Source of the DNA: Clostridia bacterium
GTDB taxonomy: Bacteria; Bacillota; Clostridia; UMGS1883; UMGS1540
NCBI GenBank assembly: GCA_045531205.1
Contig: JAZSDN010000104.1
Coordinates: 18,100 to 82,099 of the forward strand
Length of the DNA: 64,000 nucleotides
Direction: 5' to 3'
In this document: positions 1 to 64,000 of the stretch, one piece after another
Position numbering within the stretch: position 1 is the first letter of the stretch
Layout of the letters: every line of letters begins with the position of its first letter
Program-made: the position numbers and the translations under genes
The notes under the pieces: model-generated
What the model was told of the DNA's origin: nothing
Seen by the model: the letters and a program-made list of their open reading frames with translations, nothing else
Databases searched by the model: none

Positions 1-950
1 GTCTTGACAAGGGAAGAGGACCTATCGCAACAGTGCTTGTACAAAAAGGTACACTTCATACAGGCGATATCATTGTTGCGGGCACAGCCGTAGGCAGAGT
101 AAGAACAATGATTAACGATAAGGGTGCAAGAGTAAAAGAAGCAGGACCTTCAGTTCCTGTTGAAATTGCAGGTATCAGCGAAGTACCCGAAGGCGGCGAC
201 CTTTTCTATGCCGTTGAAGACGAAAAAATGGCAAGAAACGTTGTTGAACAAAGAAAAGCAAAAATCAAAGCCGAAAGTGCAAGCAGTATGCAAAGTCTTA
301 CACTTGATGCCCTCTTTGACAGAATTCAGGAAGGCGAAGTTAAAGACCTTAATATCATAGTAAAAGCGGACGTTCAGGGTTCGGTTGAAGCTGTAAAACA
401 GTCACTTGAAAAGCTTTCTAATGACGAAGTAAAGGTAAGAGTAATCCACGGAGCAGTTGGTGCTATTACAGAGTCAGACGTTGTACTTGCTACAGCATCA
501 AATGCAATCATAGTAGGCTTTAACGTAAGACCTGTTGCAGGTGCATCCGCATCAGCAGAAATGCATGGTGTTGACTTAAGACTCTACAGAATTATCTACG
601 ATGCAATAGAAGAAATCGAAGCAGCTATGAAGGGTATGCTTGCACCTCAGTATAAAGAAAAAATAATTGGTCATGCTGAAGTTAGAGAAACATTTAAGGT
701 ATCAGGCGTCGGAACTATAGCAGGCTGCCGTGTTCAGGACGGTAAAATTATGCGTAATTCTGATGTAAGAATAGTTCGTGACGGTATAGTTGTTCACGAA
801 GGACCTTTAAGCTCTCTTCGTCGTTTTAAAGATGACGTTCGTGAGGTGGCAGAAGGCTTTGAGTGCGGTGTAGCATTCGAAAACTTTAACGATATCAAAA
901 TCGGCGATACCATTGAATGTTCAATAATGGAAGAAATCAAAAGGGATTAA
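1..950 (+). CDS. infB: Translation initiation factor IF-2, C-terminal part; the 5' end lies before the window start
   Basis: The translated ORF ([21 protein letters not shown]...[20 protein letters not shown]) matches IF-2 C-terminal domains. Gene order with the following rbfA, truB, ribF, rpsO and pnp genes is the classical one. Confidence 0.9.
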
Positions 951-973
951 CTTTTAAAAGGCGGTGATTATTT

Positions 974-1342
974 ATGGCAGCATACAGAATGGACAGAATT
1001 GAAGAAGAAGTAAAAAAAGCATTAAGTGCCGTAATCCGCGAGCTTAAAGACCCCAGAATTTGCGAGCTTGTAAGCGTAATAGCGGTAGAAATCACAAAAG
1101 ATTTAAGATTTGCAAAAGCCCATATAAGTGTTTTCGGAAACGAAGAACAACAAAAAAATACAATAGAAGGCTTAAAGGCTGCAGCAGGATTTATAAGACG
1201 AGAAATAGGACACAGAGTAAACCTTCGTGCAAATCCTGAATTCACCTTTAAACTTGATAATTCCATTGAATACGGAGCCCATATAAATAAACTGATAGGT
1301 GAAGTAATAAATGAAAACAAAAATTCTGAATCTGATAAATAA
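974..1342 (+). CDS. rbfA: Ribosome-binding factor A
   Basis: 122-aa protein immediately after infB in the conserved position. The length and sequence are typical of RbfA. Confidence 0.85.
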   Translation: MAAYRMDRIEEEVKKALSAVIRELKDPRICELVSVIAVEITKDLRFAKAHISVFGNEEQQKNTIEGLKAAAGFIRREIGHRVNLRANPEFTFKLDNSIEYGAHINKLIGEVINENKNSESDK

Positions 1343-2243
1343 ATCAGAAACAATAGCCATTCTTCCCCATATAAGTATTGACGGAGATACTTTAGGTTCT
1401 TCCTTTGCCCTTTGCGAATATATTAAATCACTTGGCAAAAAAGTAAAAATATATGTAGAAGAACCTCTTCCGAAAAATCTTTCGTTTTTAAATGCAGACA
1501 CCACATATTCCTTTGAAGGAGAAGGCGAAAGCCTTGCCATAGCGGTTGACTGCGGCGATACGGGAAGAATTGGCAAACGTATAGCAGTTTTTGAAAATGC
1601 AGAAAATACAATCTGTATTGACCACCACAAAACCAATAAAGGCTACGCACAGTTAAATCTTGTACGCGACTGTGCCGCAACAGGCGAAATTATTTTTGAC
1701 CTTTTAGGTAAAGAAAATATAACAAAATATATGGCAGACTGTCTTTTAACAGCAATAGTAACCGATACAGGTGCTTTCCGCTATTCAAACACAACCGAGC
1801 AAACCCATATTATAGCGGCAGAGCTTTTAAAGCTCGGAGCCGACAGCGAAAAGGTTTGCGAAGAGTGTTACGAAAACAGAAGACTTTCTGCCGTGCAGCT
1901 TGAAGCGTGGTGCGTATCCAATATGAAGCTTTGCCACGGCGGAAAAACGGCTATAGTAAAGGTAACACAAAAAACACTTGATTTATTCGGTGCAGAGGAT
2001 GAAGACTGTGCAGAGCTTTCAAGCCTTCTTCGCACAATAGAAGGCATAGAGGTTGCCGCCGTTTTAAGAGAAAGAAAAGACAAAATAAAGGTTTCACTTC
2101 GAAGCCGCAGTGTCGATTCTGCAAAAGTGTGTTCCGAGATAGGCGGCGGAGGTCATTCCAAAGCTGCAGGTGCAACAATGCAAGGCGATATTGATAAGTG
2201 TGCACAAATTCTTGAGGAGCTGATAGGCAGACAATGGAACTAA
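1311..2243 (+). CDS. nrnA: DHH/DHHA1 phosphoesterase (NrnA-like bifunctional oligoribonuclease/pAp phosphatase)
   Basis: DHH motif region (ILPHISIDGDTLGSS, DHHKTN) and a C-terminal GGGH motif (EIGGGGHSKAAGA). It sits between rbfA and truB, the usual position in Firmicutes. Confidence 0.75.
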   Translation: MKTKILNLINKSETIAILPHISIDGDTLGSSFALCEYIKSLGKKVKIYVEEPLPKNLSFLNADTTYSFEGEGESLAIAVDCGDTGRIGKRIAVFENAENTICIDHHKTNKGYAQLNLVRDCAATGEIIFDLLGKENITKYMADCLLTAIVTDTGAFRYSNTTEQTHIIAAELLKLGADSEKVCEECYENRRLSAVQLEAWCVSNMKLCHGGKTAIVKVTQKTLDLFGAEDEDCAELSSLLRTIEGIEVAAVLRERKDKIKVSLRSRSVDSAKVCSEIGGGGHSKAAGATMQGDIDKCAQILEELIGRQWN

Positions 2244-3088
2244 ACGGAGTAGTAAATATATGGAAGCCCAAAGGCTTAACAAGTCATGATGTTGTGTCAA
2301 GAGTCCGTCGCATTGCAGGAATGAAAAGAGTAGGACATACAGGAACTTTAGACCCAATGGCAGAAGGCGTTTTGCCCGTATGCCTCGGTAAAGCTACAAA
2401 AGCGGCATATTATATAACCTCATCAAAAAAGCAGTATTTAGCCGAAATGACTTTAGGTATTAAAACCGACACCGAGGATATAACAGGAAATATTTTAGAA
2501 CAAAAAGAGGTTTGTGTTTCAACAGAAGAATTAAAAAATGCAACAAAAGAATTTTTGGGAGAAATAAACCAAATACCCCCAATGTATTCGGCAGTTCATT
2601 TTGAAGGAAAACGCCTTTACGAAATTGCAAGAAAAGGAATAACCGTCGAACGCAAACCCAGAAAAATTACTGTGTACAATATCGAGGTACAAAGTTTTGA
2701 AAATAATACGGCAAAACTTTTAATTGATTGCTCAAAAGGCACATATATACGCACCCTTTGTGCAGATATAGGCGACTTTTTGGGCTCTGGTGCAACCATG
2801 AGCGCCCTTGTGCGTACAAAATCAGGCATATTTGCAAAAGAAAATGCCGTAACGCTTGAAGAATTTGAAGAAAACCCTGCTGAAAAAATAATACCTATAG
2901 ACGAATTTTTTTGTGAATTTGAAAAGATATATCTAACAGAAAAAGAAGAGTTTAAAGTAAGAAACGGAGTTCCCTTAAAAAAAGCATTAAAGCAAGGAAC
3001 ATACAGGGTTTATGCAGAAAACGGAGAGTTTTTATGCCTCTCTTGCAGTGATAGCGAAACTTTAAAAATGAAGGTAAGTTTTTATTGA
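2234..3088 (+). CDS. truB: tRNA pseudouridine(55) synthase TruB
   Basis: VGHTGTLDP catalytic Asp motif and a PUA-like C-terminal region. Conserved synteny. Confidence 0.9.
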   Translation: MELNGVVNIWKPKGLTSHDVVSRVRRIAGMKRVGHTGTLDPMAEGVLPVCLGKATKAAYYITSSKKQYLAEMTLGIKTDTEDITGNILEQKEVCVSTEELKNATKEFLGEINQIPPMYSAVHFEGKRLYEIARKGITVERKPRKITVYNIEVQSFENNTAKLLIDCSKGTYIRTLCADIGDFLGSGATMSALVRTKSGIFAKENAVTLEEFEENPAEKIIPIDEFFCEFEKIYLTEKEEFKVRNGVPLKKALKQGTYRVYAENGEFLCLSCSDSETLKMKVSFY

Positions 3089-3960
3089 TGAAAAAATCAA
3101 TTATACTAGGCAATTTTGACGGAGTACATATTGCCCACAAAAAGCTTATAGAATCAGCTTGTCAAAAAGGAAATTCAACAGCATTTATTTTTGATAAACA
3201 CCCCTCAACGCTTTTAGGCAAAAGCGTTCCTGTTATAATGCCTAACAGCATAAAAAAAGAGATTATTGAAGATTTAGGGTGCCAGGTGCATTTTGAGCCT
3301 TTGACAAGCGAGATTTTAGCAACAGAGCCCGAAAGCTTTGTAAGAGATATTCTGTGCAAAAATTTTGCACCCGATTTTGTTTTTGCGGGTTATAACTATA
3401 CCTTTGGTAAAAACGGAGCGGGCGGGGCAGACGATTTAAAAGCTTATGGCAAAAAGTACGGATTTTCTGTTGAAATTATTGATGAAATTAAATTTATGGG
3501 GAAAACTGTTTCAAGTACCCTTGTACGGGAGCTTTTGCAAAACGGGGATATAGAGAGTGCAAATAAAATTCTTTCAAAGCCCTATCGCATAAGAGCAAAG
3601 GTAACTAAAGGGAAAAAGCTTGGCAGAACTCTGGGTTTTCCTACAATAAATACAGAGTTTGAAGAAAACCTTGTAATCCCTGCCTTTGGCGTATATGTAA
3701 GCAATACCATAATAGAAGGAAAAGCCTACAAAAGTATTACTAATATAGGAACAAATCCTACAGTTGAAAATGCTGTACCTAGAGCCGAAAGCTATATATT
3801 TGATTTTTCGGAAGATTTATATGGAAAAACGGTTGATGTAATACTTTTAAAGAAGTTAAGAGACGAAAAAAAGTTTTCGGGCAAAGAAGAGCTTATGGTG
3901 GCAGTAAAAGAAGATATAAATACCGCAAAAAAGTTTTTAAATAAAATGTTTGACAAATAA
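3085..3960 (+). CDS. ribF: Bifunctional riboflavin kinase / FMN adenylyltransferase
   Basis: An N-terminal FAD synthetase nucleotidyltransferase region (GNFDGVHIAH) and a C-terminal riboflavin kinase region. The ATG overlaps the truB stop. Confidence 0.9.
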   Translation: MMKKSIILGNFDGVHIAHKKLIESACQKGNSTAFIFDKHPSTLLGKSVPVIMPNSIKKEIIEDLGCQVHFEPLTSEILATEPESFVRDILCKNFAPDFVFAGYNYTFGKNGAGGADDLKAYGKKYGFSVEIIDEIKFMGKTVSSTLVRELLQNGDIESANKILSKPYRIRAKVTKGKKLGRTLGFPTINTEFEENLVIPAFGVYVSNTIIEGKAYKSITNIGTNPTVENAVPRAESYIFDFSEDLYGKTVDVILLKKLRDEKKFSGKEELMVAVKEDINTAKKFLNKMFDK

Positions 3961-4058
3961 AACAAATTGTGGTAAACTATTAAGGCTATATATCCTGACG
4001 CAAAGTTTCTGGAATCACCAACCCCTTACTTTGCAAAAGGAGATAAATATTTTAAGAG

Positions 4059-4331
4059 GTGAAAAAAATGTTAAAAGAAAGAAAACAGAAACTCATTAAT
4101 GAGTTTGCAACACACGAAGGAGATACAGGTTCTCCTGAAGTACAGGTAGCATTACTTACAGAAAGAATCAACCACTTAAACGAACATCTTAAGTTCCATA
4201 AGAAGGATCATCATTCAAGAAGAGGACTTCTTATGATGGTTGGTCAGAGAAGAGGTTTGCTTGACTATTTGGCAAAGAAGGATATCAATAGATATCGTGA
4301 ACTTATTGCTAAATTAAACCTCAGAAAGTAA
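4059..4331 (+). CDS. rpsO: 30S ribosomal protein S15
   Basis: 90-aa basic protein with the typical S15 sequence, a good RBS and a position upstream of pnp. Confidence 0.95.
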
Positions 4332-4344
4332 TTAACAAAAAGAC

Positions 4345-4371
4345 AAGGGACAGACAGGCTCTGTCCCTTGA
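4345..4371 (+). terminator. Stable hairpin (caagggacaga-loop-tctgtcccttg) between rpsO and pnp; probably an attenuating or RNase III-processed terminator
   Basis: An 11-bp perfect inverted repeat read directly from the sequence. It lacks a clean U-tract, consistent with the partial terminator seen in rpsO-pnp intergenic regions. Confidence 0.5.
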
Positions 4372-4487
4372 AGTGTTATTAAGGACTGTCAGATTTTAGC
4401 GTTTAAATCAATATTTTTGCCATAAAAAGTACTGATTTAAGTGCTAAAAATACTGGCGGTCAAAAAGTAAGAAAGGAAAAAATAAAC

Positions 4488-6578
4488 ATGGAAAGAACTT
4501 TTAGAACAGAACTTGCAGGCAGACCGCTTGTAATCGAAACAGGCAAGCTTGCACAGCTTGCAAACGGCTCGGCTCTTGTAAGATACGGCGAAACAGTTGT
4601 ACTTGCAACAGCAACAATGTCGGCAAAACCCAGAGAAGGGGTTGACTTTTTCCCTCTCTCGGTAGACTACGAAGAAAAGCTTTATTCAGTAGGTAAAATT
4701 CCGGGAAGCTTTTTGAAAAGAGAAGGCAAGCCTTCAGAAAAGGCAATCCTTACTTCAAGAGTAATCGACAGACCTATCCGTCCCTTATTCCCCGCAGACT
4801 TGCGTAACGATGTAACAGTTATCACAACAGTTATGTCAGTTGATCAGGACAACTCCCCCGAAATTGCAGCTATGATAGGTGCATCAGCCGCTATTTCAAT
4901 TTCGGACATCCCCTTTAACGGACCTATTGCAGGCGTTCAGGTTGGTCTTTGTGATGGACAGATAATCATAAACCCTGACGAAGCACAGCGTGCAGCAAGC
5001 GATTTAACTTTAACCGTTGCAGGTACAAAAAACAAGGTAAATATGATAGAAGCAGGCGCAAAAGAAGTTGACGAAGAAACTATGATGCAGGCAATACTTA
5101 TGGCTCATAAAGAAATCGTTAAGGTTTGCGAATTTATCGAAGGTATGGCTGCAGAAATCGGTAAAGAAAAGGCTTCATATCAGGAAGTAGTTGTAGAGGA
5201 AGGACTTTTCAACGAAATTAAAGAGCTTGTTGGCGAAAAGGTAAAAACAGCACTTTATACTGACGATAAGACACAGCGTGACGAAAACTTAAAACCCGTT
5301 TACGAAGAAGTTTACGCACACTTTGAAGAAAACGAAGAAATAACACCCGAAATGATAGATGCAGCAATGTACAAGCTGCAGAAATATACTGTTCGCAGAT
5401 GGATTTTAGACGAAGGCAAGCGTGTTGATGGCAGAGGATTAAACGACATCCGTCCCCTTTCGGCAGATGTAGGACTTCTCCCCAGAGTACACGGCTCGGG
5501 CCTTTTCCAGAGAGGACAGACTCAGGTTTTAACAACAGTTACATTAGGTGCTATCGGTGACGTACAGCTTCTTGACGGCATTGATATGGAAGAAAACAAA
5601 AGATATATGCACCACTATAACTTCCCCTCATACAGCGTAGGCGAAACAAGACCTTCACGCGGACCCGGACGTCGTGAAATCGGTCACGGTGCATTGGCAG
5701 AAAGAGCACTTGTACCCGTAATTCCCGATGAATCAGAATTCCCCTACACAATAAGACTTGTATCCGAAGTTTTAAGCTCCAACGGTTCAACCTCACAGGG
5801 TAGCGTATGCGGAAGCACACTTGCACTTATGGATGCAGGTGTTCCCATTAAAGCCCCTGTTGCAGGTATCTCCTGCGGTCTTGTTACAGAAGGCGACAGA
5901 TTTATTACAATGACCGACATTCAGGGACTTGAAGACTTCTTTGGCGATATGGACTTTAAGGTAGCAGGTACAAAGAAAGGTATCACAGCTATTCAGGTTG
6001 ATATAAAGATAGACGGTTTAACACCCGAAATTATTGAAAGAGCTCTTTATCAGACCAAGGAAGCAAGAATGAAGATTTTAGACGATGTAATGCTTCCCTG
6101 CATAGAAAGCCCGAGAGAATCACTTTCTAAATACGCGCCCAAGATTATTACCACCACTATCGATACAGAAAAAATCCGTGACGTTATTGGTACAGGCGGT
6201 AAGGTAATTCAGAAGATAATTGCAGATACAGGTGTTAAGATTGACATCGAAGACGACGGAAGAGTATTTATCTCAACAGTTGATGAAGAAGCAGGACAGA
6301 AGGCTCTTAACATCATCCGCGGTATAGTAAGCGACGTTGAACCCGGTCAGGAATTTGAAGGCAAGGTTGTAAGAATTATGACCTTTGGTGCTTTTGTAGA
6401 ATTCTTACCAGGTAAAGACGGACTTGTTCATATTTCAAAGCTTGACAAAAAGCGTGTTGAAAAGGTAGAAGATGTTGTAAACATTGGCGACACAGTAAAG
6501 GTAAGAGTTCTTGAAATAGACAAGATGGGCAGAATAAACCTTATGAGAATTGTGCCCGAAGAAGCAGCAACAGAATAA
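4488..6578 (+). CDS. pnp: Polynucleotide phosphorylase
   Basis: 696 aa with two RNase PH domains followed by KH and S1 domains ([15 protein letters not shown]). Conserved synteny after rpsO. Confidence 0.95.
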
Positions 6579-6593
6579 TAAAGAAAAGGTGTA

Positions 6594-6613
6594 GGCGGGT
6601 TTTTTAACCCGCC
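6594..6613 (+). terminator. Hairpin after pnp (ggcgggt-tttttaa-acccgcc)
   Basis: A 7-bp GC-rich stem read from the sequence. There is no strong downstream U-run, so terminator strength is uncertain. Confidence 0.35.
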
Positions 6614-6628
6614 CGCAATGTAATATTT

Positions 6629-7846
6629 ATGTATGTAAAAAACAAGCTTTCAAACGGTTTGCGTATTATATACGAAAAAATTCCTCATGTAAAATCCATA
6701 GTAATGGGCGTGTGGATAGGAGCAGGCTCAAGGGTTGAAACGGCAGAAAATAACGGAATAAGTCATTTTATTGAGCATATGCTTTTTAAAGGGACAAAAA
6801 ACCGAACCGCTGCCGACATAGCAGAGCAAATGGATTTTTCGGGCGGTATAATAAATGCTTTTACATCAAAGGAATGTACTTGTTTTTATACCAAGGTAAC
6901 CTACGATAAATTAAGACTTTCGGCAGACATTCTTTCGGATATGTATAAAAACTCTCTTTTGTCTGATAAAGACATAGACCTTGAGAGAAAGGTTATACTT
7001 GAAGAAATAAATATGTACGAAGATTCCCCCGAGGATTTGGTGCTTGATACTGCAGCAGAAATTTCGTGGCAAGGCTCTTTGGGATTTAATATTATAGGCA
7101 CACGCAAAAACGTGCAGAGGTTTAAATCAAAGGATTTAAAAGACTATATGTCAAAATACTACAGTGCCGAAAACACAGTCATATCGGTAGCGGGTAACTT
7201 TGACGAGAAAGAGCTTACAGAGGTTTTAGAGGAATTTTTTGGAGATATAGCAAACCGCAATACAAAAACTGAATTTGAAAAGGCAATTTTTGTACCTTCA
7301 AACACTGTAAAAATCAAAAACATAGAACAGTCGCATCTTGCACTTGCATATAAATCACTTTCCCAAAACGATAATGATATATATGCCCTATCGCTACTGA
7401 ATAATGTATTCGGCGGAGGAATGAGCTCAAGACTTTTTCAAAACATCCGCGAAAAACGCGGACTTGCATATTCTGTATACTCTTTTCAGGAGGCGTTGAA
7501 GGACGCAGGTATGTTTGTTATATATGCTGCAACCTCGCCCGAGAATACAGATAAGGTAAAAGAACTTATTTTGGAAGAAATTACGGCTTTGAAAGAAAAA
7601 GAAATTGGCGACTATGAATTTGAAAAAGGAAGAGGTCAGCTTTTAGGAACATATCTTTTAGGACTTGAAAGTGTAAGCTCTGCAATGACGGCAATGGGCA
7701 AAAACGAGCTTTTGTACGGCAGGGTAAAAACCCCTGAAGAAATAACTGAAAGTATAAAAAATATAACAAAAAAAGATATAAAGCGAGTAATAGAAAGGGT
7801 ATTTACACAGTTTAGTGAAGCCCTGGTTACGGTAAAGGAGAAATAG
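6629..7846 (+). CDS. M16 family (insulinase-like) zinc peptidase
   Basis: HxxEH inverted zinc-binding motif ([11 protein letters not shown]). Length 405 aa. A pnp-adjacent M16 peptidase is common in Clostridia. Confidence 0.8.
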
Positions 7847-7848
7847 TT

Positions 7849-9240
7849 ATGAAAAACAGCGAAAAAACAATGGAAAAAATAGTTTCTCTTTGTAAAGGAA
7901 GAGGTTATGTGTATGCGGGAAGCGAAATTTACGGCGGCCTTGCAAACACATGGGATTACGGTCCTTTAGGTGTTGAGTTCAAAAACAACGTAAAGCGTGC
8001 ATGGTGGAAAAAATTTGTGCAGGAATCTCCCTACAACGTAGGTTTGGATGCTGCAATTTTAATGAACCCCGAAACATGGGTAGCATCAGGTCACGTTGGC
8101 GGATTCAGCGACCCTTTGATGGACTGTAAGGAATGTAAGGCAAGATACCGTGCTGACAAGCTTATTGAAGACTTTTTAGCAGAAGCAGGAACTCCCGAAA
8201 CCGTTGACGGCTGGAGCGACTCCAAAATGCTTGAATTCATAAACGAGAAGGGTATAGTATGTCCGAAATGCGGCAAAGCTAATTTTACAGATATACGTAA
8301 ATTCAACCTTATGTTCAAAACCTTCCAGGGCGTAACAGAAGATTCTTCATCAGAACTTTTCCTTCGCCCCGAAACTGCACAGGGTATCTTTGTAAACTTT
8401 AAAAACGTTCAGCGTACAACAAGAAAGAAAGTTCCCTTCGGTATAGGACAGATAGGTAAATCCTTCCGTAACGAAATTACACCCGGTAACTTTACCTTCC
8501 GTACAAGAGAATTCGAACAGATGGAACTTGAATTCTTCTGCAAACCCGGCACTGACCTTGAATGGTTTGCATACTGGAAGGATTACTGCAAAAACTTCCT
8601 TTTAAACCTTGGTATAAAAGAAGAAAATATGAGACTTCGTGACCATTCACCCGAAGAGCTTTCACACTATTCAAATGCTACAACAGATATTGAATTTTTA
8701 TTCCCCTTCGGCTGGGGCGAGCTTTGGGGTATTGCTGACAGAACAGACTTTGACTTAAAACAGCACACAGAACATTCGGGCGAAAAGCTTGAATATCTTG
8801 ACCCCGAAACAAACGAAAAATACACTCCCTACTGTGTTGAGCCTTCCCTCGGTGCTGACCGTGTGGCTCTTGCTTTCCTTTGCGAAGCTTATGATGAAGA
8901 AGAAATCTCGGAAGGCGACACAAGAGTTGTTATGAGATTGCATCCTGCACTTGCACCTATTAAGGTTGCAGTGTTACCTTTATCCAAAAAGCTTGGAGAT
9001 AAGGCACAGGAACTTTATGCACACCTTGCTAAAAAATATATGTGTGAATATGACGAATCAGGCAGCATAGGCAAACGTTACAGAAGACAGGACGAAATTG
9101 GTACACCCGTTTGTATTACCTATGACTTTGACAGCGTAGAAGACGGATGTGTAACAGTTCGTGACCGTGACAGTATGCAGCAGACAAGAATTAAAATAGA
9201 CGAGCTCGATAAGTATCTTGAAGGAGTATTTGAATTTTAA
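7849..9240 (+). CDS. glyQS: Glycine--tRNA ligase (dimeric class II form)
   Basis: 463 aa with class II aaRS motifs and a C-terminal anticodon-binding domain. The N-terminal sequence matches GlyRS. Confidence 0.85.
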
Positions 9241-9255
9241 GAAAGGACATTTTAA

Positions 9256-10938
9256 ATGGATTACTTAAAAGAATACGAAAAATGGCTCGCATACGATGGG
9301 CTTGATACTGACTTAAGAGAAGAACTTAAGACCATAAGCAACCCCGAACAAATAAGAGAACTTTTTTCAAAAGAACTTGAATTTGGTACGGCAGGTCTTA
9401 GAGGAATAATGGGCGCAGGCACAAACAGAATGAATGTACACGTTGTGCGTAAAACAACACAGGGTCTTGCTTCTTATATTATAGAAGAAGGAAAAGAAGA
9501 AAAAGGTGTTGTAATAGCTTACGATTCAAGAAACAATTCGTATGAATTTGCAAGAGAATCTGCAAGAGTACTTTCAGCAAACAATGTAAAGGTATATCTT
9601 TTTGAATCTCTGCGTCCCACACCAATGCTCAGCTTTGCAGTAAGACATCTTGGTTGTGCTGCGGGAATAGTAATAACAGCAAGCCATAACCCAAAAGAAT
9701 ATAACGGCTACAAGGTTTACGGCGAAGACGGCGGTCAGGCTGCAAACGAGCTTGCAAACGCTATTCAGAAAAAAATTGAGCAGACAGATATTTTTGCCGA
9801 CGTAAAATATAACACCGACGACAGCGGTATTATAATGATAGGCAAAGAGGTTGACGAAGAGTATTACAAAAAGGCGGAAGATGTAATAATTGACCGCGAT
9901 GTTATAAACAAAGCATCAGACTTAAAGTTTGTATACACACCTTTCCATGGCTCAGGAAATGTTCCCGTACGCGAAATTTTAAAAAGAACAGGCTTTACAA
10001 ATGTTTCTGTTGTAAAAGAGCAGGAATTGCCCGACGGTGACTTTCCCACAGTTGCAAGCCCCAACCCCGAAAATATTGAAGGCTTTGCCCTTGCAATAGA
10101 GCTTGCAAAAAAAGAGAAAGCCGACCTTATTATAGGTACCGATCCTGATGCAGACAGAGTAGGTCTTGTTGCAAAAACTTCGGACGGCACATTTAAAGTA
10201 ATAACAGGTAATCAGCTTGGTGCACTGCTTACACAGTACATTCTTGACAGAAAGAAAGAAACAAACACCTTGCCCCAAAACCCTGTTATTATAACTACTA
10301 TAGTTTCATCACGTCTTGCAGAAAAAATTGCAAAAAGCTATAATGCAGAGGTTTGCGATGTTTTAACAGGCTTTAAATATATAGCCGACAAAATTCACGA
10401 ATACGAGCAGACAAAAGAAAAAACCTATCTTCTCGGCTTTGAAGAAAGCTACGGATATTTGCCTGTTACCCACGTACGTGACAAGGATGCGGTTGTTGCA
10501 TCTTTGCTTATAGCAGAAATGGCGGCTTACTACAGCCTTAAAAATATGACCTTGCACGATGCACTTGCCGAAATTTTTGAAAAATATGGCACATACCGCG
10601 AGCTTACCGTCAACATTCAGTCAGAAGGCGTTGACGGAATAGAAAAAATCGCAAATGCAATGAAGTCTTTAAGAGAAAATCTTCCACAAAGCTTTATGGG
10701 AGTAAAGGTTAAAACATACAGCGATTATCTTGAAGGAAAAACAGTTGATATAAAAACCGGCGAAGAAACAAAAACAGGGCTACCTTCTTCAAATGTTTTA
10801 AGGTTTATTCTTGAAGATGAAACCTTTATAGCATTCCGTCCTTCGGGCACAGAACCTAAATTTAAAATTTATGTAGGTGTAGTTGATAAAAACCCCGAAG
10901 ATTTTGCAAATGCCGCAAAAGAACTTATAAATATATGA
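9256..10938 (+). CDS. pgcA: Phosphoglucomutase/phosphomannomutase family protein
   Basis: Active-site serine loop TASHNP (GIVITASHNPKEYNGYK). The 560-aa size is typical of PgcA-type alpha-phosphoglucomutases. Confidence 0.8.
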   Translation: MDYLKEYEKWLAYDGLDTDLREELKTISNPEQIRELFSKELEFGTAGLRGIMGAGTNRMNVHVVRKTTQGLASYIIEEGKEEKGVVIAYDSRNNSYEFARESARVLSANNVKVYLFESLRPTPMLSFAVRHLGCAAGIVITASHNPKEYNGYKVYGEDGGQAANELANAIQKKIEQTDIFADVKYNTDDSGIIMIGKEVDEEYYKKAEDVIIDRDVINKASDLKFVYTPFHGSGNVPVREILKRTGFTNVSVVKEQELPDGDFPTVASPNPENIEGFALAIELAKKEKADLIIGTDPDADRVGLVAKTSDGTFKVITGNQLGALLTQYILDRKKETNTLPQNPVIITTIVSSRLAEKIAKSYNAEVCDVLTGFKYIADKIHEYEQTKEKTYLLGFEESYGYLPVTHVRDKDAVVASLLIAEMAAYYSLKNMTLHDALAEIFEKYGTYRELTVNIQSEGVDGIEKIANAMKSLRENLPQSFMGVKVKTYSDYLEGKTVDIKTGEETKTGLPSSNVLRFILEDETFIAFRPSGTEPKFKIYVGVVDKNPEDFANAAKELINI

Positions 10939-10992
10939 TTAAATCCTCCAAAAAAGGGCAGACTAATAAAAACCTTTTTTGGAGGATTTTTT

Positions 10993-11604
10993 ATGAAAAA
11001 ACATAAAATTTTAAACGGCTTGCTTTTTTACGGAACTGTTTTTGCAGTAACTGTAGGTGTTGCCTCGGCAGGATATTATATTTCATACCAGAAAGAGGCG
11101 GTGCAAAACGAAACCAAAAAAAGCTCTGCACAAAAAGTAAAAATAAGCTTTCCAACACCCCAAAAGCCAGAAGAAAAACCAAAAAATCAGGTTGCAGAAA
11201 ATACTTTTTCTGCAAAAGAAACCGAAGTGGCAAAGGCGGAAGAAAGCTATAAAATGCCCACTCTCGGGAGTATTGTAGTTCCGTATAACGACACAACGCT
11301 TGAATATTCCGAAGCTTTTGGTGACTGGAGAACTCATCCGTCAATAGATTTTGATACTTCGCTTGACAGCTCTGTATGGGCATCTGCTGACGGGAAAATC
11401 AAAAAGATTTATACTCATCCCATTTACGGAAAAACTGTTGTTATCGAACACGGTGATAATATTATCACAACCTACGCACCCATAGAACCGAAAAACATTT
11501 CGGAAGGAAAGTCAGTGAAAGCTGGCGAAACAATAGGAATCTGCAACACTAATACTTTGCATTTTGAGGCTTTTTTAGAAAATAAACCTTTTAATCCTTT
11601 TTAA
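10993..11604 (+). CDS. M23 family metallopeptidase (secreted or membrane-anchored)
   Basis: N-terminal hydrophobic segment and a C-terminal M23 signature (HPSIDFD...GKTVVIEHGDNIITTYAP...H). The RBS GGAGGA lies 7 nt upstream of the start. Confidence 0.75.
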   Translation: MKKHKILNGLLFYGTVFAVTVGVASAGYYISYQKEAVQNETKKSSAQKVKISFPTPQKPEEKPKNQVAENTFSAKETEVAKAEESYKMPTLGSIVVPYNDTTLEYSEAFGDWRTHPSIDFDTSLDSSVWASADGKIKKIYTHPIYGKTVVIEHGDNIITTYAPIEPKNISEGKSVKAGETIGICNTNTLHFEAFLENKPFNPF

Positions 11605-12875
11605 AATGGAGACAGGCCGTAAGCAAGTATTCCTAAATTATCGGCATAAATTTTCGGGAACTGTGTTATTGGCAGAGGATTTTCTCCAAGTCCTGCCTCA
11701 ATGGTGTATCCTGGTAAATTATAGTTTGAGATAAACCAGTCTTTATACCCTGCAAAGCTTGATTCGTAAGGAACATCGGCTAAAGGATATCCGCTTGCCG
11801 CAGAAAAAATTTCGCCTATCTCAAGTGCTCCGGGCGGCTCAAAATCAAGATACTGCCAGAAAATAACTTCTCCTTGTGTGTGATAGGAAAGGGTAAGCTT
11901 GAATGAGTGATTTAAAGTGTATTGGTATATAGTCCTGCTTTCAGGCTCACTCAACGGCTCCTGCCCTACAAAGTTTATGGGGGAGGGAGAAGTAAAGCCT
12001 TGCGAGAACTTAATTTCCCGCGCGTTTGACCAGCCTGCGGGATAATTTAAGTTTAAATCAACTCCTCGTATATTTGCTTTCCATCCTGAAGGGAATGGAA
12101 CAGACGGATAATCCGCCGAGATTTTTAAAGCATTTTCGTAATATTCTCCGCTGTTTAATGCTCCCGTTACAAGGTCTACGCCGTCGGGATTTACAAGGGG
12201 TACCATATAAAGAGTGGTAGCCCTGAATAAAAGAGGGGAAGGAATATTATATATTTTATCGGCACGGGAATAGCTGTCGGCATAATCTTCGATGAACTTA
12301 AGAAGTACGGGGGTAGTAATCCATTCGTTTGCGTGATGAGAGGCGTTATAGAAAACCTCTCTTTCCCCAACTCCTATCCGAAGGGCAATTAAGTCTTTGC
12401 CCATAACACTTTTGCCTATGGTTTCGCGCGTTATGTAGGGGTATCGCACTAAAAGTCCGTCGCATATAAGCTGTGTCAGTTCATACGAATAGGCAATATT
12501 TGTAGGCACAACAGGGAAGTTATAGGGAATATAAATTTCCTGTCCTATCTGTAAATTTTTAAAATCAAGGTTTGGGTTTGCCGTTTCTACAAGCCGAAAA
12601 GAAGTATTAAATCTTTTGGCTAAATCCCATAAAGTATCCCCGGGGCGTATTTTGTAAACAAAATATCCTTTTATAAAGCGTGAAAGACTTTGCCATGTAA
12701 TGTCACCGAGGACACCGTCGGCTTCAAGATTTTCTGCACGCTGAAAACTTTTTAAAGCATTTTCTGTATTTTCGCCGAAAATGCCGTCAAGCTTTCCGTT
12801 ATAATATCCGCTTCGAAAAAGAGCAAGCTGAAGCATCTGAACTAAAGAACCTGTGTCACCTTTTTTTAGCAACAT
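11601..12875 (-). CDS. Peptidoglycan-binding + LysM + M14 carboxypeptidase-like gamma-D-glutamyl-diamino acid endopeptidase
   Basis: A PG_binding_1-like N-terminus (GDTGSLVQMLQLALFRSGYY...GIFGENT). It is followed by a LysM region (YKIRPGDTLWDLAKRFNTS) and an M14 zinc carboxypeptidase core (HANEW). This architecture resembles endopeptidase I-type enzymes. Confidence 0.65.
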   Translation of the reverse strand: MLLKKGDTGSLVQMLQLALFRSGYYNGKLDGIFGENTENALKSFQRAENLEADGVLGDITWQSLSRFIKGYFVYKIRPGDTLWDLAKRFNTSFRLVETANPNLDFKNLQIGQEIYIPYNFPVVPTNIAYSYELTQLICDGLLVRYPYITRETIGKSVMGKDLIALRIGVGEREVFYNASHHANEWITTPVLLKFIEDYADSYSRADKIYNIPSPLLFRATTLYMVPLVNPDGVDLVTGALNSGEYYENALKISADYPSVPFPSGWKANIRGVDLNLNYPAGWSNAREIKFSQGFTSPSPINFVGQEPLSEPESRTIYQYTLNHSFKLTLSYHTQGEVIFWQYLDFEPPGALEIGEIFSAASGYPLADVPYESSFAGYKDWFISNYNLPGYTIEAGLGENPLPITQFPKIYADNLGILAYGLSPF

Positions 12876-12932
12876 AAAAACACCTCCTGACTTAAATTAT
12901 ATGCAGAAGGTGTTTAGTAAAATACTTAATAT

Positions 12933-13517
12933 TTATTTAATGTAGCCTTTTTTTATTCCGTCATCTATCATTGCACAAATGGTAGGCCACATTGCAGGGA
13001 TGGTTTTTTCGGCAATTCCTACTCTTGCAAGTATCTGCTCGCGTGTTGCATTGCCTAAAACCCATGCGTGGCCGTCTGTATGGTAGTTACCTATAAATGC
13101 CTGAATTCTGTCCATACAGTTTGCATAAACAGAATCGGGAGTTTTACATTCGTCAAATTCATCAAACAAAGCACGAAGCTCTTTCCCGCAATCGTCGGGC
13201 ATCAAACCAAAAATTTTGTCGGCAGCAATGCGTTCTCTTTCCTGTTTGCCCTCGTTTGCTGCTACGTCATAGGCAAAGGTATCGCCCGCATAAATTTCTA
13301 CAAGGTCGTGAACTATAGCCATTTTCAAAACCCTTAACATATCAATCTCTTCGGAGGCATATTCTTCAAACAGCATAGCACAAAGAGCAAGATGCCAGGA
13401 ATGTTCAGCATCGTTTTCTCTTCTTGAACGGTCAAGCAAAATATTTCTGCGGAAAACGCTTTTCATTTTATCGGTTTCGAGTAAAAATTTAATTTTTGAG
13501 TCAATTTTTGTATCCAT
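12933..13517 (-). CDS. HD-domain phosphohydrolase (YfbR-like 5'-deoxynucleotidase family)
   Basis: HD motif (HSWHLALCAM...VHDLVEIYAGD). Size 194 aa. Confidence 0.7.
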   Translation of the reverse strand: MDTKIDSKIKFLLETDKMKSVFRRNILLDRSRRENDAEHSWHLALCAMLFEEYASEEIDMLRVLKMAIVHDLVEIYAGDTFAYDVAANEGKQERERIAADKIFGLMPDDCGKELRALFDEFDECKTPDSVYANCMDRIQAFIGNYHTDGHAWVLGNATREQILARVGIAEKTIPAMWPTICAMIDDGIKKGYIK

Positions 13518-13594
13518 AATATGCTCCTTTTATAAATTATTATTATAAGTATATCATATATAAAAATAAAATCAAAGAAAATTCGTAAAAATAC

Positions 13595-13623
13595 TTGACA
13601 ATTTTGGAATATAGTGGTATCGT
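13595..13623 (+). promoter_or_regulatory. Putative sigma-A promoter of the hrcA operon (TTGACA-N17-TATCGT)
   Basis: A perfect -35 TTGACA at 13595-13600 and a weak -10 at 13618-13623, directly upstream of CIRCE. The weak -10 makes the assignment uncertain. Confidence 0.4.
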
Positions 13624-13633
13624 AATATCTAAA

Positions 13634-13660
13634 TTAGCACTCTTTGAAGTTGAGTGCTAA
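13634..13660 (+). promoter_or_regulatory. CIRCE operator (HrcA binding site), perfect TTAGCACTC-N9-GAGTGCTAA
   Basis: Read directly: ttagcactc tttgaagtt gagtgctaa. This matches the CIRCE consensus exactly and lies just upstream of hrcA. Confidence 0.95.
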
Positions 13661-13674
13661 CAGGAGATGGTAAC

Positions 13675-14691
13675 ATGGAACTTGATAGCAGAAAAAAACA
13701 AATACTTGCTGCCATTGTAGATAACTACATAAAAACGGCAGAGCCAGTAGGCTCTGTTACCATAGCAAAAAATTACGGAATACATTTGAGCTCGGCAACC
13801 ATCCGTAACGAAATGGCAGACCTTGAAAGTATGGGATATCTTGATAAGCCTCACACCTCTGCAGGGAGAATTCCGTCAAGTCTTGGATACAGACTTTATG
13901 TTGAGCATCTTATGAACAAATATAGCCTTACAAAAGAAGAAACACAAATTCTTAAAAAGGTTATGCAAGATAAAATAAACGGCTTTGACGATATAGTTTT
14001 CCACGCATCTGATGCTTTAAGTGCAATGACAAATTATATTACCGTTGCAACAGCGTGCGAGCAAAGAGGAGATAAGATAGAAAGCTTTGAAATTATACCC
14101 ATAGGATATTCAAAGGCTCTTTTGGTAGTAACAATAGACGACGGCAAGGTAAAAAGCGCGGGACTTAACACAGAAAATATGTCCCCTGAATATATTGCAC
14201 TTATTTCAAGGGTGCTTTCGGCAAAGTTTGAAGGACGCTCTCCTTTTGATTTGGAAGAAAGAGAACGCAGAGAACTCCAGAGTCTTTTAAACGATGTTCC
14301 GGGTCTTTACAGAGAAATTTTAGATAATTTGTATGACTGGTTAAGACCGAGAAAGAAGGTTCACCTTGGCGGAATGGTAAATATATTCAATCATCCCGAA
14401 TACAGAGATTTTGAAAAAGCAAAAAAACTGCTCGGATTTGTTGAAAAGGGCGAAAATGTAAATTCAATAATGAGCGATGACGGTGCAAAAATAAAAATTA
14501 CAATAGGCGACGAAAATGTTCACGAAGAACTGAAAAACTGCAGTGTTGTAATTGCACATTATAACCTTGGCGGAAAGATAGAAGGGGATATAGGAATTAT
14601 AGGCCCCTGCCGTATGTATTACTCGAAGGTGGTATCGTCACTTTCGGCGGCAACAAACGCACTTTGCGAAGCTTTTGGCAAATTGCTTTAA
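13675..14691 (+). CDS. hrcA: Heat-inducible transcription repressor HrcA
   Basis: HrcA family sequence with CIRCE upstream and the operon hrcA-grpE-dnaK-dnaJ. ATG 13675 (MELDSRKK) is preferred because AGGAGA lies 7 nt upstream. The ORF-track GTG start at 13654 falls inside CIRCE. Confidence 0.9.
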   Translation: MELDSRKKQILAAIVDNYIKTAEPVGSVTIAKNYGIHLSSATIRNEMADLESMGYLDKPHTSAGRIPSSLGYRLYVEHLMNKYSLTKEETQILKKVMQDKINGFDDIVFHASDALSAMTNYITVATACEQRGDKIESFEIIPIGYSKALLVVTIDDGKVKSAGLNTENMSPEYIALISRVLSAKFEGRSPFDLEERERRELQSLLNDVPGLYREILDNLYDWLRPRKKVHLGGMVNIFNHPEYRDFEKAKKLLGFVEKGENVNSIMSDDGAKIKITIGDENVHEELKNCSVVIAHYNLGGKIEGDIGIIGPCRMYYSKVVSSLSAATNALCEAFGKLL

Positions 14692-14701
14692 GGAGGAAAA
14701 T

Positions 14702-15214
14702 ATGAGCGAAAATAAAGAAGAAAAAGAAATTTTAGAAGAAACTGCACAAGAAACAGTTGAAGAAAATGCACAGCCTTCTGCAGAGCCTGAAAAAACAGAC
14801 TACTATGATAAATATTTAAGAACAGTAGCAGAGTTTGATAACTACAGAAAAAGAACACAAAAAGAAAAAGATACAATGTATCTTGACGGAAAGGCAGACT
14901 GCGTTGCTGCATTTTTACCCCTTGCAGACAATATGGAAAGATGCGTTACGGCAGCAGAAGCATCGGGCGATGTTGAAAGCCTTAAAAAAGGCATAGAGCT
15001 TATGGTAAAGCAGTTTGACGATATTTTAAAAAGTCTTAAGGTAGAACCTATTCCCGCAGTGGGCGAGGAGTTTAACCCCGAGCTTCACAATGCGGTTATG
15101 CATATAGAGGATGAAACCTGCGATACAAACACAATAGTTGAAGAGTTTCAGAAGGGCTACCGCACAGTTGACGGAAAAATTATACGTCACAGTATGGTAA
15201 AGGTAGCAAACTAA
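14702..15214 (+). CDS. grpE: Nucleotide exchange factor GrpE
   Basis: GrpE family with an acidic N-terminus and a conserved C-terminal domain. The preferred start is MSENKEEK, with AAGGAGGA upstream. The longer ORF from 14675 overlaps the hrcA stop. Confidence 0.9.
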   Translation: MSENKEEKEILEETAQETVEENAQPSAEPEKTDYYDKYLRTVAEFDNYRKRTQKEKDTMYLDGKADCVAAFLPLADNMERCVTAAEASGDVESLKKGIELMVKQFDDILKSLKVEPIPAVGEEFNPELHNAVMHIEDETCDTNTIVEEFQKGYRTVDGKIIRHSMVKVAN

Positions 15215-15240
15215 AAAGGTTTATTAAAGAAAGGAAGTAA

Positions 15241-17088
<1,848 letters not shown>

Positions 17089-17093
17089 TTTAA

Positions 17094-18206
17094 ATGTCTA
17101 AAAGAGATTATTACGAGGTGCTCGGCGTAAGCCGCGGGGCAAGTGATGCAGAGCTTAAAAAGGCATTTCGCCAGATGGCAAAAAAGTATCATCCCGATGT
17201 AAATCGCGAAGCCGATGCAGATGCAAAGTTTAAAGAAGTAAACGAAGCATACGAAATTTTGAGTGACCCTGATAAACGTGCCCGCTATGACCAGTTTGGT
17301 CATGCGGGCGTAGACCCTTCTGCCGGCGGCGGTGCAGGCTACGGCGGTGGCGGATTCGGAGGCTTTGATTTTGACCTTGGCGACATTTTTGGCGAATTTT
17401 TCGGCGGAGGAAGAGCAAGGGCAAACAGGGCATCAAGAGGGGAAGATTTATACGAATCCATACAGATTACATTTAAGGAAGCGGCTTTTGGCGTTAAAAA
17501 GACCGTTGATGTTATAGCGCTTGAAACCTGCGGGGAATGTTCGGGAAGCGGTGCTAAAAAAGGAACCTCGCCAGAAACCTGTCCCACCTGTCGCGGAACA
17601 GGTCAGGTTAGAATGAGTATGGGCTTTATGACTACTGCAAGAACCTGTGATACCTGTCGTGGTACGGGTAAAATAATTAAAAATCCTTGTGAAAAGTGTG
17701 GCGGTCACGGTCTTGTAAGAAGGAAAAAGAAAATTGATGTTAATATTCCAGGCGGAATCAAGGATGGTCAGGCAGTATCTGTAAGGGGCGAAGGTAACCA
17801 CGGCAGACATGGCGGACCTGCAGGCGATATAATAATAGAAGTACACGTAAAACCCGACCCATTCTTTGAAAGAAGGGGCGATGACGTTATATGCCAAGTA
17901 CCCGTTACATTTACAGAAGCAGCACTCGGTGCGGAAATTGAAGTTCCTACTTTAGACGGCAAGGTGAAATATGATATTCCCGAAGGAACACAAAACGGAA
18001 CAATTTTCCGCCTGCGTGACAAGGGTGTAAATCATATTGGTATGCGTGGCAGAGGCGACCAGCTTGTTTATATTGATGTTGAAGTTCCAAAGAACTTAAC
18101 AAGTGAACAAAAGAAGATTTTAGAAAGCTTTGCCGAAGCAACGGGCAGTAAAAACTACAAAGTAAAAAAGAGCTTTTATGATAAAATAAAAAGCAAGTTA
18201 AGCTGA
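17094..18206 (+). CDS. dnaJ: Molecular chaperone DnaJ
   Basis: A J-domain with HPD, a G/F-rich region and four CxxCxGxG zinc-finger repeats. Confidence 0.95.
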
Positions 18207-18220
18207 AGGAGAATATTTTT

Positions 18221-18817
18221 ATGAGAGAATATCTTATAAAACGCAAAACCGATAAAATGTGGGATGCTGCCGAAAGAGCAGATATAGATAATTTTCAGTG
18301 GGTAACCGATTACACACCAAAATCTCACGCATGGCTTTTGTATGATGACGAAAATATTTATGTAAAAATGGAAAGCTACGACAGCGAGGTTTTTGCTGAA
18401 TGCAAAGAACGCAACGGGGAGGTTTCGGAAGACAGTTGTCTGGAATTTTTTATTTGCCCCGTATCAAAACCTAATTACATAAATATCGAAATAAATATCA
18501 TAGGTACTTTGTATCTTGGTACAGCAACAGGCAGACCCGATATTACTCCTCTTGATGACCCCGAAGAAATATTTGATATAAAAACATCGGTAAAGGATAT
18601 AAAGGACTATAACGGGGAAAAATGGACTGTGGAATACAAAGTTCCCTTTTCGTTTTTAAAGAAAGTGTACGGGGAATTTGATATTAAAGACGGTTTTTAT
18701 GCAAATATGTATAAGATATGTATGGCAAAAGAACACTATGGTACGTGGAATCCTATTGACTATCCTACACCTGAATTCCACTGGAAAAAAAGTTTTGGAA
18801 AATTAAATCTTGAATAA
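18221..18817 (+). CDS. Hypothetical cytoplasmic protein (198 aa), possibly a beta-sandwich / CBM9-like fold
   Basis: Clean ORF with an RBS and no signal peptide. I recognise no confident family, so the fold suggestion is inference only. Confidence 0.4.
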   Translation: MREYLIKRKTDKMWDAAERADIDNFQWVTDYTPKSHAWLLYDDENIYVKMESYDSEVFAECKERNGEVSEDSCLEFFICPVSKPNYINIEINIIGTLYLGTATGRPDITPLDDPEEIFDIKTSVKDIKDYNGEKWTVEYKVPFSFLKKVYGEFDIKDGFYANMYKICMAKEHYGTWNPIDYPTPEFHWKKSFGKLNLE

Positions 18818-18922
18818 AAGTGTTGACTTATACAAAAAAATATAGTAGAATACTTAATGTAAATTAAATAAAATTATCCGGTTGGACGGCAAATGCCGTT
18901 TTCAAGTAAACAAAGCTTTAGG

Positions 18923-18958
18923 GTGGAGAGCTGTTTTTGGCTCTCCGCTTATTTTTTT
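18923..18958 (+). terminator. Rho-independent terminator after the dnaK operon
   Basis: Hairpin ggagagc-tgtttttg-gctctcc followed by ttattttttt. Confidence 0.65.
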
Positions 18959-18971
18959 GGAGGTGTATAAT

Positions 18972-19052
18972 TTGAAGAAGGATTTATTATTGACAATAGG
19001 CTTTTTTGCTGTAGCTTTAGTAGCAATTTTAGTTGTAAAGGCATTTATGTAA
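18972..19052 (+). CDS. Possible small hydrophobic peptide (26 aa, TTG start; LKKDLLLTIGFFAVALVAILVVKAFM)
   Basis: GGAGGTG lies 7 nt upstream of TTG. The peptide has a single predicted transmembrane helix. It is flanked by terminators on both sides. It is below the ORF-track cutoff and speculative. Confidence 0.25.
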   Translation: MKKDLLLTIGFFAVALVAILVVKAFM

Positions 19053-19126
19053 AAAGTATTTATATAAAAAAGGTTTGACCTTGAAGGTTAAACCTTTTTT
19101 ATATGCGAAAATATAGCAAATAATAC

Positions 19127-19155
19127 TTGTATTTTAAACTAAATTTTGGTATAAT
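19127..19155 (+). promoter_or_regulatory. Putative extended -10 sigma-A promoter for secA (TTGTAT-N17-TG-n-TATAAT)
   Basis: tggtataat at 19147-19155 and ttgtat at 19127-19132, about 58 nt upstream of the secA start. Confidence 0.5.
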
Positions 19156-19213
19156 ATAAAATAGAATACGTGTATTTTGCCATTTTTTTAATTTTGGCAG
19201 TAAGGAGAATAAA

Positions 19214-21937
19214 ATGGGACTTTTTGAAAAGGTTTTCGGAACCTATAGCGAACGTGAAATTAAAAGAATATTACCACTTATTGATAAAATAGAAAACTAT
19301 GCAGAAAGCTTTGGCAAATTATCGGATGCCGAGCTTACACAAAAAACGGCAGAATTTAAAGAAAGACTTAAAAACGGCGAAACTTTAGACGATATTTTAC
19401 CCGAAGCTTTTGCCACTGTCAGAGAAGCATCCGCACGTGTACTCGGTATGCGCCACTTTAAGGTACAGCTTATAGGCGGTATAGTTTTGCATCAGGGCAG
19501 AATATCCGAAATGAAAACAGGTGAAGGTAAAACTCTGGTTGCAACACTTCCGGCATATTTGAATGCTTTATCGGGCAAGGGTGTGCACATTGTAACTGTA
19601 AACGATTATCTTGCAAAGCGTGACAGCGAATGGATGGGTAAGCTTTACCGCTTTTTAGGGCTTTCGGTAGGTCTTATAGTTCACGGCTTAACTCCCGAAG
19701 AGAGAAAAGCAGCCTATGCGGCAGATATAACCTATGGTACAAATAACGAAATGGGTTTTGATTACCTTCGTGACAATATGGTAATCTACAAAGAAAATAT
19801 GGTGCAAAGAGGTCATAACTTTGCAATTGTTGACGAAGTTGACTCCATTTTGATAGACGAAGCAAGAACTCCCCTTATAATAAGCGGTATGGGGGACAAG
19901 TCAAATAAGCTTTACGAGCTTGCCGATACGCTTGTAAAGGGCATGAGAGGAATAAAAATTACCGAGCTTAACGATAAGGAACTGCACGACGATTACGACG
20001 GTGACTATATTGTTGACGAAAAGGCACGTTCTGTAACCTTAACAGCAAAGGGTATAAAAAAAGCAGAAGAATTTTTCTCTATAGAAAATCTTTCTGACCC
20101 TGAAAACAGCGAAATTTCACATCACGTAAATCAGGCTATGAAAGCCTACGGCACAATGAACCGCGACCAGCAGTATGTTGTAAAAGACGGTCAGGTTTTA
20201 ATAGTTGACGAATTTACAGGCCGTATTATGCAGGGACGCCGTTACAGCGACGGTTTGCATCAGGCAATAGAAGCTAAAGAACGAGTAAAAATCGAAAACG
20301 AAAATAAAACCCTTGCAACCATTACATTCCAGAACTATTTCAGGATGTATGCAAAACTTTCGGGTATGACGGGTACTGCAAAAACCGAGGAGGAAGAATT
20401 CAGGGGCATTTACGGACTTGACGTTATTGAAATTCCTACAAACAGACCCCTTGCACGTTTTGACGAATCTGATAAGGTGTATAAAACCGAGCAGGCAAAA
20501 TTTAATGCAGTTGCCAATATGATAGAAGAAAAACACAAAACAGGTCAGCCTGTTTTGGTTGGTACTATAACAATAGAAAAATCTGAAAAATTAAGCAATA
20601 TTCTTAAAAAACGCGGTGTAAAGCACGAGGTTTTAAATGCAAAGCACCACCAGAGAGAAGCACAGATAATAGCACAGGCAGGTAAAAAAGGTGCTGTTAC
20701 CATTGCAACCAACATGGCGGGCAGAGGTACCGACATTATGCTTGGCGGTAATGCCGAATATCTTGCAAAAAGCGAAATGACACGAGTTTTAGATGAGGAT
20801 GGCGAGCCTAAATATTCAGATTTTTTAATAAACGAAGCAACAGGCTTTGCCGAAACCGATAATGCCGAAATTTTAGAGGCAAGAGAAACCTATCGTACTT
20901 TTTATGAAAAGCATAAGGTGGATGTAGACAAAGAACATGCCGAGGTTGTTGATTTGGGCGGACTTTGTATAATTGGTACAGAAAGGCACGAATCACGCCG
21001 TATTGACAATCAGCTCCGTGGCCGTGCCGGCAGACAGGGCGACCCCGGTTCATCCTGCTTCTTTATATCACTTGAGGATGATTTAATGCGTCTTTTCGGT
21101 TCTGAAAGACTTGAAGGGGTTGTAAATGCTTTAGGTCTTTCGGACGACGATGTTATAGAACATTCTATGCTTACAAAGGCAATAGAAAGTGCACAGAAAA
21201 AGGTTGAAGGCAATAACTTCCAGATTAGAAAGCACGTTCTGCAGTATGACGATGTTATGAATACTCAGCGTGAAACTATATACTCGCAAAGACAGAAGGT
21301 TTTAAACGGCGAGGATATAAGCGAAGTAATAAAGGGTATGATAGACAGTGTTGTTGAAAATATGGTTTTAACATACACAAATGCCGAAACTTCCGCTGAC
21401 TGGAACTATGCAGGATTAACAGAATATGCATCAAGTATGTTTGCACCTGTCGAAATCCCCGAAGAAGACAGACAAAAGCTTACTGACCTCTTCCGTGAAC
21501 TTGCATACAAGCTTTATGCAGAAAAGGAACAAGAGTTTGGCGAAAATATGAGGGAACTCGAAAGAGTAGTTTTACTTCGTGCGGTTGACTCAAAGTGGAT
21601 GACACATATTGACGATATGGACCAGTTAAGACAGGGCATAGGTCTTTTATCATTTGCAAAGCATAACCCTGTTACAGAATATCAGATAGTCGGCTTTGAT
21701 ATGTTTGAAGAGATGATTCAGAGTATCCGTGAAGACACGGTAAAATATCTGCTTCACGCACAGATAAACCGCCAGCCGCTTCAAAGACAGCAGGTTGCTA
21801 AAGAGGCACAGGCATCGGCAGGCGACACAAATGCCGATACAACAGTAAAAAAAGACAAAAAGGTTGGAAGAAACGACCTTTGTCCCTGCGGAAGCGGCAA
21901 AAAATATAAAAAGTGCTGCGGTGCAGACAGTCAATAA
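19214..21937 (+). CDS. secA: Preprotein translocase ATPase SecA
   Basis: 907 aa with a DEAD-like motor ([17 protein letters not shown]) and a C-terminal zinc-binding tail ([14 protein letters not shown]). Confidence 0.97.
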
Positions 21938-21955
21938 AAAAGAAGGGGTAACAAC

Positions 21956-23077
21956 ATGGTAGAATATGATGAATACAGATTAGGTCTTGTGGCGATGAAA
22001 AAGGATATCGATGAGCTTAGCGAAACTCTCGGTATAGAGCGTGACAGACAGTCTTTGGAAGAATTAAAAGAAAAAACAGCGGCACCTGATTTTTATAACG
22101 ATATAGAAAATTCGCAAAAGGTGCTTAAAAAGCTTAAACAACTTGAAAACAAAATAGAACGCTATGAAGCACTTGGAAACTCAAGAGATGATACCGAAAC
22201 CTTAATAGAGCTTGCAGAAATGGAAGAAGACTTATCCTTTTTGGAAGAGGTTTCGCAAGCTTATTCTGCTTTGCAGGAGGATATCGAGAATATGAGACTT
22301 GAAGCATTGCTTTCGGGTCCCTACGATAAAAACAATGCAATATTGACTCTGCACGCAGGTGCAGGCGGAACAGAAGCACAGGACTGGGCACAGATGCTGT
22401 ACCGTATGTATCAGATGTTTTCTGAAAGAAGAGGATATAAAGTATCTGTTATGGACTTTCTTGACGGTGACGAAGCGGGTATAAAAAGCGTAACCTTTAT
22501 GATAGAAGGAGAAAACGCTTACGGCTACTTAAAATGCGAAAAGGGCGTACACAGACTTGTAAGAATATCACCCTTTGACGCATCGGGAAGAAGACATACT
22601 TCCTTTGCATCCTTGGAAGTTATGCCTGAAATTGATGACGATATCGAAGTAAATATAAATCCTGACGATTTGAAGATTGACACCTTCCGTTCAAGCGGTG
22701 CGGGCGGTCAGCACGTAAACAAAACATCTTCGGCAATAAGAATAACACATATCCCTACAGGAATTGTTGTTGCCTGCCAGAACGAACGTTCACAGCATCA
22801 GAACAAGGATATGGCAATGAAAATGTTAAAGGCAAAGCTTGCCGAAATTGCAGAACGTGAGCATAAAGAAAAAATCGAGGATATAAAAGGTGTTCAGAAA
22901 GAAATTGCCTGGGGAAGCCAGATACGTTCTTATGTATTCTGCCCCTATACAATGGCAAAAGACCACAGAACAAACTTTGAAATAACAAACATAAACTCGG
23001 TAATGGACGGAAATATAGACGGATTTATAAATGCCTACTTAAAGGCTGTAAATTTAGGAGAGCTTTCGGAGAAATAA
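21956..23077 (+). CDS. prfB: Peptide chain release factor 2, encoded as one uninterrupted ORF
   Basis: SPF and GGQ motifs (FRSSGAGGQHVNKT). Synteny after secA. No in-frame UGA or CUU UGA C frameshift site is present near codon 25. Confidence 0.9.
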   Translation: MVEYDEYRLGLVAMKKDIDELSETLGIERDRQSLEELKEKTAAPDFYNDIENSQKVLKKLKQLENKIERYEALGNSRDDTETLIELAEMEEDLSFLEEVSQAYSALQEDIENMRLEALLSGPYDKNNAILTLHAGAGGTEAQDWAQMLYRMYQMFSERRGYKVSVMDFLDGDEAGIKSVTFMIEGENAYGYLKCEKGVHRLVRISPFDASGRRHTSFASLEVMPEIDDDIEVNINPDDLKIDTFRSSGAGGQHVNKTSSAIRITHIPTGIVVACQNERSQHQNKDMAMKMLKAKLAEIAEREHKEKIEDIKGVQKEIAWGSQIRSYVFCPYTMAKDHRTNFEITNINSVMDGNIDGFINAYLKAVNLGELSEK

Positions 23078-23078
23078 A

Positions 23079-24002
23079 ATGAACTATACAACACTTGCTT
23101 TTGAAAATATTTCGGTGCTTATTCTTATTATAGCAATAGGTTATATATTGCGTATAAAGAATATTTTGCCAAAAGAAGCTTCGAAAATACTTTCAACTTT
23201 AGTTTACTGGCTGTTTTTACCTGCGGTAATTTTTAAGTCAATAACCGAAAACCTTTCGCCCGATAATATTTACGCAGAATATAAATATATTGTGCTTGGG
23301 CTTATAATGGTAACTGTAAGCTTTGTAATATCATTTATTATTGCAAGATTTTTTGAGAAAAAGGGACAATTTCACGATATAGTTGCCTACTCTCTTGCAA
23401 TACCAAATATAGGTTACATAGGTTACCCTCTTATTCAGGGAGTTTTGGGGGATGAAGGCCTTTTCCACATGGTAATGTTTGCAATATTTTTTAACGTTGG
23501 AATATTAACTATAGGAGATTACATTTTAAATCCTAAAAGAGAGTTAAAAATAAAAGCCTTGATAAATCCTACTCTTGTTATGATGGCACTTGCGGTAGTG
23601 CTTGCTCTTCTTGGAATAAAAATGCCTAAGATTGTAAACAACACAGTTTCTAATCTTGCCTCGTGTATGGCACCGAGTGCAATGCTTTTAGCGGGCGTTC
23701 TTATGTCAGAAAAGCCTTTAAAAGAAATGTTTACATCAAAAAGAATTTATCTTCTTATGATTATAAAAAACTTTTTTATGCCACTGCTTTTTGGTGCGAT
23801 ACTTTATCTTATAGGCTTAAGAGGAGAAATTTATATTATAGCAGTTGCATCTGTTGCATTGCCTATGGGGCTTAATGCGGCAGTCTTTCCCGAAGCACAC
23901 GGAGGCGACGGGTCAGAAGGTGCAAAATCCTGCTTTATATCAACTTTATTTGCGGTTATATCAATACCGCTGGTATTTTATATTATTACAAATATAGCAT
24001 AG
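23079..24002 (+). CDS. AEC (auxin efflux carrier) family membrane transporter
   Basis: 307 aa with about 10 hydrophobic segments. The N-terminus resembles AEC/malate permease family proteins. Confidence 0.65.
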   Translation: MNYTTLAFENISVLILIIAIGYILRIKNILPKEASKILSTLVYWLFLPAVIFKSITENLSPDNIYAEYKYIVLGLIMVTVSFVISFIIARFFEKKGQFHDIVAYSLAIPNIGYIGYPLIQGVLGDEGLFHMVMFAIFFNVGILTIGDYILNPKRELKIKALINPTLVMMALAVVLALLGIKMPKIVNNTVSNLASCMAPSAMLLAGVLMSEKPLKEMFTSKRIYLLMIIKNFFMPLLFGAILYLIGLRGEIYIIAVASVALPMGLNAAVFPEAHGGDGSEGAKSCFISTLFAVISIPLVFYIITNIA

Positions 24003-24014
24003 GAGGAAAAGAGA

Positions 24015-25400
24015 ATGAATTATTATCTTGCAATTGACGTTGGTGCTTCAAGCGGACGTCACATTTTAGGTTCTATCCAGAACGGAAAAATAGTTTTAGA
24101 GGAAGTTTATCGTTTTGAAAACAAAAACATCAAAAGAGACGGACACCTTGTATGGGAGCTTGACAAGCTTTTTGAAAACATTAAGGCGGGTATGAAAAAG
24201 TGTGCCGAAATAGGCAAAAAACCCGTAAGTATGGGTATAGACTTTTTTGGCGTTGATTTTGTATTGCTTGATAAAGATGACAATATTTTGGGCGATACAA
24301 TTGCATACCGTGATTCAAGAACAAACGGAATGCCCGAAGAAATTGATAAAATAATTCCAAGAGAGAAGCTCTACGAAAGAACAGGTATACAAAGCCAGCT
24401 CTTCAATACAATTTATCAGCTTTACAGCGTTAAAAAGACAAGTGATTATCTTGATAAGGCAGAGCGTTGGCTTATGCTCGCAGAATATTTTAACTTCCTT
24501 TTAACAGGTGTTAAGATGAACGAGTATACAAACTGTTCAACAACAGGTCTTTTAAATGCAAAGACTCACGATTTTGACAAAGAGCTTTTAGATATGCTTG
24601 GTATTCCTTCAAAAATATTTGGTACACCCCAAAAGCCCGGTACAGTTGTTGGCAAGCTTACACCCGAAATTTCCGCAGAAACAGGTCTTGATTTAACAGT
24701 AGTATTGCCCGCAACACACGATACAGGCTCGGCTGTAATGAGCGTTCCTACAATGGACCCCTGCGTATATATAAGCTCGGGTACATGGTCACTTATGGGC
24801 GTATTGCTTAATGAAGCAATAACAACAGACGAAAGCAGAGAATCAGGCTTTACAAACGAAGGTGCGTATGACGGCGGTATAAGATACTTAAAGAACATTA
24901 TGGGACTGTGGATTATCCAGTCTATCCGCCGCGATTTAAACAAAAAATATACATTTGACGAAATGTGCGAAATGGCACAGAATTCAAACTACACAGGCGA
25001 AATTGATGTAAACGATAATTGCTTTTTAGCACCCGACAATATGGTTGATGCAATAAAGAATTATCTTGCAGAGCATAATCAGCCAGCACCCGAAAGCATT
25101 GACGATATTCTTTGCACAGCCTATAACAGCCTTGCAAAGGAATATGCTAGAACAGTAAGCGAAATTGAAAATATAACAGGCAAAACCTATGACAGAATAC
25201 ATATAGTAGGCGGCGGATGTAAAGATACTTTCTTAAGCGAGCTTACTGCAAAATATACAGGCAAGGCAGTATATGCAGGCCCTGTTGAAGCAACAGCTTT
25301 AGGTAACATTTTGTGCCAGATGTTCAGAGGCGGAGAATATGCTGATATGAAATCGGCAAAAGAAGCTATTAAAACCTCGTTTGATGTGAAAAGAATATGA
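24015..25400 (+). CDS. rhaB: Rhamnulokinase (FGGY carbohydrate kinase family)
   Basis: Blocks shared with RhaB: AYRDSRTNG, SSGTWSLMG, NEGAYDGGIRYLKNIMGLW, HIVGGGC and GPVEATALGNI. Confidence 0.7.
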   Translation: MNYYLAIDVGASSGRHILGSIQNGKIVLEEVYRFENKNIKRDGHLVWELDKLFENIKAGMKKCAEIGKKPVSMGIDFFGVDFVLLDKDDNILGDTIAYRDSRTNGMPEEIDKIIPREKLYERTGIQSQLFNTIYQLYSVKKTSDYLDKAERWLMLAEYFNFLLTGVKMNEYTNCSTTGLLNAKTHDFDKELLDMLGIPSKIFGTPQKPGTVVGKLTPEISAETGLDLTVVLPATHDTGSAVMSVPTMDPCVYISSGTWSLMGVLLNEAITTDESRESGFTNEGAYDGGIRYLKNIMGLWIIQSIRRDLNKKYTFDEMCEMAQNSNYTGEIDVNDNCFLAPDNMVDAIKNYLAEHNQPAPESIDDILCTAYNSLAKEYARTVSEIENITGKTYDRIHIVGGGCKDTFLSELTAKYTGKAVYAGPVEATALGNILCQMFRGGEYADMKSAKEAIKTSFDVKRI

Positions 25401-26527
25401 CAGAAATATATTTTGATAATAGTGCCACAACAAAGCCCTGCAAAGCAGCAAAAGATGCTGCTTTGCAGGTTATAGAAGAAAATTACGGAAACCCGTCAGC
25501 CCGTCACAAAAACGGTCTTTTGGCAAACAAGCTTTTGAAGGAATCAAGAGAAACGGTTGCAAAAGCATTGGGTGTAGCCCCCGAAACGCTGATTTTTACA
25601 CAGGGCGGTACAATGGCTGATAATTTAGCCTTTTTTGGTGCACCAAATATGCGAAACGGAAAAAGAGTAATAACAACAAGTGTTGAACATCACGCAGTTT
25701 TGCACCCCGCAGCAGAGCTTGAAAGACGTGGCTTTGAGGTTATATACCTTGACGTTAACAAAAATGGGCAGATAGATTTAAACGAATTTGAAAATGCAGT
25801 TAATGAAGACACCTCGTTTATAAGCATAATGCACGTAAACAACGAAACGGGTGCAATTTTCCCCATAAAAGAGCTTTGTAGTATAGCAAAAAGAAAAAAT
25901 CCTAAAGTGATTTTTCATACAGACGCAGTACAGTCGTTTGGTAAGTGCGAACTTTTGCCCGCAAAATGGGGCATAGATTTGGTTTCTGTAAGCGCACATA
26001 AGATACACGGCTTAAAAGGGGCAGGGGCTCTTTATGTAAGAAAAGGTGTTAACTTAAAACCGCTTATTTTTGGCGGAGGACAGGAAAGAGATATTGCCCC
26101 CGGTACAGAAAATATGCCTTCAATAGCAGCCTTTGCAGCAGCCTGCGCAGAGCTTGAAAAAAATAAAAATAACAACATTAACTCTTTATCGCAAAAGCTT
26201 AAAGAAGGTATTTTAAAAATTCCTAAAACAGAACTTAACAGTCCCGAGGACGGACTTTCAAATATTATAAACATTTCGTTTGGCAAAATTCCTGCAGAGG
26301 TTATGCAAAGTGCACTTTCGGCAGAAGGGTTATATGTTTCGTCAGGCTCTGCTTGTACCTCGTCAAAAGCAGGGAAAAGCCACGTTTTAAAAAATATGGG
26401 AGTGCGTCACCCCGAAAGTGCAATTCGTTTCAGCCTTTCGTATATGAACACAGAGGAAGAAGTTGAAAAAGCATTGCAAATAATAGAAAAAACAGCTTTA
26501 ATGCTTGGAAGGACAGTCGGACAATGA
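25397..26527 (+). CDS. iscS: Cysteine desulfurase (NifS/IscS family, class V aminotransferase fold)
   Basis: The PLP-lysine motif SAHKIHGLKG and an N-terminus typical of NifS-like enzymes. It is translationally coupled to thiI. Confidence 0.8.
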   Translation: MTEIYFDNSATTKPCKAAKDAALQVIEENYGNPSARHKNGLLANKLLKESRETVAKALGVAPETLIFTQGGTMADNLAFFGAPNMRNGKRVITTSVEHHAVLHPAAELERRGFEVIYLDVNKNGQIDLNEFENAVNEDTSFISIMHVNNETGAIFPIKELCSIAKRKNPKVIFHTDAVQSFGKCELLPAKWGIDLVSVSAHKIHGLKGAGALYVRKGVNLKPLIFGGGQERDIAPGTENMPSIAAFAAACAELEKNKNNNINSLSQKLKEGILKIPKTELNSPEDGLSNIINISFGKIPAEVMQSALSAEGLYVSSGSACTSSKAGKSHVLKNMGVRHPESAIRFSLSYMNTEEEVEKALQIIEKTALMLGRTVGQ

Positions 26528-27681
26528 AAGAAATAATTTTAATAAAATACGGCGAAATAATTTTAAAAGGGTTAAACCGACACGTGTTTGAGGACAAGCT
26601 TGTTGGGAACATTATAAAAGCTATCGACCATAAAGCACATGTTTATAAATCCTTTGCAACCATTTATGCAGAGCCGAATGAAGGCGTTGATATTGACGAG
26701 CTTACCGAAAAAATCAGCCGTGTATTCGGCATAGTTTCGGTTTGCCGTGCAGGGGTATGCGAAAAGGATATTGACGATATCTGCGCCTTTGCACCCGAGT
26801 ATTTAAAGGACACACTTTCTTTAAAGAAAACCTTTAAGGTTGAAACTAAAAGAGCCGACAAAAAGTACCCGATAAAATCGCCCCAAATCAGTGCAACAGT
26901 AGGCGGAGCTATACTTAAAGCTTTCCCTGATATAAAGGTTGACGTTCAAAACCCCGAGTTTATAGTAAATGTTGAGGTACGTGAAAAAGGTGCCTATATT
27001 TACGGCGAAAAGATTGCAGGTCAGGGCGGACTTCCTACAGGCACAAGCGGTAAGGCAGTTTTACTTTTATCTGGAGGAATTGACAGCCCTGTTGCAGGCT
27101 ATATGATAGGAAAAAGAGGTGTAACATTAGAAGCTGTACACTTTTTCTCATATCCCTTTACAAGCGAGCTTGCAAAGCAGAAGGTAATAGATTTAGCAAA
27201 GCTTTTGGCAGGATTTACGGGAAGCTTAAAGCTCCACATTGTTCCCTTTACAGAACCGCAATTACAAATGAAAGAAAAATGTCCCGAAGAGCATTTGACT
27301 TTAATAATGCGCCGTATGATGATGAAAATTGCAAGTAAAATCGGTCAAAAAAGCGGTGCAGGTGCTCTTATCACGGGCGAAAGCTTAGGTCAGGTAGCAA
27401 GCCAGACTATGGAAGCAATTATGGTAACAGAGGATGCTTGCTCACTTCCCTGCTACAGACCCTTAATAGGTATGGACAAGGAAGATATAATTGCAATTTC
27501 AAAGAAAATTGACAGTTACGAAACTTCAATTTTGCCCTATGAAGATTGTTGCACAGTATTTACTCCAAGACACCCCTCAACAAGACCAAAGCTTGAAAAA
27601 ATACTTGCTTCCGAAGCACTTATCGACAGCGAAAAGCTTATAGAGGATGCAGTAGAAAATACAGAAACAATAATTCTTTAA
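26524..27681 (+). CDS. thiI: tRNA 4-thiouridine(8) synthase ThiI
   Basis: A THUMP-like N-terminus and the PP-loop SGGIDSPVA. Size 385 aa. Confidence 0.85.
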   Translation: MKEIILIKYGEIILKGLNRHVFEDKLVGNIIKAIDHKAHVYKSFATIYAEPNEGVDIDELTEKISRVFGIVSVCRAGVCEKDIDDICAFAPEYLKDTLSLKKTFKVETKRADKKYPIKSPQISATVGGAILKAFPDIKVDVQNPEFIVNVEVREKGAYIYGEKIAGQGGLPTGTSGKAVLLLSGGIDSPVAGYMIGKRGVTLEAVHFFSYPFTSELAKQKVIDLAKLLAGFTGSLKLHIVPFTEPQLQMKEKCPEEHLTLIMRRMMMKIASKIGQKSGAGALITGESLGQVASQTMEAIMVTEDACSLPCYRPLIGMDKEDIIAISKKIDSYETSILPYEDCCTVFTPRHPSTRPKLEKILASEALIDSEKLIEDAVENTETIIL

Positions 27682-27693
27682 AAGGAAAATAAA

Positions 27694-28902
27694 ATGAAAA
27701 AAATATTATTGATTGTTTTATCACTAATAATATTTTCATCAATGTCGTGTGCGGCGCAAGATGCATCCGAAATTTATATAGAGGTTTTACCGCCCAAAAG
27801 AGAGGCTTCCCCTGCCGATATTTCACAAATTTCCATTTTGCAGGAAGAGTATGCAATATATTCTGCAGAGTGGAAAATGGCAAGGGGGCAAACTTTAGTT
27901 GATATGAAAAGCCAAAAATTTGAGGATGGGGAACAGTATTTTTTGGTTTTGGATGTTTATGTAAAAAATGCAGGAAAGTTTCCCCAAAATCTTAATGTTT
28001 TGGTAAACGGAGAAGAAGCATCAGGCTATGGAATGGAGAACCTTATAATTCCCGCACCGGGAGGACATAAGATAATAACAATAGGCTTCCCTGCAATAAA
28101 AAAATACATTACTCTTTTTAATATAAATGTAAACACCCCGAATATTGAAACTTTTCCGCAAAAGCCAGAGGTGGCAACAGGAACTCACGGTATTATAAAA
28201 AAATACAAGTGGATTTGTAACGATAAGGAAATGTATGCCTTTCAAAGCTTTGCAAAAGGAAATTCATATAAGCTTGAAATGGTGCTTGAGCCTTATAAAA
28301 CTCACGAGTTTAACGAGGAAAGAATAGAGGTTAATTTAAACGGGGAAAAATGTGAGAAAAGCTTTAATACTGACGGAACAATATATATTTTATACGATTT
28401 TGGTAAAATATCAGAAGATGACTATAACGGAGAACATTTAAAGTTTTCAAAGGATGATAGTAAAAATTTTAATTTGCCAAAGCTTTATTTTGAGGACGGA
28501 ATTGACTGGCATCAGATTTATATGGATTCAGGCCACGAAATGGAAGTAACTTATAAATACGACTGGTTTTTAAAAAACTTGAAAACAGGCGAAGAAATAG
28601 CCTGTGTGTCAAATACCAAAAACGAGTCTGTACAAATTAAATTCGTTGATGAGGGAGAATACATTCTCTACTGCAAAGGGGTATATTTTTATTTGTATAA
28701 CGATATATCAACTGAATTTACAAATCAGAGATTAACTCTTTCAAAATTCTCAAAGCCTTACAGAATAACAGTATCGGGCAACAAAGACGATAAACTTTTC
28801 GAAATTATGCAAATAGTAAATAAAAATGTTCCATTCTCATTCGCAAAAAAGACAAAATATTTTGGTAAAGCTTTTTCAACTTTTATAAAGGGAAAAATAT
28901 GA
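27694..28902 (+). CDS. Hypothetical secreted or lipoprotein (402 aa)
   Basis: A signal peptide with a possible lipobox (FSSMSC). I recognise no family. Confidence 0.5.
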   Translation: MKKILLIVLSLIIFSSMSCAAQDASEIYIEVLPPKREASPADISQISILQEEYAIYSAEWKMARGQTLVDMKSQKFEDGEQYFLVLDVYVKNAGKFPQNLNVLVNGEEASGYGMENLIIPAPGGHKIITIGFPAIKKYITLFNINVNTPNIETFPQKPEVATGTHGIIKKYKWICNDKEMYAFQSFAKGNSYKLEMVLEPYKTHEFNEERIEVNLNGEKCEKSFNTDGTIYILYDFGKISEDDYNGEHLKFSKDDSKNFNLPKLYFEDGIDWHQIYMDSGHEMEVTYKYDWFLKNLKTGEEIACVSNTKNESVQIKFVDEGEYILYCKGVYFYLYNDISTEFTNQRLTLSKFSKPYRITVSGNKDDKLFEIMQIVNKNVPFSFAKKTKYFGKAFSTFIKGKI

Positions 28903-29360
28903 ATAAAAAAGAGAAAATAATATTAAAGCTTATAGAAAATAAAATAACAGTTTCCTGTGCAGAATCCTGCACGGGAGGAATGCTCGCTTCTGCATTTACA
29001 GATGTGTCAGGCGTGTCCGAAATTTTTTCGGAAGGTATTGTAACTTATGCAAACGAAGCAAAAGAAAGACTTGGTGTACCGGGGGCAGTAATAGCTTCCC
29101 ACGGGGCAGTAAGTGCCGAAACGGCATGCCGTATGGCAAAAAGCATAAGAATGCGTGCAGGCACCTGTATTGGTATTTCAACAACAGGAATTGCAGGTCC
29201 CACAGGCGGTACCGATAAAAAACCCGTAGGGCTTGTGTATATAGGCATTTCAACTAAAAATGTAACAATGGCTATAAAAAATAATTTTACAGGTTCAAGA
29301 GATGAAGTAAGAAAAAAGACGGTAGAAAAAATTTTTGATGTATTGGAGAGATTAATATGA
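28899..29360 (+). CDS. CinA C-terminal domain protein (PncC-like nicotinamide-nucleotide amidohydrolase)
   Basis: 153 aa with the CinA_C signature region (SCAESCTGGMLA...GPTGGTDKKPVGLVY). Confidence 0.75.
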   Translation: MNKKEKIILKLIENKITVSCAESCTGGMLASAFTDVSGVSEIFSEGIVTYANEAKERLGVPGAVIASHGAVSAETACRMAKSIRMRAGTCIGISTTGIAGPTGGTDKKPVGLVYIGISTKNVTMAIKNNFTGSRDEVRKKTVEKIFDVLERLI

Positions 29361-30139
29361 AGCTTTGGGAAAATAACACACCTTATTTTGACAGCAGCAT
29401 AGGTCAGGCAGAACCCGAAATTATTCCTTATCTTGCAGACGGGGAAAATACTCCTGCAATAGTTGTATGCGCCGGCGGTGGCTATACACACAGAGCACCG
29501 CACGAAGCCGAACCTGTTGCTGAGTGGATTCAGAGTATGGGTATTTCAGCATTTATTGTAACATACAGATTAACTCCCTACACATACCCTGCAATTTTGG
29601 CAGACGTACAACGAGCAATAAGACTTGTAAGATATAAAGCTAAAGAATTTAATGTAGACCCAAACAAGGTAGGCGTTCTTGGTTTCTCTGCAGGGGGACA
29701 CCTTGCTATGACCTCGGCACTTCACTACGATTTAGCAGAAGACTCGGGTGACGAAGTTGATAAAATGAGTCCAAAGCCCGATGCAGCAATTCTTTGCTAT
29801 CCTGTAGTTACCATGTGTGAAGATTATCTGCACTGGGGAAGTATGAATTACTTTTTAGGCGGAAAAACAGAGGATATGGAACTTCGCAAAAAGTTTTCGG
29901 GCGAAAGAAATGTAACTCCCGATACACCGCCTATGTTTATATGGCATAACTCTGACGATAAGGGTGTGCCCGTACAAAACAGCTTAAGACTTGCAGAAGC
30001 TTTGGCAAAAAATAACGTTCTTTATGAAATGCATATTTACCCCCAAGGAGGGCACGGCCCGGGTCTTGCAAAAGATAAAGGACGTTGTGCAGAATGGACA
30101 TTATCGTGCGGTAACTGGCTCGCAGACCTTTGGAAATAA
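29357..30139 (+). CDS. Alpha/beta-hydrolase fold esterase
   Basis: A GxSxG nucleophile elbow (GFSAGGHLA), an HGGG-like oxyanion region and a C-terminal His. Confidence 0.7.
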   Translation: MKLWENNTPYFDSSIGQAEPEIIPYLADGENTPAIVVCAGGGYTHRAPHEAEPVAEWIQSMGISAFIVTYRLTPYTYPAILADVQRAIRLVRYKAKEFNVDPNKVGVLGFSAGGHLAMTSALHYDLAEDSGDEVDKMSPKPDAAILCYPVVTMCEDYLHWGSMNYFLGGKTEDMELRKKFSGERNVTPDTPPMFIWHNSDDKGVPVQNSLRLAEALAKNNVLYEMHIYPQGGHGPGLAKDKGRCAEWTLSCGNWLADLWK

Positions 30140-30166
30140 CAAAATTAAGATAAGGATGGCAATATA

Positions 30167-32335
30167 ATGAACCAACCTATAGAACAAAGAATAACCGAAA
30201 CACTTGAAAAAAACTATATGCCCTACGCTATGAGCGTAATTATATCAAGAGCAATACCTGATATTGACGGGTTTAAACCCTCACACCGTAAGCTTTTGTT
30301 TACTATGTATAAAATGGGGCTTTTAAATGGTAATCGTACAAAGTCTGCAAACGTAGTAGGTCAGACAATGAAATTAAACCCTCACGGTGATATGGCAATT
30401 TACGAAACCATGGTACGTCTTACCCATGCGCATCAGGCACTTTTGCATCCTTTAGTGGATTCAAAGGGTAACTTTGGTAAGCAGTACAGCCGTGATATGG
30501 CGTTTGCCGCACCCCGTTATACAGAAGTAAAGCTTGATAATATTTGCGGCGAAATTTTTAAGGATATCGACAAGGATACAGTAGATTTTGTTGATAACTA
30601 TGACGGAACCTTAAAAGAACCTGTGCTTTTACCCGCTGCCTTTCCGAACATTTTAGTAAATCCAAATCAGGGTATAGCCGTAGGTATGGCAAGTAATATA
30701 TGCAGCTTTAATCTTGGAGAACTTTGCGAAACTACCATTCGCTACATAAAGGATAAGAACATAGACCTTCTTGAAACTCTGCCCGCACCCGACTTCCCCA
30801 CAGGTGCGTATATAATAGGCAACAAGACGGCTTTGCGTGAGATATACGAAACAGGCAGAGGCTCTTTCCGTATGAGGTCAAAATACCGCTACGATAAAAA
30901 GAACAACTGCATAGAAGTTACCGAAATTCCATATACTTCCACAACCGAAGCTATAATGGATAAAATAATCGAGCTTATAAAAGAAAATAAAATAAGAGAG
31001 ATTACAGACATCCGTGACGAAACCGATTTAAGCGGTCTTAAGCTTACAATAGATATAAAAAGAGGCACAGACCCCGATAAGCTTATGACAAAGCTTTATA
31101 AAATGACCGAGCTTGAAGCATCATTTGGTTGTAACTTTAATATACTTATTGACGGAAAGCCAATGGTTTTAGGCGTTAAGGGAATACTTGACGAATGGCT
31201 TCGTTTCAGAAAGCAGTGCGTTGAAAGAAGACTTAGATTTGAAATCGGCAAAAAGTCTGAAAAACTGCACCTTTTACTTGGTCTTCGTACAATTTTACTT
31301 GATATTGACAAAGCAATTTCAATTATCCGTAACACCGAAGAAGATGCAGACGTTGTACCAAACTTGATGTCGGGCTTTGGAATTGACAAGGTACAGGCAG
31401 AATTTGTTGCAGAAATAAAACTTCGTAACTTAAATAAGCAGTACATTTTAAAAAGAACTGCCGAAACAGACGACCTTGCCGAAGAAATCAAAAAGCTTGA
31501 AGCAATTTTAGGAAGCGATAACGAAATTAAAAAGTGTATAATTGCAGAGCTGAAAGAAATAAAACAAAAATATGCAAAAGAAAGATGCTCGGAAATTTTA
31601 GAAGAAGAAAATGTTCAGGTGTACAGCGAATCGGCAGAGGTGGAAGATTATAACCTTAAAATTTTCTTCACAAGAGATAATTATTTAAAGAAAATTTCGC
31701 TTGTATCGCTTAGAAGTGCATCGGAACAAAAGCTCAAAGACGATGACGTTATATTAGGTGAGTTTGAAAGTACAAACCGTTCAGACCTTCTTTTATTCAG
31801 CAACAAGCAAAATGTTTATAAGGTTAAGATAAGCGAGATAAACGACTGTAAGGCAAGTGCACTTGGGGAATATCTTCCTAACCTTTTACAGCTTGACAGT
31901 GAAGAAAAAATTGTTTATGCATTACCAACACTTGATTATAAAGGTTTTGTGATGTTTGCATTTGAAAACGGAAAAGTGGCAAAAATAGACCTGCAAAGCT
32001 ATGCTACAAAGCTTAACCGTAAAAAGCTTATAAATGCATATAGTGCAGTATCTCCGCTTGTATCAGTGCTGTTTGCACCCGAAGATATTGACGTAGCACT
32101 TGTAAGCACAGCTGATAAAATAATGGTAATAAACAGCAAAGAAATTACATTAAAAACAACTAAAAATTCACAGGGTATACAGGTAATGAAGCTTAAAAAA
32201 GGCAGTACTCTTAAAAAGCTTTGTCCTGCAGGCGAAGCGGGAGTTGTAGACTTTGAAGAATACAGAGCAAGAAGTATACCTTCGGGCGGATATTATTTAA
32301 AGGGTGACGACAGTCCCCAGATGCAGCTTTTTTAA
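30167..32335 (+). CDS. Type IIA topoisomerase subunit A-like protein (ParC/GyrA family) with no adjacent B subunit
   Basis: The catalytic tyrosine motif AAPRYTE and an N-terminus (YAMSVIISRAIPDIDGFKPSHRKLLF) typical of the GyrA/ParC breakage-reunion domain. At 722 aa its C-terminal domain is shorter than in GyrA. Confidence 0.8.
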   Translation: MNQPIEQRITETLEKNYMPYAMSVIISRAIPDIDGFKPSHRKLLFTMYKMGLLNGNRTKSANVVGQTMKLNPHGDMAIYETMVRLTHAHQALLHPLVDSKGNFGKQYSRDMAFAAPRYTEVKLDNICGEIFKDIDKDTVDFVDNYDGTLKEPVLLPAAFPNILVNPNQGIAVGMASNICSFNLGELCETTIRYIKDKNIDLLETLPAPDFPTGAYIIGNKTALREIYETGRGSFRMRSKYRYDKKNNCIEVTEIPYTSTTEAIMDKIIELIKENKIREITDIRDETDLSGLKLTIDIKRGTDPDKLMTKLYKMTELEASFGCNFNILIDGKPMVLGVKGILDEWLRFRKQCVERRLRFEIGKKSEKLHLLLGLRTILLDIDKAISIIRNTEEDADVVPNLMSGFGIDKVQAEFVAEIKLRNLNKQYILKRTAETDDLAEEIKKLEAILGSDNEIKKCIIAELKEIKQKYAKERCSEILEEENVQVYSESAEVEDYNLKIFFTRDNYLKKISLVSLRSASEQKLKDDDVILGEFESTNRSDLLLFSNKQNVYKVKISEINDCKASALGEYLPNLLQLDSEEKIVYALPTLDYKGFVMFAFENGKVAKIDLQSYATKLNRKKLINAYSAVSPLVSVLFAPEDIDVALVSTADKIMVINSKEITLKTTKNSQGIQVMKLKKGSTLKKLCPAGEAGVVDFEEYRARSIPSGGYYLKGDDSPQMQLF

Positions 32336-32353
32336 AAAATAAAGGGGGGATAA

Positions 32354-32785
32354 ATGGTGAATGAACAAATGATTTTCTGGCTTATTCTTGCGGTAGTTTT
32401 ATTTGTAGTAGAGGCAAGCACGGCAAATCTTGTGTCGGTATGGTTTGGGATAGGAGCACTTTTTGCAATAATTCCCGCATCCTTAAATTGGGGGATAGCA
32501 ATACAGGCAGTAGTTTTTCTTGTTGTTTCACTTGTGGCACTTGCACTGATTTTCCCTGTAATGAACAAGAAAAAACAAAAACAAGCCACAAATGCTGATA
32601 GAATTATAGGACAAGAGGGTATAATAACAGAAGAAGTAAATGCAATTTTGGGAAAAGGTCAGGTAAAGGTTATGGGAAGCATCTGGTCTGCAAAAAGTCT
32701 TGATGCTTCTGTAATAGCAGAAGGAACAAAGGTTAAAATAGCAGGGATAGAAGGCGTTAAAGCCGTAGTATCGAAGGAGGAGTAA
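32354..32785 (+). CDS. NfeD-family membrane protein (short form)
   Basis: Two N-terminal transmembrane helices and a C-terminal OB-fold region. It lies directly upstream of an SPFH protein, which is the conserved pairing. Confidence 0.75.
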   Translation: MVNEQMIFWLILAVVLFVVEASTANLVSVWFGIGALFAIIPASLNWGIAIQAVVFLVVSLVALALIFPVMNKKKQKQATNADRIIGQEGIITEEVNAILGKGQVKVMGSIWSAKSLDASVIAEGTKVKIAGIEGVKAVVSKEE

Positions 32786-32786
32786 A

Positions 32787-33674
32787 ATGATAATTTTGTA
32801 TTTAATTTTGTTTTTTGCGGTTATTTTGTTTATAAGCTGTATAAAAATTGTACCGCAGGCGTATGCATTTGTACTTGAATGGCTTGGTGCATACAAAACA
32901 ACCTGGAATGTAGGCTTGCATTTTCAGATTCCGTTTTTTGAAAAAATTGCACGAAGAGTACCATTAAAGGAGCAGGTTGTAGACTTTGCACCTCAGGCGG
33001 TTATAACAAAGGATAATGTAACAATGCAAATTGATACGGTTGTATTTTTCCAGATAACCGACCCAAAACTCTATACTTATGGTGTTGAACGCCCCATGAT
33101 GGCAATAGAAAATCTTACCGCAACCACATTGCGTAATATCATAGGCGATATGGAGCTTGACGAAACATTGACCTCACGTGACACAGTAAACACAAGAATG
33201 CGTGCCATCCTTGATGAAGCAACAGACCCCTGGGGAATAAAAATAAACCGTGTAGAGCTTAAAAATATTATTCCGCCTAAAGACATTCAGGATGCCATGG
33301 AAAAACAGATGAGAGCCGAGCGTGAACGAAGAGAAGCAATCCTTCGTGCCGAAGGCGAAAAGAAGGCAGCAATACTTGTTGCAGAAGGCGAAAGAGAATC
33401 TGCAATTTTACGTGCCGATGCCGAAAGAGAATCATCAATAAAACGTGCAGAAGGTGAAGCAGAAGCAATTATAAAGGTAAGAACAGCAGAAGCAGAAGGT
33501 ATAAGACTTATAAATGAAGCAAAGCCTACAAAAGAAGCTATAACATTAAAGAGCTTTGAAGCACTCGAAAGGGTTGCTGACGGCAAAGCTACAAAGATAA
33601 TAGTTCCTTCAGAACTCCAGAATATAGCAGGTCTTGCCGTAACAGCAAAAGAATTGCTTGACAAAACAGAATAA
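32787..33674 (+). CDS. SPFH/Band 7 (stomatin/prohibitin-like) membrane protein
   Basis: An N-terminal transmembrane helix, an SPFH core and a C-terminal Ala/Glu-rich coiled coil (EREAILRAEGEKKAAILVAEGERESAILRA). Confidence 0.85.
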   Translation: MIILYLILFFAVILFISCIKIVPQAYAFVLEWLGAYKTTWNVGLHFQIPFFEKIARRVPLKEQVVDFAPQAVITKDNVTMQIDTVVFFQITDPKLYTYGVERPMMAIENLTATTLRNIIGDMELDETLTSRDTVNTRMRAILDEATDPWGIKINRVELKNIIPPKDIQDAMEKQMRAERERREAILRAEGEKKAAILVAEGERESAILRADAERESSIKRAEGEAEAIIKVRTAEAEGIRLINEAKPTKEAITLKSFEALERVADGKATKIIVPSELQNIAGLAVTAKELLDKTE

Positions 33675-33728
33675 GCGTGCTAAAATGAATATCCTGCACC
33701 AAAAGTTTCGGCTTTTGGTGCAATATAT

Positions 33729-34078
33729 GGGGATGTAACGGTTTCGACGGTGGGTTTGAACCACGGGAAGCGGGCAGGGGCGAGAGACCTCTTTAAAAAC
33801 TCTTAAAATTAAATTTAAACGCTAACGACAATTTAGCATTTGCAGCCTAATTAAAGGCTGCCGTCCTACCGCATAGTACTGCGGATGCGGATAGGGTGTC
33901 ACATTAGCAGTGAACGTGACCAAAGTAAGCTTTGCCTTTGGCATGAATAATGAAGCTACCAAAAATCAAAGTTTGTTTATGGGCTTTGGTTTGAGGGAAA
34001 TTTAACCATAAACTGCGCCCGGAGATGCCTGTGCGGATAGTTTGCCGGACAGGAGTTCAACTCTCCTCATCTCCACCA
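33729..34078 (+). ncRNA. ssrA: tmRNA (ssrA) with predicted tag ANDNLAFAA
   Basis: The 5' end GGGGATGTAACGGTTTCGACGG is tRNA-like. The 3' end GGAGTTCAACTCTCCTCATCTCCACCA is a T-arm plus CCA. There is an internal tag ORF gct aac gac aat tta gca ttt gca gcc taa, and a terminator follows immediately. Confidence 0.9.
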
Positions 34079-34083
34079 GAAAA

Positions 34084-34113
34084 AAGCACTTGCAAAATTG
34101 CAAGTGCTTTTTT
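34084..34113 (+). terminator. Rho-independent terminator after ssrA (aagcacttgc-aaaatt-gcaagtgctt + T6); the flanking A-run makes it bidirectional-capable
   Basis: A perfect 10-bp stem followed by a T-run, read directly from the sequence. Confidence 0.8.
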
Positions 34114-34378
34114 CAGCGATATAAATTCCTGACGGAATTTGTGATATGTCTTCGGCGCGATATATCTTCGATGCGATATGTTGCCTTTGGCAACGAGAAA
34201 AAGGAATTTATATCATATCGCAACCGAATGAAATGAGGTTATATCGAATTTGCGAAGCAAATATATCGCACGAGCGTGAGCAAGTATATCGCTAATAAAA
34301 CCAAAATATCTCTATGGTTCTGTCTTGACAGAAAAAAGCATCGACTTTGTCGGTGCTTTTTTCAACGAAATAAATCCT
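34104..34378. repeat. ~25-bp imperfect direct repeats (GTGCTTTTTTCARCGAWATAAAT) at 34104-34129 and 34353-34378. They bracket a ~220-bp segment carrying at least 7 copies of ATATCGC/GCGATAT in both orientations
   Basis: Both repeat copies and the ATATCGC motif array were read directly from the sequence. Each direct repeat overlaps the 3' half of a terminator hairpin. Confidence 0.6.
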
Positions 34379-34487
34379 TCATATTATTTTTTATGCATAG
34401 TAAGACCAAATTGCAATTTTTTACACTTGTAGGTAAAAAATAACCATTTACATTCTGTTTGTTAAATGCTACAATAATTAGGAGTAT

Positions 34488-36665
34488 ATGCCAAAAATTT
34501 TACGAAAGGTAAATAACAATATGTTTAAGAATGCAACCTTTATTAAGGCAAACCTTCCTTATGTTAAAGACGAAAATGCACCGGCTCCGCTTATGCGTAA
34601 AACCTTCGAGCTGGCAGAGCTTCCCAAAAAAGCGGTAATTTCATTTGTAGCTTTGGGGTATGGAGTTGTTTACATAAACGGATATAGAGTTACGGAGGAT
34701 AAATTTTTATCTCCCGTGAGTGATTATACAAAAACCCTCTGGTACACAGAATATGATGTAACAAGCCTTTTGCAAAAAGGAAAAAATGTTATTGCAGCAG
34801 TGCTTGGCAATGGCTGGTACAACGAATTTGTAGAAAACACCTGGCTTTTCCATAATGCACCCTGGCGTGATAACCCAAAACTTTTACTGCAGCTTGATAT
34901 AGACGGCAAAGAAATTGTAAGTGACGAAAGCTGGGTTTATACAGATAAATCTCCTGTTGTGTTTAATCAGCTTCGCCTTGGCGAATACTTTGATGCACGC
35001 CTTTATGACAAGAACTGGAACAATATAGATTTTGACGATTCTTCGTGGACTCCTGTAAAGGTGGATGATACACCACCCACAGGCGTTTTGCGTAAATGTG
35101 AATGTGAGCCTTTGCGAGAGTGTGACTACTATGAGCCGCAAAGCATTACAAAACTGGGCGAAGACCACTATCTGTTTGATTTTGGACAGAATATGTCGGG
35201 CTATGCACGTCTTAAAGTAAATCAGCCTGCAGGCGATTTGATTACACTTGAATATGGCGAAAGATGTGAAGATGTTATGGTAAAAATAACAAGTACACAT
35301 CATTATAAGGGTTATTCAGACGTAGTTCAGGTAGACAAATTTACTTGCTCGGGCGAGGAATTTACCTGGACGCCTGAATTTACATATCACGGCTTCCGTT
35401 ATGTTGATGTCAAAGGCATAAAAAATCCCACAAAAGAAACTTTGACAGGAGTTTTTGTACATCAGGATGTAAAGAGAAGAAGCAGCTTTAACTCTTCAAA
35501 CGAAAAGCTTAACAAGCTGTTCGAAAACGGAATTTACGGGACCTACTCAAATATGTTTTATCAGCCCACAGACTGCCCGACAAGAGAAAAAATGGGTTGG
35601 TGTAACGATGCCCAGGCTTCGACCGAGCAGTTTTTGACAGATTTTGAAGCGGAACGCTTCTTGGAAAAATGGATGATAGACCTTCGTGATGCAATGAAGC
35701 CAAACGGAGCATTGCCTGTAATAGTTCCAACAGGCGGATGGGGATACGAATGGGGCAACGGCCCTGTTTGTGACGGCGTATTTTTTGAAGTGCCTTACCG
35801 TCTTTATCTGCACACAGGCAACAAAAAGTTTTTAGTTGATTCACTTGAATATTTTGACCGTTACCTTGCACTTTTAAAATCTTACGAAGACGAGAATCAG
35901 GATGTAACCATAGGACTTTGTGACTGGGCAGCAGCCGATAACGAAAACCGTGTTTCGGCAACCTTTATTAACAGTGTTTACAGAGTAAAGTTTTTGCGTA
36001 TTGCAATTTTGGCAGCAAAGCTTTCGGGGAAAGATACAACACCTTACGAAACCCATCTTAAAGAGCATCTTGCCGTTCATAACGAAAAATATACAAATAG
36101 TGACGGAACCTGCAAAATAAACAGATTAACATCTGTTGCAATGACAATTTATCACGATATTTATGAAGATATTGCACCTCTTGCATCCCAGCTTGCAAAG
36201 CTTTGCGAGGAAATGGACTTTCATCACGACAGCGGAATGGTAGGCGTTCGTCATTTATATTCAGCGCTTAATAAATGCGGACTCGAGGAGTATGCCTATA
36301 AAATAATAACCGCCAAAGGCTATCCTTCGTATTTTGACTGGCTTTGTGATGGTGCCACAACCTTGTACGAGCATTGGTGGGAAAGGGATTCGTCCTTTAA
36401 TCATCACATGTATTCAGACTTTATGTCGTGGATGATAAAAACCATTCTCGGCATAAAAGTAACATTTGAAAAAACTGTTGTTGCACCATATTTCTTCAAA
36501 GACCTTGATTTTGCATCAGGCCATTGCGAAGAAACAGCAGTTTCCTGGAAACGTAAGGATGGTAACATTTACCTTGATATTACCGTCGGGGGAGAAAAAA
36601 CAGTTATCTATGACTCAAAAATCCTTAAAAAGGGAACACACAATTTTGTTATAAAAGAAGCGTAA
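34488..36665 (+). CDS. Alpha-L-rhamnosidase (glycoside hydrolase family 78)
   Basis: 725 aa. The N-terminal blocks are typical of bacterial GH78 enzymes (PLMRKTFEL..., VYINGYRVTED..., LGNGWYNE), and the domain organisation fits GH78. There is no signal peptide. Confidence 0.7.
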   Translation: MPKILRKVNNNMFKNATFIKANLPYVKDENAPAPLMRKTFELAELPKKAVISFVALGYGVVYINGYRVTEDKFLSPVSDYTKTLWYTEYDVTSLLQKGKNVIAAVLGNGWYNEFVENTWLFHNAPWRDNPKLLLQLDIDGKEIVSDESWVYTDKSPVVFNQLRLGEYFDARLYDKNWNNIDFDDSSWTPVKVDDTPPTGVLRKCECEPLRECDYYEPQSITKLGEDHYLFDFGQNMSGYARLKVNQPAGDLITLEYGERCEDVMVKITSTHHYKGYSDVVQVDKFTCSGEEFTWTPEFTYHGFRYVDVKGIKNPTKETLTGVFVHQDVKRRSSFNSSNEKLNKLFENGIYGTYSNMFYQPTDCPTREKMGWCNDAQASTEQFLTDFEAERFLEKWMIDLRDAMKPNGALPVIVPTGGWGYEWGNGPVCDGVFFEVPYRLYLHTGNKKFLVDSLEYFDRYLALLKSYEDENQDVTIGLCDWAAADNENRVSATFINSVYRVKFLRIAILAAKLSGKDTTPYETHLKEHLAVHNEKYTNSDGTCKINRLTSVAMTIYHDIYEDIAPLASQLAKLCEEMDFHHDSGMVGVRHLYSALNKCGLEEYAYKIITAKGYPSYFDWLCDGATTLYEHWWERDSSFNHHMYSDFMSWMIKTILGIKVTFEKTVVAPYFFKDLDFASGHCEETAVSWKRKDGNIYLDITVGGEKTVIYDSKILKKGTHNFVIKEA

Positions 36666-36675
36666 TATAAAGAAA

Positions 36676-36710
36676 ACAAGGAACGGCACACGTGCCGTTC
36701 TTTGTTTTTT
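36676..36710 (+). terminator. Rho-independent terminator after the GH78 gene
   Basis: GC-rich palindrome aacggcacacgtgccgtt followed by ctttgtttttt. Confidence 0.8.
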
Positions 36711-37209
36711 GTATAAAACCTATCATACCGCTAAACAAAAATATATTGTAGGGTGCAGCGTTTACGATGCACCGAAAATGAAATATTGTAGGGAAGGGCC
36801 TTGGTCCTTCCGTATAAAAGGATAGAATAACAAGAGTTTCCGGCAGGAGCTGAGCCCCTGCCCTACAATGCCGATGCTGTGCAAGTCACGCCACACTTCT
36901 CTAAAAAGCACTACACAAAAAAGTTATATAAAAAACAGGCACTAAAAAAACACCAAACAAAAACCGCCTCCCCTTGCACAGGGGAGGTGAGTTTGCCTTT
37001 GGGCAAACCCGGAGGGGGTTGTTGCCATCACTGCTTTGGTAATAAAAATTAAAACGGGCTGTCTGGGACGTCAGCCCTTACAAAATGAGGAGTATTTTTT
37101 ACATATAAGAGTAGATTTTTTACGTGTACATTTTTGCACCTTTGTGCAATAATAAAGTGTAGAATGCGACAGAAGTATTCATAACAAATTATTTAAGGAG
37201 GAAATTATA

Positions 37210-39273
37210 ATGTTAAAAAAACTCATGGCAATAGTCCTTGTTGGATTATTAACAATTGCTAGCATGGCAGTAATGCCTGCTATGGCGGCAAATTTTCAAT
37301 CCCAATACAACTTAAGCTTTGAGCAGACAACTCAAAGTGATGCAGCCTTACTTCCATCTGGCTGGACTGTTGGTGCAAATCTTTCATCCGATGAAACAAC
37401 CAATAGTTTTGCAGTAGTATCAAATGAACAGGCTCAAGAAGGAACTTATTCTTTAAAGATCAAGCACACTGCTATAGGAACTGTGAACGATAGAGTATGG
37501 AGAGTAGTGACAGGTCTTACACCTGGTGCACAATATGTTGTAACAGGATATATGTATTTAACAGGATATACAAATAATGCGGGTATAATGGTATTTGATG
37601 GCAATACAGGTGCATCTGGAGCGAACTGGATAAGCGGTTTGTCTGGTGGCACTGGTATTATGAATGAAACTACCCAGATAACAAAAGCAGGATTAAATAA
37701 ATGGATTCCCTTAACTGCAACCTTTACAGCACCTGCAAACGGTATTGTTTCTCTTGCAATTGGAGCATATAATTCATCTTCCACTAATGGTACAGTATAT
37801 TTTGATGCTCTTGATTTACACGAACTGAATTTTGAATATCATTACAATACCAGCTTTGAGCAGACAACTCAAAGTGGTACAGCCTTACTTCCGTCTGGCT
37901 GGACTGTTGGTACAAATCTTTCATCTGATGAAACAACCAATAGTTTTGCAGTAGTATCAAATGAACAGGCTAAAGAAGGAACTTATTCTTTAAAGCTCAA
38001 GCACACTGGTGTAAGTTCTGCGAACGATAGAGTATGGAGAGTAGTGAGCGATCTTACCCCAGGTGCACAATATATGGTAACAGGATATATGTATTTAGCA
38101 AATTATATGAAATATGCAGGAATATTTGTATATGATGGCAATACAGGTGCATCTGGAGCAAACTGGGCAAGCGGTCTGACTGGTACCACCGGTGCTATAG
38201 AAGAGGTTCCTCAGATAGTAAATGGATTATCAAATAAATGGCTTCCCTTGAGTGCAACCTTTACAGCACCTGCAAACGGAACTGTTTCTCTTGCAGTGGG
38301 AGCATATAATTCATCTTCTACTAATGGTACAGTATATTTTGATGACCTTGCTTTATACAAATTAGAAGACGGATTTGACGCTGAAAACAATTTAAGCTTT
38401 GAGCAAATAGAATCAAACTTTACAACATTCATTCCAACTGGCTGGAATATCAGCCTTTCATCCGATGAAACATCCGATAAATTTGCAGTAGTATCGGATG
38501 AACAGGCTAGAACAGGGAACTTTTCTTTAAAGATGAAGAACTCTTCATTGGCAAGTGTTACAGATAGACCTTGGAAATTAATAAGTGGTCTTACACCTGG
38601 TGCAGCATATATGGTAACAGGATATATGAAAGTAACATCACCCTTGTATTATGCGGGTATTAATGTATATGGATCTAACGATGGTACCGGTAGCTCCTGG
38701 TCAGGTTTAAATGTTAGTTCTGGTATTTTGAGTGAGACAAACATGATAACGTTAGGAGCAGGCAAATGGCTGCCTATTATTACATACTTTATTGCACCTG
38801 ATGATGGTGCGGTTTCACTTGCATTGGTAGCAAGCAATTCAGCTAGCACTAGTGGTATAGCATATTTTGATGATATTACCGTAACAAAAATGGCTGATAC
38901 AGTTGGCTTTGATGTAAAGGTTTTGGATGCAAATTTTGAAGAAGTAACAGATCTTAATGCAGGTCAGGCAACTACTGTTAAGCTTATGGTAAATGGCACA
39001 AATATGACTGCATCTGATAAAAACTACACACTTATTTATGCTACATACAGCAAGACTGGCGATATAGTAGAAATGAACACAGTAGCCCTCAGTGCAGGAA
39101 CAGTAGCTGCAAAGGCGGACGCTGCTACCGTACCTGGTTCCATAAATGCTAACGCAGGTGCTTGCATTAATAGTGCAATAAATATTACTATTCCCGCAGG
39201 TCAGACACTTAAAGTATTTATATTTGACAATATGGAAACACTTAACCTTGTTTCTGAAAAGGTAATTCAATAA
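37210..39273 (+). CDS. Secreted protein made of three tandem CBM4_9/CBM22-like carbohydrate-binding modules plus a C-terminal Ig-like domain, with no catalytic or anchoring domain
   Basis: A signal peptide (MLKKLMAIVLVGLLTIASMAVMPAMAA). There are three ~180-aa modules with the CBM4_9 pattern (NxSFEQ...GWT...EGTYSLK...LTPGAQYxVTGYM...WxPLxATFTAP...TVYFDD). Modules 1 and 2 are about 95% identical at the nucleotide level. Confidence 0.75.
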   Translation: MLKKLMAIVLVGLLTIASMAVMPAMAANFQSQYNLSFEQTTQSDAALLPSGWTVGANLSSDETTNSFAVVSNEQAQEGTYSLKIKHTAIGTVNDRVWRVVTGLTPGAQYVVTGYMYLTGYTNNAGIMVFDGNTGASGANWISGLSGGTGIMNETTQITKAGLNKWIPLTATFTAPANGIVSLAIGAYNSSSTNGTVYFDALDLHELNFEYHYNTSFEQTTQSGTALLPSGWTVGTNLSSDETTNSFAVVSNEQAKEGTYSLKLKHTGVSSANDRVWRVVSDLTPGAQYMVTGYMYLANYMKYAGIFVYDGNTGASGANWASGLTGTTGAIEEVPQIVNGLSNKWLPLSATFTAPANGTVSLAVGAYNSSSTNGTVYFDDLALYKLEDGFDAENNLSFEQIESNFTTFIPTGWNISLSSDETSDKFAVVSDEQARTGNFSLKMKNSSLASVTDRPWKLISGLTPGAAYMVTGYMKVTSPLYYAGINVYGSNDGTGSSWSGLNVSSGILSETNMITLGAGKWLPIITYFIAPDDGAVSLALVASNSASTSGIAYFDDITVTKMADTVGFDVKVLDANFEEVTDLNAGQATTVKLMVNGTNMTASDKNYTLIYATYSKTGDIVEMNTVALSAGTVAAKADAATVPGSINANAGACINSAINITIPAGQTLKVFIFDNMETLNLVSEKVIQ
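37315..38388 (+). repeat. Intragenic tandem duplication (2 x ~537 bp) encoding CBM-like modules 1 and 2 of the 37210 gene
   Basis: Near-identical nucleotide stretches begin agctttgagcagacaactcaaagtg at 37315 and again at 37852. The third module is clearly more diverged. Confidence 0.8.
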
Positions 39274-39303
39274 TCTGAAAAATTTTAATGGAGGTATAAA
39301 GCT

Positions 39304-40362
39304 ATGAAAAAAATCCTTAGCGTGTTATTAGCTATGATGATGCTTACAAGCGTATTTGCTTTCAGCGTAAGTGCTGATGCAAGCACTATCGTTGTAACAC
39401 AGGCAACAATGGATGCAAGCGGTGTTATTACTGTAGTTGGAAAATATACATCAGGCACACCCGGCGCTGTAACAATTCTTGCAACAGCACAGAATGAAGA
39501 AAAAGACTCTGCAGCTTTAAACAGCACAACAGACGCAACTATTACTTATGTTGACAATAAAACTGCGGCAGCTGACGGCTCGTTTACATTTAAATTCAAA
39601 CCCAGAGCAGTAGCAGGTACATACACAACAATATATGTATGTACAGGCGGTGCTCAGGCAAACCTCTTTACAGGCAACTTTGCAGAAAATGAAGTTAAAG
39701 TAAACTATGACGGCACAACAAAATCCTACACAAGCGTAGATGGCGTTGTAGCAATCTCCTTACGTCCCGCAACAAAAAATGAAACAAATATTGCTACACT
39801 CGACGGTTATTTTAAACAGTGGGATATTATGGGCTTAAAGGCTAACACCGAAGGCAAAGATAAACCCTACGAAATAAACAACTTAAAAGCCGGTATAATT
39901 ACAGCTACACCTGAATTTTACGCTGATCCCACACATACAGATCTTTCAATGGCAAAAGCACAGAAAGCAACATTGAAAGACGGAAAGCTTGCAATCCGTT
40001 TCCTCGCACTTGTAGGCGAAAATTATGGAAGCTATACTAATGCAGGCTTTGTTGTTTCAACATTGGGTACAAATCCCACAATTGAAGCAGGCTACAAAGC
40101 AAATGTATTTAATAATCTTTACGAAAAGGTTGCAGCTGCAGGGCAGACATTTGACATTGCAGATGAAGCAATTAAAACACTCTTTAACGTAGAATTTAAT
40201 CCCGCAGGTATCCTCTATGCAAACCTTATAATCGAAGATACAGATGCAGCTAAAAATACAACATATTATGCAACTCCTTATCTTGAAGGTCCAAGTGGTA
40301 GAGTTTACGGCGCAACAAAGGCAATAAGCTATGCACAGCTTGCCACAAATGATGCACAATAA
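39304..40362 (+). CDS. Hypothetical secreted protein (352 aa), paralog of the 53137 gene
   Basis: A signal peptide. It shares roughly 50% identity over its full length with the 53137..54207 product (IVVTQATM...GTPGAVTIL...TTIYVC...GYFKQWDIMG...AIRFLALVGE...PAGILYANL). I recognise no family. Confidence 0.7.
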   Translation: MKKILSVLLAMMMLTSVFAFSVSADASTIVVTQATMDASGVITVVGKYTSGTPGAVTILATAQNEEKDSAALNSTTDATITYVDNKTAAADGSFTFKFKPRAVAGTYTTIYVCTGGAQANLFTGNFAENEVKVNYDGTTKSYTSVDGVVAISLRPATKNETNIATLDGYFKQWDIMGLKANTEGKDKPYEINNLKAGIITATPEFYADPTHTDLSMAKAQKATLKDGKLAIRFLALVGENYGSYTNAGFVVSTLGTNPTIEAGYKANVFNNLYEKVAAAGQTFDIADEAIKTLFNVEFNPAGILYANLIIEDTDAAKNTTYYATPYLEGPSGRVYGATKAISYAQLATNDAQ

Positions 40363-40383
40363 GGTTTGAAGGAGGAAATAAAA

Positions 40384-40536
40384 ATGAAAGAAAAATATTT
40401 AACACCTTCGGCAGAAACCGTATTGTTTGACATTAACGCTGTATCAATGACTATAAATCTTGTAAGCCTTGAAGATAATGGCGAATCAAACCTTTTGAAC
40501 GATATCGGAAACGGTCTTGTTGTCGAAGAAAACTAA
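40384..40536 (+). CDS. Possible small protein (50 aa; MKEKYLTPSAETVLFDINAVSMTINLVSLEDNGESNLLNDIGNGLVVEEN)
   Basis: The ORF is below the track cutoff. AAGGAGGAAATAAAA-ATG is identical in form to the RBS of the neighbouring large genes. A terminator-like hairpin follows at about 40578-40616. Confidence 0.35.
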   Translation: MKEKYLTPSAETVLFDINAVSMTINLVSLEDNGESNLLNDIGNGLVVEEN

Positions 40537-40809
40537 ATTGATAAATTTTTTCTCATAGAAAAAGTTCTTCTCATACAAAAATATCCGCTTGCTTTTGGCA
40601 AACGGATATTTTTGTATAATTAACTAAGATGTGTGCGAAAAAAAGTGCAAACTCCCTGAAACTTAAAAAGTTGCTAAAAATTTCTGCATAAGGAACATTT
40701 TTTACACGCATCAGTTAATTTTTTTCATTTACTTTTTTGTGCTTGTATGCGATAATATATTATAGAATACCCGCAATGTATTCGTAGTAAATAAAAGGAG
40801 GAAATTATA

Positions 40810-42786
40810 ATGTTAAAAAAACTTATGGCAGTAGCCCTTGCGGGGTTATTAACACTCGGTAGCATGGCAATGATGACTACCGCAGAAACAGAACCGGTTA
40901 CAAGTCTGCTCTACGATTTTGAAAATCAGGAAATGGCAGGAGAAACCGGAGCACCAACCGGTTGGTGGACATATTTTGATGCAGAAGGTATTGTAAAGCT
41001 TAACGAAGAACAAACCGCAGGCCAGCCTGAAGTATATGGTCTTGGCAACAAGTGTTTGGAAATTGACTGTACAGGCAAAGAATATGACGAAGCTGCTTAC
41101 TTTAGTGTTACCTTAAAACCTAATACTACTTATGTTCTTTCAGCTTGGGTAAAAGGTGTAGACGGGGAAGGAAATCCTGCTACAGTATACTGCAGAGTAC
41201 CTTTGTTAGCACCCGGTGGAACTAATTACTCTGCTGATTATTTAACACGTGCATGGTCAAGCGGTGATGCCGCAGGAACAAAAAACTGGCACCAGTCAGT
41301 AAGTACTCCTTACACAACAGGGGATGAAGAAATTGCTACAACAGTATGGCTCAGAGGTCTTGCAGGTCATAAAGTATTTTACGACAACATTGCTTTATAC
41401 GAAGTAGCAGATAACTATAGCTCTTTTGAAAATGTAAAAGTAAAAGATTCAGCACTCGTTCCTGTTGATTGGAATACAGATGTCCTTTCAACAAATACTG
41501 AAACCGATAGCTATGCAGTAGTATCAAATGCAAAGGCTAAAACAGGTAACTATTCTTTAGAAGTAAAATCTACTTCATTAAATTTGGGTTACAGAGTGTG
41601 GAAACCTCTTAAAGGTCTTACCCCCGGTGCAAAATATATGGTAACAGGCTATGTAAACGTAACAGCACCTGTATATAACTTGGGTGTGGTTATATATGAC
41701 GGCAGCACAGGCGGTGGTACCAGCTGGACAGCAAATCTTTTATCTATGGCTCTTTTAAATAGAGATACTCAGCAGACAAAAGATGTATGGATGCCCCTTG
41801 TTACATACTTTGACGCACCCCAGAGCGGTGAAGCTTCTCTTGCTCTTATAACAAATATTGGTTATGGCTACTTGGGAACAACATATTTTGATGATTTTAC
41901 TGTATCAAAAGTTGAAGCTGGCGATGATGCTAAATACAACACCGGTTTTGAATATATCAAATCAACCGGTACAGCATTCGTTCCCGACGGCTGGAACTCT
42001 CCTCTTTCAACAGATACCGAAAGCAACAGCTATGCAATAGCATCAACCGAAAGAGTAAGAACAGGCAACTATTCTTTACAAATTAAGAATAACAGCTTTA
42101 ACGTTGGTCAGAGAGTATGGAGACAAATAACCGGTCTTACCCCAGGCAAAAAATATATGGTATCAGGCTATATGAATATTACATCACCCTTCAATTTGGC
42201 GGGAATGATTGTATTTGACGATAACAACGGCGGTGTAGGCTGGACATCAGGTCTTGGTATTTCAGGCGTTATGGGAGAGGCTGCACAGATGGCTGCAGGA
42301 TCAAATAAATGGTTGCCTGTAGTTACAACCTTTATTGCACCTGCAGACGGTATCGTTTCTCTTGCAATTGGAACATTCAATTCAGCTACCACAAACGGAA
42401 CGGCATATTTTGATGATATTACTATAACAGAAGTACCCGAAGGTGTTAAATACGATTTAAAGGTTCTGGACGCAGATGGTAAAGCAGCAACAGCTCTTAA
42501 TCCTGAACAGGATAACAATGTTACTATTGTGTTAGATGGAACAAATACTACTGCAGAGGAAAAACCATACACACTTGTTTATGCTACATATAGTAAAGAC
42601 GGTGAATTTGCAGAATTGCAGACAGTTTCTATTAAATCAAATGTGATGACAGTTCCTAATGACAAACAACCCGGTTTTGCAAAAGAAGTAATTGGTGTTA
42701 CAGTTCCCAAAGGACATACATTAAAAGTATTTTTATTTGAAGATATGAGCAAAATTAAAACAGCTGCTTCATATTCAGTTGAATAA
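40810..42786 (+). CDS. Secreted CBM4_9/CBM22-like module array protein (three modules plus a C-terminal Ig-like domain), paralog of the 37210 gene
   Basis: The RBS/start context (aaggaggaaattataATGttaaaaaaac) and signal peptide are the same as for 37210. The modules have the same CBM pattern and the C-terminal domain is the same. Confidence 0.75.
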   Translation: MLKKLMAVALAGLLTLGSMAMMTTAETEPVTSLLYDFENQEMAGETGAPTGWWTYFDAEGIVKLNEEQTAGQPEVYGLGNKCLEIDCTGKEYDEAAYFSVTLKPNTTYVLSAWVKGVDGEGNPATVYCRVPLLAPGGTNYSADYLTRAWSSGDAAGTKNWHQSVSTPYTTGDEEIATTVWLRGLAGHKVFYDNIALYEVADNYSSFENVKVKDSALVPVDWNTDVLSTNTETDSYAVVSNAKAKTGNYSLEVKSTSLNLGYRVWKPLKGLTPGAKYMVTGYVNVTAPVYNLGVVIYDGSTGGGTSWTANLLSMALLNRDTQQTKDVWMPLVTYFDAPQSGEASLALITNIGYGYLGTTYFDDFTVSKVEAGDDAKYNTGFEYIKSTGTAFVPDGWNSPLSTDTESNSYAIASTERVRTGNYSLQIKNNSFNVGQRVWRQITGLTPGKKYMVSGYMNITSPFNLAGMIVFDDNNGGVGWTSGLGISGVMGEAAQMAAGSNKWLPVVTTFIAPADGIVSLAIGTFNSATTNGTAYFDDITITEVPEGVKYDLKVLDADGKAATALNPEQDNNVTIVLDGTNTTAEEKPYTLVYATYSKDGEFAELQTVSIKSNVMTVPNDKQPGFAKEVIGVTVPKGHTLKVFLFEDMSKIKTAASYSVE

Positions 42787-43023
42787 TACATTTAAAATAC
42801 TGCTAAGGTAGCAGAAAATGACAGAGCAAAGGCTTTTAAAAAGCCTTTGCCTGTCCTTTATAATATAGATATCCAGGGAAATGAAATATTTTGGGTTAAA
42901 ATTTTGTCTCCTGGTTTGGCGGAGATATTAAAAAACGAATATTCCGCACATCCTGCTTTAAAAGTCAGAACAATGTGCGTTTTTATAAAGGAAGGTATGA
43001 AAAAGGAAAGGAATGAAAAATTT

Positions 43024-46000
43024 ATGAAAAAAAGATTTTTAGCCGTTTTATTGACACTTTGCTTGCTTATAACAAGCTTGCCCTTTGCAGCAATAGCTGC
43101 TGAAGGGGATAAAGACTTTATATTGAACGGCAGCTTTGAAGAAGTTAAATCAGACGGTAAAACACTTAGAGATTGGAGTGTTTTGGACTATAAAGATAAG
43201 TTTGTTGAAGCTTATGATGAAGAAGCGTATGAAGGGAAATATTCTGCGCGTCTTAATGGCGAAGGACAGGATAAGGTTCGTATTTACTTTAGCAAATTAA
43301 GAGATATGAAACCCGGAGGCAAATATACACTTTCATTCTTTGTAAATGCAAAGAATAAAAAAGGCGATCTTGTTTTAGACGTTACAGTTGCCGGAAAAAA
43401 CTATGCACAAAGCTACAAGCCAAAAGCTAACCGCTGGACTGAAATCACTCTTAACTTTACAGTACCTAAAACAGGAACGGCGGGTTCAATGTACATAGGT
43501 GCATATAACGGACTTGATGTTCTTGTTGACAAAGTAACAGTAATGGGACCTGTGCGTGGAGAAAACGACAACCCCGAAGTAGACGAAAACACTGTAACAC
43601 CCCCCGCAAGCACAGTAGAGGTTATTGCTGATACAGAAAAAAACAGCACACCTCCGAAATCCGTACCAAAGAGCGTTCCCGATTCCAATGCAATAGCAAG
43701 CGGCAGAAACCTTGTACAGAACGCCGATTTTGAAAATGATACAAACAATATTGGTCCCTGGAACTGGGAACCCTATTTTGCAGGCTGGGACCAGAATAAC
43801 CAGATGGTTGTTTATGATAAAACCTTTGGTCACGAAAGTGAGCGTTCAATTAAGCTCACTAACGGCAATCCCGCACAAAGACCCTGGGTCAGACAGGTAA
43901 TAGAAGTAAGTGCAGAAACTGAATACCAGGCAAGTATGTGGTACTACACAAACTTTACCGCCGAGGAAAGCGATGCAGATAAAAGAGGCAAAAGCAATAC
44001 TGTTATTATGGTTGAGTATTACACGGGCGAACCGGGCTCTGATACATATTTAGGTGTTGATGATTTATTTGCACTAAGTGGTACAGGCGGCAAGTGGATT
44101 CAGACTGCCGCAACATTTACCACACCTCCCAACACAAAGTATATTCGTTATTATGCACGCAGATACGGTGTCGGCACAGTTTGGGTTGACGATATGGCAC
44201 TTTACAGCACCACAAAGCCAAACCCCGTAGGTGTAAGTACCGACCAGATTTTCTATTATTCTGACCAGACCGCTGCAGGCGTTGCCACGGCGGAGCTTGA
44301 TTTACTCGCATTCCCCGAACTTGAAAACGCAAAAATTGACTTTGCATTGACACTTGATGGTAAAACTGTTGCAGAGCAGAAGGGCGTGCAGGCAAAAGGT
44401 TCTACTGCGACATGGTACTTTGACCTTTCCTGGATGACTAAAAAGCAAACAGAATACAGAATTGAAGCTACTGTAAACGGAAAAACTGATTTTGAAAGAG
44501 TATATAAATACGATCGTCCTACATATTTAGGAAAAGACGGAGTTTTCCGCAAAAACGGTCAGGCACTTATGCCGACTTATGCGTGGTACTATGTTGAAAG
44601 ACAGTACGGCTACGGAATGATAGACGCGCAGATAAATGTTGCCGAAGTAGGTATTCCTCGTTCGGAAAGTATGACTGACGCGCAAAAGATAGCCCAAATT
44701 ACAAAAACCCTGGATGACCTTTGGGCACGCGGTATGTACGGTCTTATCTTAACCTATAGTAATAGTAGGGGCGGTGGACATCCTGACCTCCGACACGATA
44801 CCGAGCTTATTTGTGCAGCAATTAAGGACCATCCCGCAGTTTATGCGTATATAAATAATGATGAGCCTTTTGCAAGAACAGGTAACCCGCATGATGAATT
44901 AAGAGAAACATATATTGCAATTCGTAATAATGACCCCAACCACCCCGTTATGTCAATGGAACAGGGTGCATACGGCGAAGCTGCAAAATTTGTAGATATT
45001 TTTGGTCATGACCCATACCCCGGCGATACTAGAGACCCACTTACCTACGTTGCTCAAAGAAGAAGCGATGCTGACGAGGCGACACAAGGTCTTAGACCTG
45101 TAAACTCGCTTTTACAGGTTATGAACTGGAGAGGATACTTCCCCACAGGCGACGACCTTCGTAGTATGATTTATCAAACATTCTTAGAGGGTGGCGGCAG
45201 CTACGGTTTCTTTAAATTTATAAATGCAAGTGACGCTGGCGACGATCTTGACGAAACACACCTTTGGGAACCACTTACAGAATTTACTCATAATGAGCGT
45301 GAGGACGCTTTTAAAGCCTTCGTATTTGACGAATATCCCATTTTCAGCAATGTTAAAAAGGATAATTATTGGGCAGTATCCTATGTAAAGGGCAACCAGG
45401 TTAATATGGTAGTCTTAAACCGTAAAAAAGAAGATCAGCAACTTTCAATACCTCTTACAAGCTGCGGCGGTACACATACTATAACCGAATTTACAGGTAA
45501 AGCAGCATTTGGTGGTAAGGGAGAGGACGTTTCAGGAAGCGGCGTATTAAACATTACATTACCCGCAGGCGCAGCAGTTCTTTATGAAATTAAACCTACG
45601 AATGTAGGCGAAATTGCAGGCGTACCCGTTATGCGTTTCCGTGATTTGGATGGTTACGACTGGGCATTTAATTCCATTTTAAAAATGGATAATGCAGGAG
45701 TATTAGACTCTTTGGCATACCATTACTACCGTCCCGAAAAAAACATTACAAGAGGCGACTTTGCAATGTTCCTCATTCGTGCGTTAGGTCTTACAGCCGA
45801 AAATGCAACCTGCACATTTACTGATGTATTGCCTGCAGTTACCTATTCAAAAGAAGTTGCAATAGGTCAGGCGTTAGGAATACTTCTTGGCTCAGGTGAC
45901 GGAACCTTTAGACCCGAAGAACCCATTTCAAGACAGGACTTCATGGTAATCTGTGCAAGAGGTATGCGTTTAGTTTCCGAAAACGGACTTTCGGGCGGTG

Positions 46001-46182
46001 ACCTTTCAGCCTTCTCTGATGCTTCTTTGGTAGCAGATTATGCAGCACAAGATATAATGGCAATGGTAAATGCAGGCATAGTAAAGGGTAATGCCGACGG
46101 CACAATTAACCCCCTTGGCAATACAACAAGAGCAGAAGCAGCAGTTATTATGGATAGAATCAGTGCTTGGAAAGCACAGTAA
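43024..46182 (+). CDS. Large cell-surface protein: signal peptide, 2 CBM4_9-like modules, a conserved unassigned ~450-aa glycosidase-like core, and 3 C-terminal SLH domains
   Basis: The SLH repeats are clear (FTDVLPAVTYSKEVAIGQALGILLGSGDGTFRPEEPISRQDF; NADGTINPLGNTTRAEAAVIMDRI). The core is shared with the 46225 and 48942 genes (YKYDRPTYLGKDGVFR, HPDLRHD, NNDEP, RETYIAIRNNDPNHPV, MEQG, GHDPYP). The start is set at MKKRFLAVLL by analogy with the paralog. In-frame alternatives are 42997 and the longest ORF from 42847. Confidence 0.7.
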   Translation: MKKRFLAVLLTLCLLITSLPFAAIAAEGDKDFILNGSFEEVKSDGKTLRDWSVLDYKDKFVEAYDEEAYEGKYSARLNGEGQDKVRIYFSKLRDMKPGGKYTLSFFVNAKNKKGDLVLDVTVAGKNYAQSYKPKANRWTEITLNFTVPKTGTAGSMYIGAYNGLDVLVDKVTVMGPVRGENDNPEVDENTVTPPASTVEVIADTEKNSTPPKSVPKSVPDSNAIASGRNLVQNADFENDTNNIGPWNWEPYFAGWDQNNQMVVYDKTFGHESERSIKLTNGNPAQRPWVRQVIEVSAETEYQASMWYYTNFTAEESDADKRGKSNTVIMVEYYTGEPGSDTYLGVDDLFALSGTGGKWIQTAATFTTPPNTKYIRYYARRYGVGTVWVDDMALYSTTKPNPVGVSTDQIFYYSDQTAAGVATAELDLLAFPELENAKIDFALTLDGKTVAEQKGVQAKGSTATWYFDLSWMTKKQTEYRIEATVNGKTDFERVYKYDRPTYLGKDGVFRKNGQALMPTYAWYYVERQYGYGMIDAQINVAEVGIPRSESMTDAQKIAQITKTLDDLWARGMYGLILTYSNSRGGGHPDLRHDTELICAAIKDHPAVYAYINNDEPFARTGNPHDELRETYIAIRNNDPNHPVMSMEQGAYGEAAKFVDIFGHDPYPGDTRDPLTYVAQRRSDADEATQGLRPVNSLLQVMNWRGYFPTGDDLRSMIYQTFLEGGGSYGFFKFINASDAGDDLDETHLWEPLTEFTHNEREDAFKAFVFDEYPIFSNVKKDNYWAVSYVKGNQVNMVVLNRKKEDQQLSIPLTSCGGTHTITEFTGKAAFGGKGEDVSGSGVLNITLPAGAAVLYEIKPTNVGEIAGVPVMRFRDLDGYDWAFNSILKMDNAGVLDSLAYHYYRPEKNITRGDFAMFLIRALGLTAENATCTFTDVLPAVTYSKEVAIGQALGILLGSGDGTFRPEEPISRQDFMVICARGMRLVSENGLSGGDLSAFSDASLVADYAAQDIMAMVNAGIVKGNADGTINPLGNTTRAEAAVIMDRISAWKAQ

Positions 46183-46224
46183 GCATTATATATCCTATAA
46201 TGAACATAGAAGGGAGTTACATTT

Positions 46225-48852
46225 ATGAAAAGATTTTTAGCACTTTTAATGTCGGTATGCCTTATTATAACAGCACTGCCTATAATGGCATCGGCAGATT
46301 TTGTTGCAGATATTGAAAAGAATACATTGATACCGGACGGAACGCCTGAAAGCGTTCCCTCCGATGACGAAATTATTGGTGTATCAAACCTTTTGCAAAA
46401 CGGCGATTTTGAAAATGATACCAATAATATCGGCCCCTGGAACTGGACCGGCTTTGGCGGTGCATGGGGCCCGAACCAGATGGTTGTATACGAAACAAAT
46501 TTCGGTCACGAAAGCAGCCGAAGCGTAAAGCTTACAAATGGTGACCCGCTTGTAAGACCCTGGGTAATGCAGGCTATTGAAATTGACGCAGAAGCAGAAT
46601 ATCAGTTTGGTATGTGGATTTATACAAACTTCACAGCAGAGCAAAGCGATGGAGATAAAAGAGGTAAAGGAAACACAGCCCTTTTGATTGAATTTTATAG
46701 CGGCGTACCGGGATCAGATACTACAAATGGTTCTATTGACTTAATTGCTCCATCGGGAACAGGAGGTAAGTGGGTACATTTTACTCAAAGATTAGAAATA
46801 CCTGCCGGCACAAAATATGCCCGTGTTTATGCTCGTAGATACGGCGTAGGTACAGTTTGGGTAGATGATATGACTGTATATAACACAGTAAGACCAAACC
46901 CCATAACCGTAACACCTGACCAGACATTCTATTATTCTGACCAGACAACACCCGCTTACGCAGAAGCTGAAGTTAACTTAAAAGCATACCCCGAACTTGA
47001 AGGTACAAAGCTTGATATGGCTTTAACACTTAACGGAAAGGTTATTGAAGAACAAAAGGATATCCAGACCGACGAAAACGGTATTGCAAAGTGGTATTTT
47101 GATGTATCCTGGATGAATCTTAAAAATACTGAATACCGCATTGAAGCAACTGTGGACGAATATACCAATTTTGACTATGTTTATAAATACGACCGTCCTA
47201 CCTACTTAGGAAAAGATGGTGTATTCCGTAAAAATGGCGTAGAGCTTATGCCAAGCTATGCTTGGTGGTATATGGAAAATCACTATAAAGCAGGTGCCAA
47301 GGAAGGCAAAATAACTATTGCCGAGGTCGGCATACCCCGTACAGGCTCCGACAGATCGAAGATAGCATCAATAAAGAAAACTCTTGATACGTTACAGAAA
47401 AAGGGAATGTACGCTCTTATACTGACCTATTCTGAAATGAAAGGTGGCGGACATCCAGACCTTCGTCACGATACCGAGCTTATTTGTGCAGCGATTAAAG
47501 ACCATCCCGCAGTTTTTGCGTATGTAAATAACGACGAACCCTTTGCAAGAAATGCAAACGCAGGGGATGAACTTAGAGAAACATATATTGCAATCCGTAA
47601 CAACGACCCTAACCACCCCGTTATGTCAATGGAACAGGGCTCATATAATAAGGCGGTAAGATATGTAGATATTTTTGGTATTGACCCATATCCTGCTGAC
47701 CTTAGAGATCCTCTTACCTTCGTTGCACAGAAAGTAAATGAGGCATTTAAAATACTGGATGGCAGAAAACCTGTGTATACTCTTTTACAGGCACTCGATT
47801 ACAGAGGATACTGGCCATCAAACGACGAAATGCGTAGTATGATATATCAGTCGTTCCTTTCAGGTGGCGGTGGTGTTGGTTACTTTAGATTTTATCAGGC
47901 GCAAGGTAAGATTGACTTACACCAGACTGACCTTTGGCCCGCAATTTCGGGTTGGGCTCAAAACGAGTTTGAAGATACCTACAATGCATTTGTATTAGAT
48001 AAATATCCCATTTTCAGCGACGTAAAAGAAGATGATTACTGGGCAGTATCCTATGTAAAGGAAAACAAAATACAAATGGTAGTCTTAAACCGTAAAAAAG
48101 AAGACCAGGAAATAGAAATACCTCTTACAAGCTTAAATGGCACAAATCAAATAACCGCATTCACAGGAAAACTCCTTTATGGTGCTGAGGAAGCAACCGT
48201 TTCAGGTAACGAAGTTTTAAAGATTACTCTTCCCGGCAGTGCAGCACTTCTTTACGAAATCGTTCCTAAAAACGCTGCAGAAATCAGCGGAGTAGAAGTA
48301 ATGCGTTTCCGTGATTTAACAAAGTACGGATGGGCTTATGATTCCATTTTAAGAATGGATAAAGCAGGTGTTTTAGACTCAAACGCTTACCATTACTACC
48401 ATCCTGAAAGAAATATTACAAGAGGCGACTTTGCAATGTTCCTCGTTCGTGCATTAGGTCTTAAGGCTGACAATGCAACCTGCACATTCACAGATGTATT
48501 ACCTAACGTTACCTATGCAAAGGAAGTTGCAATAGGTCAGACTTTGGGAATACTCAAAGGCTCAGGTGACGGAACTTTCAGACCCGAAGAACCCATTTCA
48601 AGACAGGACTTTATGGTAATTTGTGCAAGAGGTATGCGTTTAGTTTCCGAAAACGGACTTTCGGGCGGCGACCTTTCGGCATTCTCTGATGCCGCTTTGG
48701 TAGCAGATTATGCAGCAGAGGACATAATGGCAATGGTAAATGCAGGCATAGTAAAGGGTAATGCCGATGGCACAATTAACCCTCTTGGCAACGCAACAAG
48801 AGCCGAAGCCGCAGTTATTATGGACAGAATAACTGCTTGGAAGGCACAATAA
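46225..48852 (+). CDS. Cell-surface paralog: signal peptide, 1 CBM4_9-like module, the same conserved core, and 3 C-terminal SLH domains
   Basis: Collinear with the 43024 gene from its second CBM onward. The C-terminal ~600 nt are about 90% identical to the 43024 gene at the nucleotide level. Confidence 0.75.
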   Translation: MKRFLALLMSVCLIITALPIMASADFVADIEKNTLIPDGTPESVPSDDEIIGVSNLLQNGDFENDTNNIGPWNWTGFGGAWGPNQMVVYETNFGHESSRSVKLTNGDPLVRPWVMQAIEIDAEAEYQFGMWIYTNFTAEQSDGDKRGKGNTALLIEFYSGVPGSDTTNGSIDLIAPSGTGGKWVHFTQRLEIPAGTKYARVYARRYGVGTVWVDDMTVYNTVRPNPITVTPDQTFYYSDQTTPAYAEAEVNLKAYPELEGTKLDMALTLNGKVIEEQKDIQTDENGIAKWYFDVSWMNLKNTEYRIEATVDEYTNFDYVYKYDRPTYLGKDGVFRKNGVELMPSYAWWYMENHYKAGAKEGKITIAEVGIPRTGSDRSKIASIKKTLDTLQKKGMYALILTYSEMKGGGHPDLRHDTELICAAIKDHPAVFAYVNNDEPFARNANAGDELRETYIAIRNNDPNHPVMSMEQGSYNKAVRYVDIFGIDPYPADLRDPLTFVAQKVNEAFKILDGRKPVYTLLQALDYRGYWPSNDEMRSMIYQSFLSGGGGVGYFRFYQAQGKIDLHQTDLWPAISGWAQNEFEDTYNAFVLDKYPIFSDVKEDDYWAVSYVKENKIQMVVLNRKKEDQEIEIPLTSLNGTNQITAFTGKLLYGAEEATVSGNEVLKITLPGSAALLYEIVPKNAAEISGVEVMRFRDLTKYGWAYDSILRMDKAGVLDSNAYHYYHPERNITRGDFAMFLVRALGLKADNATCTFTDVLPNVTYAKEVAIGQTLGILKGSGDGTFRPEEPISRQDFMVICARGMRLVSENGLSGGDLSAFSDAALVADYAAEDIMAMVNAGIVKGNADGTINPLGNATRAEAAVIMDRITAWKAQ

Positions 48853-48941
48853 AATAGAAAAGAACGGAAGTTTTTTCAATAGCGCAAAGGCTATTAACAG
48901 CCTTTGCACTGTACTTTTTGGAAGAAATGAGGGATTTTACA

Positions 48942-51900
48942 ATGAAAAAACGAATATTAGCATGGTTGCTTGTACTGGTGGTCTTATTTACTATGACACC
49001 ACTTGCAACAGCTGTGACAGCAGAAGACGAAATTGAACAAAATGCCGAGCTTCTTACAAACGGAGATTTTGAATCCGTAACAGCGGACGGAAAAACTCTT
49101 AACTACTGGAACCCATGGGTTACAACTGCTGATTATAGCGAATACACCATAGTAACAGATGATGTTTATGAGGGCAATTATGCCGTAAAAATGAAATATG
49201 ATTCTTCAACAGGCAAACTGAGAAATGCAATTACACGAACTGAATCAAATGTAGTGGTTGGAGGCCAAAGCTATACGTTTACAGCCTATGCAAAAGCGTG
49301 TGAAGCTGTAGGCAGTGTTTCGATAGAAATAAAGTTTGGAGGTTACGGCGAAGAAGCTATTGCGTATAACAACAATTCAACAGATTATGTTGTAGGACAA
49401 TATCAAAAGATTGAAAAAACCTTTTCCGTGCCCGCAGAAGTAACCAGCTTTTCGATTTATATTCGTGTTTATGGCGGAGAATTTATTTTTGATAATTTCT
49501 CCATAAAAGGTCCGAAGCGTATTATAGAGATTATTCAGCCCGATGAAGTAATTGCGCAGGACACAACACCGCCCCAAGGCACCGAACAGGAAGTGCAAAG
49601 CGAATTTATACCAAATAACAGTTTTGAAGCCACAAGCACATGGCTTGGGACTACATACCTTAAAAATTGGACTGCATTAAGCAATGCAAACGATTATGGT
49701 GAATACACTATATCGACAGATGCTAAAGACGGAGCAAAAGCTATCAAAATGGCGTTTGACTCTACAAAAGGAAAAATAAGAAACACTATTTATCAAAGAG
49801 TTGACATACCGCTTGTAGCGGGAGAAAGCTACACATTCACAGCCTATGTAAAGGGCTTGACATCGGAAGCTGCTGCTTCTGTTCAAATAGAACAGGGTTC
49901 ATTTTTACAAGTAGTGTCTTATAATAATACACAGGAAAACTATGCACAGGGAGAGTATGTAACGCTTGAACATACCTTTACAGCACCCGAGGGAATAACA
50001 AGCTTTAATGTGTTCATCCGTATTACAAGCGGAGAATTTATTTGGGACAAGGTATCAATTGTTGGTGCAAGGATGATGACTGCGGTTGAAAGCGTACCAA
50101 ACGCTGACTATATATCCGGATTACCCAATATCCTTATAGACTCATCCTTTGAAGAAAAGATAACAGGACGAAATGCCACAGGTGGATGGGGAACTACAAC
50201 ACAGTTTGTTAATAATTTTGGACATAACAGTGCTACCTGTGCGAGAATAGTGAACACAACAGAAAATACAAGAAATTATTTAGCCCAAAGGCTTACACTT
50301 CATGGCGGTTGTGTATATCAGGTAAGCTTGTGGATTTGCATGGAAAAGCCAAGCGACACTAAATATTCAGCAGCCAAAAATGGTTCAATGGCTGTAGACT
50401 ATATAACTTATGGTTTAGACGGTTCTGTTATAAAAGACCAAAGCCAAAGTCTTGGAGTAACTGGAACTGATGGAAAGTGGAAACAGTGTGTATTTCAGAT
50501 AACACCCACTGATGGAACTGCTGCAGCAATGATTATGCCTCGACTAACCGGACGCGGAACTGCATGGGTAGATGATGTTGAGGTAAGCCTTGTTTCAAAC
50601 GAAAATGCGTGGGCAGTTTCGGTTGAAACAGATGAAGTATTCTATTACAGCGACAGAGAAGAAGCAGGCACAGCAACAGTCGCTATTAATGTAGGTGCTC
50701 ATCCTGAACTTGTTGGAGAGGACATCACATTTACTCTGCTTCGAAATGGCGCTACACTTGGCACTAACACAATGAAATGTGAAAGTGGTAAAAATTACTA
50801 TAATAGCAGCTTTGATTTAAGCCTTTTATCAGAAAAAAAGGCAGAGTATATTATGAAAGTCGAGATAGGGGAATATACAGCCGAAACAAAGCTCTATAAA
50901 TATGACAGACCGCTTTATATCGGTAAAGACGGAGTATTCCGCGATAAAAACGGTAAAGTATTCAAGCCCTTCTATGCGTATAATATGCTGGATGAGCATT
51001 TAGACTTCGCTGCAGAGGATGCAAACTTCAATTTACATATGATAGGCATACCTAGTGACAAAGATGGAGAAGAGCTTGTACAGTATATGAGAAATGAGCT
51101 GGATGAGCTTCAGCAAAAAGGTTATATGGCGCTTGTACAAACCTATGGCTTATATGAGGGCTTAAACGTTCCTGGGGGACATCCTTCCCGTCGCGAAAGA
51201 ACAGCAACTGTGGTAGCAGGACTAAAAGACCATCCCGCACTTTTTGGCTATATGAATATGGATGAACCCATGACACAAAGCAGAGATTTGCGTGATGACT
51301 TAAGAGAAACATATATTGCAATCAGAAATAACGACCCATACCATCCAGTATGCACAACAGAACAGGGTAGTTATGATAAGTCAGTAAAATATGTAGATGT
51401 ATTGGGAATTGACCCTTATGTCGGAACCAATGTTCCATATACGTATGTAGGCAACAAAGTAACAGAGGCCGTAGCTGCAACAAAGGGTGAAAAACCTGTT
51501 TATGCAGTTTTGCAGGCGTTTGAATGGCGTAGTTACTGGCCATCCCGTAATGATTTGAGGGATATGATTTATCAGGCCATAATGGCCGGTGCATCAGGAA
51601 TAGGTTTTTACAAATTTGTAGATGCAAAGGGTGAACTTGAACTACATGCAACAGACCTTTGGCCGGTAATATCAGATTTTGGACAAAATGAGTGGAATAC
51701 TGCTTATAAAGCATTTGTAAAAGGAGACTATCCGGAATTTAGCACTAAAAGAGAAACTAATTATTGGATGAACTCTTTTGTAAAAGAAAATAACAAGCTC
51801 ATTATGTATGTAGCAAACCGTACAAACGCTGTGCAGGAAATTACATTTACTCTTGTAAGTGATGACAATACAATGTCGATTGGTGCATACACCGTTGAAA

Positions 51901-53072
51901 GTAGTTCAAGTACACAAGCATTAACTTCGGGTAGCGGCACAATTACCATTTCATTACCCGCAAGCAGTGCTGAATTTTATGTAATAACTCCGCAGAACAG
52001 TTCAGACCTTCCTGACGTTGAGCTTCCTGATGAAGAATTAACCCTGGATTCGGTTATATCCCGAGGAAAATTTGCTTCTATGCTTATTGATACACTGAAC
52101 ATTCCTGCTGGTGACCCAAGCGATAATTTTGCCGATGTTGACGAGGGTAAAAGCTACGCATCACAGATTTCAGCAGGTAAAGCTCTGGGCATCTTGGTAG
52201 CTGACGAGAATGATTTATTTAATCCAAACGGAAAACAGACAATAGATGATGCACTTTTAATGTGCCTTCGCGGATTAAGATATAAGAAAGCTCCTTTGGT
52301 TTCGGCAGAAGATATGGCAGCCTTTACCGAGGATGATTTGTTTGGGCTTTCCCCAGCTCCTGTTTTAGCCGCAAGCATATTAGAAAACAGACAAGCAGCA
52401 CGAGGAGAAAACATTTCTCTTGATTCAAATAATATAACTCTGTATGAAGCAAATAAGCTTTTAGAAAAGGTAGGAGCATTATTGCTTGATGAAAGTACAG
52501 ATTTTTCAAATCTTTCTGCCAATGGTGCACGTCAGGCTACAAGGATTTTAAAGGGTGGTATTTCAAACGTTAATGATGTTTTTGTTAGTACAGAAGGCAC
52601 TATGACAATTGTGTATAATGCAGCAAAAACTCCATACGCATATTCAAAGAGTATTGGCTCTGAAACAGTAAGTATTGCAACAAATACTGCAGAAATAACA
52701 ATTGCAGACGGTATTTTATCCGCTTTAGTTGAACCAAATAAATTCTTTGTTATAGCTAATGCGTCGGCTGTTAGACGAGGCTTCCATTTAGGTCAGATGA
52801 TATATCCATATCCTGTAGAGGGAAGCCGGGCACAGATGGAACCTGATGCATTTCTCGGAATATATGATGTTTCTGGAGAGTTTAAAGAATTGCTTGGAAC
52901 CTTCAAAAACGGAGATATAATGCCACAAACAACAAAAGACTTTAAGTTTTTGAAGTGGGATGAAAATTTGAATCCCAAAAGTGACATTCTTTTAGAACTT
53001 ACAATACTCAGAGCTTCTGAAGATTCTATGTCAAATATTATTCAGGGCATAGGGGATGGGCTTGAAAAATAA
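48942..53072 (+). CDS. Large cell-surface paralog (about 1376 aa): signal peptide, 3 CBM-like modules, the same conserved core, degenerate SLH-like repeats and an extra C-terminal region of unknown function
   Basis: It shares the core blocks (YKYDRPLYIGKDGVFR, HPSRRERT, MNMDEP, RETYIAIRNNDPYHPV, TEQG, GIDPY, FYKF). GAGGGA lies 7 nt upstream of the start at MKKRIL. The ORF-track start at 48918 is a TTG further upstream. Confidence 0.7.
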   Translation: MKKRILAWLLVLVVLFTMTPLATAVTAEDEIEQNAELLTNGDFESVTADGKTLNYWNPWVTTADYSEYTIVTDDVYEGNYAVKMKYDSSTGKLRNAITRTESNVVVGGQSYTFTAYAKACEAVGSVSIEIKFGGYGEEAIAYNNNSTDYVVGQYQKIEKTFSVPAEVTSFSIYIRVYGGEFIFDNFSIKGPKRIIEIIQPDEVIAQDTTPPQGTEQEVQSEFIPNNSFEATSTWLGTTYLKNWTALSNANDYGEYTISTDAKDGAKAIKMAFDSTKGKIRNTIYQRVDIPLVAGESYTFTAYVKGLTSEAAASVQIEQGSFLQVVSYNNTQENYAQGEYVTLEHTFTAPEGITSFNVFIRITSGEFIWDKVSIVGARMMTAVESVPNADYISGLPNILIDSSFEEKITGRNATGGWGTTTQFVNNFGHNSATCARIVNTTENTRNYLAQRLTLHGGCVYQVSLWICMEKPSDTKYSAAKNGSMAVDYITYGLDGSVIKDQSQSLGVTGTDGKWKQCVFQITPTDGTAAAMIMPRLTGRGTAWVDDVEVSLVSNENAWAVSVETDEVFYYSDREEAGTATVAINVGAHPELVGEDITFTLLRNGATLGTNTMKCESGKNYYNSSFDLSLLSEKKAEYIMKVEIGEYTAETKLYKYDRPLYIGKDGVFRDKNGKVFKPFYAYNMLDEHLDFAAEDANFNLHMIGIPSDKDGEELVQYMRNELDELQQKGYMALVQTYGLYEGLNVPGGHPSRRERTATVVAGLKDHPALFGYMNMDEPMTQSRDLRDDLRETYIAIRNNDPYHPVCTTEQGSYDKSVKYVDVLGIDPYVGTNVPYTYVGNKVTEAVAATKGEKPVYAVLQAFEWRSYWPSRNDLRDMIYQAIMAGASGIGFYKFVDAKGELELHATDLWPVISDFGQNEWNTAYKAFVKGDYPEFSTKRETNYWMNSFVKENNKLIMYVANRTNAVQEITFTLVSDDNTMSIGAYTVESSSSTQALTSGSGTITISLPASSAEFYVITPQNSSDLPDVELPDEELTLDSVISRGKFASMLIDTLNIPAGDPSDNFADVDEGKSYASQISAGKALGILVADENDLFNPNGKQTIDDALLMCLRGLRYKKAPLVSAEDMAAFTEDDLFGLSPAPVLAASILENRQAARGENISLDSNNITLYEANKLLEKVGALLLDESTDFSNLSANGARQATRILKGGISNVNDVFVSTEGTMTIVYNAAKTPYAYSKSIGSETVSIATNTAEITIADGILSALVEPNKFFVIANASAVRRGFHLGQMIYPYPVEGSRAQMEPDAFLGIYDVSGEFKELLGTFKNGDIMPQTTKDFKFLKWDENLNPKSDILLELTILRASEDSMSNIIQGIGDGLEK

Positions 53073-53136
53073 TCTGCCCAAACTTCAGAATGGAAAGAAA
53101 AGGTATAGTAAATAAAGTTAAAAGAGGTAGAAAGCA

Positions 53137-54207
53137 ATGAAAAAAATTCTTAGAGTGTTATTAGCAATGATAATGCTGTTTTCAATGATGTGCACTCTTT
53201 TTGTAAATGCTGACACCACTACCATTGTTGTAACACAAGCCACAATGGGAACAGATGGCAATGTTACTGTACGTGGTAAAGTTACCTCGGGGACACCCGG
53301 TGCAGTAACAATTCTGGTAACGGTGCAGAATGCAGCAAACGGCAAGGAAGCTTTGAGTACAATGGCTGATGGTTCAACAGTAGCCTATGCTGACCAAACA
53401 AGTCCTAATCAAAGTGGTGAATTTGAATTCAAATTCAAACCAAAAGCAGATTTGTCAGGTTCACACACAACAATATATGTATGTGCAACAGGTGTTACGA
53501 TAGAAAACTTGTTTGCCGAAAACCTTACAGGCAATGAGGTTAAAGTAAATTATGGCACTACAACAAAACCATATGAAAGCGTAGACGGCGTTGTAACAAT
53601 ATCCTTACGTCCCGCAGAAAAAGACAGTGTAGCTATCGCAACCGAAACAGGTTACTTTAAGCAGTGGGATATTATGGGTATAAAATCAACTACAGAAGGG
53701 ACACAAAAAGAGGTTACACTTAATAATAACATCAAAGCCGGAATACTTACAGCTAAACCTGAATTTTTTGATGATCCCGCACATACATCTGTTTCAGCGG
53801 CAAAAGCACAGAGTGTTATATTGGCAAACGGAAAAAAAGCAATCCGTTTTCTGGCACTTGTAGGAGAAGATTATGAAAACTATGCAAATGCAGGTTTTGT
53901 ACTTTCAACATTAGGAACAAATCCCACAGTTGAAGCAGGCTACAAAGCACATAAATTCAATAATTTGTATAAAAAGATTATTGCCGAAGGTGCTGAATTA
54001 GATGTTACAGATGAAGCAATTAAAAATACTTTTGAGACCACATTTACACCCGCAGGCATCCTCTATGCAAACCTTGTAATCGAAGAAGGAAATGAAAATA
54101 CAGTGTATTATGCAACACCTTATCTTGAAGATGCAAGACACAACAGAATTTATGGAGCAACAAAGAAAATAAGCTTAAATGAGCTTACACAGTTAGATGC
54201 TCAATAA
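53137..54207 (+). CDS. Hypothetical secreted protein (356 aa), paralog of the 39304 gene
   Basis: A signal peptide and collinear similarity to the 39304 product. It is followed by a terminator hairpin (gtttgcttttaagcaaac + T-run) homologous to the one after the 39304 gene. Confidence 0.7.
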   Translation: MKKILRVLLAMIMLFSMMCTLFVNADTTTIVVTQATMGTDGNVTVRGKVTSGTPGAVTILVTVQNAANGKEALSTMADGSTVAYADQTSPNQSGEFEFKFKPKADLSGSHTTIYVCATGVTIENLFAENLTGNEVKVNYGTTTKPYESVDGVVTISLRPAEKDSVAIATETGYFKQWDIMGIKSTTEGTQKEVTLNNNIKAGILTAKPEFFDDPAHTSVSAAKAQSVILANGKKAIRFLALVGEDYENYANAGFVLSTLGTNPTVEAGYKAHKFNNLYKKIIAEGAELDVTDEAIKNTFETTFTPAGILYANLVIEEGNENTVYYATPYLEDARHNRIYGATKKISLNELTQLDAQ

Positions 54208-54615
54208 AGCTTGAATGAGGATGTAAATAAAAAATATCTAAAATCTTTGATAGAAAAAGTATTATTTATGAAGAATAATTTACGATAAGTTATTTTTCTC
54301 AAAAAATCCAAAAAACAAAAAATAAGTTTGCTTTTAAGCAAACGGATTTTTTGTTTGGCGAAAATCACCCTAAGTCTGCGTGGTTTAAAAAAGGTTAACT
54401 GATGAACAGATAACGAAGTGTAATTTATTCCAAAAAGCAAATTGTTATTGTAATATCGCAGTATAGTACACACAATCTGCCGCTGCAAAAAAACAATCCA
54501 TTTATGGATAGCTTTTTTAAAAACATCTTTAGCATTAGTTGTTAAATCAAAGTTAAGTTTTAAACGCAAAACCATGCAAAACAAAAATAATATCACTTAA
54601 ACGCGATATAATTAC

Positions 54616-54654
54616 TATAAAAAATCAGGCGTAGTGTTTTAACACTACGCCTGA
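54616..54654 (-). terminator. Rho-independent terminator of the minus-strand SLH gene
   Basis: Perfect 12-bp stem tcaggcgtagtg-ttttaa-cactacgcctga. The plus-strand A-run becomes a U-tract on the minus strand. Confidence 0.8.
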
Positions 54655-54675
54655 AATCAAGGTTTCAATTTTTGT

Positions 54676-57600
54676 TTATCTGTATGCTATACACATCATA
54701 AGTGTATACTTGCTGTAATAAGAAACAATCTTATCGCCTACAACAAGCTCTTCGGGAGTAATACGGGTTAATTCTTCTGTTTCAGTATCCCATACTGCAT
54801 AGTAGCCGGTAGCTGAAGGAAGAGCACGAGTTGTTTTGTAGCCTGAAGGTTCACCGGATATGGTATAACTCTTTCCGTAAGTACCTACACCGTCACCCTT
54901 AGCAAGGTTTGTTTCTACAAGAACAGAACCTCCATCAAGTACTTTAACTACATAACCATCTGTAATTGTAAGACCACCTGTATAGAGTTCATCAGGGCTG
55001 GTTATCTGCGGACCATACAAGTTAGTTACGCCCATTTCTACATCGCCGGGGTATTCAGCACGATACATAACAGAACCGGTTTTTAATGTGCCGTCGGTAT
55101 TAAGTTCGTACTGAATGATATCGCCAGGCATAAGGTCTGCAACATCTATAAATATGTCTTTTGCTCTGGAACGTTCGCCTTTAATTTCAGGATCAGTAAC
55201 AGCGGGCTGATACTTTGTTACTTTATCTGATTTGAGCATATACCAGTCGGGGTCGCCGGGGAGGGTTACGATCTGGCCATTTTCTAAAGCTGTACGGCTC
55301 CATAAACGAGCGTTAGCACCTCTGTAGAAAATTCGACTGTTATCTTCATTTATAATAGCGTCAATTTCTTCGCCGGCGTTACTATGGAGTTTTAAAACAT
55401 CTACTATTTCGCCGGTTTCTTCAGAAACAAGTTTCGAGAAGCCAAGAACAAGTGCTGCTCTTGCTTCACCATCGGGTAATTCTAATCCGCTGTCTGAAGT
55501 TGTGGGTAACAAGTCTCTTCTGTTAACAACTGCACCGCAGATGTAATCCATATCCATATCATAGAATACAAGACAAGCTTTTACAGCTACTCTACGGAAT
55601 ACGTCGATACCTCTGAATTCATTCTTAGCATCTAAAACAGCGTAATCCTTTTCTATACTTGCATCGTAAGGAATTATAAAGTAAGGAACACCTGATTCTA
55701 TACGCAAACGGCTGAAAAGAGTGTGGCTTATATATTCAACAGCACGATCACCTAATGCAGCATTTTTACCTTCTTCACTACCTTCAAGTGTACCATTATA
55801 CATTCTGCTGGGGCCATTTCCTTCTGCTGCCTGGAGATTTGAATTACCTCTCATGAAGTAGTCCAAACTGAATTCGCCGCCTGCTTTATCTTCAGCAGGA
55901 GTATCAAGTCTTGATTCATTTACAGCTGTTTCAATTGAAATGAGGTAGCCTTCTTCGTCAACTTCATAAGAAATCAACTGAGGAACTACTACACCATTGT
56001 TGTCTACCAGGGTGGGAGCAGTTTTTGAATCGTACATTCTTTCAATTATTTTGCCGTTCTTCAAAAGGTCTTTGCCTAAAATACGTGTGCCGTTGAATGT
56101 AACATGTTCAGCTGCTGTAAGGAGTAACCATTCCTCGTCTGCTGTAAAGATGTAAATCTGTGCTTTGGGGCTGATACCGGGAGTATAAGCCGCATTCTTA
56201 AGCCAAGCATAATTACGCATTTCTGCTGACAATTCGCCAATAGCTGCAATTGTGCCAAAGTAGTCAAGACGGAAAGCAGCAGGTTTGCCTACGGGAATTT
56301 CAGCAAGATTCATGCTTACATTGTATGTTTCGTCATCAATTACAACAGTACTGTCTGTTTTATCCATTTCTGTAACAGTACCTTCAAGAACTTCGTAGCT
56401 GCTGTAAATTTTGCGAATAGTTGCATTTGATTCGCTATCCTGTGCTACGCTGAGGATATCGCCGGAAAGCAAATCTTCAAGAGCCAGGTCATTACCGTCA
56501 GCATCTTTTAAGATGTTTTTAACATCAGTGCTTTCTAAATCAATTATCATAGAAGAACCGTTTTCAAAGATTACTTTGTTATCTTTTGCGATAACACTCT
56601 TGATTACATAGTTCTTATATTCTTCAACAATTACTGTGTTACATTTTGTTCCGTTGTCAAAAACTAAACGAACTGAACCGCTTTTGGGGGCTAAAAGCGC
56701 TTTATCCATAGCAATAACTCGTCCGTTGTATACGAGTGTAGCACCTGTGATTTCAGCCTTTTTTTCGTCCTTTTCAACTTCATAGAAAAGAGTGTTTGCT
56801 GTTGTTTTACCAGTGTTAACGTCTTTTCCAACGAGGTCTACAACTTTTGAATTATTTGAAGGAATAACAGCAACCAAAACGTTCATTCCAACGGCTTCAT
56901 CTTCCTTATAGTATACATCTGAAGGAATTGCAAAAAGGCTTTCTACATCTACTTTGCCTGCCTTCATTACTTGGTTTTTGCCATTTACAGGAACAACAAC
57001 TTCGTCACTTGATAAGTTTGAAGTTTCTTTTATAGCTGCTGCTGTAGCGGTCTGAACGATTTTAGATTCAATGCGGGTTGCATTTTGGTAACGGGTAAGT
57101 AATGTTACATCTTCATCGAATGTGTATTCGAGGTTATCGTTACCATAGCTTGCACGTTCTGCAAGAGGAGCTTCAAGTGCATTGTAAATCAAAATTGCCA
57201 TATTGCCACGGGTCATTGTAGCATCTGTTGCAACGCCCTTTAACAAATCAAGCTGTGTTGCTTTTACAAGGTATCCTGAAGGATATCCGCCAAGTGCATC
57301 TGCCTGAACACCGTAACCTAAAGCTGCAACTACCATTTTTACTGCCTGCTCGTAAGTAACAGTTGCGTCAGGAGCAAATGTCTGTGCATCAATTCCGTTG
57401 ATGATACCCATCTGATATGCAGCACTTACATAAGAGTAAGCCCAGTGAGTAGAGGGAACATCAGCGAATATGTCCTTGCCAGTGATGCCGTCTGCTAAAT
57501 TGATGGCACGTAAAATTATTGTTGCCATTTCTGCTCTTGTCAAAGAACCATCGGGGTCATAATTGCCCTCGGGTTTACCTTCAACAATTCCAAAAGCAGC

Positions 57601-57726
57601 TAATACTTCTACTGCTGTTTCATAGTTTGTGCCTTCTGTATCCGGGAAGGATGCAGCAAATACGCTTAATTGAGGTAATGTCAAAAGCATAACACAAACC
57701 AAAAACATTGCGAGTCGTCTTTTCAT
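54676..57726 (-). CDS. S-layer-associated protein: signal peptide, 3 N-terminal SLH domains and an ~830-aa region of unknown function
   Basis: The SLH repeats are clear (FPDTEGTNYETAVEVLAAFGIVEG...LTRAEMATIILRAI; FADVPSTHWAYSYVSAAYQMGIING). The remainder has no motif I can assign. Confidence 0.7.
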   Translation of the reverse strand: MKRRLAMFLVCVMLLTLPQLSVFAASFPDTEGTNYETAVEVLAAFGIVEGKPEGNYDPDGSLTRAEMATIILRAINLADGITGKDIFADVPSTHWAYSYVSAAYQMGIINGIDAQTFAPDATVTYEQAVKMVVAALGYGVQADALGGYPSGYLVKATQLDLLKGVATDATMTRGNMAILIYNALEAPLAERASYGNDNLEYTFDEDVTLLTRYQNATRIESKIVQTATAAAIKETSNLSSDEVVVPVNGKNQVMKAGKVDVESLFAIPSDVYYKEDEAVGMNVLVAVIPSNNSKVVDLVGKDVNTGKTTANTLFYEVEKDEKKAEITGATLVYNGRVIAMDKALLAPKSGSVRLVFDNGTKCNTVIVEEYKNYVIKSVIAKDNKVIFENGSSMIIDLESTDVKNILKDADGNDLALEDLLSGDILSVAQDSESNATIRKIYSSYEVLEGTVTEMDKTDSTVVIDDETYNVSMNLAEIPVGKPAAFRLDYFGTIAAIGELSAEMRNYAWLKNAAYTPGISPKAQIYIFTADEEWLLLTAAEHVTFNGTRILGKDLLKNGKIIERMYDSKTAPTLVDNNGVVVPQLISYEVDEEGYLISIETAVNESRLDTPAEDKAGGEFSLDYFMRGNSNLQAAEGNGPSRMYNGTLEGSEEGKNAALGDRAVEYISHTLFSRLRIESGVPYFIIPYDASIEKDYAVLDAKNEFRGIDVFRRVAVKACLVFYDMDMDYICGAVVNRRDLLPTTSDSGLELPDGEARAALVLGFSKLVSEETGEIVDVLKLHSNAGEEIDAIINEDNSRIFYRGANARLWSRTALENGQIVTLPGDPDWYMLKSDKVTKYQPAVTDPEIKGERSRAKDIFIDVADLMPGDIIQYELNTDGTLKTGSVMYRAEYPGDVEMGVTNLYGPQITSPDELYTGGLTITDGYVVKVLDGGSVLVETNLAKGDGVGTYGKSYTISGEPSGYKTTRALPSATGYYAVWDTETEELTRITPEELVVGDKIVSYYSKYTLMMCIAYR

Positions 57727-57910
57727 AAATATCTCTCCTTTTTGTTTTTAGACTCATCAATTTTATACACTATTATTTTACCTCTTAATAATATTATCTG
57801 TCAACCACTCACAACGTAACGCAACATATTTTCCACCATTTTTCTTGTTTTTTCCCCAATATATATTTTTATATTTGGAAGAAAAGGAAATTTCTATAAA
57901 AAAACAAACT

Positions 57911-58801
57911 TTACTTTGTTTTTTGCCTTGCAGGAAGCTGTACTAACACAATGGCTGTAAACATAATTATGCACCCTAAAATTTCCTGCAGATTCATTGT
58001 TTCGTGAAGGAATAATGTACCTGCCAAAACGGCAAAAACCGATTCAAGACTCATAAGAAGAGAAGCGGTTGCGGGTTCTGTATATTTTTGAGCTATTATC
58101 TGCAAGGTATAGCCTACACCGCCCGAAAAAATACCGCAGTAAAGAATTGGCATTGCTGCAGAAATTATTTTTTCCATACTTGGAGCTTCAAATATAAATG
58201 CTGCAATAAAACAAATAATGGCAGTTGTAACAAACTGTATTGCAGATATTTCTATGGGGTTTCCTCTTTGAACAAAATAATCGCAACAGAGAATATGTCC
58301 GCTGAACATTATAGCACAAAGCAAAACAAGAAAATCCCCTTTTGTAAGAACAAAGCCTTCTTTTATGCAAAGAAAATACATTCCTGCAAGACCAAGCAAA
58401 ACAGCAAGCCACACTCTTAAAACATTTTTCTTTCTGAAAAAAACAAGGTTGATTATTGGAACAAAAAGTATGTACATAGCCGTAATAAACCCTGCTTTGC
58501 CTGCACTTGTGTAAACAATACCCATCTGCTGCAAAAGACTTGCCACAGCTAAAAATATACCGCAGCATATACCGCCAAGCAAGGTTTTGTTGGAAGTCTG
58601 GGCAGCTTCTTTTGGTTTATTTGTTTTTCTTAAAATAAGGGCAATACTGCCTACAAAAACTGCCGATAAAGCCATTCTTGAAGCGGCAAAGGTTACAGGC
58701 TCTATTTTGTCCATACCAACCCGCTGTCCAACAAAAGCCATACCCCAGATTAAGGCTGCAAGTATAAGAAGTAAGTTACCCATCATTTTTTTGTTTTTCA
58801 T
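57911..58801 (-). CDS. DMT-superfamily (EamA-like) membrane transporter
   Basis: 296 aa with about 10 transmembrane segments and two EamA-like halves. Confidence 0.7.
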   Translation of the reverse strand: MKNKKMMGNLLLILAALIWGMAFVGQRVGMDKIEPVTFAASRMALSAVFVGSIALILRKTNKPKEAAQTSNKTLLGGICCGIFLAVASLLQQMGIVYTSAGKAGFITAMYILFVPIINLVFFRKKNVLRVWLAVLLGLAGMYFLCIKEGFVLTKGDFLVLLCAIMFSGHILCCDYFVQRGNPIEISAIQFVTTAIICFIAAFIFEAPSMEKIISAAMPILYCGIFSGGVGYTLQIIAQKYTEPATASLLMSLESVFAVLAGTLFLHETMNLQEILGCIIMFTAIVLVQLPARQKTK

Positions 58802-58865
58802 AAGTTTTAAACACCTTTTTCGTTTATTTTTTACGGCACGGATTTATATCCGTGCCGTTTAAAAT

Positions 58866-61166
58866 TTATTTATTTAATTTTTCAAGGTCTTTGTTTCTGA
58901 TTTCAACACGTCTTACTTTACCGCTGATGGTCTTGGGAAGTTCATCAACAAAGTCTACAATTCTTGGGTACTTGTAAGGTGCTGTGTGAGTTTTAACATA
59001 TTCCTGAACTTCTTTTTTAAGCTCGTCTGTGCCTACAGTTCCTTTTGTAAGAACTATTGTAGCCTTTACAATTTGACCACGTACTTCGTCAGGAACAGGA
59101 GTAATAGCACATTCAAGTACGTAAGGAAGCTCCATGATAACGCTTTCGATTTCAAAGGGACCTATGCGGTAACCCGATGACTTGATAACGTCATCAATAC
59201 GTCCAACATACCAAAGATAACCATCTTCGTCCATGGTTGCCTGGTCGCCTGTATGGTAGTAACCGTCATACCACACGTCATTAGTCTTTTCTTCGTCAAG
59301 GTAATATCCTATAAAGAGACCGCAGGGAACGCCATCCTTTGTGCGGATACAGATTTCGCCTGTATCACCTGTTTTACATTCGTTGCCGTCGGGGTCTAAA
59401 ACCACAACATCGTATAAAGGACTTGGTCTGCCCATAGAACCGATTTTTGGTGTTGAACCCACAAAGTTAGCAATTGAAAGGGTTGTTTCGGTCTGTCCAA
59501 AGCCTTCCATAATAGTAAGACCTGTTGCTTTTTTAAACTGATTAAATACTTCAGGGTTTAAAGCCTCGCCTGCAGTTGTTGCATATTCAATGGAAGAAAG
59601 GTCATATTTTGACAAATCTTCTTTGATAAAGAAGCGGTACATTGTAGGCGGAGCACAGAAGGTTGTGATATTATACTTCTTAAAGAGGGGAAGTATATCT
59701 TCTGAATGGAATCTGTCAAAGTCATAAGTAAATACGCCTGCTTCGCAAAGCCACTGACCGTAAAGCTTACCCCATAAAGCTTTGCCCCAACCTGTGTCTG
59801 AGATTGTAAAGTGAAGTCCGTCAGGATTTACATTGTGCCAATGCTTTGCAGTAGGATAGTGACCGAGAGCATATTTATATGAATGAGTTGCAATTCTTGG
59901 ATAGCCTGTTGTGCCTGATGTAAAGAGCATAAGCATCGGGTCGTTACCGCAAGGCGAGCTTTCGGTACGGTAATAATGTGTACTGAAACGTTCCATTTCA
60001 ACGTTAAAATCATTCCAGCCCTCTTTTTTACCGCCAACTAAAATCTTAATCATATCAGGGAAAGCTTTTGCAGCCTTTTCAGCTTCGTCAGAAACTTCTC
60101 CGTCTGCAGTACAAACAATAGCCTTTACTTTAGCTGCTTTATATCTGTATTCAAAATCGTGAGCTACAAGCTGGTTTGTTGCAGGGATTGCAATAGCACC
60201 GATTTTATGAAGTGCAAGCATACAAAACCAGAACTGATAGTGACGCTTTAAAACAAGCATAACTGTATCGCCCTTTTTAATACCGAGTGATTCAAAGTAA
60301 TTAGCAGTTTTTGCAGAATACTTTTTCATATCAGAGAAAGTAAATCTGCGGTCAGATTTATCGTTTGCAACCCACATCATAGCAAGCTTGTCGGGATTTT
60401 TCTCGGCAATTGCATCAACGCAGTCAAATGCAAAGTTGAATTTATCGTCGTTTTTAAACGAAATGCCTGAAAATACACCGTTTTCGTCGTATGATGATTC
60501 AATAAAGTTATCTGCAACAGTTTTTACTGTGCTTTCTTTTACAGCGGTTTTTGCAGCAATAAAGGGAGCTTCGGGATATTCTTCGCTTACCTGTCCGTCT
60601 TGCGGATTTAAAACAACTGCGTGGAATTCACATCCGCCTTCGCTTACTGCAATCATACCGTGGGGGATAATACTGTTATAGAAAATAGAATCGCCTTCGT
60701 GAAGAACATCTATATGATTACCTACCTGAACTTTAAGTGAACCCTTAACAATAACATCAAATTCCTGACCGTTATGTGAGTTAAGCTTAATGGGCGCGTT
60801 CTGCTCTTCTGCAAGATAAGGGAACTTAACCAAAAAAGGTTCAGCAAGCTTTTCTTTAAATTTGGGTGCTAAGTTATTGTAAACAACACCGTGTTTTTTA
60901 ATAATTTTAAGTCCTTCGCCTTTTCTTGTAATAGCAAATGATGTAAGGGTAGAGCTTGTTCCTTCCAGAATATCAACAACTTCAACTCCGCAAGCCTTTG
61001 CACACTTATAAATAAATGTAAAGCTGAAGTCTGTTTCACCCTGTTCTAAAACCATGTAATCTTCTACAGATACACCGCAAAGTTTTGCAAGTTCTTCGGG
61101 TGTAAAGCCTTTTGCCTCGCGCAGGTCTTTGATTCTGCCTGCGACTTCTTTTAAACTGTAATCCAT
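58866..61166 (-). CDS. Fusion protein: XRE-family HTH + cupin domain + AMP-forming medium-chain acyl-CoA synthetase (ANL superfamily)
   Basis: An N-terminal HTH (LKEVAGRIKDLREAKGFTPEELAKLCGVSVEDY). A cupin (DVIVKGSLKVQVGNHIDVLHEGDSIFYNSIIPHGM). An ANL core (LFTSGTTGYPRIA, EGFGQTETT, YHTGDQA, SSGYRIGPFEIESV, PKTISGKVRR) closely resembles ACSM-type ligases. The start at MDYSL has GGAGA 7 nt upstream. In-frame upstream ATGs at 61184 and 61196 lack an RBS. Confidence 0.75.
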   Translation of the reverse strand: MDYSLKEVAGRIKDLREAKGFTPEELAKLCGVSVEDYMVLEQGETDFSFTFIYKCAKACGVEVVDILEGTSSTLTSFAITRKGEGLKIIKKHGVVYNNLAPKFKEKLAEPFLVKFPYLAEEQNAPIKLNSHNGQEFDVIVKGSLKVQVGNHIDVLHEGDSIFYNSIIPHGMIAVSEGGCEFHAVVLNPQDGQVSEEYPEAPFIAAKTAVKESTVKTVADNFIESSYDENGVFSGISFKNDDKFNFAFDCVDAIAEKNPDKLAMMWVANDKSDRRFTFSDMKKYSAKTANYFESLGIKKGDTVMLVLKRHYQFWFCMLALHKIGAIAIPATNQLVAHDFEYRYKAAKVKAIVCTADGEVSDEAEKAAKAFPDMIKILVGGKKEGWNDFNVEMERFSTHYYRTESSPCGNDPMLMLFTSGTTGYPRIATHSYKYALGHYPTAKHWHNVNPDGLHFTISDTGWGKALWGKLYGQWLCEAGVFTYDFDRFHSEDILPLFKKYNITTFCAPPTMYRFFIKEDLSKYDLSSIEYATTAGEALNPEVFNQFKKATGLTIMEGFGQTETTLSIANFVGSTPKIGSMGRPSPLYDVVVLDPDGNECKTGDTGEICIRTKDGVPCGLFIGYYLDEEKTNDVWYDGYYHTGDQATMDEDGYLWYVGRIDDVIKSSGYRIGPFEIESVIMELPYVLECAITPVPDEVRGQIVKATIVLTKGTVGTDELKKEVQEYVKTHTAPYKYPRIVDFVDELPKTISGKVRRVEIRNKDLEKLNK

Positions 61167-61196
61167 TTTTTTGTCTCCTTTCATTTCCGTTGCCAT

Positions 61197-61510
61197 TTAA
61201 GGCTTTACGGCTTTGAATAAAACAAAAAAACTCGTCTCAAAGTTTTTCTTTGAGACGAGTTATAATAACCCGCGGTACCACTCAAATTACGAAAATATAA
61301 ATATTTCCGTCACTCTCCGAGCTCTAACAAGCCCTTTGCCTTTACGCAGCATTACGGAAGGAGTCTACTAGGCATTGCCGTTCGGTCCTCCAACTCAGAA
61401 GTGATAAGTCATTGGAAAGCTCCGCCATTGCCTCGCACCACCCGGCAACTCTCTCAAGGTTTTGCAATCCGACCGTCTTCGTCATAGTTGTTTTTTGTGA
61501 TATTCAAATT
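61197..61510 (-). promoter_or_regulatory. T-box riboswitch-like leader upstream of the HTH-cupin-acyl-CoA synthetase gene
   Basis: The minus strand reads AATTTGAGTGGTACCGCGGG at 61288-61269, matching the T-box consensus AAnnnGGGTGGnACCGCGGG. It is immediately followed by a terminator hairpin at 61261-61230 and U-tract at 61229-61221. An upstream AGAGAG element and a CCGTAA F-box-like element are present, and the leader is about 310 nt. Confidence 0.65.
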
Positions 61511-61517
61511 TGGATAT

Positions 61518-61546
61518 ATTATATTCAAAAAAAAATAAAATGTCAA
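61518..61546 (-). promoter_or_regulatory. Consensus sigma-A promoter on the minus strand (TTGACA-N17-TATAAT) driving the T-box leader
   Basis: The reverse complement of 61541-61546 is TTGACA and that of 61518-61523 is TATAAT, with an exact 17-nt spacer. Confidence 0.7.
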
Positions 61547-61578
61547 TAGTTTTTTAAAAAATTTTTTATTTTCAGGAT

Positions 61579-62910
61579 TTAATCAACAATCCTGACCTCT
61601 TTTATGCCATAGTATTCAAAAAGCTCTGCAGCGCTTTCGTTTATTTCCTCGCCGCAAACAACAATGGGAATTGCAGGGGGGCAGGAAACATTTTCGCAGG
61701 CAAGAATTTTACCTTTTGCCAAATGAATGGGTATAATTTTGGTTTTTGAAAAAGCAGCTTCTCTTGCAGACATAATTTTTTTGGGGATCTGCAAAGTCGG
61801 TGCAGCATCAGTAATTTCGTCTTTTACAGGTAAGTTAAGAAGTGCTTCTTCTAAAGTATTTATATCTGTTTTGTCGGTTTCGGGAGTAAACATAAATACT
61901 ATAAAATCAGGGTCAGCAAATTCACACACAATATTTCTTTCAAAAAGGTATTTCGAAAGCTCAAGCCCCGTGTATCCATAGCTTTTGGGCGCAATTGTAA
62001 TTTTTAAATCCTCGCATCCAATAAGCTTAAAGCCTTGCTTTATAAGTGTGTCTTTTAATTTGTTTAATTTGTTTATGCAGCTTTCAAGCTTTTCTTTATA
62101 TCCATTATGTAAATATAAGTTTGCTAAATCAAGAGATTGCAAAATAAGATATGAAGGGCTTGTTGAAGCAAAAAGTGCCATTGCTCTTTTTGCATTTTCT
62201 GCAAAAACAGAGGGAGCATTTTTGCTTATATGAAGATACCCGCCGCCTGTTAAAACAGGCAGAGTTTTGTGCGCAGAGTCGCAACACATATCAGCACCAA
62301 GTGCAATAGGATGTTTTGATGCAGGTAAAAAATTAAGATAAGCACCGTGTGCATTATCACAAAGAAGTAAAACCCCGTGTTTGTGGCAAACCTTTGAAAT
62401 GGCGGCAATATCGGCAACATTACCAAGGTAATCGGGGCTTGTTACATAAAATGCAACGGGCTTTTCTTTCATATTTGAAAGCTTTTCATCAAGCACCTGT
62501 GCCGAAACATCACAAGATATAATGTTGCTGTTTTCCGTAAAAAGCCATTCAATATTAAAGTCTAAAAGTGCAGCAGCACTCATAAAAACCTTGTGAGCAT
62601 TTCTTGCTGCAAGAATGGTTTTTGAAGAGCCGTTGCCAAAAAGCATTGCAAGATAAAGCATAGCTCTTATAGAAAGAGATGTTCCTTCACAAGAATATAT
62701 CGTGCTTGCCGTTCCAAAAAGAGAAGCCGCATTTTTCTGACTTTCCTCAATAATACCCTCGGAAGAATATAACTCATCCGCACCGTCAATTTCTGTGATG
62801 TCAAATTCTTCTATTCCCAGAAAAGATATACCCTTGTGTCCTGGCATATGAAGCCTGGTAGTCCTTTTTTCTTTATAATCTTTTACAAAATCAAAAATAG
62901 GAGTTTTCAT
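61579..62910 (-). CDS. Orn/Lys/Arg decarboxylase family PLP enzyme (fold type I, small SpeA/YaaO-like form)
   Basis: LHMPGHKG N-terminal motif, the PLP-lysine region CDSAHKTLPVLTGGG, and a size of 443 aa. Confidence 0.7.
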   Translation of the reverse strand: MKTPIFDFVKDYKEKRTTRLHMPGHKGISFLGIEEFDITEIDGADELYSSEGIIEESQKNAASLFGTASTIYSCEGTSLSIRAMLYLAMLFGNGSSKTILAARNAHKVFMSAAALLDFNIEWLFTENSNIISCDVSAQVLDEKLSNMKEKPVAFYVTSPDYLGNVADIAAISKVCHKHGVLLLCDNAHGAYLNFLPASKHPIALGADMCCDSAHKTLPVLTGGGYLHISKNAPSVFAENAKRAMALFASTSPSYLILQSLDLANLYLHNGYKEKLESCINKLNKLKDTLIKQGFKLIGCEDLKITIAPKSYGYTGLELSKYLFERNIVCEFADPDFIVFMFTPETDKTDINTLEEALLNLPVKDEITDAAPTLQIPKKIMSAREAAFSKTKIIPIHLAKGKILACENVSCPPAIPIVVCGEEINESAAELFEYYGIKEVRIVD

Positions 62911-64000
62911 TATTCTTCATCCATTGTTTTTGCAATTTCAAGCATAATTGCACATTCCATTCTTTTCTTAAAAAGTTCACATCCGTACTTGTAAACACCG
63001 TTAACGCTTCCCGTTGCGTGGTAAGCATTTGCCGCACATCCGCCCGAACAGTAAAGCTTTGCCCAGCATCCTTCACATTCGGGATGAGTATATACGTTGC
63101 ACGAAGCAAATTGGTTTTGGACTTCAGGGTTTGTTACACCGTTCCATATATCGCCAAGCTTAAACTTTTCTTCGCCAACAAACTGATGACAGGGGAAAAG
63201 GTCACCCCAAGGGGTAACTGCCATATATTCAGTACCCGAACCGCAACCCGAAATTCTCTTATAAATGCAAGGACCGCCTGTAAGGTCAATCATATAGTGG
63301 TAGAAGGTAAAAGGTCTGCCCTCGCGGTGCCTTTTAAGCATAAGCTCTGCAAGCTTTTCATATTGCTCTAAAACTATCGGCAAATCTTCTTTTGTAAGGG
63401 ATGAAGGGTCATCCTCAGGCCCTACAACGGGTTCCATACTAAGCTCGGTAAACCCTAAATCAAGCATTGTTTTTATATCTTCAAGAAAATCGGGGTTTGC
63501 GTGAGTAAATGTTCCACGCATATAATAGTTTTTGCCCCCGCGTGCTTCTACAAATTTCTGAAATTTAGGAACAATTTTGTCCCACGAACCGTTGCCCGCA
63601 TAATCCACTCTGTATTTATCGTGAATCTCTTTTCTTCCGTCAAGACTTAATACAACATTACTGCACTCACGGTTTGCAAAATCAATTACATCATCATCCA
63701 CCAAAACACCGTTGGTTGTAAGTGTAAAACGGAAGTTTTTACCTGCCTCTTTTTCTATACTGCGGGCATATTTAACAAGGTCTAGTACAACCTGAAAATT
63801 CATTAAAGGCTCCCCACCAAAAAAATCAACTTCAAGATTTTTTCTGCCTTTAGAGTTTGCAACAAGAAAATCAAGAGCCTGTTTGCCTACCTCATAGCTC
63901 ATAACAGCACGATCGCCGTGATATTTGCCCTGACTTGCAAAACAGTAAGAACAGTTTAAGTTACAGGTATGAGCAATATGTAAACAAAGAGCTTTAACAA
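62910..64000 (-). CDS. Radical SAM/SPASM-domain enzyme (anaerobic sulfatase-maturating enzyme-like); the N-terminus lies beyond the window end
   Basis: The minus-strand reading frame stays open past 63902. It encodes ...HIAHTCNLNCSYCFASQGKYHGDRAVMSYEV..., which carries the CxxxCxxC radical SAM motif. The C-terminal Cys-rich SPASM region is CGSGTEY...CHQF...CNVYTHPECEGCWAKLYCSGGC. Confidence 0.7.
   Translation of the reverse strand, partial: VKALCLHIAHTCNLNCSYCFASQGKYHGDRAVMSYEVGKQALDFLVANSKGRKNLEVDFFGGEPLMNFQVVLDLVKYARSIEKEAGKNFRFTLTTNGVLVDDDVIDFANRECSNVVLSLDGRKEIHDKYRVDYAGNGSWDKIVPKFQKFVEARGGKNYYMRGTFTHANPDFLEDIKTMLDLGFTELSMEPVVGPEDDPSSLTKEDLPIVLEQYEKLAELMLKRHREGRPFTFYHYMIDLTGGPCIYKRISGCGSGTEYMAVTPWGDLFPCHQFVGEEKFKLGDIWNGVTNPEVQNQFASCNVYTHPECEGCWAKLYCSGGCAANAYHATGSVNGVYKYGCELFKKRMECAIMLEIAKTMDEE

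Follow-up and report, generated by a model that had tools for sequence, protein, structure and literature searches.

The region downstream of ssrA

The window (the whole stretch of DNA that was analysed, 64 kb in length) carries a tmRNA (ssrA) gene on the plus strand at 33729-34078, which was located with ARAGORN, scores 162.7 bits with Rfam model RF00023, and encodes the tag ANDNLAFAA. Directly 3' of the CCA end of this gene, at 34079, begins a modular element, and positions 34079-34328 constitute one complete 'heptamer + mini-hairpin array'. It opens with a leader hairpin (T1) and continues with four heptamers of the form G(C/T)GATAT, each with a short hairpin. A central hairpin and a 13-nt complement come next, then four inverted ATATCG(C/A) heptamers, also with hairpins in between, and a 36-nt tail, beyond which lies a second hairpin (T2).

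34077-34088, plus strand: CAGAAAAAAGCA, 12-nt exact direct repeat, left copy (the two terminal nt of the tmRNA and the T1 5' base)
34079-34114, plus strand: T1 (hp0), leader hairpin GAAAAAAGCACTTGCAA-AA-TTGCAAGTGCTTTTTTC, 17 + 17 nt, arms 100% complementary
34116-34179, plus strand: left arm, seen in the sequence; Gut-1 model aligned to 34114-34184; match to covariance model R1
34116-34122, plus strand: L1, GCGATAT, exact heptamer
34123-34140, plus strand: H1, hairpin AAATTCC-TGAC-GGAATTT
34141-34147, plus strand: L2, GTGATAT, one mismatch, in register
34148-34156, plus strand: hairpin GTC-TTC-GGC
34157-34163, plus strand: L3, GCGATAT, exact heptamer
34164-34172, plus strand: hairpin ATC-TTC-GAT
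34173-34179, plus strand: L4, GCGATAT, exact heptamer
34180-34194, plus strand: central hairpin GTTGCC-TTT-GGCAAC, from sequence and folding
34195-34201, plus strand: degenerate fifth heptamer GAGAAAA
34202-34214, plus strand: 13-nt segment AGGAATTTATATC, 13/13 complementary to 34118-34130 (3' part of L1 and 5' arm of H1)
34215-34292, plus strand: right arm, seen in the sequence and in the generic repeat scan; match to covariance model R1
34215-34221, plus strand: R1 heptamer, ATATCGC, exact
34222-34240, plus strand: hairpin AACC-(11)-GGTT
34241-34247, plus strand: R2 heptamer, ATATCGA, one mismatch, in register
34248-34262, plus strand: hairpin ATTTGC-GAA-GCAAAT, which includes GCGAAGC (34252)
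34263-34269, plus strand: R3 heptamer, ATATCGC, exact
34270-34285, plus strand: spacer with GCGTGAGC (34274)
34286-34292, plus strand: R4 heptamer, ATATCGC, exact
34293-34328, plus strand: 3' tail TAATAAAACCAAAATATCTCTATGGTTCTGTCTTGA, conserved with the tail AAATATCTtTATGGTTCTG of relative L034
34329-34378, plus strand: right copy of the 12-nt repeat (34329-34340), hairpin T2 (34331-34363), and CAACGAAATAAATCC (34364-34378)

T1, built like an intrinsic terminator that works in both directions, also serves as the terminator of the tmRNA gene. The arms of T2 (15 + 15 nt) are 93% complementary, and each of the two hairpins has an A-tract before it and a T-tract after it.

A rhamnosidase gene lies downstream of the array, with T2 and 125 nt in between, and possesses its own promoter-like site at 34447-34475; no indication was found that the element regulates this gene. 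Pfam searches with the ten large ORFs between 34.4 and 58.8 kb returned GH78 rhamnosidase, CBM_4_9, SLH, and EamA families, with three ORFs giving no match. The surface-protein (CBM_4_9/SLH) cluster, which the first-pass annotation had mentioned together with the array, shows no detectable link to the element. GC content ranges from 0.36 to 0.45 in every 2-kb bin of the 64-kb window, with no step at 34 kb. The sole decent match in a promoter search, TTGGCA-18-TATCAT at 34187-34216 (10/12), points toward the right arm and T2, and showed no conservation in the relatives whose sequences were inspected, whether of the B-type or the A-type described below. A peptide gene reading across the array (e.g., ORF 34146-34295, 49 aa) was rejected, having no visible upstream ribosome-binding site; the indels among family members, which are not multiples of 3, also count against it.

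Heptamer arrangement and folding

The structure described in the first-pass annotation is real. Six exact heptamers are found within 177 bp, three GCGATAT in the left arm and three ATATCGC in the right arm. The earlier count of at least seven copies is thus reached only when one mismatch is allowed, which adds two more. Over the 64-kb window, 17 exact matches occur against 5.34 +/- 2.59 in shuffled sequences (largest value 12; 0/100 reach 17), and 6/17 of them are inside the 177 bp. The orientation of the copies follows an FFFF-RRRR scheme, with the four left copies pointing one way and the four right copies the other, a regularity absent from the first-pass annotation. The remaining 11 copies, all located elsewhere in the window, are oriented with the genes, as coding bias predicts, and the heptamer was consequently rejected as a genome-wide signal of the Chi or uptake-sequence kind. 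A generic scan for any 7-mer present at least three times with hairpin spacers returned, in the 64-kb window, this array and one unrelated A/G-rich stretch (14716-14764), and nothing in five shuffles; the window thus holds one copy of the element.

Folding of 34079-34380 gives -103.6 kcal/mol (z = -8.4), and the core alone (34115-34295), folded as DNA, gives -33.7 kcal/mol (z = -4.2). Folded on its own, the right arm is no more stable than shuffled sequence (z 0.0) under an energy model that contains no mini-hairpin bonus, and the local hairpins of the AT-rich window copy are weak. Long-range complementarity equivalent to that of the 13-nt segment is present at 10-12/12 in 35/41 unique oriented elements, with many different arm sequences, i.e., the two sides covary.

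Relationship to Gut-1 and the wider family

The element belongs, over its whole length, to a family found in gut Clostridia, of which Rfam Gut-1 (RF01706) represents the left arm only. Gut-1 was described in 2010 from human-gut metagenomes only, with organism and function unassigned (PMC2864571), is curated as 'Gene; sRNA', and was rated a likely RNA with covariation (PMC2864571, Rfam). Its defining feature is a run of G(U/C)GA(A/U)AU heptamers, three or four in number, with a short hairpin between one and the next. The window has this run as GCGATAT/GTGATAT/GCGATAT/GCGATAT, although the window heptamer is GCGATAT where that of Gut-1 is GUGAAAU or GUGAUAU. The Gut-1 model aligns over its full length to 34114-34184 on the plus strand, with 33.6 bits (E 3.3e-5), below its 50-bit gathering score; the right arm, taken on the minus strand, gives 16.7 bits. 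Six A-type relatives (L098, L101, L106, L111, L171, and L062) pass the cut-off, with 53.6-80.5 bits, and share with the window, in the same order, the leader hairpin, H1, the centre, the distal complement, and the inverted arm. The link between the B-type members, to which the window belongs, and the A-type relies on shared architecture, not on score.

For a further covariance model (R1), seven relatives from metagenomes, all sub-threshold B-type, were aligned, and the window was left out. This model matches the window over its full length at 34116-34292, with 107.6 bits (E 2.7e-25), and also recovers L034, an element behind tRNA-Lys whose centre and tail are as in the window; the L034 centre GTTGCCTTACGGCAACGAGA is the same as the window centre, the family consensus being (G)TGCC-TGC-GGCA(C). 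A pattern scan of metagenomes yielded 120 loci, among them about 80 arrays of at least five heptamers, nearly all arranged as FFF(F)RRR(R). Behind another tmRNA gene, in L007, the same architecture is built on a different heptamer pair, GCTAAAT/ATTTAGC, which shows that the two arms change together. Within B-type elements the heptamers are invariant, so that covariation of left and right heptamers speaks neither for nor against the nested structure given by RNAalifold. Arrays range from 3 to 13 units, some have their arms parted by a gene (L167, L131), and certain metagenomic contigs carry two or three copies (L105, L167, L211, L131, L217).

The seed alignment of Weinberg et al., inspected with its flanks, displays the bipartite layout seen here, with one seed directly behind a tRNA and its terminator (PMC2864571, supplementary file 95). 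Some of the seeds are in tandem, at a spacing of about 240 nt. In contrast, the Rfam model holds neither the inverted right arm nor the long-range complementarity nor the leader hairpin, all of which are present in the window. No paper on Gut-1 later than 2010, and nothing that connects PF05635 with such arrays, turned up in the literature searched. Gut-1 has been an Rfam orphan since 2010, and the window now assigns a relative to a defined genome, where it follows ssrA directly. New for the family are the findings that Gut-1 as catalogued comprises no more than the left arm of an array with two-fold symmetry, and that some members are accompanied by a gene for an Avd-like four-helix-bundle protein.

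Hairpin signature of the spacers

Among 124 unique spacers, 98 have at least three end-to-end Watson-Crick pairs, against an average of 2.6 and at most 8 in shuffles. Their stems comprise 674 Watson-Crick, 9 G-T, and 11 A-C pairs, hence no wobble (G-U) excess. The loops are polar: read on the ATATCRC strand, they are of the form G..A in 54/98 hairpins and T..C in 1/98, and the closing pair is C-G in 81/98. Triloops account for 52/98, and the tetraloops are mostly GNCA rather than GNRA. The sequence GCGN(N)AGC is found in 21 spacers on the ATATCRC strand versus 1 on the other, and CGN(N)AG in 68 versus 4.

The sequences d(GCGNAGC) and d(GCGNNAGC) are unusually stable DNA mini-hairpin motifs (PMC13037366; PMC3201870). 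The family resembles them in its C(GNA)G or C(GNNA)G spacer loops on one defined strand, of which the window has GCGAAGC (34252) and GCGTGAGC (34274). Such mini-hairpins have been described as a thermodynamic motif, not as a genetic element, unlike the arrays reported here, and no array of mini-hairpins alternating with a conserved heptamer was found in the literature searched. The spacers thus appear to have the hallmarks of stable mini-hairpins in DNA, not those of RNA. This argument draws on loop statistics and published thermodynamics; hairpin covariation cannot separate RNA from DNA.

Genomic contexts and flanking repeats

Members of the family lie directly after the terminators of stable-RNA genes in eight independent contexts: tmRNA (two cases), tRNA-Arg, tRNA-Tyr, tRNA-Asn (after 23S-5S), tRNA-Gln, tRNA-Lys, and one further tRNA. 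The family favours sites 3' of stable-RNA genes. The genes next to the element vary among its members, and the orientation relative to them is not fixed, since the genes on either side of L108 both point against the canonical direction of the element. In A-type relatives and in L007, at the ends of tRNA, tmRNA, or rrn operons, a PF05635 gene directly follows the array. No recombinase, transposase, or reverse transcriptase was linked to the element.

A further context is a phage contig (L288), in which a copy lies between the scaffold and capsid genes with an 18-nt direct repeat on both sides, whereas in the related phage MT839259.1 the scaffold-capsid gap is only 42 nt and contains no element. 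By this comparison, at least one copy of the family, that of the phage, is demonstrably an insertion. H1 and the junction GGAATTTATATCATATCGC are identical between the window (39% GC) and L288 (59% GC). BLAST searches of GenBank phages and plasmids gave no match to the element, and a first viral pattern scan gave only chance matches in coding sequence; a second one recovered three genuine members among 120 loci.

Same-species comparison was sought through exact-protein look-ups (Band_7, NfeD, rhamnosidase, and P0121), which gave no match. A scan of genome contigs with the Band_7 protein, which is overly conserved, reached at best 77% identity, with synteny to the tmRNA mostly lost, and yielded L007, L034, and L062. 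In an 86% relative (L084), the corresponding site holds an unrelated 177-nt tandem repeat. The closest homologue of the rhamnosidase (P0001, 81% identity) is found in a different context, without a tmRNA gene.

As to the flanks of the window element, the direct repeats described earlier at 34104-34129 and 34353-34378 are located as claimed and match at 22/26 positions. The exact repeat CAGAAAAAAGCA recurs at 34329-34340, where it runs into T2; with 12 nt it is the longest flank repeat, whereas shuffled sequences give 6.2 nt on average and never more than 9. Flanking repeats of at least 12 nt were met in only three non-tandem contexts (28 distinct flank pairs were screened, plus the phage copy), with lengths of 12 nt in the window, 14 nt in L176, whose right copy also runs into a terminator, and 18 nt in L288; most members lack them. 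The element termini AGCGATATA / TATATCGCT are inverted. T1 is nearly identical to the leader hairpin GAAAAAAGCACTTGCAATTGCAAGTGCTTTTTTCAG behind tRNA-Gln in another genome (L210). The T2 flank CAACGAAATAAATCC is similar to the start of the element itself, which means that a partial tandem duplication fits at least as well as a target duplication; tandem units at a distance of 254 nt are known from L124 and L167. The T2 region is either the original tmRNA terminator with its flank, or a truncated second unit of which the initial ~50 nt (hp0', L1', and the start of H1') are present.

Proposed explanation

On the best reading, an inserted, structure-forming DNA element describes the behaviour of the family better than the attachment scar of a prophage or an array for regulator binding does. 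For the window, the explanation that we prefer has three joint parts, and we give it as much credence as doubt: the element is a member of this family, it was probably inserted, and, as the least certain part, it may act as a folded single-stranded nucleic acid. Insertion would have occurred at the 5' base of the tmRNA terminator, and the CAGAAAAAAGCA repeat, together with the resemblance of T1 to T2, would represent either the junction duplication of this event or the start of a truncated tandem second unit. In the one close relative (L083), a single terminator is followed by CAATGAAATAAAT; its contig stops 46 nt past the tmRNA gene and shows neither a filled nor an empty site.

As for the folded form, DNA would be likelier than RNA. 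The inversion of the arms gives the two strands an identical layout. On the ATATCRC strand, the spacers would fold into C(GNA)G or C(GNNA)G mini-hairpins, which, whatever their stem length, would keep identical heptamers at a fixed distance. A putative sequence-specific, probably oligomeric factor could bind the heptamers, and propagate or maintain the element. Insertion and dispersal are favoured by the eight stable-RNA contexts, the L288 copy, the flanking repeats of L176 and of the window that run into a terminator, and the modules shared with other genomes (T1 with L210, H1 and its junction with L288). Several observations weigh against the explanation: no recombinase, transposase, or reverse transcriptase was linked to the element, flanking repeats are few and unequal in length, the 64 kb contain a single copy, the local hairpins of the window copy are weak, Gut-1 is classed as an sRNA, and T2 and the promoter-like site at 34187-34216 would suit a transcript.

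A broader proposal, which we consider speculative and on the whole improbable, is that Gut-1 and its relatives are not sRNA genes but a new class of small non-autonomous mobile DNA elements. These would insert at the foot of intrinsic terminators, mostly those of tRNA, tmRNA, and rrn operons, and would move via a single-stranded intermediate whose mini-hairpins expose the heptamers for binding by an oligomeric partner protein. One candidate partner would be the Avd-like four-helix-bundle protein of family PF05635, whose gene accompanies some members, and the variable 12-18-nt flanking duplications would point to target-primed or replication-coupled insertion, not to a classical transposase. 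If the DNA-element reading is true, the 'candidate sRNA' needs reclassification, and gut Firmicutes would offer a small, tractable system for folded single-stranded DNA recognition.

Alternative explanations

The alternative that survives best, although we regard it as rather unlikely, is a small non-coding RNA gene or pair of genes. The element would give either a ~250-nt plus-strand RNA, starting from T1 read-through or an internal promoter and ending at T2, or two divergent RNAs running from near the centre to T1 and T2; in both versions, heptamers single-stranded between hairpins would be a sponge or platform for an RNA-binding protein. Such heptamers recall the protein sponges of the CsrB/RsmZ type. 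The Rfam curation of Gut-1 as an sRNA and its covariation agree with an RNA, as do the bidirectional terminators at both ends, T2 being well placed to end a plus-strand transcript, the promoter-like site at 34187-34216 aimed at the right arm and T2, and the occurrence of GNRA-type loops (GAAA, GTAA, GTGA). The polarity of the loops can also be read this way, since G..A lies, in both arms, on the strand running outward from the centre, as expected for two divergent transcripts. Nevertheless, the stems have no G-U excess (9 G-T vs 11 A-C among about 700 pairs), triloops and GNCA tetraloops prevail over GNRA, and the candidate promoter is not conserved in relatives of either type. Furthermore, an RNA sponge has no need of an inverted second arm, and the variable orientation relative to flanking genes (L108), the spread of array sizes, and the genes between the arms in L167 and L131 also count against it.

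It is far less probable that the array is an operator on duplex DNA, with a transcription factor on the eight heptamers controlling a neighbouring promoter (that of the rhamnosidase gene here, that of the PF05635 gene in relatives). A near-consensus promoter of the PF05635 gene (TTTACA-17-TATAAT/TATATT) does adjoin the final heptamer of A-type relatives, and ATATCAC heptads placed end to end would match the WATCACW heptad of omega-type ribbon-helix-helix repressors. In the window, however, the rhamnosidase gene is walled off by T2 and the intervening 125 nt, neighbour genes vary among members, the spacing is not phased, and perfect hairpins with polar loops have no role on duplex DNA. The arm-type binding-site array put forward in the first-pass annotation fits poorly for similar reasons: heptamer spacing is 16-49 nt, not helically phased, and the spacers are variable perfect hairpins.

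The first-pass annotation had also suggested an att-site remnant. In the version considered here, the 25-bp repeats would be the attL/attR scar of a tmRNA-targeting island or prophage and the heptamers integrase/excisionase arm-type sites. The 3' ends of ssrA genes are classical integration sites, direct repeats do flank the array, and the layout of two inverted short-repeat clusters around a small inverted-repeat core of ~180-240 bp presumably resembles lambda attP. What holds of that interpretation is that the tmRNA 3' flank contains something that looks inserted, with a flanking duplication (CAGAAAAAAGCA, T1/T2); the integrase-type att duplication does not. No stretch of the tmRNA 3' end is repeated, the best repeat of 33979-34090 in the window being a 12-mer with only the last 'CA' of the gene, whereas L031 provides a genuine duplication, TTCTCCTCGCCTCCA, present twice and 226 nt apart. 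At seven other loci, as much as 2.5 kb of downstream sequence was searched for a second copy of the tRNA-end-adjacent sequence, with nothing above chance. The suggested integrase or excisionase was not among the families matched by the ten large ORFs of 34.4-58.8 kb, a set limited to ORFs of at least 150 aa. With, in addition, flat GC content, no match in the GenBank phage or plasmid collections, spacers formed by variable hairpins, for which arm-site arrays have no need, and the same element type following seven further stable-RNA genes or lying among ordinary genes, in neighbourhoods where, as far as examined, no integrase was seen, this reading is largely refuted and has the slimmest chance of all. 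For the annotation of the window, the ssrA flank is thus not an island boundary.

Comparison with known systems

Islands and prophages integrated in ssrA or tRNA genes share with the element the place directly 3' of the gene and a short flanking duplication, yet the insert is here only ~250 bp, has no integrase, and has its junction after the CCA rather than inside the gene. A CRISPR array was rejected, as the repeats are 7 nt (not at least 23) and the spacers are 9-19-nt hairpins; the sole CRISPR-family match is at chance level (CRISPR-DR38, 18.7 bits, E 0.73).

REP/BIME, REPIN, and MITE-like repeats (ERIC, Correia, RUP) are likewise non-coding, hairpin-forming, and intergenic, often 3' of transcription units, and occur as inverted pairs, dispersed and occasionally in tandem. 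However, REPs and MITEs exist as tens to hundreds of near-identical copies per genome, while in the present family conservation is limited to the 7-mer and a few modules, the hairpins all differ, and 64 kb contain one copy. No RAYT or transposase was found near the element, and flanking repeats are rare in the family and of varying length.

The intervening sequences (IVS) of 23S rRNA are likewise lodged in stable-RNA operons and have terminal inverted repeats. They lie inside the 23S rRNA, whereas the window element lies outside the mature RNA and has no PF05635 gene in the window. A further likeness is seen in the relatives: a PF05635 (23S_rRNA_IVP / Avd-like) gene, as carried by such IVS, is also placed directly after the array in A-type relatives and in L007.

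Organization of the tmRNA 3' Flank

The 3' flank of the tmRNA gene (ssrA) carries an array consisting of left-arm heptamers, a central hairpin, and inverted right-arm heptamers, bracketed by two terminator-like hairpins, T1 and T2.

33729-34078, + strand: tmRNA gene
34079-34114: hairpin T1, perfect 17+17 nt, immediately 3' of the tmRNA CCA, with an A-tract before and a T-tract after
34116, 34157, 34173 (starts): exact GCGATAT
34141 (start): GTGATAT, one mismatch, in register
34215, 34263, 34286 (starts): exact ATATCGC
34241 (start): ATATCGA, one mismatch, in register
34331-34363: hairpin T2, same style as T1
Left-arm hairpins: AAATTCC-TGAC-GGAATTT; GTC-TTC-GGC; ATC-TTC-GAT
Central hairpin: GTTGCC-TTT-GGCAAC
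Right-arm spacers: AACC-(11 nt)-GGTT; ATTTGC-GAA-GCAAAT; a spacer containing GCGTGAGC

Four heptamers run one way and are followed by four reversed ones, and each gap between adjacent heptamers is, or includes, a small hairpin. The first-pass annotation had counted at least seven heptamers; the array in both orientations stands, with the count corrected to six exact copies plus two with one mismatch. Exact matches total 17 in the whole window, where 5.3 ± 2.6 are expected; six fall inside 177 bp. The two direct repeats of ~25 nt that it had described are present (34104-34129 vs 34353-34378, 22/26 identical), and an exact 12-nt direct repeat, CAGAAAAAAGCA, has copies at 34077 and 34329.

Just 5' of the first right-arm heptamer, 13 nt (34202-34214) are perfectly complementary to 34118-34130, a stretch that spans the 3' part of the first heptamer on the left and the 5' arm of the hairpin after it. 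Taken as single-stranded DNA, the core (34115-34295) has a predicted fold of -33.7 kcal/mol (z = -4.2), in which helices pairing left with right heptamers occur alongside local hairpins. The isolated arms are weakly structured in this AT-rich copy (right arm, z = 0.0).

Relation to the Gut-1 Family

The motif is already partly known as Gut-1 (RF01706), without an assigned function. In a permissive Rfam scan, Gut-1 aligned full-length to 34114-34184 (33.6 bits for a cut-off of 50, E 3e-5), and the right arm matched it weakly on the opposite strand. Gut-1 was described as a likely sRNA, from human-gut metagenomes only and without further comment (Weinberg et al. 2010, PMC2864571). In that seed alignment, flanks included, BAAZ01025322 and BAAZ01000095 are bipartite: 3-4 GUGAUAU with hairpins lead to a central UGCC-UGC-GGCA, then to 3-4 inverted AUAUCAC with hairpins, a right arm that is absent from the Rfam model. 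One bipartite seed member lies directly 3' of a tRNA and terminator, and some seeds are repeated in tandem at 240-nt spacing.

Metagenome contigs scanned for a pattern of the centre hairpin and two heptamers yielded at least 120 loci; this sample, chosen by our own pattern, is hence biased toward bipartite members with GYGATAT heptamers and TGCC-NNN-GGCA as the centre, and one abundant species supplies many of its loci. Together, these loci hold at least ~80 arrays with five or more heptamers, nearly all ordered FFF(F)RRR(R), for forward and reverse copies. Many A-type members (heptamer GTGATAT or GTGAAAT) score above the Rfam cut-off, at 53.6-80.5 bits, and B-type members (GCGATAT) score under it. 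A covariance model trained on seven B-type elements, the window being excluded, matched 34116-34292 full-length (107.6 bits, E 2.7e-25); its one further match in the 64 kb is this same locus on the opposite strand. The same model found a Clostridia MAG locus (L034) with Band_7, tRNA-Lys, terminator, and array in that order, and with heptamer TCGATAT/ATATCGA; its centre (GTTGCCTTACGGCAACGAGA) and tail (AAATATCTtTATGGTTCTG) are each a close match to the window. The same architecture occurs 3' of another tmRNA gene (L007, GCTAAAT/ATTTAGC) and 3' of a tRNA (L062, GTGAAAT/ATTTCAC), so the heptamer varies from lineage to lineage, with the two arms always mutually complementary.

Hairpin and Loop Conservation

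Three or more Watson-Crick pairs form from the very ends in 98 of the 124 unique spacers (shuffled: mean 2.6, maximum 8). Stem pairs across the family comprise 674 Watson-Crick, 9 G-T, and 11 A-C, with neither an excess of wobble pairs nor a strand bias. Loops are of 3 nt in 52 spacers and of 4 nt in 28. On the ATATCRC strand, 54 of 98 hairpins have G..A loops (the mirror T..C occurs in 1) and 81 of 98 have a C-G closing pair. GCGN(N)AGC is found in 21 spacers on this strand vs 1 on the other, and its core CGN(N)AG in 68 vs 4; these are extraordinarily stable DNA mini-hairpin motifs (PMC13037366; PMC3201870). Because the arms are inverted, both DNA strands have an identical layout.

The long-range complementarity covers 10-12 of 12 positions in 35 of 41 unique oriented elements, while the arm sequence behind it varies (AAATTCC, GGATCC, GAATCC, GCATTCC, GGAGCC, GAATTCC, TTCGCC). 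Array length is also variable: L167 has 13 consecutive same-direction GCGATAT+hairpin units (1398-1694), and in L131 the left and right arms (2540-2677, 3313-3508) lie on either side of a 123-aa membrane-protein gene. Tandem units occur at 254-nt spacing in L124 and L167, and a viral contig (L313) has two arrays in the same direction, ~450 nt apart.

Genomic Context and Signs of Insertion

The left end lies directly 3' of a stable-RNA gene in eight independent cases, with the leader hairpin 0-1 nt past the CCA. The genes are tmRNA (window, L007), tRNA-Arg (~25 contigs, one abundant species), tRNA-Tyr, tRNA-Gln, tRNA-Lys, one further tRNA, and tRNA-Asn closing a 23S-5S-tRNA operon. In L183 (1-555), the rRNA operon end reads 23S 3' end, 5S, tRNA-Asn, terminator, and array. 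T1 and the leader hairpin 3' of tRNA-Gln in L210 are identical except for two loop bases, a near-identity which argues that this hairpin moves along with the element.

A PF05635 gene (23S_rRNA_IVP, Avd-like four-helix-bundle) lies directly 3' of the array in L007 and in the tRNA-linked A-type copies that have downstream sequence (tRNA-Arg, Tyr, Asn), for example, L007 2225-2584, L101 742-1107, L111 4910-5266, and L183 851-1132. The sole block common to L111 and L183 (709 bp, 83% identity) runs from the tRNA 3' end through the PF05635 gene. B-type copies have unrelated flanking genes, and the window carries no PF05635 gene.

A viral-contig scan gave three genuine family members. On a phage contig (L288, 4330-4580), the element separates the scaffold gene from the major-capsid gene. 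On either side of it is one copy of an 18-nt direct repeat, CCCGGCTAAGCGAGCCGC, that takes in the scaffold stop codon; in the related phage MT839259.1 (L338, 1100-1180), the two genes are only 42 nt apart. In its first hairpin and distal junction, L288 matches the window exactly, with GC at 59% in the contig vs 39% in the window. In L176, the flanking repeat is 14 nt long and its right copy leads straight into a terminator, as the right copy of the window 12-nt repeat leads into T2. A flanking repeat is absent from most members.

Proposed Mode of Action

The modular architecture, selected perfect hairpins, polar loops, and co-changing arms are established for the family, as are a preference for the 3' ends of stable-RNA genes and one filled-vs-empty pair. 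The literature searched yielded no account of the bipartite architecture, of the heptamer variants GCGATAT, TCGATAT, and GCTAAAT, of the stable-RNA link, of the adjacent PF05635 gene, of the signs of insertion, or of the mini-hairpin signature.

We infer that the element would work as a folded single strand, since only folded hairpins would explain why stem length varies and spacing is unphased; folding would set the heptamers at a constant mutual distance. Less certainly, we infer that the relevant molecule would be DNA, given that G-U pairs are not in excess, the loops carry mini-hairpin motifs, both strands share one layout, and orientation does not follow transcription. An sRNA is a serious rival, which agrees with the terminators at both ends, one promoter-like site, and the classification of the family in Rfam. 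A putative protein partner may, by hypothesis, read the heptamers, and the PF05635 protein is a candidate for it by adjacency only.

Possible Origins of the Flanking Repeats

Two models fit T1, T2, and the repeats. In the first, T2 would be the original terminator of tmRNA, and the element would have inserted at its 5' base, with the 12-nt duplication as a mark of the junctions. A close relative (L083) has one terminator followed by CAATGAAATAAAT, resembling the T2 flank CAACGAAATAAATCC, but its stem is unlike T1 and T2, and the contig stops there. In the second, the T2 region would be a truncated second tandem unit: T2 with CAACGAAATAAATCC looks like the leader hairpin, the first heptamer, and the beginning of the first left-arm hairpin, and the 250-nt period agrees with tandem copies at other loci. 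Both models would make the repeat a by-product of the element rather than an integrase att site.

An island scar at ssrA, which the first-pass annotation had offered as one of two readings (an att-site duplication remnant), is rejected, as the tmRNA 3' end occurs once in the window, the ten large ORFs of 34.4-58.8 kb matched no recombinase family in Pfam, and GC content is flat. In contrast, L031 (7999-8239) has its tmRNA 3' end, TTCTCCTCGCCTCCA, twice, 226 nt apart, a textbook att-type duplication. In an 86%-identity relative (L084, 6474-6882), the tmRNA is followed by an unrelated ~177-nt tandem repeat (units starting at 6474, 6651, and 6828), with no terminator and no array; this flank looks like a hotspot where repeats of different kinds occur.

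The ten ORFs encode a GH78 rhamnosidase, CBM_4_9/SLH surface proteins, and an EamA transporter, with three lacking a Pfam match. The downstream cluster (37210-57726) holds the CBM_4_9 and SLH-domain surface proteins and 687-, 352-, and 356-aa ORFs without a Pfam match; no mobility-gene family was found among its tested ORFs, nor any link between the cluster and the ssrA-flank element. A promoter-like TTTACA-17-TACAAT with an upstream TG (34447-34475, +) lies 13 nt 5' of the rhamnosidase start codon; a transcript from this site would have almost no leader, or else the true promoter is located further upstream. Elsewhere in the window, a Na+ riboswitch aptamer (RF03071, DUF1646 type; 18880-18932, +; 45 bits vs a gathering score of 40.5) lies upstream of a 907-aa ORF (19214-21937).

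Follow-up and report, generated by a model that had tools for sequence, protein, structure and literature searches.

A recurrent locus of SLH-anchored and secreted proteins with a divergent GH2-like barrel core in a Clostridia bacterium

Organization of the locus

The window analyzed here is a stretch of 64,000 nucleotides, in which positions 37210-57726 carry eight signal-peptide genes in succession, designated g1 to g8. Genes were taken from the open reading frame list, and inspection of the translations revealed a K/R-rich segment, a hydrophobic stretch, and an Ala-rich signal-peptide-like end at each N-terminus, in agreement with the original prediction of eight consecutive surface or secreted proteins at these positions. 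The earlier gene list was correct for these eight genes but overlooked a ninth, a small open reading frame (sORF). Genes g1 to g7 are on the plus strand and g8 is on the minus strand. The location of the cluster, approximately 3 kb downstream of ssrA and beside a GH78 gene, was also as predicted. The genes and associated features are as follows:

33729-34078: tmRNA gene (ssrA), about 3.1 kb upstream of the cluster
34488-36665: GH78 rhamnosidase gene, between ssrA and the cluster
37210..39273, plus strand: g1, secreted protein of 687 aa with three CBM-like repeats of ~179 aa and a C-terminal domain of ~130 aa
39304..40362, plus strand: g2, secreted protein of 352 aa, paralogue of g7
40384..40536, plus strand: sORF for a 50-aa acidic peptide, with the ribosome binding site (RBS) AAGGAGG
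40581..40615, plus strand: terminator (hairpin and T-run) closing the g1-g2-sORF unit, homologous to the terminator after g7
40810..42786, plus strand: g3, secreted CBM-array protein of 658 aa, paralogue of g1
42826..42850, plus strand: hairpin between g3 and g4, GCAAAGGC...GCCTTTGC, with a stem that recurs after g5
43024..46182, plus strand: g4, 1052 aa, beginning with a signal peptide
45634-46179 (g4) and 48304..48849 (g5), plus strand: homogenised SLH-coding 3' ends, by nucleotide and third-codon identity
46225..48852, plus strand: g5, 875 aa, beginning with a signal peptide
48884..48907, plus strand: hairpin between g5 and g6, homologous to the hairpin after g3
48942..53072, plus strand: g6, 1376 aa, beginning with a signal peptide
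53137..54207, plus strand: g7, 356 aa, paralogue of g2
54208..54290, plus strand: decayed sORF copy after g7, which has lost its RBS and ATG
54326..54352, plus strand: terminator closing the g3-g7 unit
54625..54654, minus strand: g8 terminator, a 13-bp stem followed by a T-run
54676..57726, minus strand: g8, 1016 aa, with a signal peptide, three SLH repeats (aa 25-185), and a chain of small all-beta domains
57775..57804, minus strand: promoter-like site of g8, by consensus match only (TTGACA, 18-nt spacer, TAAAAT)

The three repeats of g1 are encoded by direct repeats of 537 nt that are 77-91% identical. They are called CBM-like only through their homology to the CBM_4_9 module of g4 (27% identity, E 6e-8, BLASTP); g1 has no Pfam match at E <= 0.01, and its CBM_4_9 score of 17.3 bits is below the cut-off of 25.9. 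Its paralogue g3 (37% identity over 695 aa by BLASTP, with the repeats common to both) reaches 33.3 bits for CBM_4_9. Both proteins are closed by the ~130-aa domain, which is not a CBM. The description of g1 and g3 as two CBM-only arrays thus holds for the CBM_4_9 content of g3 but not for the C-terminal domains, nor for a Pfam match in g1. The RBS and start contexts of the two genes are 86% identical over 84 nt, as expected from the near-identity noted earlier for paralogues.

The predicted pair of ~350-aa paralogues, g2 and g7, is 60% identical (BLASTP). No Pfam, NCBIfam, or PDB sequence match was obtained for g2, and a single full-length relative of the pair was found outside the source genome among 5.8 billion proteins searched. 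The C-terminal ~140-220 aa of g2 recur as a C-terminal module in large surface proteins, including adhesin-like proteins with MucBP and Flg_new repeats. The sORF has a copy after the g2-like gene of a related locus (L002), with 78% amino acid and 83% nucleotide identity. Of the codons for residues identical in the two copies, 35 of 38 are themselves identical, as compared to fractions of 0.49-0.61 in the flanking genes, i.e. the synonymous sites of the sORF are conserved.

In g4, the signal peptide is followed by a CBM_4_9 module, a second jelly-roll, an Ig-like domain, a GH-A-like TIM barrel, a beta-sandwich, and three SLH repeats (52.5 bits for CBM_4_9 and 82.8 bits for SLH, with an SLH cut-off of 20.8). 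The predicted start at 43024 was preferred over the 42847 of the open reading frame list, since it precedes a signal peptide and lies 8 nt after position 43016, where homology with the closest available relative (L001) sets in. The g5 protein is composed of a jelly-roll (aa 55-222), an Ig-like domain (227-322), a TIM barrel (323-590), a beta-sandwich (596-681), and three SLH repeats (694-875); its CBM_4_9 score (23.2 bits) is below the cut-off, and the module is homologous to that of g4 by BLAST. The largest protein, g6, contains two CBM_4_9 modules (68.4 bits), a jelly-roll, an Ig-like domain, a TIM barrel as in g4 and g5, a beta-sandwich, a degenerate SLH remnant, and a C-terminal extension of ~190 aa. 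No SLH match was found in g6 with Pfam at E <= 0.01, only a single sub-threshold one (16.4 bits), together with weak BLAST similarity to the SLH region of g8. Three tandem SLH repeats are C-terminal in g4 and g5, N-terminal in g8, and absent from g6; of the three large SLH-anchored proteins with a common core that had been proposed, g4 and g5 stand, whereas g6 is of an SLH-less partner type. SLH triplets of characterised proteins bind pyruvylated secondary cell-wall polymer, and those of g4 and g5 would hold these proteins on the wall. An N-terminal-SLH protein on the opposite strand had likewise been predicted, and the architecture of g8, along with its consensus-like promoter, is consistent with a candidate S-layer-type structural protein.

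Paralogy is evident throughout the cluster, with the pairs g1/g3, g2/g7, and g4/g5; g4 and g5 are 67% identical over 864 aa (BLASTP), and g6 is more distant (30-36% to g4 and g5). The last ~170 codons of g4 and g5 are 84-94% identical at the nucleotide level, in line with the ~90% reported earlier, and their third-codon identity is 0.72-0.86 as compared to about 0.5 elsewhere, a signature of gene conversion. Homologous terminators downstream of paralogues had been predicted and were found after g2 and g7, as were homologous hairpins after g3 and g5. The cluster has grown by duplication and consists of a first unit comprising g1, g2, and the sORF, and a second unit of g3, g4, g5, g6, g7, and the decayed sORF, in which g4 and g5 are a tandem pair whose SLH ends have been kept alike by gene conversion.

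Fold and putative catalytic centre of the core barrel

The core of g4, g5, and g6 follows the domain order of GH2, i.e. jelly-roll, Ig-like domain, (beta/alpha)8 barrel, and beta-sandwich. An AF2 model of g5 (pLDDT 90.2) was aligned by Foldseek with GH2 beta-glucuronidases over 550-700 columns (E 1e-17 to 1e-15), and profile matches of the barrel alone were obtained to GH158 (3.6e-11), GH2 (1.5e-9), and GH5 (2.7e-7). Comparison of 25 barrel segments of the family with Pfam yielded Glyco_hydro_2_C for 10 (weak), GH42 for 6 (weak), Apiosidase for 5, and GH5 for 2 (weak). No GH match was found in Pfam for g4, g5, or g6 at E <= 0.01, nor for the g5 barrel at E <= 0.1. By the Foldseek and profile matches, the core, previously described as unassigned, is a very divergent GH2-like (beta/alpha)8 barrel of clan GH-A, with GH158 as the closest barrel.

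Similarity to both families is limited. The (beta/alpha)8 proteins of the GH2 beta-glucuronidase/beta-galactosidase type share the domain order of g4-g6 with 9-12% identity to the core barrel proteins, and the cluster proteins differ in their SLH anchors (g4, g5) and extra fused CBMs. The profile match to the GH158 endo-beta-1,3-glucanases (BuGH158, PDB 6pal; GH158(Pro), 9oro) spans beta3-beta6 only, with 13-17% identity to the barrel and a different catalytic signature. Furthermore, GH158 is part of a Bacteroides polysaccharide utilisation locus, as opposed to the Gram-positive, SLH-anchored system described here. Two sites of g5 were of particular relevance for the catalytic centre:

47533..47538, plus strand: D437-E438 codons of g5, motif NNDEP, end of beta4
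47788..47790, plus strand: Q522 codon of g5, last residue of beta7, where the nucleophile Glu of clan GH-A is placed

The putative acid/base E438 is invariant in 28 relatives and two homologues from distant phyla (Latescibacterota and Gemmatimonadota); it aligns on the N-E-P Glu of human beta-glucuronidase, and Y489 aligns on the beta6 Tyr of that enzyme. It is preceded by an equally invariant D437, giving D-E-P where clan GH-A has the Asn of N-E-P. At the place of the beta7 nucleophile Glu, Gln is found in g4, g5, and g6, in 25 of the 28 relatives, and in both distant homologues; only two relatives (P0015 and P0020) have Glu. The alignment to beta-glucuronidase reaches KPII, three residues short of the nucleophile, and the beta7 strand of g5 spans 517-522 (DSSP), so that the equivalence of Q522 is to be read within about one residue. 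The beta6 residues D482, D487, and Y489 are also invariant, and the family signature can be written as D-E-P ... D-x-Y-P ... L-Q-A-F. Based on barrel topology, D437, E438, D487, Y489, and Q522 would be expected to cluster in space.

The combination of D-E-P with Gln at beta7 points either to a non-canonical centre, which may be substrate-assisted, or to a function similar to that of lectins. Adjacent Asp and Glu at the end of beta4 in the absence of an enzyme nucleophile are found in GH20, in which the D-E pair acts by a substrate-assisted mechanism (PMC10570127), and D437-E438 with Gln presents the same arrangement. In hexosaminidases of the GH20, GH84, and GH18 type, a TIM barrel with adjacent beta4-end carboxylates and a helper Tyr likewise dispenses with the enzyme nucleophile (PMC10570127), and D437-E438, Y489, and Q522 fill the corresponding places. 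This likeness is one of mechanistic logic only, as neither detectable sequence homology nor top-ranked structural similarity to the barrel was found for these families.

Recurrence of the module in related genomes

A word-indexed search of 5.8 billion clustered proteins yielded about 28 relatives of the core family, all from uncultured gut Clostridia. The closest available relative (L001) has a g4 orthologue that is 92% identical. Upstream of this orthologue are ffh, secD, secF, a HAD hydrolase gene, a DNA-alkylation repair gene, and an LMW phosphatase gene, and g1-g3 are absent from that position. A g6 orthologue that is 43% identical was found in L002, where the gene order is g3-like, g4-like, g6-like, g2-like, and sORF. 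Nine loci (L002, L003, L004, L006, L010, L011, L013, L014, and L019) have an SLH-less barrel gene immediately after an SLH-bearing one, a CBM array is directly upstream of barrel genes in three (L002, L003, and L019), and a g8-like gene is adjacent to barrel genes in L011, L013, L015, L019-L021, and L024-L025. In L019-L021 the g8-like gene is directly followed by a PF00144 gene (beta-lactamase / D-Ala-D-Ala carboxypeptidase family). In one case (L022) a g8 homologue occurs alone, without barrel genes. Where the barrel genes have expanded, two to four divergent paralogues are present at a locus.

Metagenome-assembled genomes (MAGs) of ruminant-gut Clostridia contain a defined, recurrent four-part surface module, comprised of a CBM-array protein, an SLH-anchored barrel protein, an SLH-less barrel protein, and an all-beta protein of ~1000 aa with N-terminal SLH repeats. 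The protein families are rare and, with the upstream genes of L001 being different, genomic position is not conserved, consistent with the prediction of a lineage-specific locus; neither core synteny in all relatives nor assignment of every protein to a well-characterised family was found. Taken together, duplication and gene conversion have produced a lineage-restricted locus for surface and secreted carbohydrate-related proteins. The guts of ruminants and other animals harbour abundant uncultured Oscillospirales, and little is known of how these bacteria deal with polysaccharides at their surface. The catalytic-type domain escapes current family models, and as a result annotation pipelines describe such proteins only as "S-layer homology domain-containing".

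Proposed function and alternative explanations

With moderate confidence, the cluster is interpreted as a module for glycan processing at the cell surface, chromosomal and specific to the lineage of its host, a gut Clostridia (Oscillospirales-like) bacterium. The catalytic-type core common to g4, g5, and g6 would putatively cleave glycan, g1 and g3 as secreted CBM4/9-like arrays may capture polysaccharide, and g8, whose small beta domains form an SLH-anchored chain and whose gene has a promoter-like site and a terminator of its own, may serve as an S-layer-type scaffold, with g2, g7, and the sORF as presumed accessory proteins. The barrels would be active glycosidases with a non-canonical centre, for which the most likely mechanism may be substrate-assisted cleavage of a 2-acetamido sugar, E438 acting as acid/base and D437 stabilising the oxazolinium in parallel to the GH20 D-E pair. 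Failing substrate assistance, another carboxylate such as the invariant D487 could act as nucleophile.

The original prediction also considered an integrated locus downstream of ssrA. The proximity of the tmRNA gene, the rarity of the protein families, and the different genes upstream of g4 in the closest relative, where homology starts just ahead of the start codon, would suit a horizontally acquired genomic island. However, no integrase, recombinase, or transposase open reading frame was seen in the region, and no direct repeat of the tmRNA 3' end was found downstream (longest match 11-12 nt, E >= 0.18). A 540-bp spacer and the GH78 gene stand between ssrA and the cluster, and the cluster families are spread over related MAGs in varied chromosomal contexts. 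Nor is composition atypical in the proposed comparison with the housekeeping region, as GC content is 0.38-0.43 versus 0.35-0.45 in the flanks, and GC3 and codon-usage distance are within the flank range. An island at ssrA is thus very improbable. A different question is whether the module serves the cell's own envelope, with SLH-anchored enzymes trimming or remodelling secondary cell-wall polymer, S-layer glycan, or capsule rather than foraging for nutrients, a situation that would resemble the slpA/cwp paralogue cluster of Clostridioides difficile. The neighbouring genes encode GH78, an EamA transporter, an HTH-cupin-AMP-binding fusion, a PLP decarboxylase, and a radical SAM protein, and include no sugar transporter (ABC or PTS) or regulator, whereas typical Gram-positive polysaccharide-utilisation loci have glycosidases beside both; this leaves room for a cell-envelope role. 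So do the repeated co-location of barrel genes with the g8 family and the PF00144 gene that follows g8-like genes, and the D-E signature would suit HexNAc-rich wall polymers. Against this, many CBM4/9-type modules together with separate secreted CBM arrays are typical of enzymes acting on exogenous polysaccharides, a rhamnosidase gene adjoins the cluster, the divergent paralogues at each locus fit a diversified substrate range, and g8-like genes are also found where barrel genes are absent. Dedication to the envelope is considered unlikely.

We give similarly low credence to the barrels being pseudo-enzymes, i.e. lectin-like glycan-binding proteins in an adhesion or glycan-capture array that does not cleave. 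In favour of this reading, Pfam GH thresholds are not reached by any protein in the window, CBM-like modules are numerous, the C-terminal domain of g2 is shared with adhesin-like proteins, and the prevailing Gln in place of the nucleophile is also expected of a non-catalytic, lectin-like descendant. Yet invariance across phyla extends to the acid/base Glu and the Asp beside it as well as to the Tyr and two Asp of beta6, which is not expected after loss of catalysis; P0015 and P0020 have Glu at the nucleophile place; and substrate-assisted families need no enzyme nucleophile (PMC10570127). If the barrels are inactive, the family represents a clean case of an enzyme scaffold recruited for binding. 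If they are active glycosidases, as favoured here, they would represent a new GH family, whose Asp-Glu/Gln centre would depart in an unusual way from the two-glutamate rule of clan GH-A. A more elaborate form of this idea is speculative and considered unlikely: a family of nucleophile-free, substrate-assisted (or otherwise non-canonical) clan GH-A barrels, its signature kept from gut Clostridia to Latescibacterota and Gemmatimonadota, which in Oscillospirales would operate as an obligate pair of wall-anchored and free paralogues on a g8 scaffold with CBM arrays, the co-transcribed 50-aa peptide, or a nucleotide-constrained RNA element, being a further component.

The cluster appears to add a glycosidase-like system to those known to be anchored at the S-layer. 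S-layer-associated multidomain glycosidases of Clostridia (e.g. the 'S-layer associated multidomain endoglucanase' that is the source of PDB 2zew) similarly carry, within a single secreted polypeptide, an SLH triplet along with jelly-rolls of the CBM4/9/16/22 type and a barrel of clan GH-A, whereas the barrel described here belongs to no described family, and the cluster has tandem SLH-bearing and SLH-less pairs, CBM-array proteins, and a conserved N-terminal-SLH partner. For that partner, g8, the SLH-anchored S-layer proteins Sap of Bacillus anthracis and SpaA of Paenibacillus alvei are among the closest known systems.

Gene content and accessory families of the cluster

Between positions 37210 and 57726, the ORF listing gave eight long open reading frames (g1 to g8), all on the plus strand except g8. 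Judged by eye from the translations, all eight N-termini resembled Sec signal peptides, in which a basic segment precedes a hydrophobic run and an end rich in Ala, in agreement with the original prediction of eight consecutive genes for surface or secreted proteins.

Features of the region (g1 to g8 from the ORF listing)
33729-34078, tmRNA
34488-36665, GH78 alpha-L-rhamnosidase gene
37210-39273, plus strand, g1, putative carbohydrate-binding array
39304-40362, plus strand, g2, paralogue of g7
40810-42786, plus strand, g3, putative carbohydrate-binding array
43024-46182, plus strand, g4, barrel protein with C-terminal SLH domains (the mechanical ORF list instead begins at 42847)
46225-48852, plus strand, g5, barrel protein with C-terminal SLH domains
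48942-53072, plus strand, g6, barrel protein
53137-54207, plus strand, g7, paralogue of g2
54676-57726, minus strand, g8, protein with N-terminal SLH domain

BLASTP among the eight proteins related g1 to g3 (37% over 695 aa), g4 to g5 (67% over 864 aa), g4 and g5 to g6 (30-36% over about 800-1000 aa), and g2 to g7 (60% over their full length), the last being the expected pair of ~350-aa paralogues. Pfam CBM_4_9, a carbohydrate-binding module family, was above threshold in g3, g4 and g6, and S-layer homology (SLH) domains were C-terminal in g4 and g5 and N-terminal in g8, the minus-strand gene for which such an anchor had been foreseen. The Pfam scan of g1, g2 and g7 returned no match, and the NCBIfam scan gave only SLH-driven or sub-threshold matches. 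Three large SLH-anchored proteins with a common core had been proposed, which holds for g4 and g5, whereas the C-terminal region of g6 has one SLH match of 16.4 bits against a cut-off of 20.8, so that an SLH assignment is unproven for g6. The SLH remnant of g6 is followed by a ~190-aa extension common only to the g6-like protein of L002, a related locus in an Acutalibacteraceae MAG.

The proteins g1 and g3, described earlier as composed of carbohydrate-binding modules only, are predicted to be arrays of three CBM4/9-like jelly-rolls each, but both are closed by a further C-terminal domain of ~130 aa and of no known type. The internal 537-nt repeats of g1 are 77-91% identical and match the bona fide CBM_4_9 of g4 (BLASTP, E 6e-8), and module 1 of g3 is above the Pfam CBM_4_9 threshold. 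Searches of PDB sequences with g1 alone, g2 alone and a g2 profile gave no matches.

The word-indexed search found one other full-length relative of g2/g7, and with a g2/g7 profile an exhaustive HMMER search against 1.84 billion representatives found 79 proteins. The last ~140-220 residues are an undescribed module (aa ~135-352 in g2) that is found again at the C-terminus of many large proteins of 670-1900 aa (P0180-P0213); in two of these large proteins Flg_new, MucBP and ALK/LTK glycine-rich domains are present as well. This recurrence in large, partly Flg_new- or MucBP-bearing proteins suggests a surface-association or binding module described by no library. The remaining gene, g8, is preceded by a consensus-like promoter (TTGACA, 18 nt, TAAAAT) and a good RBS and is closed by a strong terminator, a combination that would fit an S-layer-type structural protein.

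Fold and putative active-site signature of the barrel family

In order to place the region common to g4, g5 and g6, g5 was used as query in a word-indexed search of 5.8 billion clustered proteins, in which the core was found in only about 28 proteins, a family size estimated by this one search. Their sources were all MAGs of uncultured Clostridia, Oscillospiraceae or Ruminococcaceae, and those with a name were annotated "S-layer homology domain-containing protein". Exact-sequence look-ups of g5, P0001 and P0002 gave no record. A profile of 28 sequences matched PDB sequences of GH158 (3.9e-9), GH2 beta-glucuronidases (4e-8) and GH5 (1e-4), and a barrel-only profile gave lower values for GH158 (3.6e-11), GH2 (1.5e-9) and GH5 (2.7e-7). 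The AlphaFold2 model of g5 (pLDDT 90.2, pTM 0.84) comprised five parts.

Predicted domains of g5 (AlphaFold2 model)
aa 55-222, jelly-roll
aa 227-322, Ig-like sandwich
aa 323-590, eight-fold beta/alpha barrel
aa 596-681, beta-sandwich
aa 694-875, SLH triplet

Among 25 family barrel segments, weak Pfam matches were to Glyco_hydro_2_C (10/25), Glyco_hydro_42 (6/25), Apiosidase (5/25) and Cellulase (2/25), and the g5 segment had no match in the same scan. On the profile searches, the model and these weak or absent matches, the core is a very divergent, GH2-like catalytic-type module of clan GH-A that curated models do not cover. The core regarded as unassigned in the original prediction can thus be given a fold, which takes away much of its mystery.

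The 28-sequence alignment contained three invariant groups (g5 numbering): D437 and E438 in the motif xDEP at the end of beta4; D482, D487 and Y489 in the motif D-x-x-x-x-D-P-Y at the end of beta6; and Y320, R324 and P325 in the motif YKYDRP directly before the barrel. When HMMER aligns the family to human beta-glucuronidase, "mDEPf" falls on the enzyme's "aNEPa", which gives E438 the position of the acid/base Glu and D437 that of the clan-typical Asn, and "DpY" falls on "NsY", the beta6 Tyr. The alignment stops at K-P-I-I, three residues short of the enzyme's nucleophile. The corresponding strand of g5 (DSSP 517-522) terminates in L-L-Q; position 522 is Gln in 25 of the 28 relatives and Glu in two (P0015, P0020), and this beta7-type strand holds no other conserved acidic residue in the alignment. 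Homologues of 588 aa from Latescibacterota and Gemmatimonadota MAGs carry V-D-E-P, D-V-Y-P and I-A-Q-A-F, and retention of the signature in these phyla points to the Asp-Glu/Gln combination being an old, selected feature rather than recent decay.

These 588-aa proteins (L016-L018, about 9125-10894) combine the barrel with D-E-P, D-x-Y-P and Q-A-F, and the family thus extends well beyond gut Clostridia. Their Glyco_hydro_42 whole-protein scores were 24-26 bits against a cut-off of 21, with zero passing single domains.

In retaining TIM barrels that have no enzymatic nucleophile and carry adjacent beta4 carboxylates, the 2-acetamido group of the substrate serves as nucleophile, as in GH20 with its D-E pair, GH84 and GH18. 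The GH20 pair and the substrate-assisted mechanism have been described (PMC10570127). On this precedent we infer that substrate-assisted cleavage of a HexNAc-containing glycan is the most likely chemistry of the barrel; no GH20, GH84 or GH18 structure was among its top structural matches. An alternative carboxylate nucleophile, e.g. the invariant D487, would rank second, and loss of catalysis third. As a nucleophile, E470 was rejected, being Asn in distant homologues and missing from three relatives. An extracellular phosphorylase, a reading prompted by GH112, was also set aside as implausible for secreted, wall-anchored proteins, with nothing in its support.

Duplication and recurrence of the gene units

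Several traces of duplication expected from the first inspection were recovered. The start regions of the paralogues g1 and g3 are 86% identical across 84 nt, including the RBS AAGGAGG, and the stretches following g2 and g7 are homologous, each closing with a hairpin terminator of one type; another hairpin, GCAAAGGC...GCCTTTGC, is present 3' of both g3 and g5. The 3' ends of g4 and g5, put earlier at about 90% nucleotide identity, were 84-94% identical over the last ~170 codons (the SLH triplet), with third-position identity of 0.72-0.86 in the codon alignment, compared with about 0.6-0.7 and about 0.5, respectively, upstream of the triplet. Gene conversion of the anchor module would produce such a gradient.

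In a search for related loci with a 10-sequence alignment, barrel relatives were encoded at 18 loci of species-representative genomes, 15 of them in Clostridia MAGs, some labelled goat rectum; several genomes had multiple loci. Domain mapping revealed a recurrent pattern: an SLH-bearing barrel gene followed immediately by an SLH-less one (L002, L003, L004, L006, L010, L011, L013, L014, L019), often with a CBM-array gene directly upstream (L002, L003, L019) or an adjoining g8-like gene (L011, L013, L015, L019-L021, L024-L025). An SLH-bearing barrel gene almost always had an SLH-less paralogue directly after it. The pairing suggests a functional pair, possibly a hetero-oligomer by analogy with multimeric GH2 and GH42 enzymes. 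The g8-barrel association is frequent and not obligatory, since one g8 homologue (L022) stands alone; the 381-aa protein upstream of it, considered as a g2 relative, is instead an unrelated membrane protein. Directly after the g8-like gene, a PF00144 gene (beta-lactamase / D-Ala-D-Ala carboxypeptidase family) was present in L019 (11054-12511), L020 (6353-7810) and L021 (5137-6630), which may indicate a cell-wall connection.

The order in L002 (g3-like, g4-like, g6-like, g2-like, then a small ORF) equals the g3-g7 stretch of the window without the g4/g5 duplication. On this basis the window contains two units. Unit B (g3, g4, g5, g6, g7, a decayed small ORF and terminator) is the ancestral arrangement plus an extra anchored paralogue, and unit A (g1, g2, small ORF and terminator) a partial duplicate without barrel genes.

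The small ORF (sORF), a gene absent from the eight-gene count of the first reading, encodes 50 aa, has a strong RBS and lies directly after g2 (40384-40536, plus strand); the decayed copy 3' of g7 lacks RBS and ATG. It is much better conserved than its neighbours when compared with its L002 copy (8807-8959): nucleotide identity is 83%, third-codon identity 0.84 versus 0.42-0.51 for flanking orthologue pairs, the codon is the same at 35 of 38 identical residues, and the first 47 nt are identical. A common closing helix pairs the 5' and 3' ends of the sORF in the window and L002 RNAs (z -1.39 and -2.66). The sORF may encode a peptide, act as an RNA element or have been exchanged recently. A degenerate-pattern metagenome scan found no further copies. 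The C-terminal tails of g6-type proteins (window 53030-53069; L002 7564-7653) are weakly sORF-like (hydrophobic, acidic, then I-G-x-G-L), a match that was not significant (E 0.34); in both the window and L002, a g2/g7-type gene adjoins such a tail or the sORF.

Chromosomal setting and comparison with known systems

The upstream side of the tmRNA gene (ssrA) is housekeeping, with infB, pnp, a class II tRNA synthetase gene, pgm, hrcA-dnaK-dnaJ, secA, prfB, thiI and a topoisomerase IV/gyrase A-type subunit gene. Integration of the cluster at ssrA, as initially suggested, was rejected: no integrase or transposase ORF was found in the region, no downstream repeat of the tmRNA 3' end was present, and composition resembles the surroundings, with cluster GC (0.38-0.43), GC3 (0.25-0.35) and codon-usage distance (0.46-1.04) all inside the range of other genes and hence no shift against the housekeeping region. 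The expectation of a lineage-specific locus rather than core synteny fared better. In L001, the closest available relative, the g4 orthologue has 92% protein and 89% nucleotide identity, homology to the window begins 8 nt before the g4 start codon, and the genes upstream are others (ffh, secD, secF, a HAD hydrolase gene, a DNA-alkylation repair gene and an LMW phosphatase gene). The position of the cluster is thus not conserved. With no marks of insertion, the locus is lineage-specific and rearranges through duplication and shuffling within the chromosome rather than through site-specific insertion. A metagenome scan with the GH78 protein, for comparison of ssrA flanks, found nothing.

In its mode of working the cluster may be likened to the S-layer-anchored multidomain glycosidases of cellulolytic and saccharolytic Clostridia. 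A further parallel, as a set of surface glycosidase and glycan-binding proteins, is the Bacteroides beta(1,3)-glucan locus, which contains GH158 (PMC7157763). Unlike these systems, it has a barrel family without curated model, a distinctive conserved pairing of anchored and unanchored paralogues, the extra accessory families g2/g7 and g8, and no adjacent transporter or regulator; the barrel itself differs from clan GH-A in missing two defining residues. Two features of the locus are noteworthy: the Asp-Glu/Gln centre kept across phyla and its recurrent four-part module.

In the spacer between the GH78 gene and g1 (36700-37100), ATATTGTAGGG occurs at 36743 and 36783 and the inverted CCCTACAAT near 36862, and 36965-36989 form a GC-rich hairpin. 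Across the window the number of motif copies was not above chance (reached by 7 of 100 shuffles), and an Rfam E-value search of the spacer gave only sub-threshold, chance-level matches. At gathering level, Rfam returned only the tmRNA and a Na+ riboswitch aptamer (RF03071; 18880-18932, plus strand; 45 bits, gathering score 40.5) between dnaJ and secA. Beyond the cluster, at 58866-61196 and 61579-63902 (both minus strand), a gene for a 776-aa HTH_3-cupin-AMP-binding (acyl-adenylate-forming) fusion adjoins a radical SAM gene and one of the PLP-dependent Orn/Lys/Arg decarboxylase family; the fusion is an unusual regulator-enzyme protein in a small putative metabolic operon.

Follow-up and report, generated by a model that had tools for sequence, protein, structure and literature searches.

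Two secreted module arrays and their neighbors

The stretch of DNA analyzed here (64,000 nt, hereafter the window) contains two genes for secreted proteins that consist of beta-sandwich modules and, like all features of the window described below, lie on the forward (+) strand. Gene A (37210..39273) encodes a protein of 687 aa with three divergent CBM4_9-like modules and a C-terminal beta-sandwich; its ORF is intact over 687 codons and is preceded by a strong ribosome-binding site (AAGGAGG). Gene C (40810..42786) is a paralogue with 37% identity and encodes 658 aa, comprising a canonical CBM_4_9 module, two divergent modules and a C-terminal beta-sandwich. As read from the sequences, the N-terminus of both proteins is a typical signal peptide of the Sec type, MLKKLMAIVLVGLLTIASMAVMPAMA/AN in A (aa 1-26) and MLKKLMAVALAGLLTLGSMAMMTTA/ETE in C, and neither signal peptide contains a Cys that could serve as lipobox residue. 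In each protein, three homologous modules of ~170-180 aa are followed by a C-terminal beta-sandwich of about 115-120 aa. The modules of A span 37306..37842 (module 1, aa 33-211), 37843..38385 (module 2, aa 212-392) and 38386..38901 (module 3, aa 393-564), the last sharing 49% identity with modules 1 and 2 and adopting a jelly roll in the predicted model. They are followed by an Ig-like, seven-stranded beta-sandwich of ~120 aa (38902..39270), which is the signature of the family described below. The corresponding parts of C are module 1 (40906..41412), the divergent modules 2 (41413..41934) and 3 (41935..42444; 51% identity to modules 1 and 3 of A) and the C-terminal domain (42445..42783; 38% identity to its counterpart in A). 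Pfam searches of A and C yielded no match to catalytic, dockerin or SLH domains (SLH repeats, PF00395), and a regex search revealed no LPXTG-like motif. Both C-termini consist of beta-strand sequences, ending in ...SEKVIQ and ...ASYSVE, respectively. The layout is hence the one put forward in the original prediction, namely two proteins with signal peptides, three CBM4_9/CBM22-like modules and an Ig-like C-terminal domain each, lacking catalytic, SLH, LPXTG and dockerin parts.

Directly upstream of A lies a GH78 alpha-L-rhamnosidase gene (34488..36665), the same neighbor as in the syntenic locus L027. A is followed after 30 nt by gene B (39304..40362), which encodes a secreted protein of 352 aa with 60% identity to its paralogue G (53137..54207). 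Downstream of C, gene D (43024..46182, with the true ATG at 43024) represents the conserved downstream partner type and encodes SLH repeats and CBM_4_9 together with a TIM barrel that resembles clan GH-A and bears a D-E-P motif. Gene E (46225..48852) is an SLH-containing paralogue of D with 67% identity, and gene F (48942..53072, true ATG at 48942) is a larger paralogue of both with extra CBM_4_9 modules. Pfam matches to SLH are clear for D and E (E 1e-23 to 1e-25), while F shows only a sub-threshold trace (E 0.082, 13.3 bits versus a cut-off of 20.8 bits). The D-E-P motif is invariant in the TIM barrels of the D/E/F type, whose central-domain profile matches GH158 (1.2e-5), GH2 beta-glucuronidase (2.7e-5) and GH5/GH26 enzymes, with 'nmDEPf' aligning on the acid/base strand 'vaNEPa' of GUS. 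From these similarities, D, E and F look like putative hydrolases. Pfam searches of A, B, C, D, E, F and G for dockerin (PF00404) and cohesin gave no match at E ≤ 0.1, and SusC/D are absent among the neighbors of A and C. The locus has grown by duplication of modules (A1/A2) and of genes (A/C, D/E, B/G), and its expansion is visible at the level of module, gene and cluster.

Module homology and the tandem repeat in gene A

Module 1 of C is the only one of the six modules to pass the gathering threshold of Pfam CBM_4_9 (PF02018; 33.3 bits, E 7.5e-8, versus 25.9 bits required). Modules 1-3 of A gave no CBM_4_9 match at E ≤ 0.1, and modules 2 and 3 of C are not covered by any CBM_4_9 stretch. A profile of these five divergent modules was also compared by hhalign with verified CBM_4_9 domains (those of D, F, two genes of locus L017 and module 1 of C) and aligned over 136 columns with a probability of 96.8% and an E of 2.3e-10; blastp of the A modules against the CBM_4_9 region of D yielded E 6e-8. 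The divergent modules likewise carry the CBM_4_9 signature of an N-terminal F-E and a C-terminal (Y/F)-x-D, and differ from the CBM_4_9 domains of the neighboring genes by an insertion of ~14-16 residues ('DGNTGASGANW..SGL'). An AF2 model of aa 393-687 of A, built from an 18-sequence alignment, reached a pLDDT of 86.8 and a pTM of 0.81 (a single-sequence run on full-length A gave a pLDDT of 40). In this model the predicted fold is the beta-jelly-roll of CBM4/9/16/22, superimposable on solved CBMs, and Foldseek matched it to CBM22 tandems and the CbhA CBM4-Ig pair. The likeness to CBM22 and CBM4 is one of fold, which is also found in MAM domains, Vip/Cry toxin domains, cyclases and phage fiber domains. 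Overall, five of the six modules stay below the Pfam threshold. Weak, sub-threshold matches to IglC, HdeD, DUF2911 and fibronectin were regarded as noise. A phage or toxin origin, considered in view of CBM-like matches to Vip3, tail fibers and the GTA spike fiber, was rejected as the locus offers no phage or toxin context.

Modules 1 and 2 of A form a tandem repeat with a period of exactly 537 nt (blastn E 1.8e-175), in agreement with the nucleotide-level repeat originally described. It was recovered by a repeat search, direct comparison and blastn, whereas TRF, with a maximum period of 500 nt, missed it. The two copies had been described as ~95% identical at the DNA level, a value reached only in the first ~120 nt (95-97%). 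The segments 37315-37851 and 37852-38388 are 83.6% identical without gaps and 86.1% identical over the best 510 nt (blastn), and the encoded modules share 73-74% of their residues. Since the copies are only 84-86% identical at the nucleotide level, with dS = 0.19, calling the duplication very recent is an overstatement, and neither do these values speak for an ongoing expansion of the domain array. Judged from sequence divergence, the duplication is the youngest event of the locus, yet older than assumed. With dN = 0.17, the dN/dS ratio is 0.88 and thus compatible with relaxed constraint, other module pairs giving 0.6-0.95; all of these are pairwise Nei-Gojobori values on 180 codons and noisy. 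Diversification of binding sites, which an enrichment of substitutions in loops would suggest, was discarded as an explanation, as substitutions between the two modules are not concentrated in predicted loops (Fisher p = 0.37).

Conserved gene order and the possible role of A and C

A and C belong to a rare family, with about 13 clusters in 1.84 billion representatives, whose members all have a signal peptide and the C-terminal domain of A and C, with 2-3 CBM modules in between. The HMM of this domain detects A and C with E 1e-42 to 1e-43 and 10 other representatives with E 1e-15 to 1e-44, and pairwise identity among family members is only 21-38%. The canonical first CBM_4_9 of C is found in most of the two-module relatives checked and is missing in A. 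The hosts are uncultured gut Clostridia from lineages known only from metagenome-assembled genomes. A word-indexed protein search returned A and C themselves only, and the family profile added merely three more distant CBM proteins; a module-profile scan of genome contigs gave no matches, and a metagenome scan gave only 6 weak, distant loci, which were left out of the analysis.

At all six loci with downstream sequence (L014, L017, L026, L027, L028 and the window), which stem from deeply diverged genomes, a family gene lies directly upstream of a D/E/F-type gene. In the window this holds for C, which is followed by D, while A is followed by B. At the other loci, the D/E/F-type genes start 18-79 nt, mostly 18-35 nt, downstream and are 29-51% identical over their full length. 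As family members share only 21-38% identity, this synteny must be old. The related loci also contain AraC regulators and a solute-binding protein, with GH78 upstream in the window and in L027, and GH89 occurs in the genomic context of related genes as well.

The position of the family gene just upstream of wall-anchored, putative glycan-cutting enzymes suggests that A and C are probably glycan-capturing helpers. We therefore consider it about an even chance (a probability of roughly 0.5) that both are Sec-secreted, non-catalytic, multivalent glycan binders, encoded by the accessory gene at the head of a conserved module and assisting the SLH-anchored putative hydrolases D, E and F. The core of this module would be formed by one to three SLH-anchored D/E/F-type proteins with CBM_4_9 modules and a clan GH-A-like TIM barrel. 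The CBM arrays of A and C may capture or concentrate polysaccharide at the cell surface, which would then be passed on to the wall-anchored hydrolases; given the GH78 neighbor, the substrate might contain rhamnose. The earlier suggestion that A and C are partners of the neighboring SLH proteins thus gains real, though circumstantial, support from the gene order at the six loci.

A less probable alternative is that A and C are free lectins or adhesins, either released into the medium or independently binding glycans from host, diet or biofilm for adhesion, aggregation or substrate scavenging. They would then be neither physically nor functionally coupled to D, E and F, and co-location would only reflect co-regulation on the same substrate. 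This would fit with the lack of a recognizable anchor or docking domain, with the conserved promoter-like 5′ region that A and C each possess, with A preceding B rather than a D-type gene, with the 237-nt gap between C and D, which contains a hairpin and a promoter-like site, and with the D-type genes of locus L029, which have no family gene upstream. However, five other loci of deep divergence show direct adjacency at mostly 18-35 nt, a closer linkage than at regulon level, and the family-wide conservation of the C-terminal domain, together with its recurrence on another secreted CAZyme, suggests that this domain has a specific role.

It appears unlikely that A, and chiefly its modules 1 and 2, is a redundant paralogue that expanded recently under relaxed selection and has little function of its own, with C as the working gene that retained the ancestral canonical first module. 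The dN/dS ratios given above, the missing canonical CBM_4_9 and the detachment of A from D-type genes could be read in this way. Such pairwise ratios are noisy, however, and A has kept an intact reading frame, a strong ribosome-binding site and a signal peptide, whereas a neutral copy at dS 0.19 would normally have acquired stops or frameshifts within 2 kb; moreover, 40 core positions are invariant in the five divergent modules. Least probable of all is that A and C bind proteins or other ligands through their jelly rolls, for instance in a structural or shielding role at the S-layer or as phage-receptor decoys, since the breadth of the fold, the NCBIfam GTA_spike_fiber matches in D and F and the failure of five of six modules in Pfam are opposed by the sequence-level homology to CBM_4_9 and by a consistently carbohydrate-related context (GH78, GH-A-like enzymes, AraC, solute-binding protein and GH89).

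The C-terminal domain and comparison with known systems

If A and C do act as accessory glycan binders, their C-terminal beta-sandwich would be the best candidate for holding them to the enzymes or the wall. The whole family has conserved this domain, with 21-36% identity between its copies and some positions invariant, and it is portable, as it is also located at the end of a secreted AXE1-like esterase in locus L007. It has no sequence match in Pfam or the PDB and no detectable similarity to cohesin, dockerin or SLH, so that the proposed search for interaction motifs of the cohesin/dockerin kind came out negative, and it is unrelated to B/G and to any part of D, E and F (hhalign probability 0.1-2%). 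In view of this lack of similarity, tethering is something that we purely infer. A more speculative and rather doubtful extension is that the domain is a previously unrecognized docking module, by which uncultured gut Clostridia would attach not only CBM arrays but also further secreted CAZymes, the L007 esterase for example, non-covalently to their wall or to SLH-anchored enzymes. The result would be a minimal, cohesin/dockerin-independent 'surface glycan-capture complex', and D, E and F would make up a new family of glycoside hydrolases resembling clan GH-A, in which D-E-P replaces the usual N-E-P acid/base motif.

Non-catalytic CBM proteins are used by Gram-positive gut bacteria, for example as Sas proteins of the amylosome, but to our knowledge there are few examples outside cohesin-dockerin systems. 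With A and C, the locus establishes a family of proteins built from CBMs only, which is rare and unannotated and shows genetic coupling to enzymes that carry SLH anchors and belong to an unclassified, GH-A-like type. If both binding and coupling hold true, it would comprise a new CBM subfamily whose glycan target possibly contains rhamnose, together with a candidate for a new family of glycoside hydrolases and possibly a new attachment module, although current concepts are not overturned by these findings.

With regard to described equivalents, the literature offered general analogues only, and the closest functional parallels would be Sas6 of Ruminococcus bromii and the SGBPs of Bacteroides. 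Sas6 (starch adherence system protein 6) is a non-catalytic component of the amylosome that presumably works alongside cell-associated glycosidases (10.1101/2022.11.20.514607). Like A and C, it is a secreted protein of ~700 aa from a Gram-positive gut bacterium, with a signal peptide, several CBMs and Ig-like domains and no catalytic domain (10.1101/2022.11.20.514607). However, the CBMs of Sas6 are CBM26 and CBM74, and it ends in a type I dockerin that binds cohesin, whereas A and C have CBM4_9-type modules, no dockerin and an unclassified beta-sandwich at their end, and the partner enzymes are scaffoldin-bound for Sas6 and SLH-anchored for A and C. The SusE/F-like SGBPs are non-catalytic, multi-domain beta-sandwich glycan binders, which act in synergy with adjacently encoded cell-surface glycosidases (PMC7157763), and their location in polysaccharide utilization loci follows the same adjacent-gene logic as A and C with D, E and F. 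They differ in being outer-membrane lipoproteins of Gram-negative Bacteroidota associated with SusC/D transporters, while A and C combine a plain Sec signal with an SLH context in Clostridia. The structurally similar CBM4-Ig tandem of CbhA/CelK from Clostridium thermocellum (PDB 3k4z, 3p6b) and the CBM22 tandem of Paenibacillus Xyn10C (4xup) share only 10-19% sequence identity with A and C and are appended to the N-terminal side of catalytic GH9 or GH10 enzymes, in contrast to the stand-alone arrays of A and C.

Apart from A and C, the interval between 37210 and 42786 holds two genes that were left out of the original prediction, namely the secreted-protein gene B (39304-40362) and, behind it, a conserved ORF of 50 aa (40384..40536), a close counterpart of which is located behind the B homologue in locus L028.

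Architecture of the proteins encoded by A and C

The plus strand between 37210 and 42786 contains three substantial ORFs, namely A (37210-39273, 687 aa), B (39304-40362, 352 aa) and C (40810-42786, 658 aa), and a small one of 50 aa (40384-40536) directly 3′ of B. A and C are both preceded by a strong ribosome binding site (AAGGAGG) and encode Sec-type signal peptides ending in AXA-like sites. In A, three modules follow head-to-tail (aa 33-211, 212-392, and 393-564); those of C span aa 33-201, 202-375, and 376-545. The originally predicted architecture of signal peptide, three modules and C-terminal domain is thus correct for both proteins, and Pfam and motif searches of A and C found no SLH domain, LPXTG motif or dockerin, as had been predicted, and no cohesin either. 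Over their full length A and C are 37% identical. Since their DNA is nevertheless 86% identical over the ribosome binding site and the first 84 nt (37195-37278 versus 40795-40878), the conserved 5′ ends point to gene conversion or strong constraint there. About 110 nt of promoter-like sequence 5′ of both genes can also be aligned, which implies that each has its own duplicated 5′ control region.

The modules had been described as CBM4_9-like. With regard to Pfam membership this was overstated, as only the first module of C matches CBM_4_9 (33.3 bits versus a cut-off of 25.9); the three modules of A have no Pfam match, no CBM_4_9 stretch covers the second and third modules of C, and NCBIfam contributed nothing further. 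At the level of homology and fold, the reading as CBM4_9/CBM22-like beta-sandwiches holds, based on several comparisons. In blastp searches the A modules matched the Pfam-verified CBM_4_9 region of the neighboring protein D (E 6e-8). When the five divergent modules were combined into one profile, this matched the profile of verified CBM_4_9 sequences (probability 96.8%, E 2.3e-10). For A aa 393-687, an AlphaFold2 model calculated from an 18-sequence family alignment was confident (pLDDT 86.8, pTM 0.81) and yielded Foldseek matches to tandem CBM22 modules and to the CBM4-Ig pair of CbhA. In the alignment of all six modules, F-E is invariant close to the N-terminus, as is a D close to the C-terminus that lies inside a YFD-like motif ((Y/F)-(F/Y)-D). 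The modules are a subtype of their own, divergent and carrying about 14-16 inserted residues.

Self-comparison of gene A bore out the tandem repeat of its first two modules, A1 and A2, which are offset by exactly 537 nt (blastn E 1.8e-175). The duplication is real and the youngest of the locus. The DNA identity of about 95% reported originally was not reproduced: it amounts to 83.6% without gaps over the same coordinates and to 86.1% over the best 510-nt blastn segment, and values of 95-97% are limited to the first ~120 nt. The protein identity of 73-74% and Nei-Gojobori estimates of dS 0.19 and dN 0.17 (dN/dS 0.88) also speak against a "very recent" duplication and weaken the notion of an ongoing expansion. 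The third module is 49% identical to A1 or A2. Since predicted loops show no significant excess of A1/A2 substitutions (p = 0.37), diversifying binding sites are not claimed.

A rare family next to putative hydrolases

Among 5.8 billion proteins, a word-indexed search retrieved nothing besides A and C, and both are singletons in a 15-billion collection. An exhaustive HMM search with the module profile against 1.84 billion representatives gave 112 matches with E ≤ 1e-3, of which 12 reached E ≤ 1e-10. A scan of species-representative genomes with the module profile revealed no relative. The best HMM matches are proteins of ~470-530 aa sharing the plan of A and C: a similar signal peptide is followed by a first CBM that, where checked, Pfam usually detects as CBM_4_9, then by a single divergent module and the C-terminal domain of the family; P0072 (654 aa) is a family member with three modules. 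A and C represent a rare, unannotated CBM-only family from uncultured gut Clostridia, which is coupled to an unclassified putative glycoside hydrolase family.

The latter is represented by D (43024-46182), E (46225-48852), and F (48942-53072), all on the plus strand. For D and F, the mechanical TTG starts (42847 and 48918) are over-extended; plausible ATG starts lie at 43024 (MKKRFLAVLL...) and 48942 (MKKRILAWLL...), each with a ribosome binding site and a signal peptide. All three proteins contain CBM_4_9 modules and a conserved central domain of ~400 aa. D and E have clear SLH repeats; in F these amount to a sub-threshold trace only (E 0.082, 13.3 bits versus a cut-off of 20.8 bits). Against the PDB, the central-domain profile gave weak matches to clan GH-A, namely to GH158 (1.2e-5), to human and bacterial GH2 beta-glucuronidases (2.7e-5 and 4.2e-5) and to GH5/GH26 mannanases and endoglucanases (~1e-3). 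The invariant "nmDEPf" of D, E, and F aligns on the "vaNEPa" strand of GH2, which bears the acid/base glutamate; GH-A enzymes usually have N-E-P at this position, where D, E, and F have an invariant D-E-P. From these matches and the D-E-P on the acid/base strand, D, E, and F probably are glycoside hydrolases that are anchored to the wall and belong to an unclassified family. Where the beta-7 nucleophile might be expected, they have an invariant Q (in "VLQA"), and the family may perhaps use unusual catalytic residues.

In all six loci with downstream sequence, a full-length D/E/F homolog directly follows a family gene. In the window, C is followed by D after 237 nt. Elsewhere, P0003 (L014) precedes a D-like gene that is truncated by the contig end and whose remaining part shares 44% identity with D (gap 30 nt), P0004 (L017) two D-like genes (51% and 41%; 27 nt), P0010 (L026) one (32%; 35 nt), and P0072 (L027) one (29%; 79 nt) that is followed by a D-like gene without SLH. 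P0005 (L028) is followed after 18 nt by two D-like genes, a B homolog and a 50-aa ORF. Since identity among family members is only 21-38%, this adjacency is ancient. The L028 arrangement suggests an ancestral order of CBM protein, D, D′, B, and small ORF. Three sets of paralogs form a block in the window, A with C, B with G (60%), and D with E (67%) as well as with F (30-36%). The region may thus derive from a cluster that was duplicated and then underwent reciprocal losses, leaving A-B-small ORF and C-D-E-F-G.

Possible function and the C-terminal domain

The original suggestion that A and C are partners of the neighboring SLH proteins is strengthened by this adjacency, and the genomic context gives the best indication of function. 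In the most likely reading, with a probability of about 0.5, A and C would act as non-catalytic multivalent glycan binders assisting the SLH-anchored putative hydrolases. The L029 locus, in which two D-type genes adjoin GH89 and the family gene is absent, fits such an accessory role. Sas6 of R. bromii, composed of a signal peptide, CBM26, CBM74, BIg domains and a dockerin (10.1101/2022.11.20.514607), and the SGBPs of Bacteroides, which synergize with surface glycosidases (PMC7157763), would be functional parallels. However, A and C contain neither the dockerin of the former nor the lipobox and SusC/D association of the latter, so that they would resemble both in their proposed working while belonging to neither group. 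Alternatively, the two proteins might be free lectins or adhesins whose linkage to D, E, and F is regulatory only, which we regard as rather unlikely. Gene A being a drifting redundant copy, in line with its dN/dS near 0.9, is a distinctly less probable explanation, and a non-carbohydrate ligand of A and C seems very improbable. For the glycan-binding role, the recurrent GH78 neighbor, located directly upstream of the family gene both in L027 and in the window, hints weakly at a rhamnose-containing polymer as substrate. The nearest GH78 relatives of the window's rhamnosidase are 45-55% identical to it; they are encoded in MAGs of gut Clostridia, one of them Candidatus Flemingiibacterium.

The last ~115 residues of the two proteins (within aa 565-687 of A and aa 546-658 of C) form a seven-stranded beta-sandwich in the AlphaFold2 model, and their sequence matches nothing in Pfam or the PDB. 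The predicted designation "Ig-like" is fair for the shape only. The domain occurs in ~13 representative clusters and shows no similarity to B/G or D/E/F. The family HMM for it also matches the last 100 residues (single-sequence E 5e-9) of a secreted 1118-aa protein in L007 (16791-20147), which further contains Laminin_G_3, a sialidase-like CBM and an AXE1-like esterase. The L007 locus is from Hadza-gut Clostridia and also encodes an SLH protein as well as GH78, GH36-like and GH63-like enzymes. The domain is thus portable, and a terminal module common to otherwise anchorless secreted CAZymes would be in keeping with a docking or retention module.

Small genes and other elements of the window

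B (39304-40362) and G (53137-54207), both on the plus strand, are secreted proteins without any Pfam, NCBIfam or PDB match. A search of 5.8 billion proteins gave only five relatives, and P0118 (587 aa) ends in a region corresponding to the C-terminal ~140 aa of B and G. As the two D-type genes of L028 are followed by a B homolog, B and G may be an additional component of the system. The acidic product of the 50-aa ORF (40384-40536, plus strand), MKEKYLTPSAETVLFDINAVSMTINLVSLEDNGESNLLNDIGNGLVVEEN, has no signal peptide and no Pfam family match. A close counterpart, MKEKYLTPSAETVLFDINRVSMTISLTSLDDGENTNNLLENIGNGLVTEE, follows the B homolog in another MAG (L028, 8807-8959), and no copy is found after G; the ORF is probably a real small gene. 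H (54676-57726, minus strand, 1016 aa) combines N-terminal SLH repeats with an otherwise unknown body. Its homolog in the syntenic L027 (1537-4452, 39% identical) suggests that H may be part of the same surface system.

Exactly two copies of one perfect hairpin, GCAAAGGCT-loop-AGCCTTTGC, are present in the 64 kb (0 expected), at 42826-42850 and 48884-48907 on the plus strand. Both are intergenic, just 5′ of D and of F, and D and F could thus share a regulatory element, an attenuator or a terminator. The tmRNA gene ssrA (33729-34078, plus strand, tag ANDNLAFAA), a classic integration site for genomic islands, lies ~400 nt 5′ of the GH78/CBM/SLH cluster; neither an integrase nor a GC shift was seen. 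At 18880-18932 on the plus strand, 5′ of secA, the DUF1646 motif (Rfam RF03071, 45 bits) identifies a Na+ riboswitch.

Follow-up and report, generated by a model that had tools for sequence, protein, structure and literature searches.

A T-box leader with an isoleucine specifier precedes a helix-turn-helix/cupin/acyl-CoA synthetase fusion gene of gut Clostridia and probably couples tRNA-Ile charging to 2-methylbutyrate activation

INTRODUCTION

T-box leaders are known from Bacillus subtilis tyrS and glyQS, and isoleucine-specific T-boxes from ileS and ilv. Leaders of the Rfam family RF00230 have a K-turn at the base of Stem I, a specifier codon followed by a purine, an AG bulge and a distal loop, and further a Stem II S-turn, Stem IIA/B, Stem III, a 14-nt T-box sequence with its UGGN bulge, and a terminator and antiterminator that are mutually exclusive. 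All of these features are shared by the leader described here, which lies in a 64-kb stretch of DNA (hereafter the window) upstream of a gene encoding an XRE-type helix-turn-helix (HTH) domain, a cupin domain, and an ANL ligase in one polypeptide. Acyl-CoA synthetase targets were not found in two surveys of T-box regulons (Wels 2008, PMC2494555; Sun 2013, PMC3766115) or in a full-text literature search. This search likewise yielded no paper that connects T-boxes with acyl-CoA ligases or with 2-oxoacid:ferredoxin oxidoreductase (VOR), of which an earlier mention in Vitreschak 2008 is possible, and no description of a T-box ligase regulon for Ile, Val, Leu, and Phe.

Since the 1960s, fibre-degrading bacteria of the rumen and hindgut have been known to require branched-chain volatile fatty acids, from which they make Ile, Val, Leu, and Phe. 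The precursors in rumen fermentation are 2-methylbutyrate for Ile, isobutyrate for Val, isovalerate for Leu, and phenylacetate for Phe (PMC7356843). Two enzymes that activate acids of this kind bear on the ligase domain of the window protein. MacsMa of Methanosarcina acetivorans (PDB 3ETC) favours 2-methylbutyrate, the acid for which conversion all the way to the CoA thioester was reported (PMC10455477), and MbcS of Staphylococcus aureus is selective for 2-methylbutyrate and isobutyrate (PMC10026030). MbcS feeds fatty-acid synthesis and, unlike the window ligase, has no N-terminal module. To our knowledge, it is not under T-box control.

The N-terminal part of the window protein, HTH_3 followed by Cupin_2, resembles PDB entry 1Y9Q, PuuR-type regulators, and the HppE epoxidase. 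BirA, too, is an adenylate-forming enzyme with an N-terminal HTH, but this likeness is a functional analogy only, and the fold and HTH family of the window protein are unrelated to those of BirA.

RESULTS

A T-box leader lies between promoter and gene

The gene and its leader are on the minus strand, to which all coordinates below refer (Table 1). A sigma-70 promoter (61546..61518) matched the TTGACA-N17-TATAAT consensus at 12/12 positions, bearing out the perfect promoter reported in an earlier note on this DNA, and a TATAAT-like -10 box stood at the equivalent alignment position in most related loci. The covariance model RF00230 matched the leader at full length (model positions 1-219) with 89.8 bits and an E-value of 2.7e-20, or 3.2e-18 at the whole-window search size. 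As the curated gathering score of this family is 93 bits, 3.2 bits more than the window leader attains, a default gathering-threshold scan of the window returned no T-box, and the element was seen only in E-value mode. The shortfall was mainly due to a 4-nt deletion in the specifier loop, where the model alignment lacks AGUA, the 5' strand of the canonical S-turn. Orthologous leaders scored 86.5-96.0 bits, some of them above the cut-off. In the leader alignment, 94.9% of the cells were paired, compared with at most 48% with slid partners, and 29 pairs had changed on both sides. The E-value, the full-length match, the covariation, and the above-threshold orthologues outweigh the sub-threshold score and confirmed that the T-box leader is genuine. 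The earlier note, which had proposed this architecture, named a covariance score below threshold together with the lack of an antiterminator as what would speak against it; the score does, to the letter, stay below (89.8 versus 93 bits), but it is outweighed by the above, and an antiterminator is predicted to form.

The alternative folds anticipated in that note were also found by structure prediction. The terminator stem (61261-61229) with its U-run had a folding energy of -20.5 kcal/mol (z -6.2) and the antiterminator, with a 7-nt UGGUACC bulge, one of -10.6 kcal/mol, and the two compete, sharing CUCGUCUCA, with the 5' strand of the terminator also part of the antiterminator. All antiterminator pairs were invariant or almost so in the related leaders. 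The T-box sequence is GAGTGGTACCGCGGG (61283-61269), and AAUUUGAGUGGUACCGCGGG fits the conserved T-box sequence with its UGGN bulge. In Stem I, the K-turn, the purine after the specifier codon, the AG bulge, and the distal loop were all present in the model alignment, the last two aligning to the consensus AGAGA ... GgUUGGUGaaA. The F-box equivalent is GCGTAA (61347-61342); the CCGTAA at 61357-61352, previously taken for an F-box, turned out to be the 5' strand of Stem IIA/B.

Table 1. Features of the T-box leader and the downstream gene, in window coordinates
Feature	Position	Strand	Basis or remark
-35 hexamer TTGACA	61541..61546	(-)	12/12 promoter match with -10, 17-nt spacer
-10 hexamer TATAAT	61518..61523	(-)	same 12/12 promoter match
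5' arm UUUGAAUA of bracket element, very start of transcript	61501..61508	(-)	alignment of related leaders
T-box leader (Stem I, Stem II, IIA/B, Stem III, antiterminator)	61248..61494	(-)	Rfam RF00230
AG bulge AGAGAG (61454-61449) and distal loop GGGUGGUGCGA of Stem I, tRNA-elbow platform	61433..61454	(-)	RF00230 alignment
Specifier codon AUC (Ile), then A, then CUUC strand of stem above K-turn	61403..61405	(-)	RF00230 register
Antiterminator UGAG / 7-nt bulge UGGUACC / GCGGG ... CUCGU CUCA	61251..61284	(-)	RF00230 alignment and folding
Intrinsic terminator, 14-bp stem, 5-nt loop, U-run	61222..61261	(-)	folding
3' arm UAUUCAAA of bracket element, directly past terminator U-run	61212..61219	(-)	alignment
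Ribosome-binding site AAGGAG	61175..61180	(-)	8 nt ahead of ATG 61166
CDS, 766 aa, HTH_3 / Cupin_2 / AMP-binding / AMP-binding_C fusion	58866..61166	(-)	Pfam and homologues
XRE-type HTH_3, aa 12-64	60975..61133	(-)	Pfam, 32.5 bits, cut-off 23
Cupin_2, aa 127-184, invariant H131/E135/H169	60615..60788	(-)	Pfam
ANL ligase: AMP-binding aa 252-622, AMP-binding_C aa 672-750	58917..60413	(-)	Pfam
Hairpin past stop codon, U-run absent	58834..58857	(-)	

The specifier codon is AUC

In the register of the model, AUC-A stands directly above the GAAG/CUUC stem and the K-turn. ATC was invariant in the related leaders with upstream sequence (78/78), where the two preceding bases varied (TT, CC, or CT) and the A that follows was invariant or nearly so. 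The stem beneath the specifier covaried (AU, 50; GC, 24). The element is probably a transcription-attenuating T-box riboswitch specific for tRNA-Ile.

Other registers were rejected. AGUA-GAC (61369-61363), put forward in the earlier note as a candidate Asp specifier, aligns to the Stem II S-turn; an NAU register would read UAU or CAU, which is variable between leaders; and in a UCN register, the 3' neighbour would fall within the stem. Unlike canonical T-boxes, the window leader has no 5' AGUA S-turn strand in its specifier loop, and this counts against the reading favoured below.

The fusion protein is widespread in herbivore-gut Clostridia

Translation starts at ATG 61166, as indicated by the ribosome-binding site (61180-61175) and by homologues of 766-768 aa. 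The leader is therefore ~345 nt long, and the start at 61196 with a leader of ~310 nt, as given earlier, is superseded. The XRE-HTH/cupin/ligase make-up that had been described was recovered: all four domains of the protein exceeded their Pfam cut-offs, AMP-binding (201.8 bits) and AMP-binding_C (76.5 bits) by a wide margin. The fusion had also been called unusual, but at least 579 species genomes of Clostridia from herbivore guts encode it at ~90% identity, and thousands of metagenome proteins have the same architecture. The closest loci were metagenome-assembled genomes from the gut of goat, yak, cattle, sheep, deer, and buffalo. A search for an exact copy of the 766-aa protein returned no record, and the members of its cluster had no informative names. 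AlphaFold2 gave a poor model of the full-length protein, with a mean pLDDT of 68.8 and values of 50-80 across the N-terminal module.

The N-terminal module is homologous to stand-alone HTH-cupin proteins of ~185 aa (32-40% identity), unlike which it is joined to a 530-aa enzyme, and its cupin has an H-x3-E...H triad like that of HppE. In line with the autoregulation raised in the earlier note, the protein might be pictured as a bifunctional enzyme-repressor on the model of BirA, in which the XRE HTH binds DNA of its own promoter or leader, adding a protein-level loop atop the T-box with the cupin or a bound acyl-adenylate as the signal. The Pfam scores of HTH_3 and Cupin_2 and the homology to the stand-alone proteins and the 1Y9Q regulator agree with this picture, and among 58 orthologues, the module was nearly as conserved (HTH_3, 88%; Cupin_2, 90% identity) as the ligase (92-93%). 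The recognition-helix positions, however, were among the variable residues of the HTH, with helices 4/5 invariant. Furthermore, the Leu paralogue has a TIM barrel at the position of the HTH-cupin module, and the same domain pair is present in HppE, an enzyme that is not known to bind DNA.

The flanks of the leader bear on the same question. Unlike other T-boxes, the leaders of the window's clade are bracketed by conserved complementary 8-nt segments, of which the 5' arm, complementary to 61219-61212, was near-invariant in 71/74 leaders; both arms were absent from the leaders L030, L054, and L073. The near-invariant AAATTTGAATA lies right after the -10 box, a classical position for an operator, and has an inverted copy past the terminator. 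Against this, no conserved palindrome was found upstream of the -10 box in the aligned related loci, the conserved 5' segment starts at about the transcription start, and the partner segment has A-to-G changes opposite U that keep the RNA pairing and would alter a DNA site. These were the sole standard-pair variants of the 3' arm (25 cells). No pair of the 8-bp core had changed on both sides in the related leaders, and the helix was unrecognisable in the more distant L081 and L083 leaders. On balance, we regard an enzyme-repressor as distinctly unlikely.

Homology of the ligase domain

The window protein matched MacsMa over the entire ligase, with 55% identity in 525 aa (673 bits), from which it differs in that MacsMa is archaeal and lacks the HTH-cupin extension. 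Matches to ACSM2A (342 bits) and to acetyl-CoA synthetases were much weaker. The top NCBIfam model was MbcS (NF047394) with 451.6 bits against an equivalog cut-off of 850, and the window protein is therefore not an MbcS orthologue; MbcS was the top curated family for both Ile- and Val-linked ligases. At a locus with both kinds of ligase, L083, the Ile-linked (L083a) and Val-linked (L083b) proteins were 71% identical, while the window protein was 64% identical to L083a. Since overall identity does not cleanly split the Ile- and Val-linked paralogues, the substrate is unreadable from similarity alone. From the identity to MacsMa combined with the Ile specifier, we infer that the window ligase is most likely a branched short-chain acyl-CoA synthetase with 2-methylbutyrate as its favoured substrate.

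Paralogous ligases and their T-boxes in other genomes

The 64-kb window contained no VOR, aminotransferase, PaaK, TIM-ligase, or other partner gene, which speaks against the reading favoured below, and the pathway context was therefore taken from other genomes. L083, L084, and L086 share a run of genes that opens with an Ile-T-box ligase and a Val-T-box (GUA) ligase and continues with a CbiA-like gene, the ferredoxin delta, VorB, beta, and gamma subunits, and a branched-chain aminotransferase; L084 has glutamate dehydrogenase in addition. Against cut-offs of 399 and 307 bits, VorB (2-oxoisovalerate:ferredoxin oxidoreductase) and the aminotransferase reached 540 and 485 bits, respectively. In L085, the run is unchanged up to the gamma subunit, after which a Leu-T-box unit takes the place of the aminotransferase; linkage to both VOR and aminotransferase is thus found for the paralogous units of the first three loci, and to VOR only in L085. 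The ligases of these VOR-linked loci were just 54-64% identical to the window ligase. Leu (CUC) T-boxes were found upstream of a TIM-barrel-ligase gene, which stands by itself in L057 and follows a LeuA-like gene in L085. Phe (UUC) T-boxes were found upstream of PaaK, followed in L026 by an ACT-domain protein. The specifier agreed with a matching biosynthetic context in every examined case (Ile, Val, Leu, and Phe).

This agreement weighs against a substrate of the window ligase other than a branched short-chain acid, for example a 2-oxo- or 2-hydroxy acid, isoleucine, or, as the earlier ACSM-like label suggests, a medium-chain fatty acid, in which case the T-box link to isoleucine would be indirect. 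The ligase substrate is assigned from sequence, with the NCBIfam equivalog cut-off unreached, and the H/E/H triad of the cupin could indicate a second catalytic activity on an oxo-acid. Given the identity to a 2-methylbutyrate-preferring enzyme and the far weaker matches to ACSM2A and acetyl-CoA synthetases, we nevertheless consider another substrate highly improbable.

The operons also bear on the fate of the product. An MbcS-like ligase could supply 2-methylbutyryl-CoA, the primer from which FabH starts anteiso branched-chain fatty acids, and an Ile T-box would then induce it because isoleucine shortage stops the derivation of this primer from isoleucine. Such a supply of lipid primer would suit the top NCBIfam model, MbcS, which has been shown to serve the synthesis of branched-chain fatty acids from externally supplied 2-methylbutyrate and isobutyrate (PMC10026030), and the solitary window gene, with VOR and aminotransferase absent nearby. 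In contrast, the Val-T-box paralogues, co-operonic with VOR and branched-chain aminotransferase and at one locus with glutamate dehydrogenase, fit amino-acid synthesis, and a Phe-T-box PaaK has no lipid rationale. We give the lipid role a small chance; it is compatible with isoleucine synthesis, as both begin from the same acyl-CoA.

DISCUSSION

The reading that we favour, and consider likely, is that low charging of tRNA-Ile induces the activation of 2-methylbutyrate, which feeds isoleucine synthesis via reductive carboxylation. In the scheme that we infer, both for the response to tRNA and for the direction of flux, the 14-bp terminator would form while tRNA-Ile is well charged, and transcription would end ahead of the gene. 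When uncharged tRNA-Ile accumulates, its anticodon would pair with AUC in Stem I and its free NCCA end with UGGU of the T-box bulge, so that the weaker antiterminator would be stabilised and the gene transcribed. The ligase would then convert exogenous 2-methylbutyrate, ATP, and CoA to 2-methylbutyryl-CoA, VOR would carboxylate this reductively to 3-methyl-2-oxopentanoate, and branched-chain aminotransferase would yield isoleucine. In the rumen, this is the classical route by which branched-chain volatile fatty acids give rise to branched-chain amino acids, and the herbivore-gut origin of the closest loci and the fibre-degrading proteins encoded in the window agree with it. The earlier note had placed the target outside the usual T-box classes; under the best reading, the gene serves amino-acid biosynthesis (salvage), and the T-box would therefore be doing its normal job.

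If this is correct, the repertoire of T-box targets extends to acid-activating salvage enzymes, and the specifier would serve as a substrate label: AUC for 2-methylbutyrate, GUA/GUC for isobutyrate, CUC for isovalerate, and UUC for phenylacetate, with the Val operons linking the ligases to VOR and branched-chain aminotransferase. Genes would now be attached to a 60-year-old rumen physiology, whose activating enzymes go by no more specific annotation than "AMP-binding protein" or "helix-turn-helix domain-containing protein." In livestock and human gut metagenomes, thousands of proteins would gain testable annotations, and the genes might be markers that predict dependence on branched-chain volatile fatty acids. 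Such markers would be relevant to ruminant nutrition, in which the acids serve as feed additives.

The proposed mechanism covers the T-box and the ligase, and the strongly conserved HTH-cupin module is outside its scope. As a tentative and rather doubtful extension, regulation could have two layers, in which the T-box reads tRNA charging while the metal-binding cupin and the HTH add a protein-level input. This input could consist in allosteric feedback, with the amino acid or the 2-oxoacid as effector, or in a BirA-like binding of DNA or RNA at the leader-bracketing pair AAATTTGAATA / TATTCAAATT. The window protein would then represent a kind of regulated ANL enzyme not described before, and with the Val, Leu, and Phe units it would belong to a T-box regulon, likewise undescribed, whose specifier codons mark the acid that each ligase uses.

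As for the surroundings of the gene, the hairpin after the stop codon has no U-run, and read-through into an EamA transporter gene (58801-57911) is therefore possible. None of the neighbours (EamA, Orn/Lys/Arg-type decarboxylase, radical SAM, and SLH) recurred in 87 related loci, and no tRNA genes were found in the window. SLH and CBM_4_9 fibre-degrading proteins are encoded in the window.

A near-threshold T-box leader with an AUC specifier

It had been proposed in an earlier note on this DNA, made from the sequence alone, that a consensus promoter and a T-box leader precede the gene for an XRE-HTH/cupin/acyl-CoA synthetase fusion. The promoter was as described, and the leader was matched over its full length by the Rfam T-box covariance model RF00230, with a score of 89.8 bits (E = 2.7e-20 in E-value mode; 3.2e-18 when scaled to the whole window). 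This score is, however, below the curated cut-off of 93 bits, mostly because the 5' strand of the specifier loop lacks the 4 nt (AGUA) present in canonical T-boxes. A default Rfam scan of the window with gathering thresholds returned a tmRNA and a Na+ riboswitch only, and no T-box. The alternative RNA structures anticipated in the note could be formed: an antiterminator with the 7-nt bulge UGGUACC, of only -10.6 kcal/mol, competes with the intrinsic terminator (-20.5 kcal/mol) for a common strand, CUCGUCUCA. A weaker antiterminator facing a stronger terminator is the expected T-box arrangement, since the tRNA must stabilise the weaker helix.

The covariance-model alignment puts the specifier just above the helix that rests on the K-turn (GAAG/CUUC), and there the leader reads AUC and then A. 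Bacillus subtilis glyQS has the matching geometry, GAA-GGC-A-CUUC. For comparison we used the best 80 of at least 579 related loci from species-representative genomes, 78 of which include upstream sequence, and ATC occupied the specifier position in all 78 leaders. The two bases 5' of it varied (TT, CC, or CT), the base 3' of it was usually A, and the helix underneath was GAAG/CUUC in some leaders and GAGG/CCUC in others, with AU in 50 and GC in 24 sequences of a 74-leader alignment at the pair that covaries. When the T-box structure was placed on this alignment, 94.9% of cells were paired, compared to at most 48% with slid partners, and 29 pairs had changed on both sides (shuffle mean 17.6; none of 500 shuffles reached 29). 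Given this covariation and the retention of ATC in 78/78 leaders, the leader is almost certainly a real Ile-specific T-box, its sub-threshold score notwithstanding. The Asp specifier put forward before, AGUA-GAC, is located in Stem II and was ruled out.

Features of the window and of related loci from other genomes (L numbers); domain positions refer to the 766-aa product.
Feature	Position	Strand	Remark
Sigma-70 promoter TTGACA-N17-TATAAT	61546-61518	-	12/12 consensus match
Bracket arm UUUGAAUA	61508-61501	-	8 nt, near-invariant
T-box leader (RF00230)	61494-61248	-	model positions 1-219, entire length
Intrinsic terminator	61261-61222	-	14-bp stem and U-run; z -6.2
Bracket arm UAUUCAAA	61219-61212	-	8 nt, near-invariant
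HTH-cupin-ligase gene	61166-58866	-
HTH_3	aa 12-64		above Pfam cut-off
Cupin_2	aa 127-184		above Pfam cut-off
AMP-binding	aa 252-622		above Pfam cut-off
AMP-binding_C	aa 672-750		above Pfam cut-off
TIM-barrel-ligase	L057 3111-5645; L001 1137-3596; L081 1-1150 (-); L085 13455-14334
T-box/PaaK units	L026 6515-8628; L016 9572-10298; L031 9517-9765
CbiA/ParA-like gene	L083 8325-8987; L084 8305-8970; L085 8337-8996; L086 8299-8964

A widespread fusion gene

The open reading frame from ATG 61196 most likely begins at ATG 61166, 8 nt past AAGGAG, in line with the 766 to 768 aa of database homologues. All four Pfam domains of the proposed fusion were found. Although it had been called unusual, the fusion is not rare: a protein search gave at least 8000 matches, the best 120 of which were 88 to 93% identical with the same Pfam architecture, and relatives are encoded in at least 579 stretches of species-representative genomes. 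The best 80 of these belong to Clostridia MAGs (Acutalibacteraceae, Oscillospiraceae, 'Ructibacterium', and others) from the guts of goat, yak, cattle, sheep, deer, and buffalo. No conserved flanking genes were found around the unit in the related loci, and we therefore conclude that promoter, T-box, and gene travel on their own. In the window, the ligase gene is followed after 64 nt by an EamA/DMT transporter gene (57911-58801, minus strand). The gap holds only a hairpin without a U-run, so that the transporter gene may be transcribed together with the ligase gene under Ile T-box control; its product could carry acids or amino acids. In other genomes this gene is not kept beside the unit.

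Ligase substrate and paralogous units

Over 525 aa the ligase part shared 55% identity (673 bits) with MacsMa, the Methanosarcina acetivorans acyl-CoA synthetase (PDB 3ETC), which prefers 2-methylbutyrate and is reported to take it through to the CoA thioester (PMC10455477); ACSM2A and acetyl-CoA synthetases were far more distant. The top NCBIfam model for the fusion (451 bits, under the 850-bit equivalog cut-off) was MbcS, the methylbutyryl-CoA synthetase that in Staphylococcus aureus is selective for 2-methylbutyrate and isobutyrate (PMC10026030). Judged by these similarities, the window enzyme probably activates 2-methylbutyrate.

Neither 2-oxoisovalerate:ferredoxin oxidoreductase (VOR), an aminotransferase, nor any other pathway partner was present within the 64-kb window, so that the pathway has to be read from other genomes, with ligases 54 to 64% identical to this one. 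Distant full-length fusions were found by searching a representative library with the N-terminal 240 aa, and the relatives of these fusions gave annotated contexts. Three loci (L083, L084, and L086) carry, in order, an Ile (AUC) T-box and fusion gene, then a Val (GUA) T-box and second fusion gene, followed by a CbiA-like gene, the ferredoxin delta, VorB, beta, and gamma subunits of VOR, and a branched-chain aminotransferase (VorB, 540 bits, cut-off 399; aminotransferase, 485 bits, cut-off 307). L085 has the same run up to the gamma subunit, after which a Leu (CUC) T-box with a LeuA-like gene and a TIM-barrel-ligase replaces the aminotransferase. In L084, the Val-T-box operon has glutamate dehydrogenase (12702-14054) immediately after its aminotransferase. 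Tandem fusions with Ile (AUC) and Val (GUC) T-boxes were also seen in L081, and a lone fusion under a Val T-box in L087, from a human gut sample.

Several observations accompany these operons. The conserved CbiA/ParA-like P-loop protein (about 220 aa, no NCBIfam match), encoded between the Val-T-box ligase and VOR delta in 4/4 operons, may help VOR to mature or act as its partner. Beyond glutamate dehydrogenase, L084 holds a further Leu (CUC) T-box (14161-14289), cut by the locus end and with no downstream gene, and in L086 a near-threshold match to Gut-1 RNA (RF01706; 12702-12772, plus strand; 47.6 bits, cut-off 50) comes right after the aminotransferase gene.

The TIM-barrel paralogue (819 to 851 aa) has a xylose-isomerase-like barrel (AP_endonuc_2) in place of HTH-cupin, joined to the AMP-binding ligase. 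Its gene adjoins the Ile unit in 21/80 loci and usually comes after a LeuA-like gene under a Leu (CUC) T-box, as in L085, while in L057 the T-box is directly 5' of the ligase. Furthermore, a PaaK-type phenylacetate-CoA ligase lies behind T-boxes in several window-type genomes, with the specifier UUC (Phe) as read in L026 and L016 and, in L026, an ACT-domain protein gene next after PaaK. In these genomes, phenylalanine may thus be made from phenylacetate under T-box control. The Ile- and Val-linked ligases of L083 were 71% identical to each other, and the window protein was 64% identical to the former and 61% to the latter; this lack of clean similarity groups implies repeated duplication or specifier switching.

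In all cases examined, the specifier matched the amino acid that would derive from the acid expected for the ligase family. The pairings mirror classical rumen physiology, in which 2-methylbutyrate is converted to Ile, isobutyrate to Val, isovalerate to Leu, and phenylacetate to Phe (PMC7356843). Uncharged tRNA would induce an ATP-spending ligase making acyl-CoA, with VOR and aminotransferase acting in the same operon, and under such induction the acid-to-amino-acid direction alone would make sense. The acyl-CoA could also, by analogy with S. aureus, prime anteiso fatty-acid synthesis, a use that may coexist with amino-acid synthesis. A route from 2-methylbutyrate to isoleucine is nonetheless the likely one, and the T-box target, considered atypical in the earlier note, is explained as a salvage-biosynthesis gene; of that interpretation the T-box and the fusion stand, and the Asp specifier and the atypical target do not.

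Mechanistically the leader is an ordinary T-box, as the enzyme is an ordinary ANL ligase; the target class and regulon seem new. In the T-box surveys consulted, the targets are aminoacyl-tRNA synthetases, genes of biosynthesis, and transporters, with no mention of CoA ligases or oxidoreductases (PMC2494555, PMC3766115). Full-text searches turned up no paper that ties T-boxes to acyl-CoA ligases, to VOR, or to the salvage of branched-chain acids; an earlier mention may exist in Vitreschak et al. 2008.

The HTH-cupin module and an element bracketing the leader

Among 58 orthologues the HTH (88%) and cupin (90%) were nearly as conserved as the ligase (92 to 93%), compared to 70% for the linker. 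Cupin residues H131, E135, and H169 were invariant across Ile- and Val-linked paralogues. Weak PDB sequence matches were to the HTH-cupin regulator 1Y9Q (E = 2e-4) and to HppE (E = 2.5e-3), an enzyme that shares both the domain order and the H-x3-E...H triad. In the orthologues, recognition-helix positions were among the variable ones and DFSFTFIYKCAKAC (helices 4/5) was invariant. An AlphaFold2 model of the full-length fusion was too poor to inform on the role of the module, for which DNA binding, ligand/metal sensing, and protein contacts are candidates; the autoregulation raised in the earlier note is a possibility.

In 71/74 aligned leaders, AAATTTGAATATCAC starts a few bases past the -10 box, at about +1, and GTTTTATTCAAAT comes after the terminator U-run, also in 71/74. 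Their complementary arms, UUUGAAUA at the transcript 5' end and UAUUCAAA past the U-run, thus bracket the whole T-box leader and are paired in the minimum-free-energy fold. No pair of the 8-bp core had changed on both sides in the 74 leaders, and the arms could be paired DNA sites for the HTH domain; no conserved palindrome was seen upstream of the -10 box in the aligned leaders. On the other hand, the only standard-pair variants were A-to-G opposite U (25 cells), and L030, L054, and L073 lacked both arms together, which favours a long-range RNA helix, formable only in read-through transcripts.

Other features of the window

Some 280 nt separate the Na+ riboswitch (DUF1646 motif, RF03071; 18880-18932, plus strand; 45.0 bits, cut-off 40.5) from secA (19214-21937) on its downstream side, an unusual gene to find behind a riboswitch of this class; secA is followed by a prfB-like RF-2 gene. 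The tmRNA gene (33729-34078, plus strand; 162.7 bits) encodes the tag peptide ANDNLAFAA. A rhamnosidase gene (34488-36665) and a surface-protein cluster (40810-57726) of very large SLH and CBM_4_9 proteins (658 to 1384 aa) are consistent with a Gram-positive gut organism degrading fibre or plant polysaccharides.
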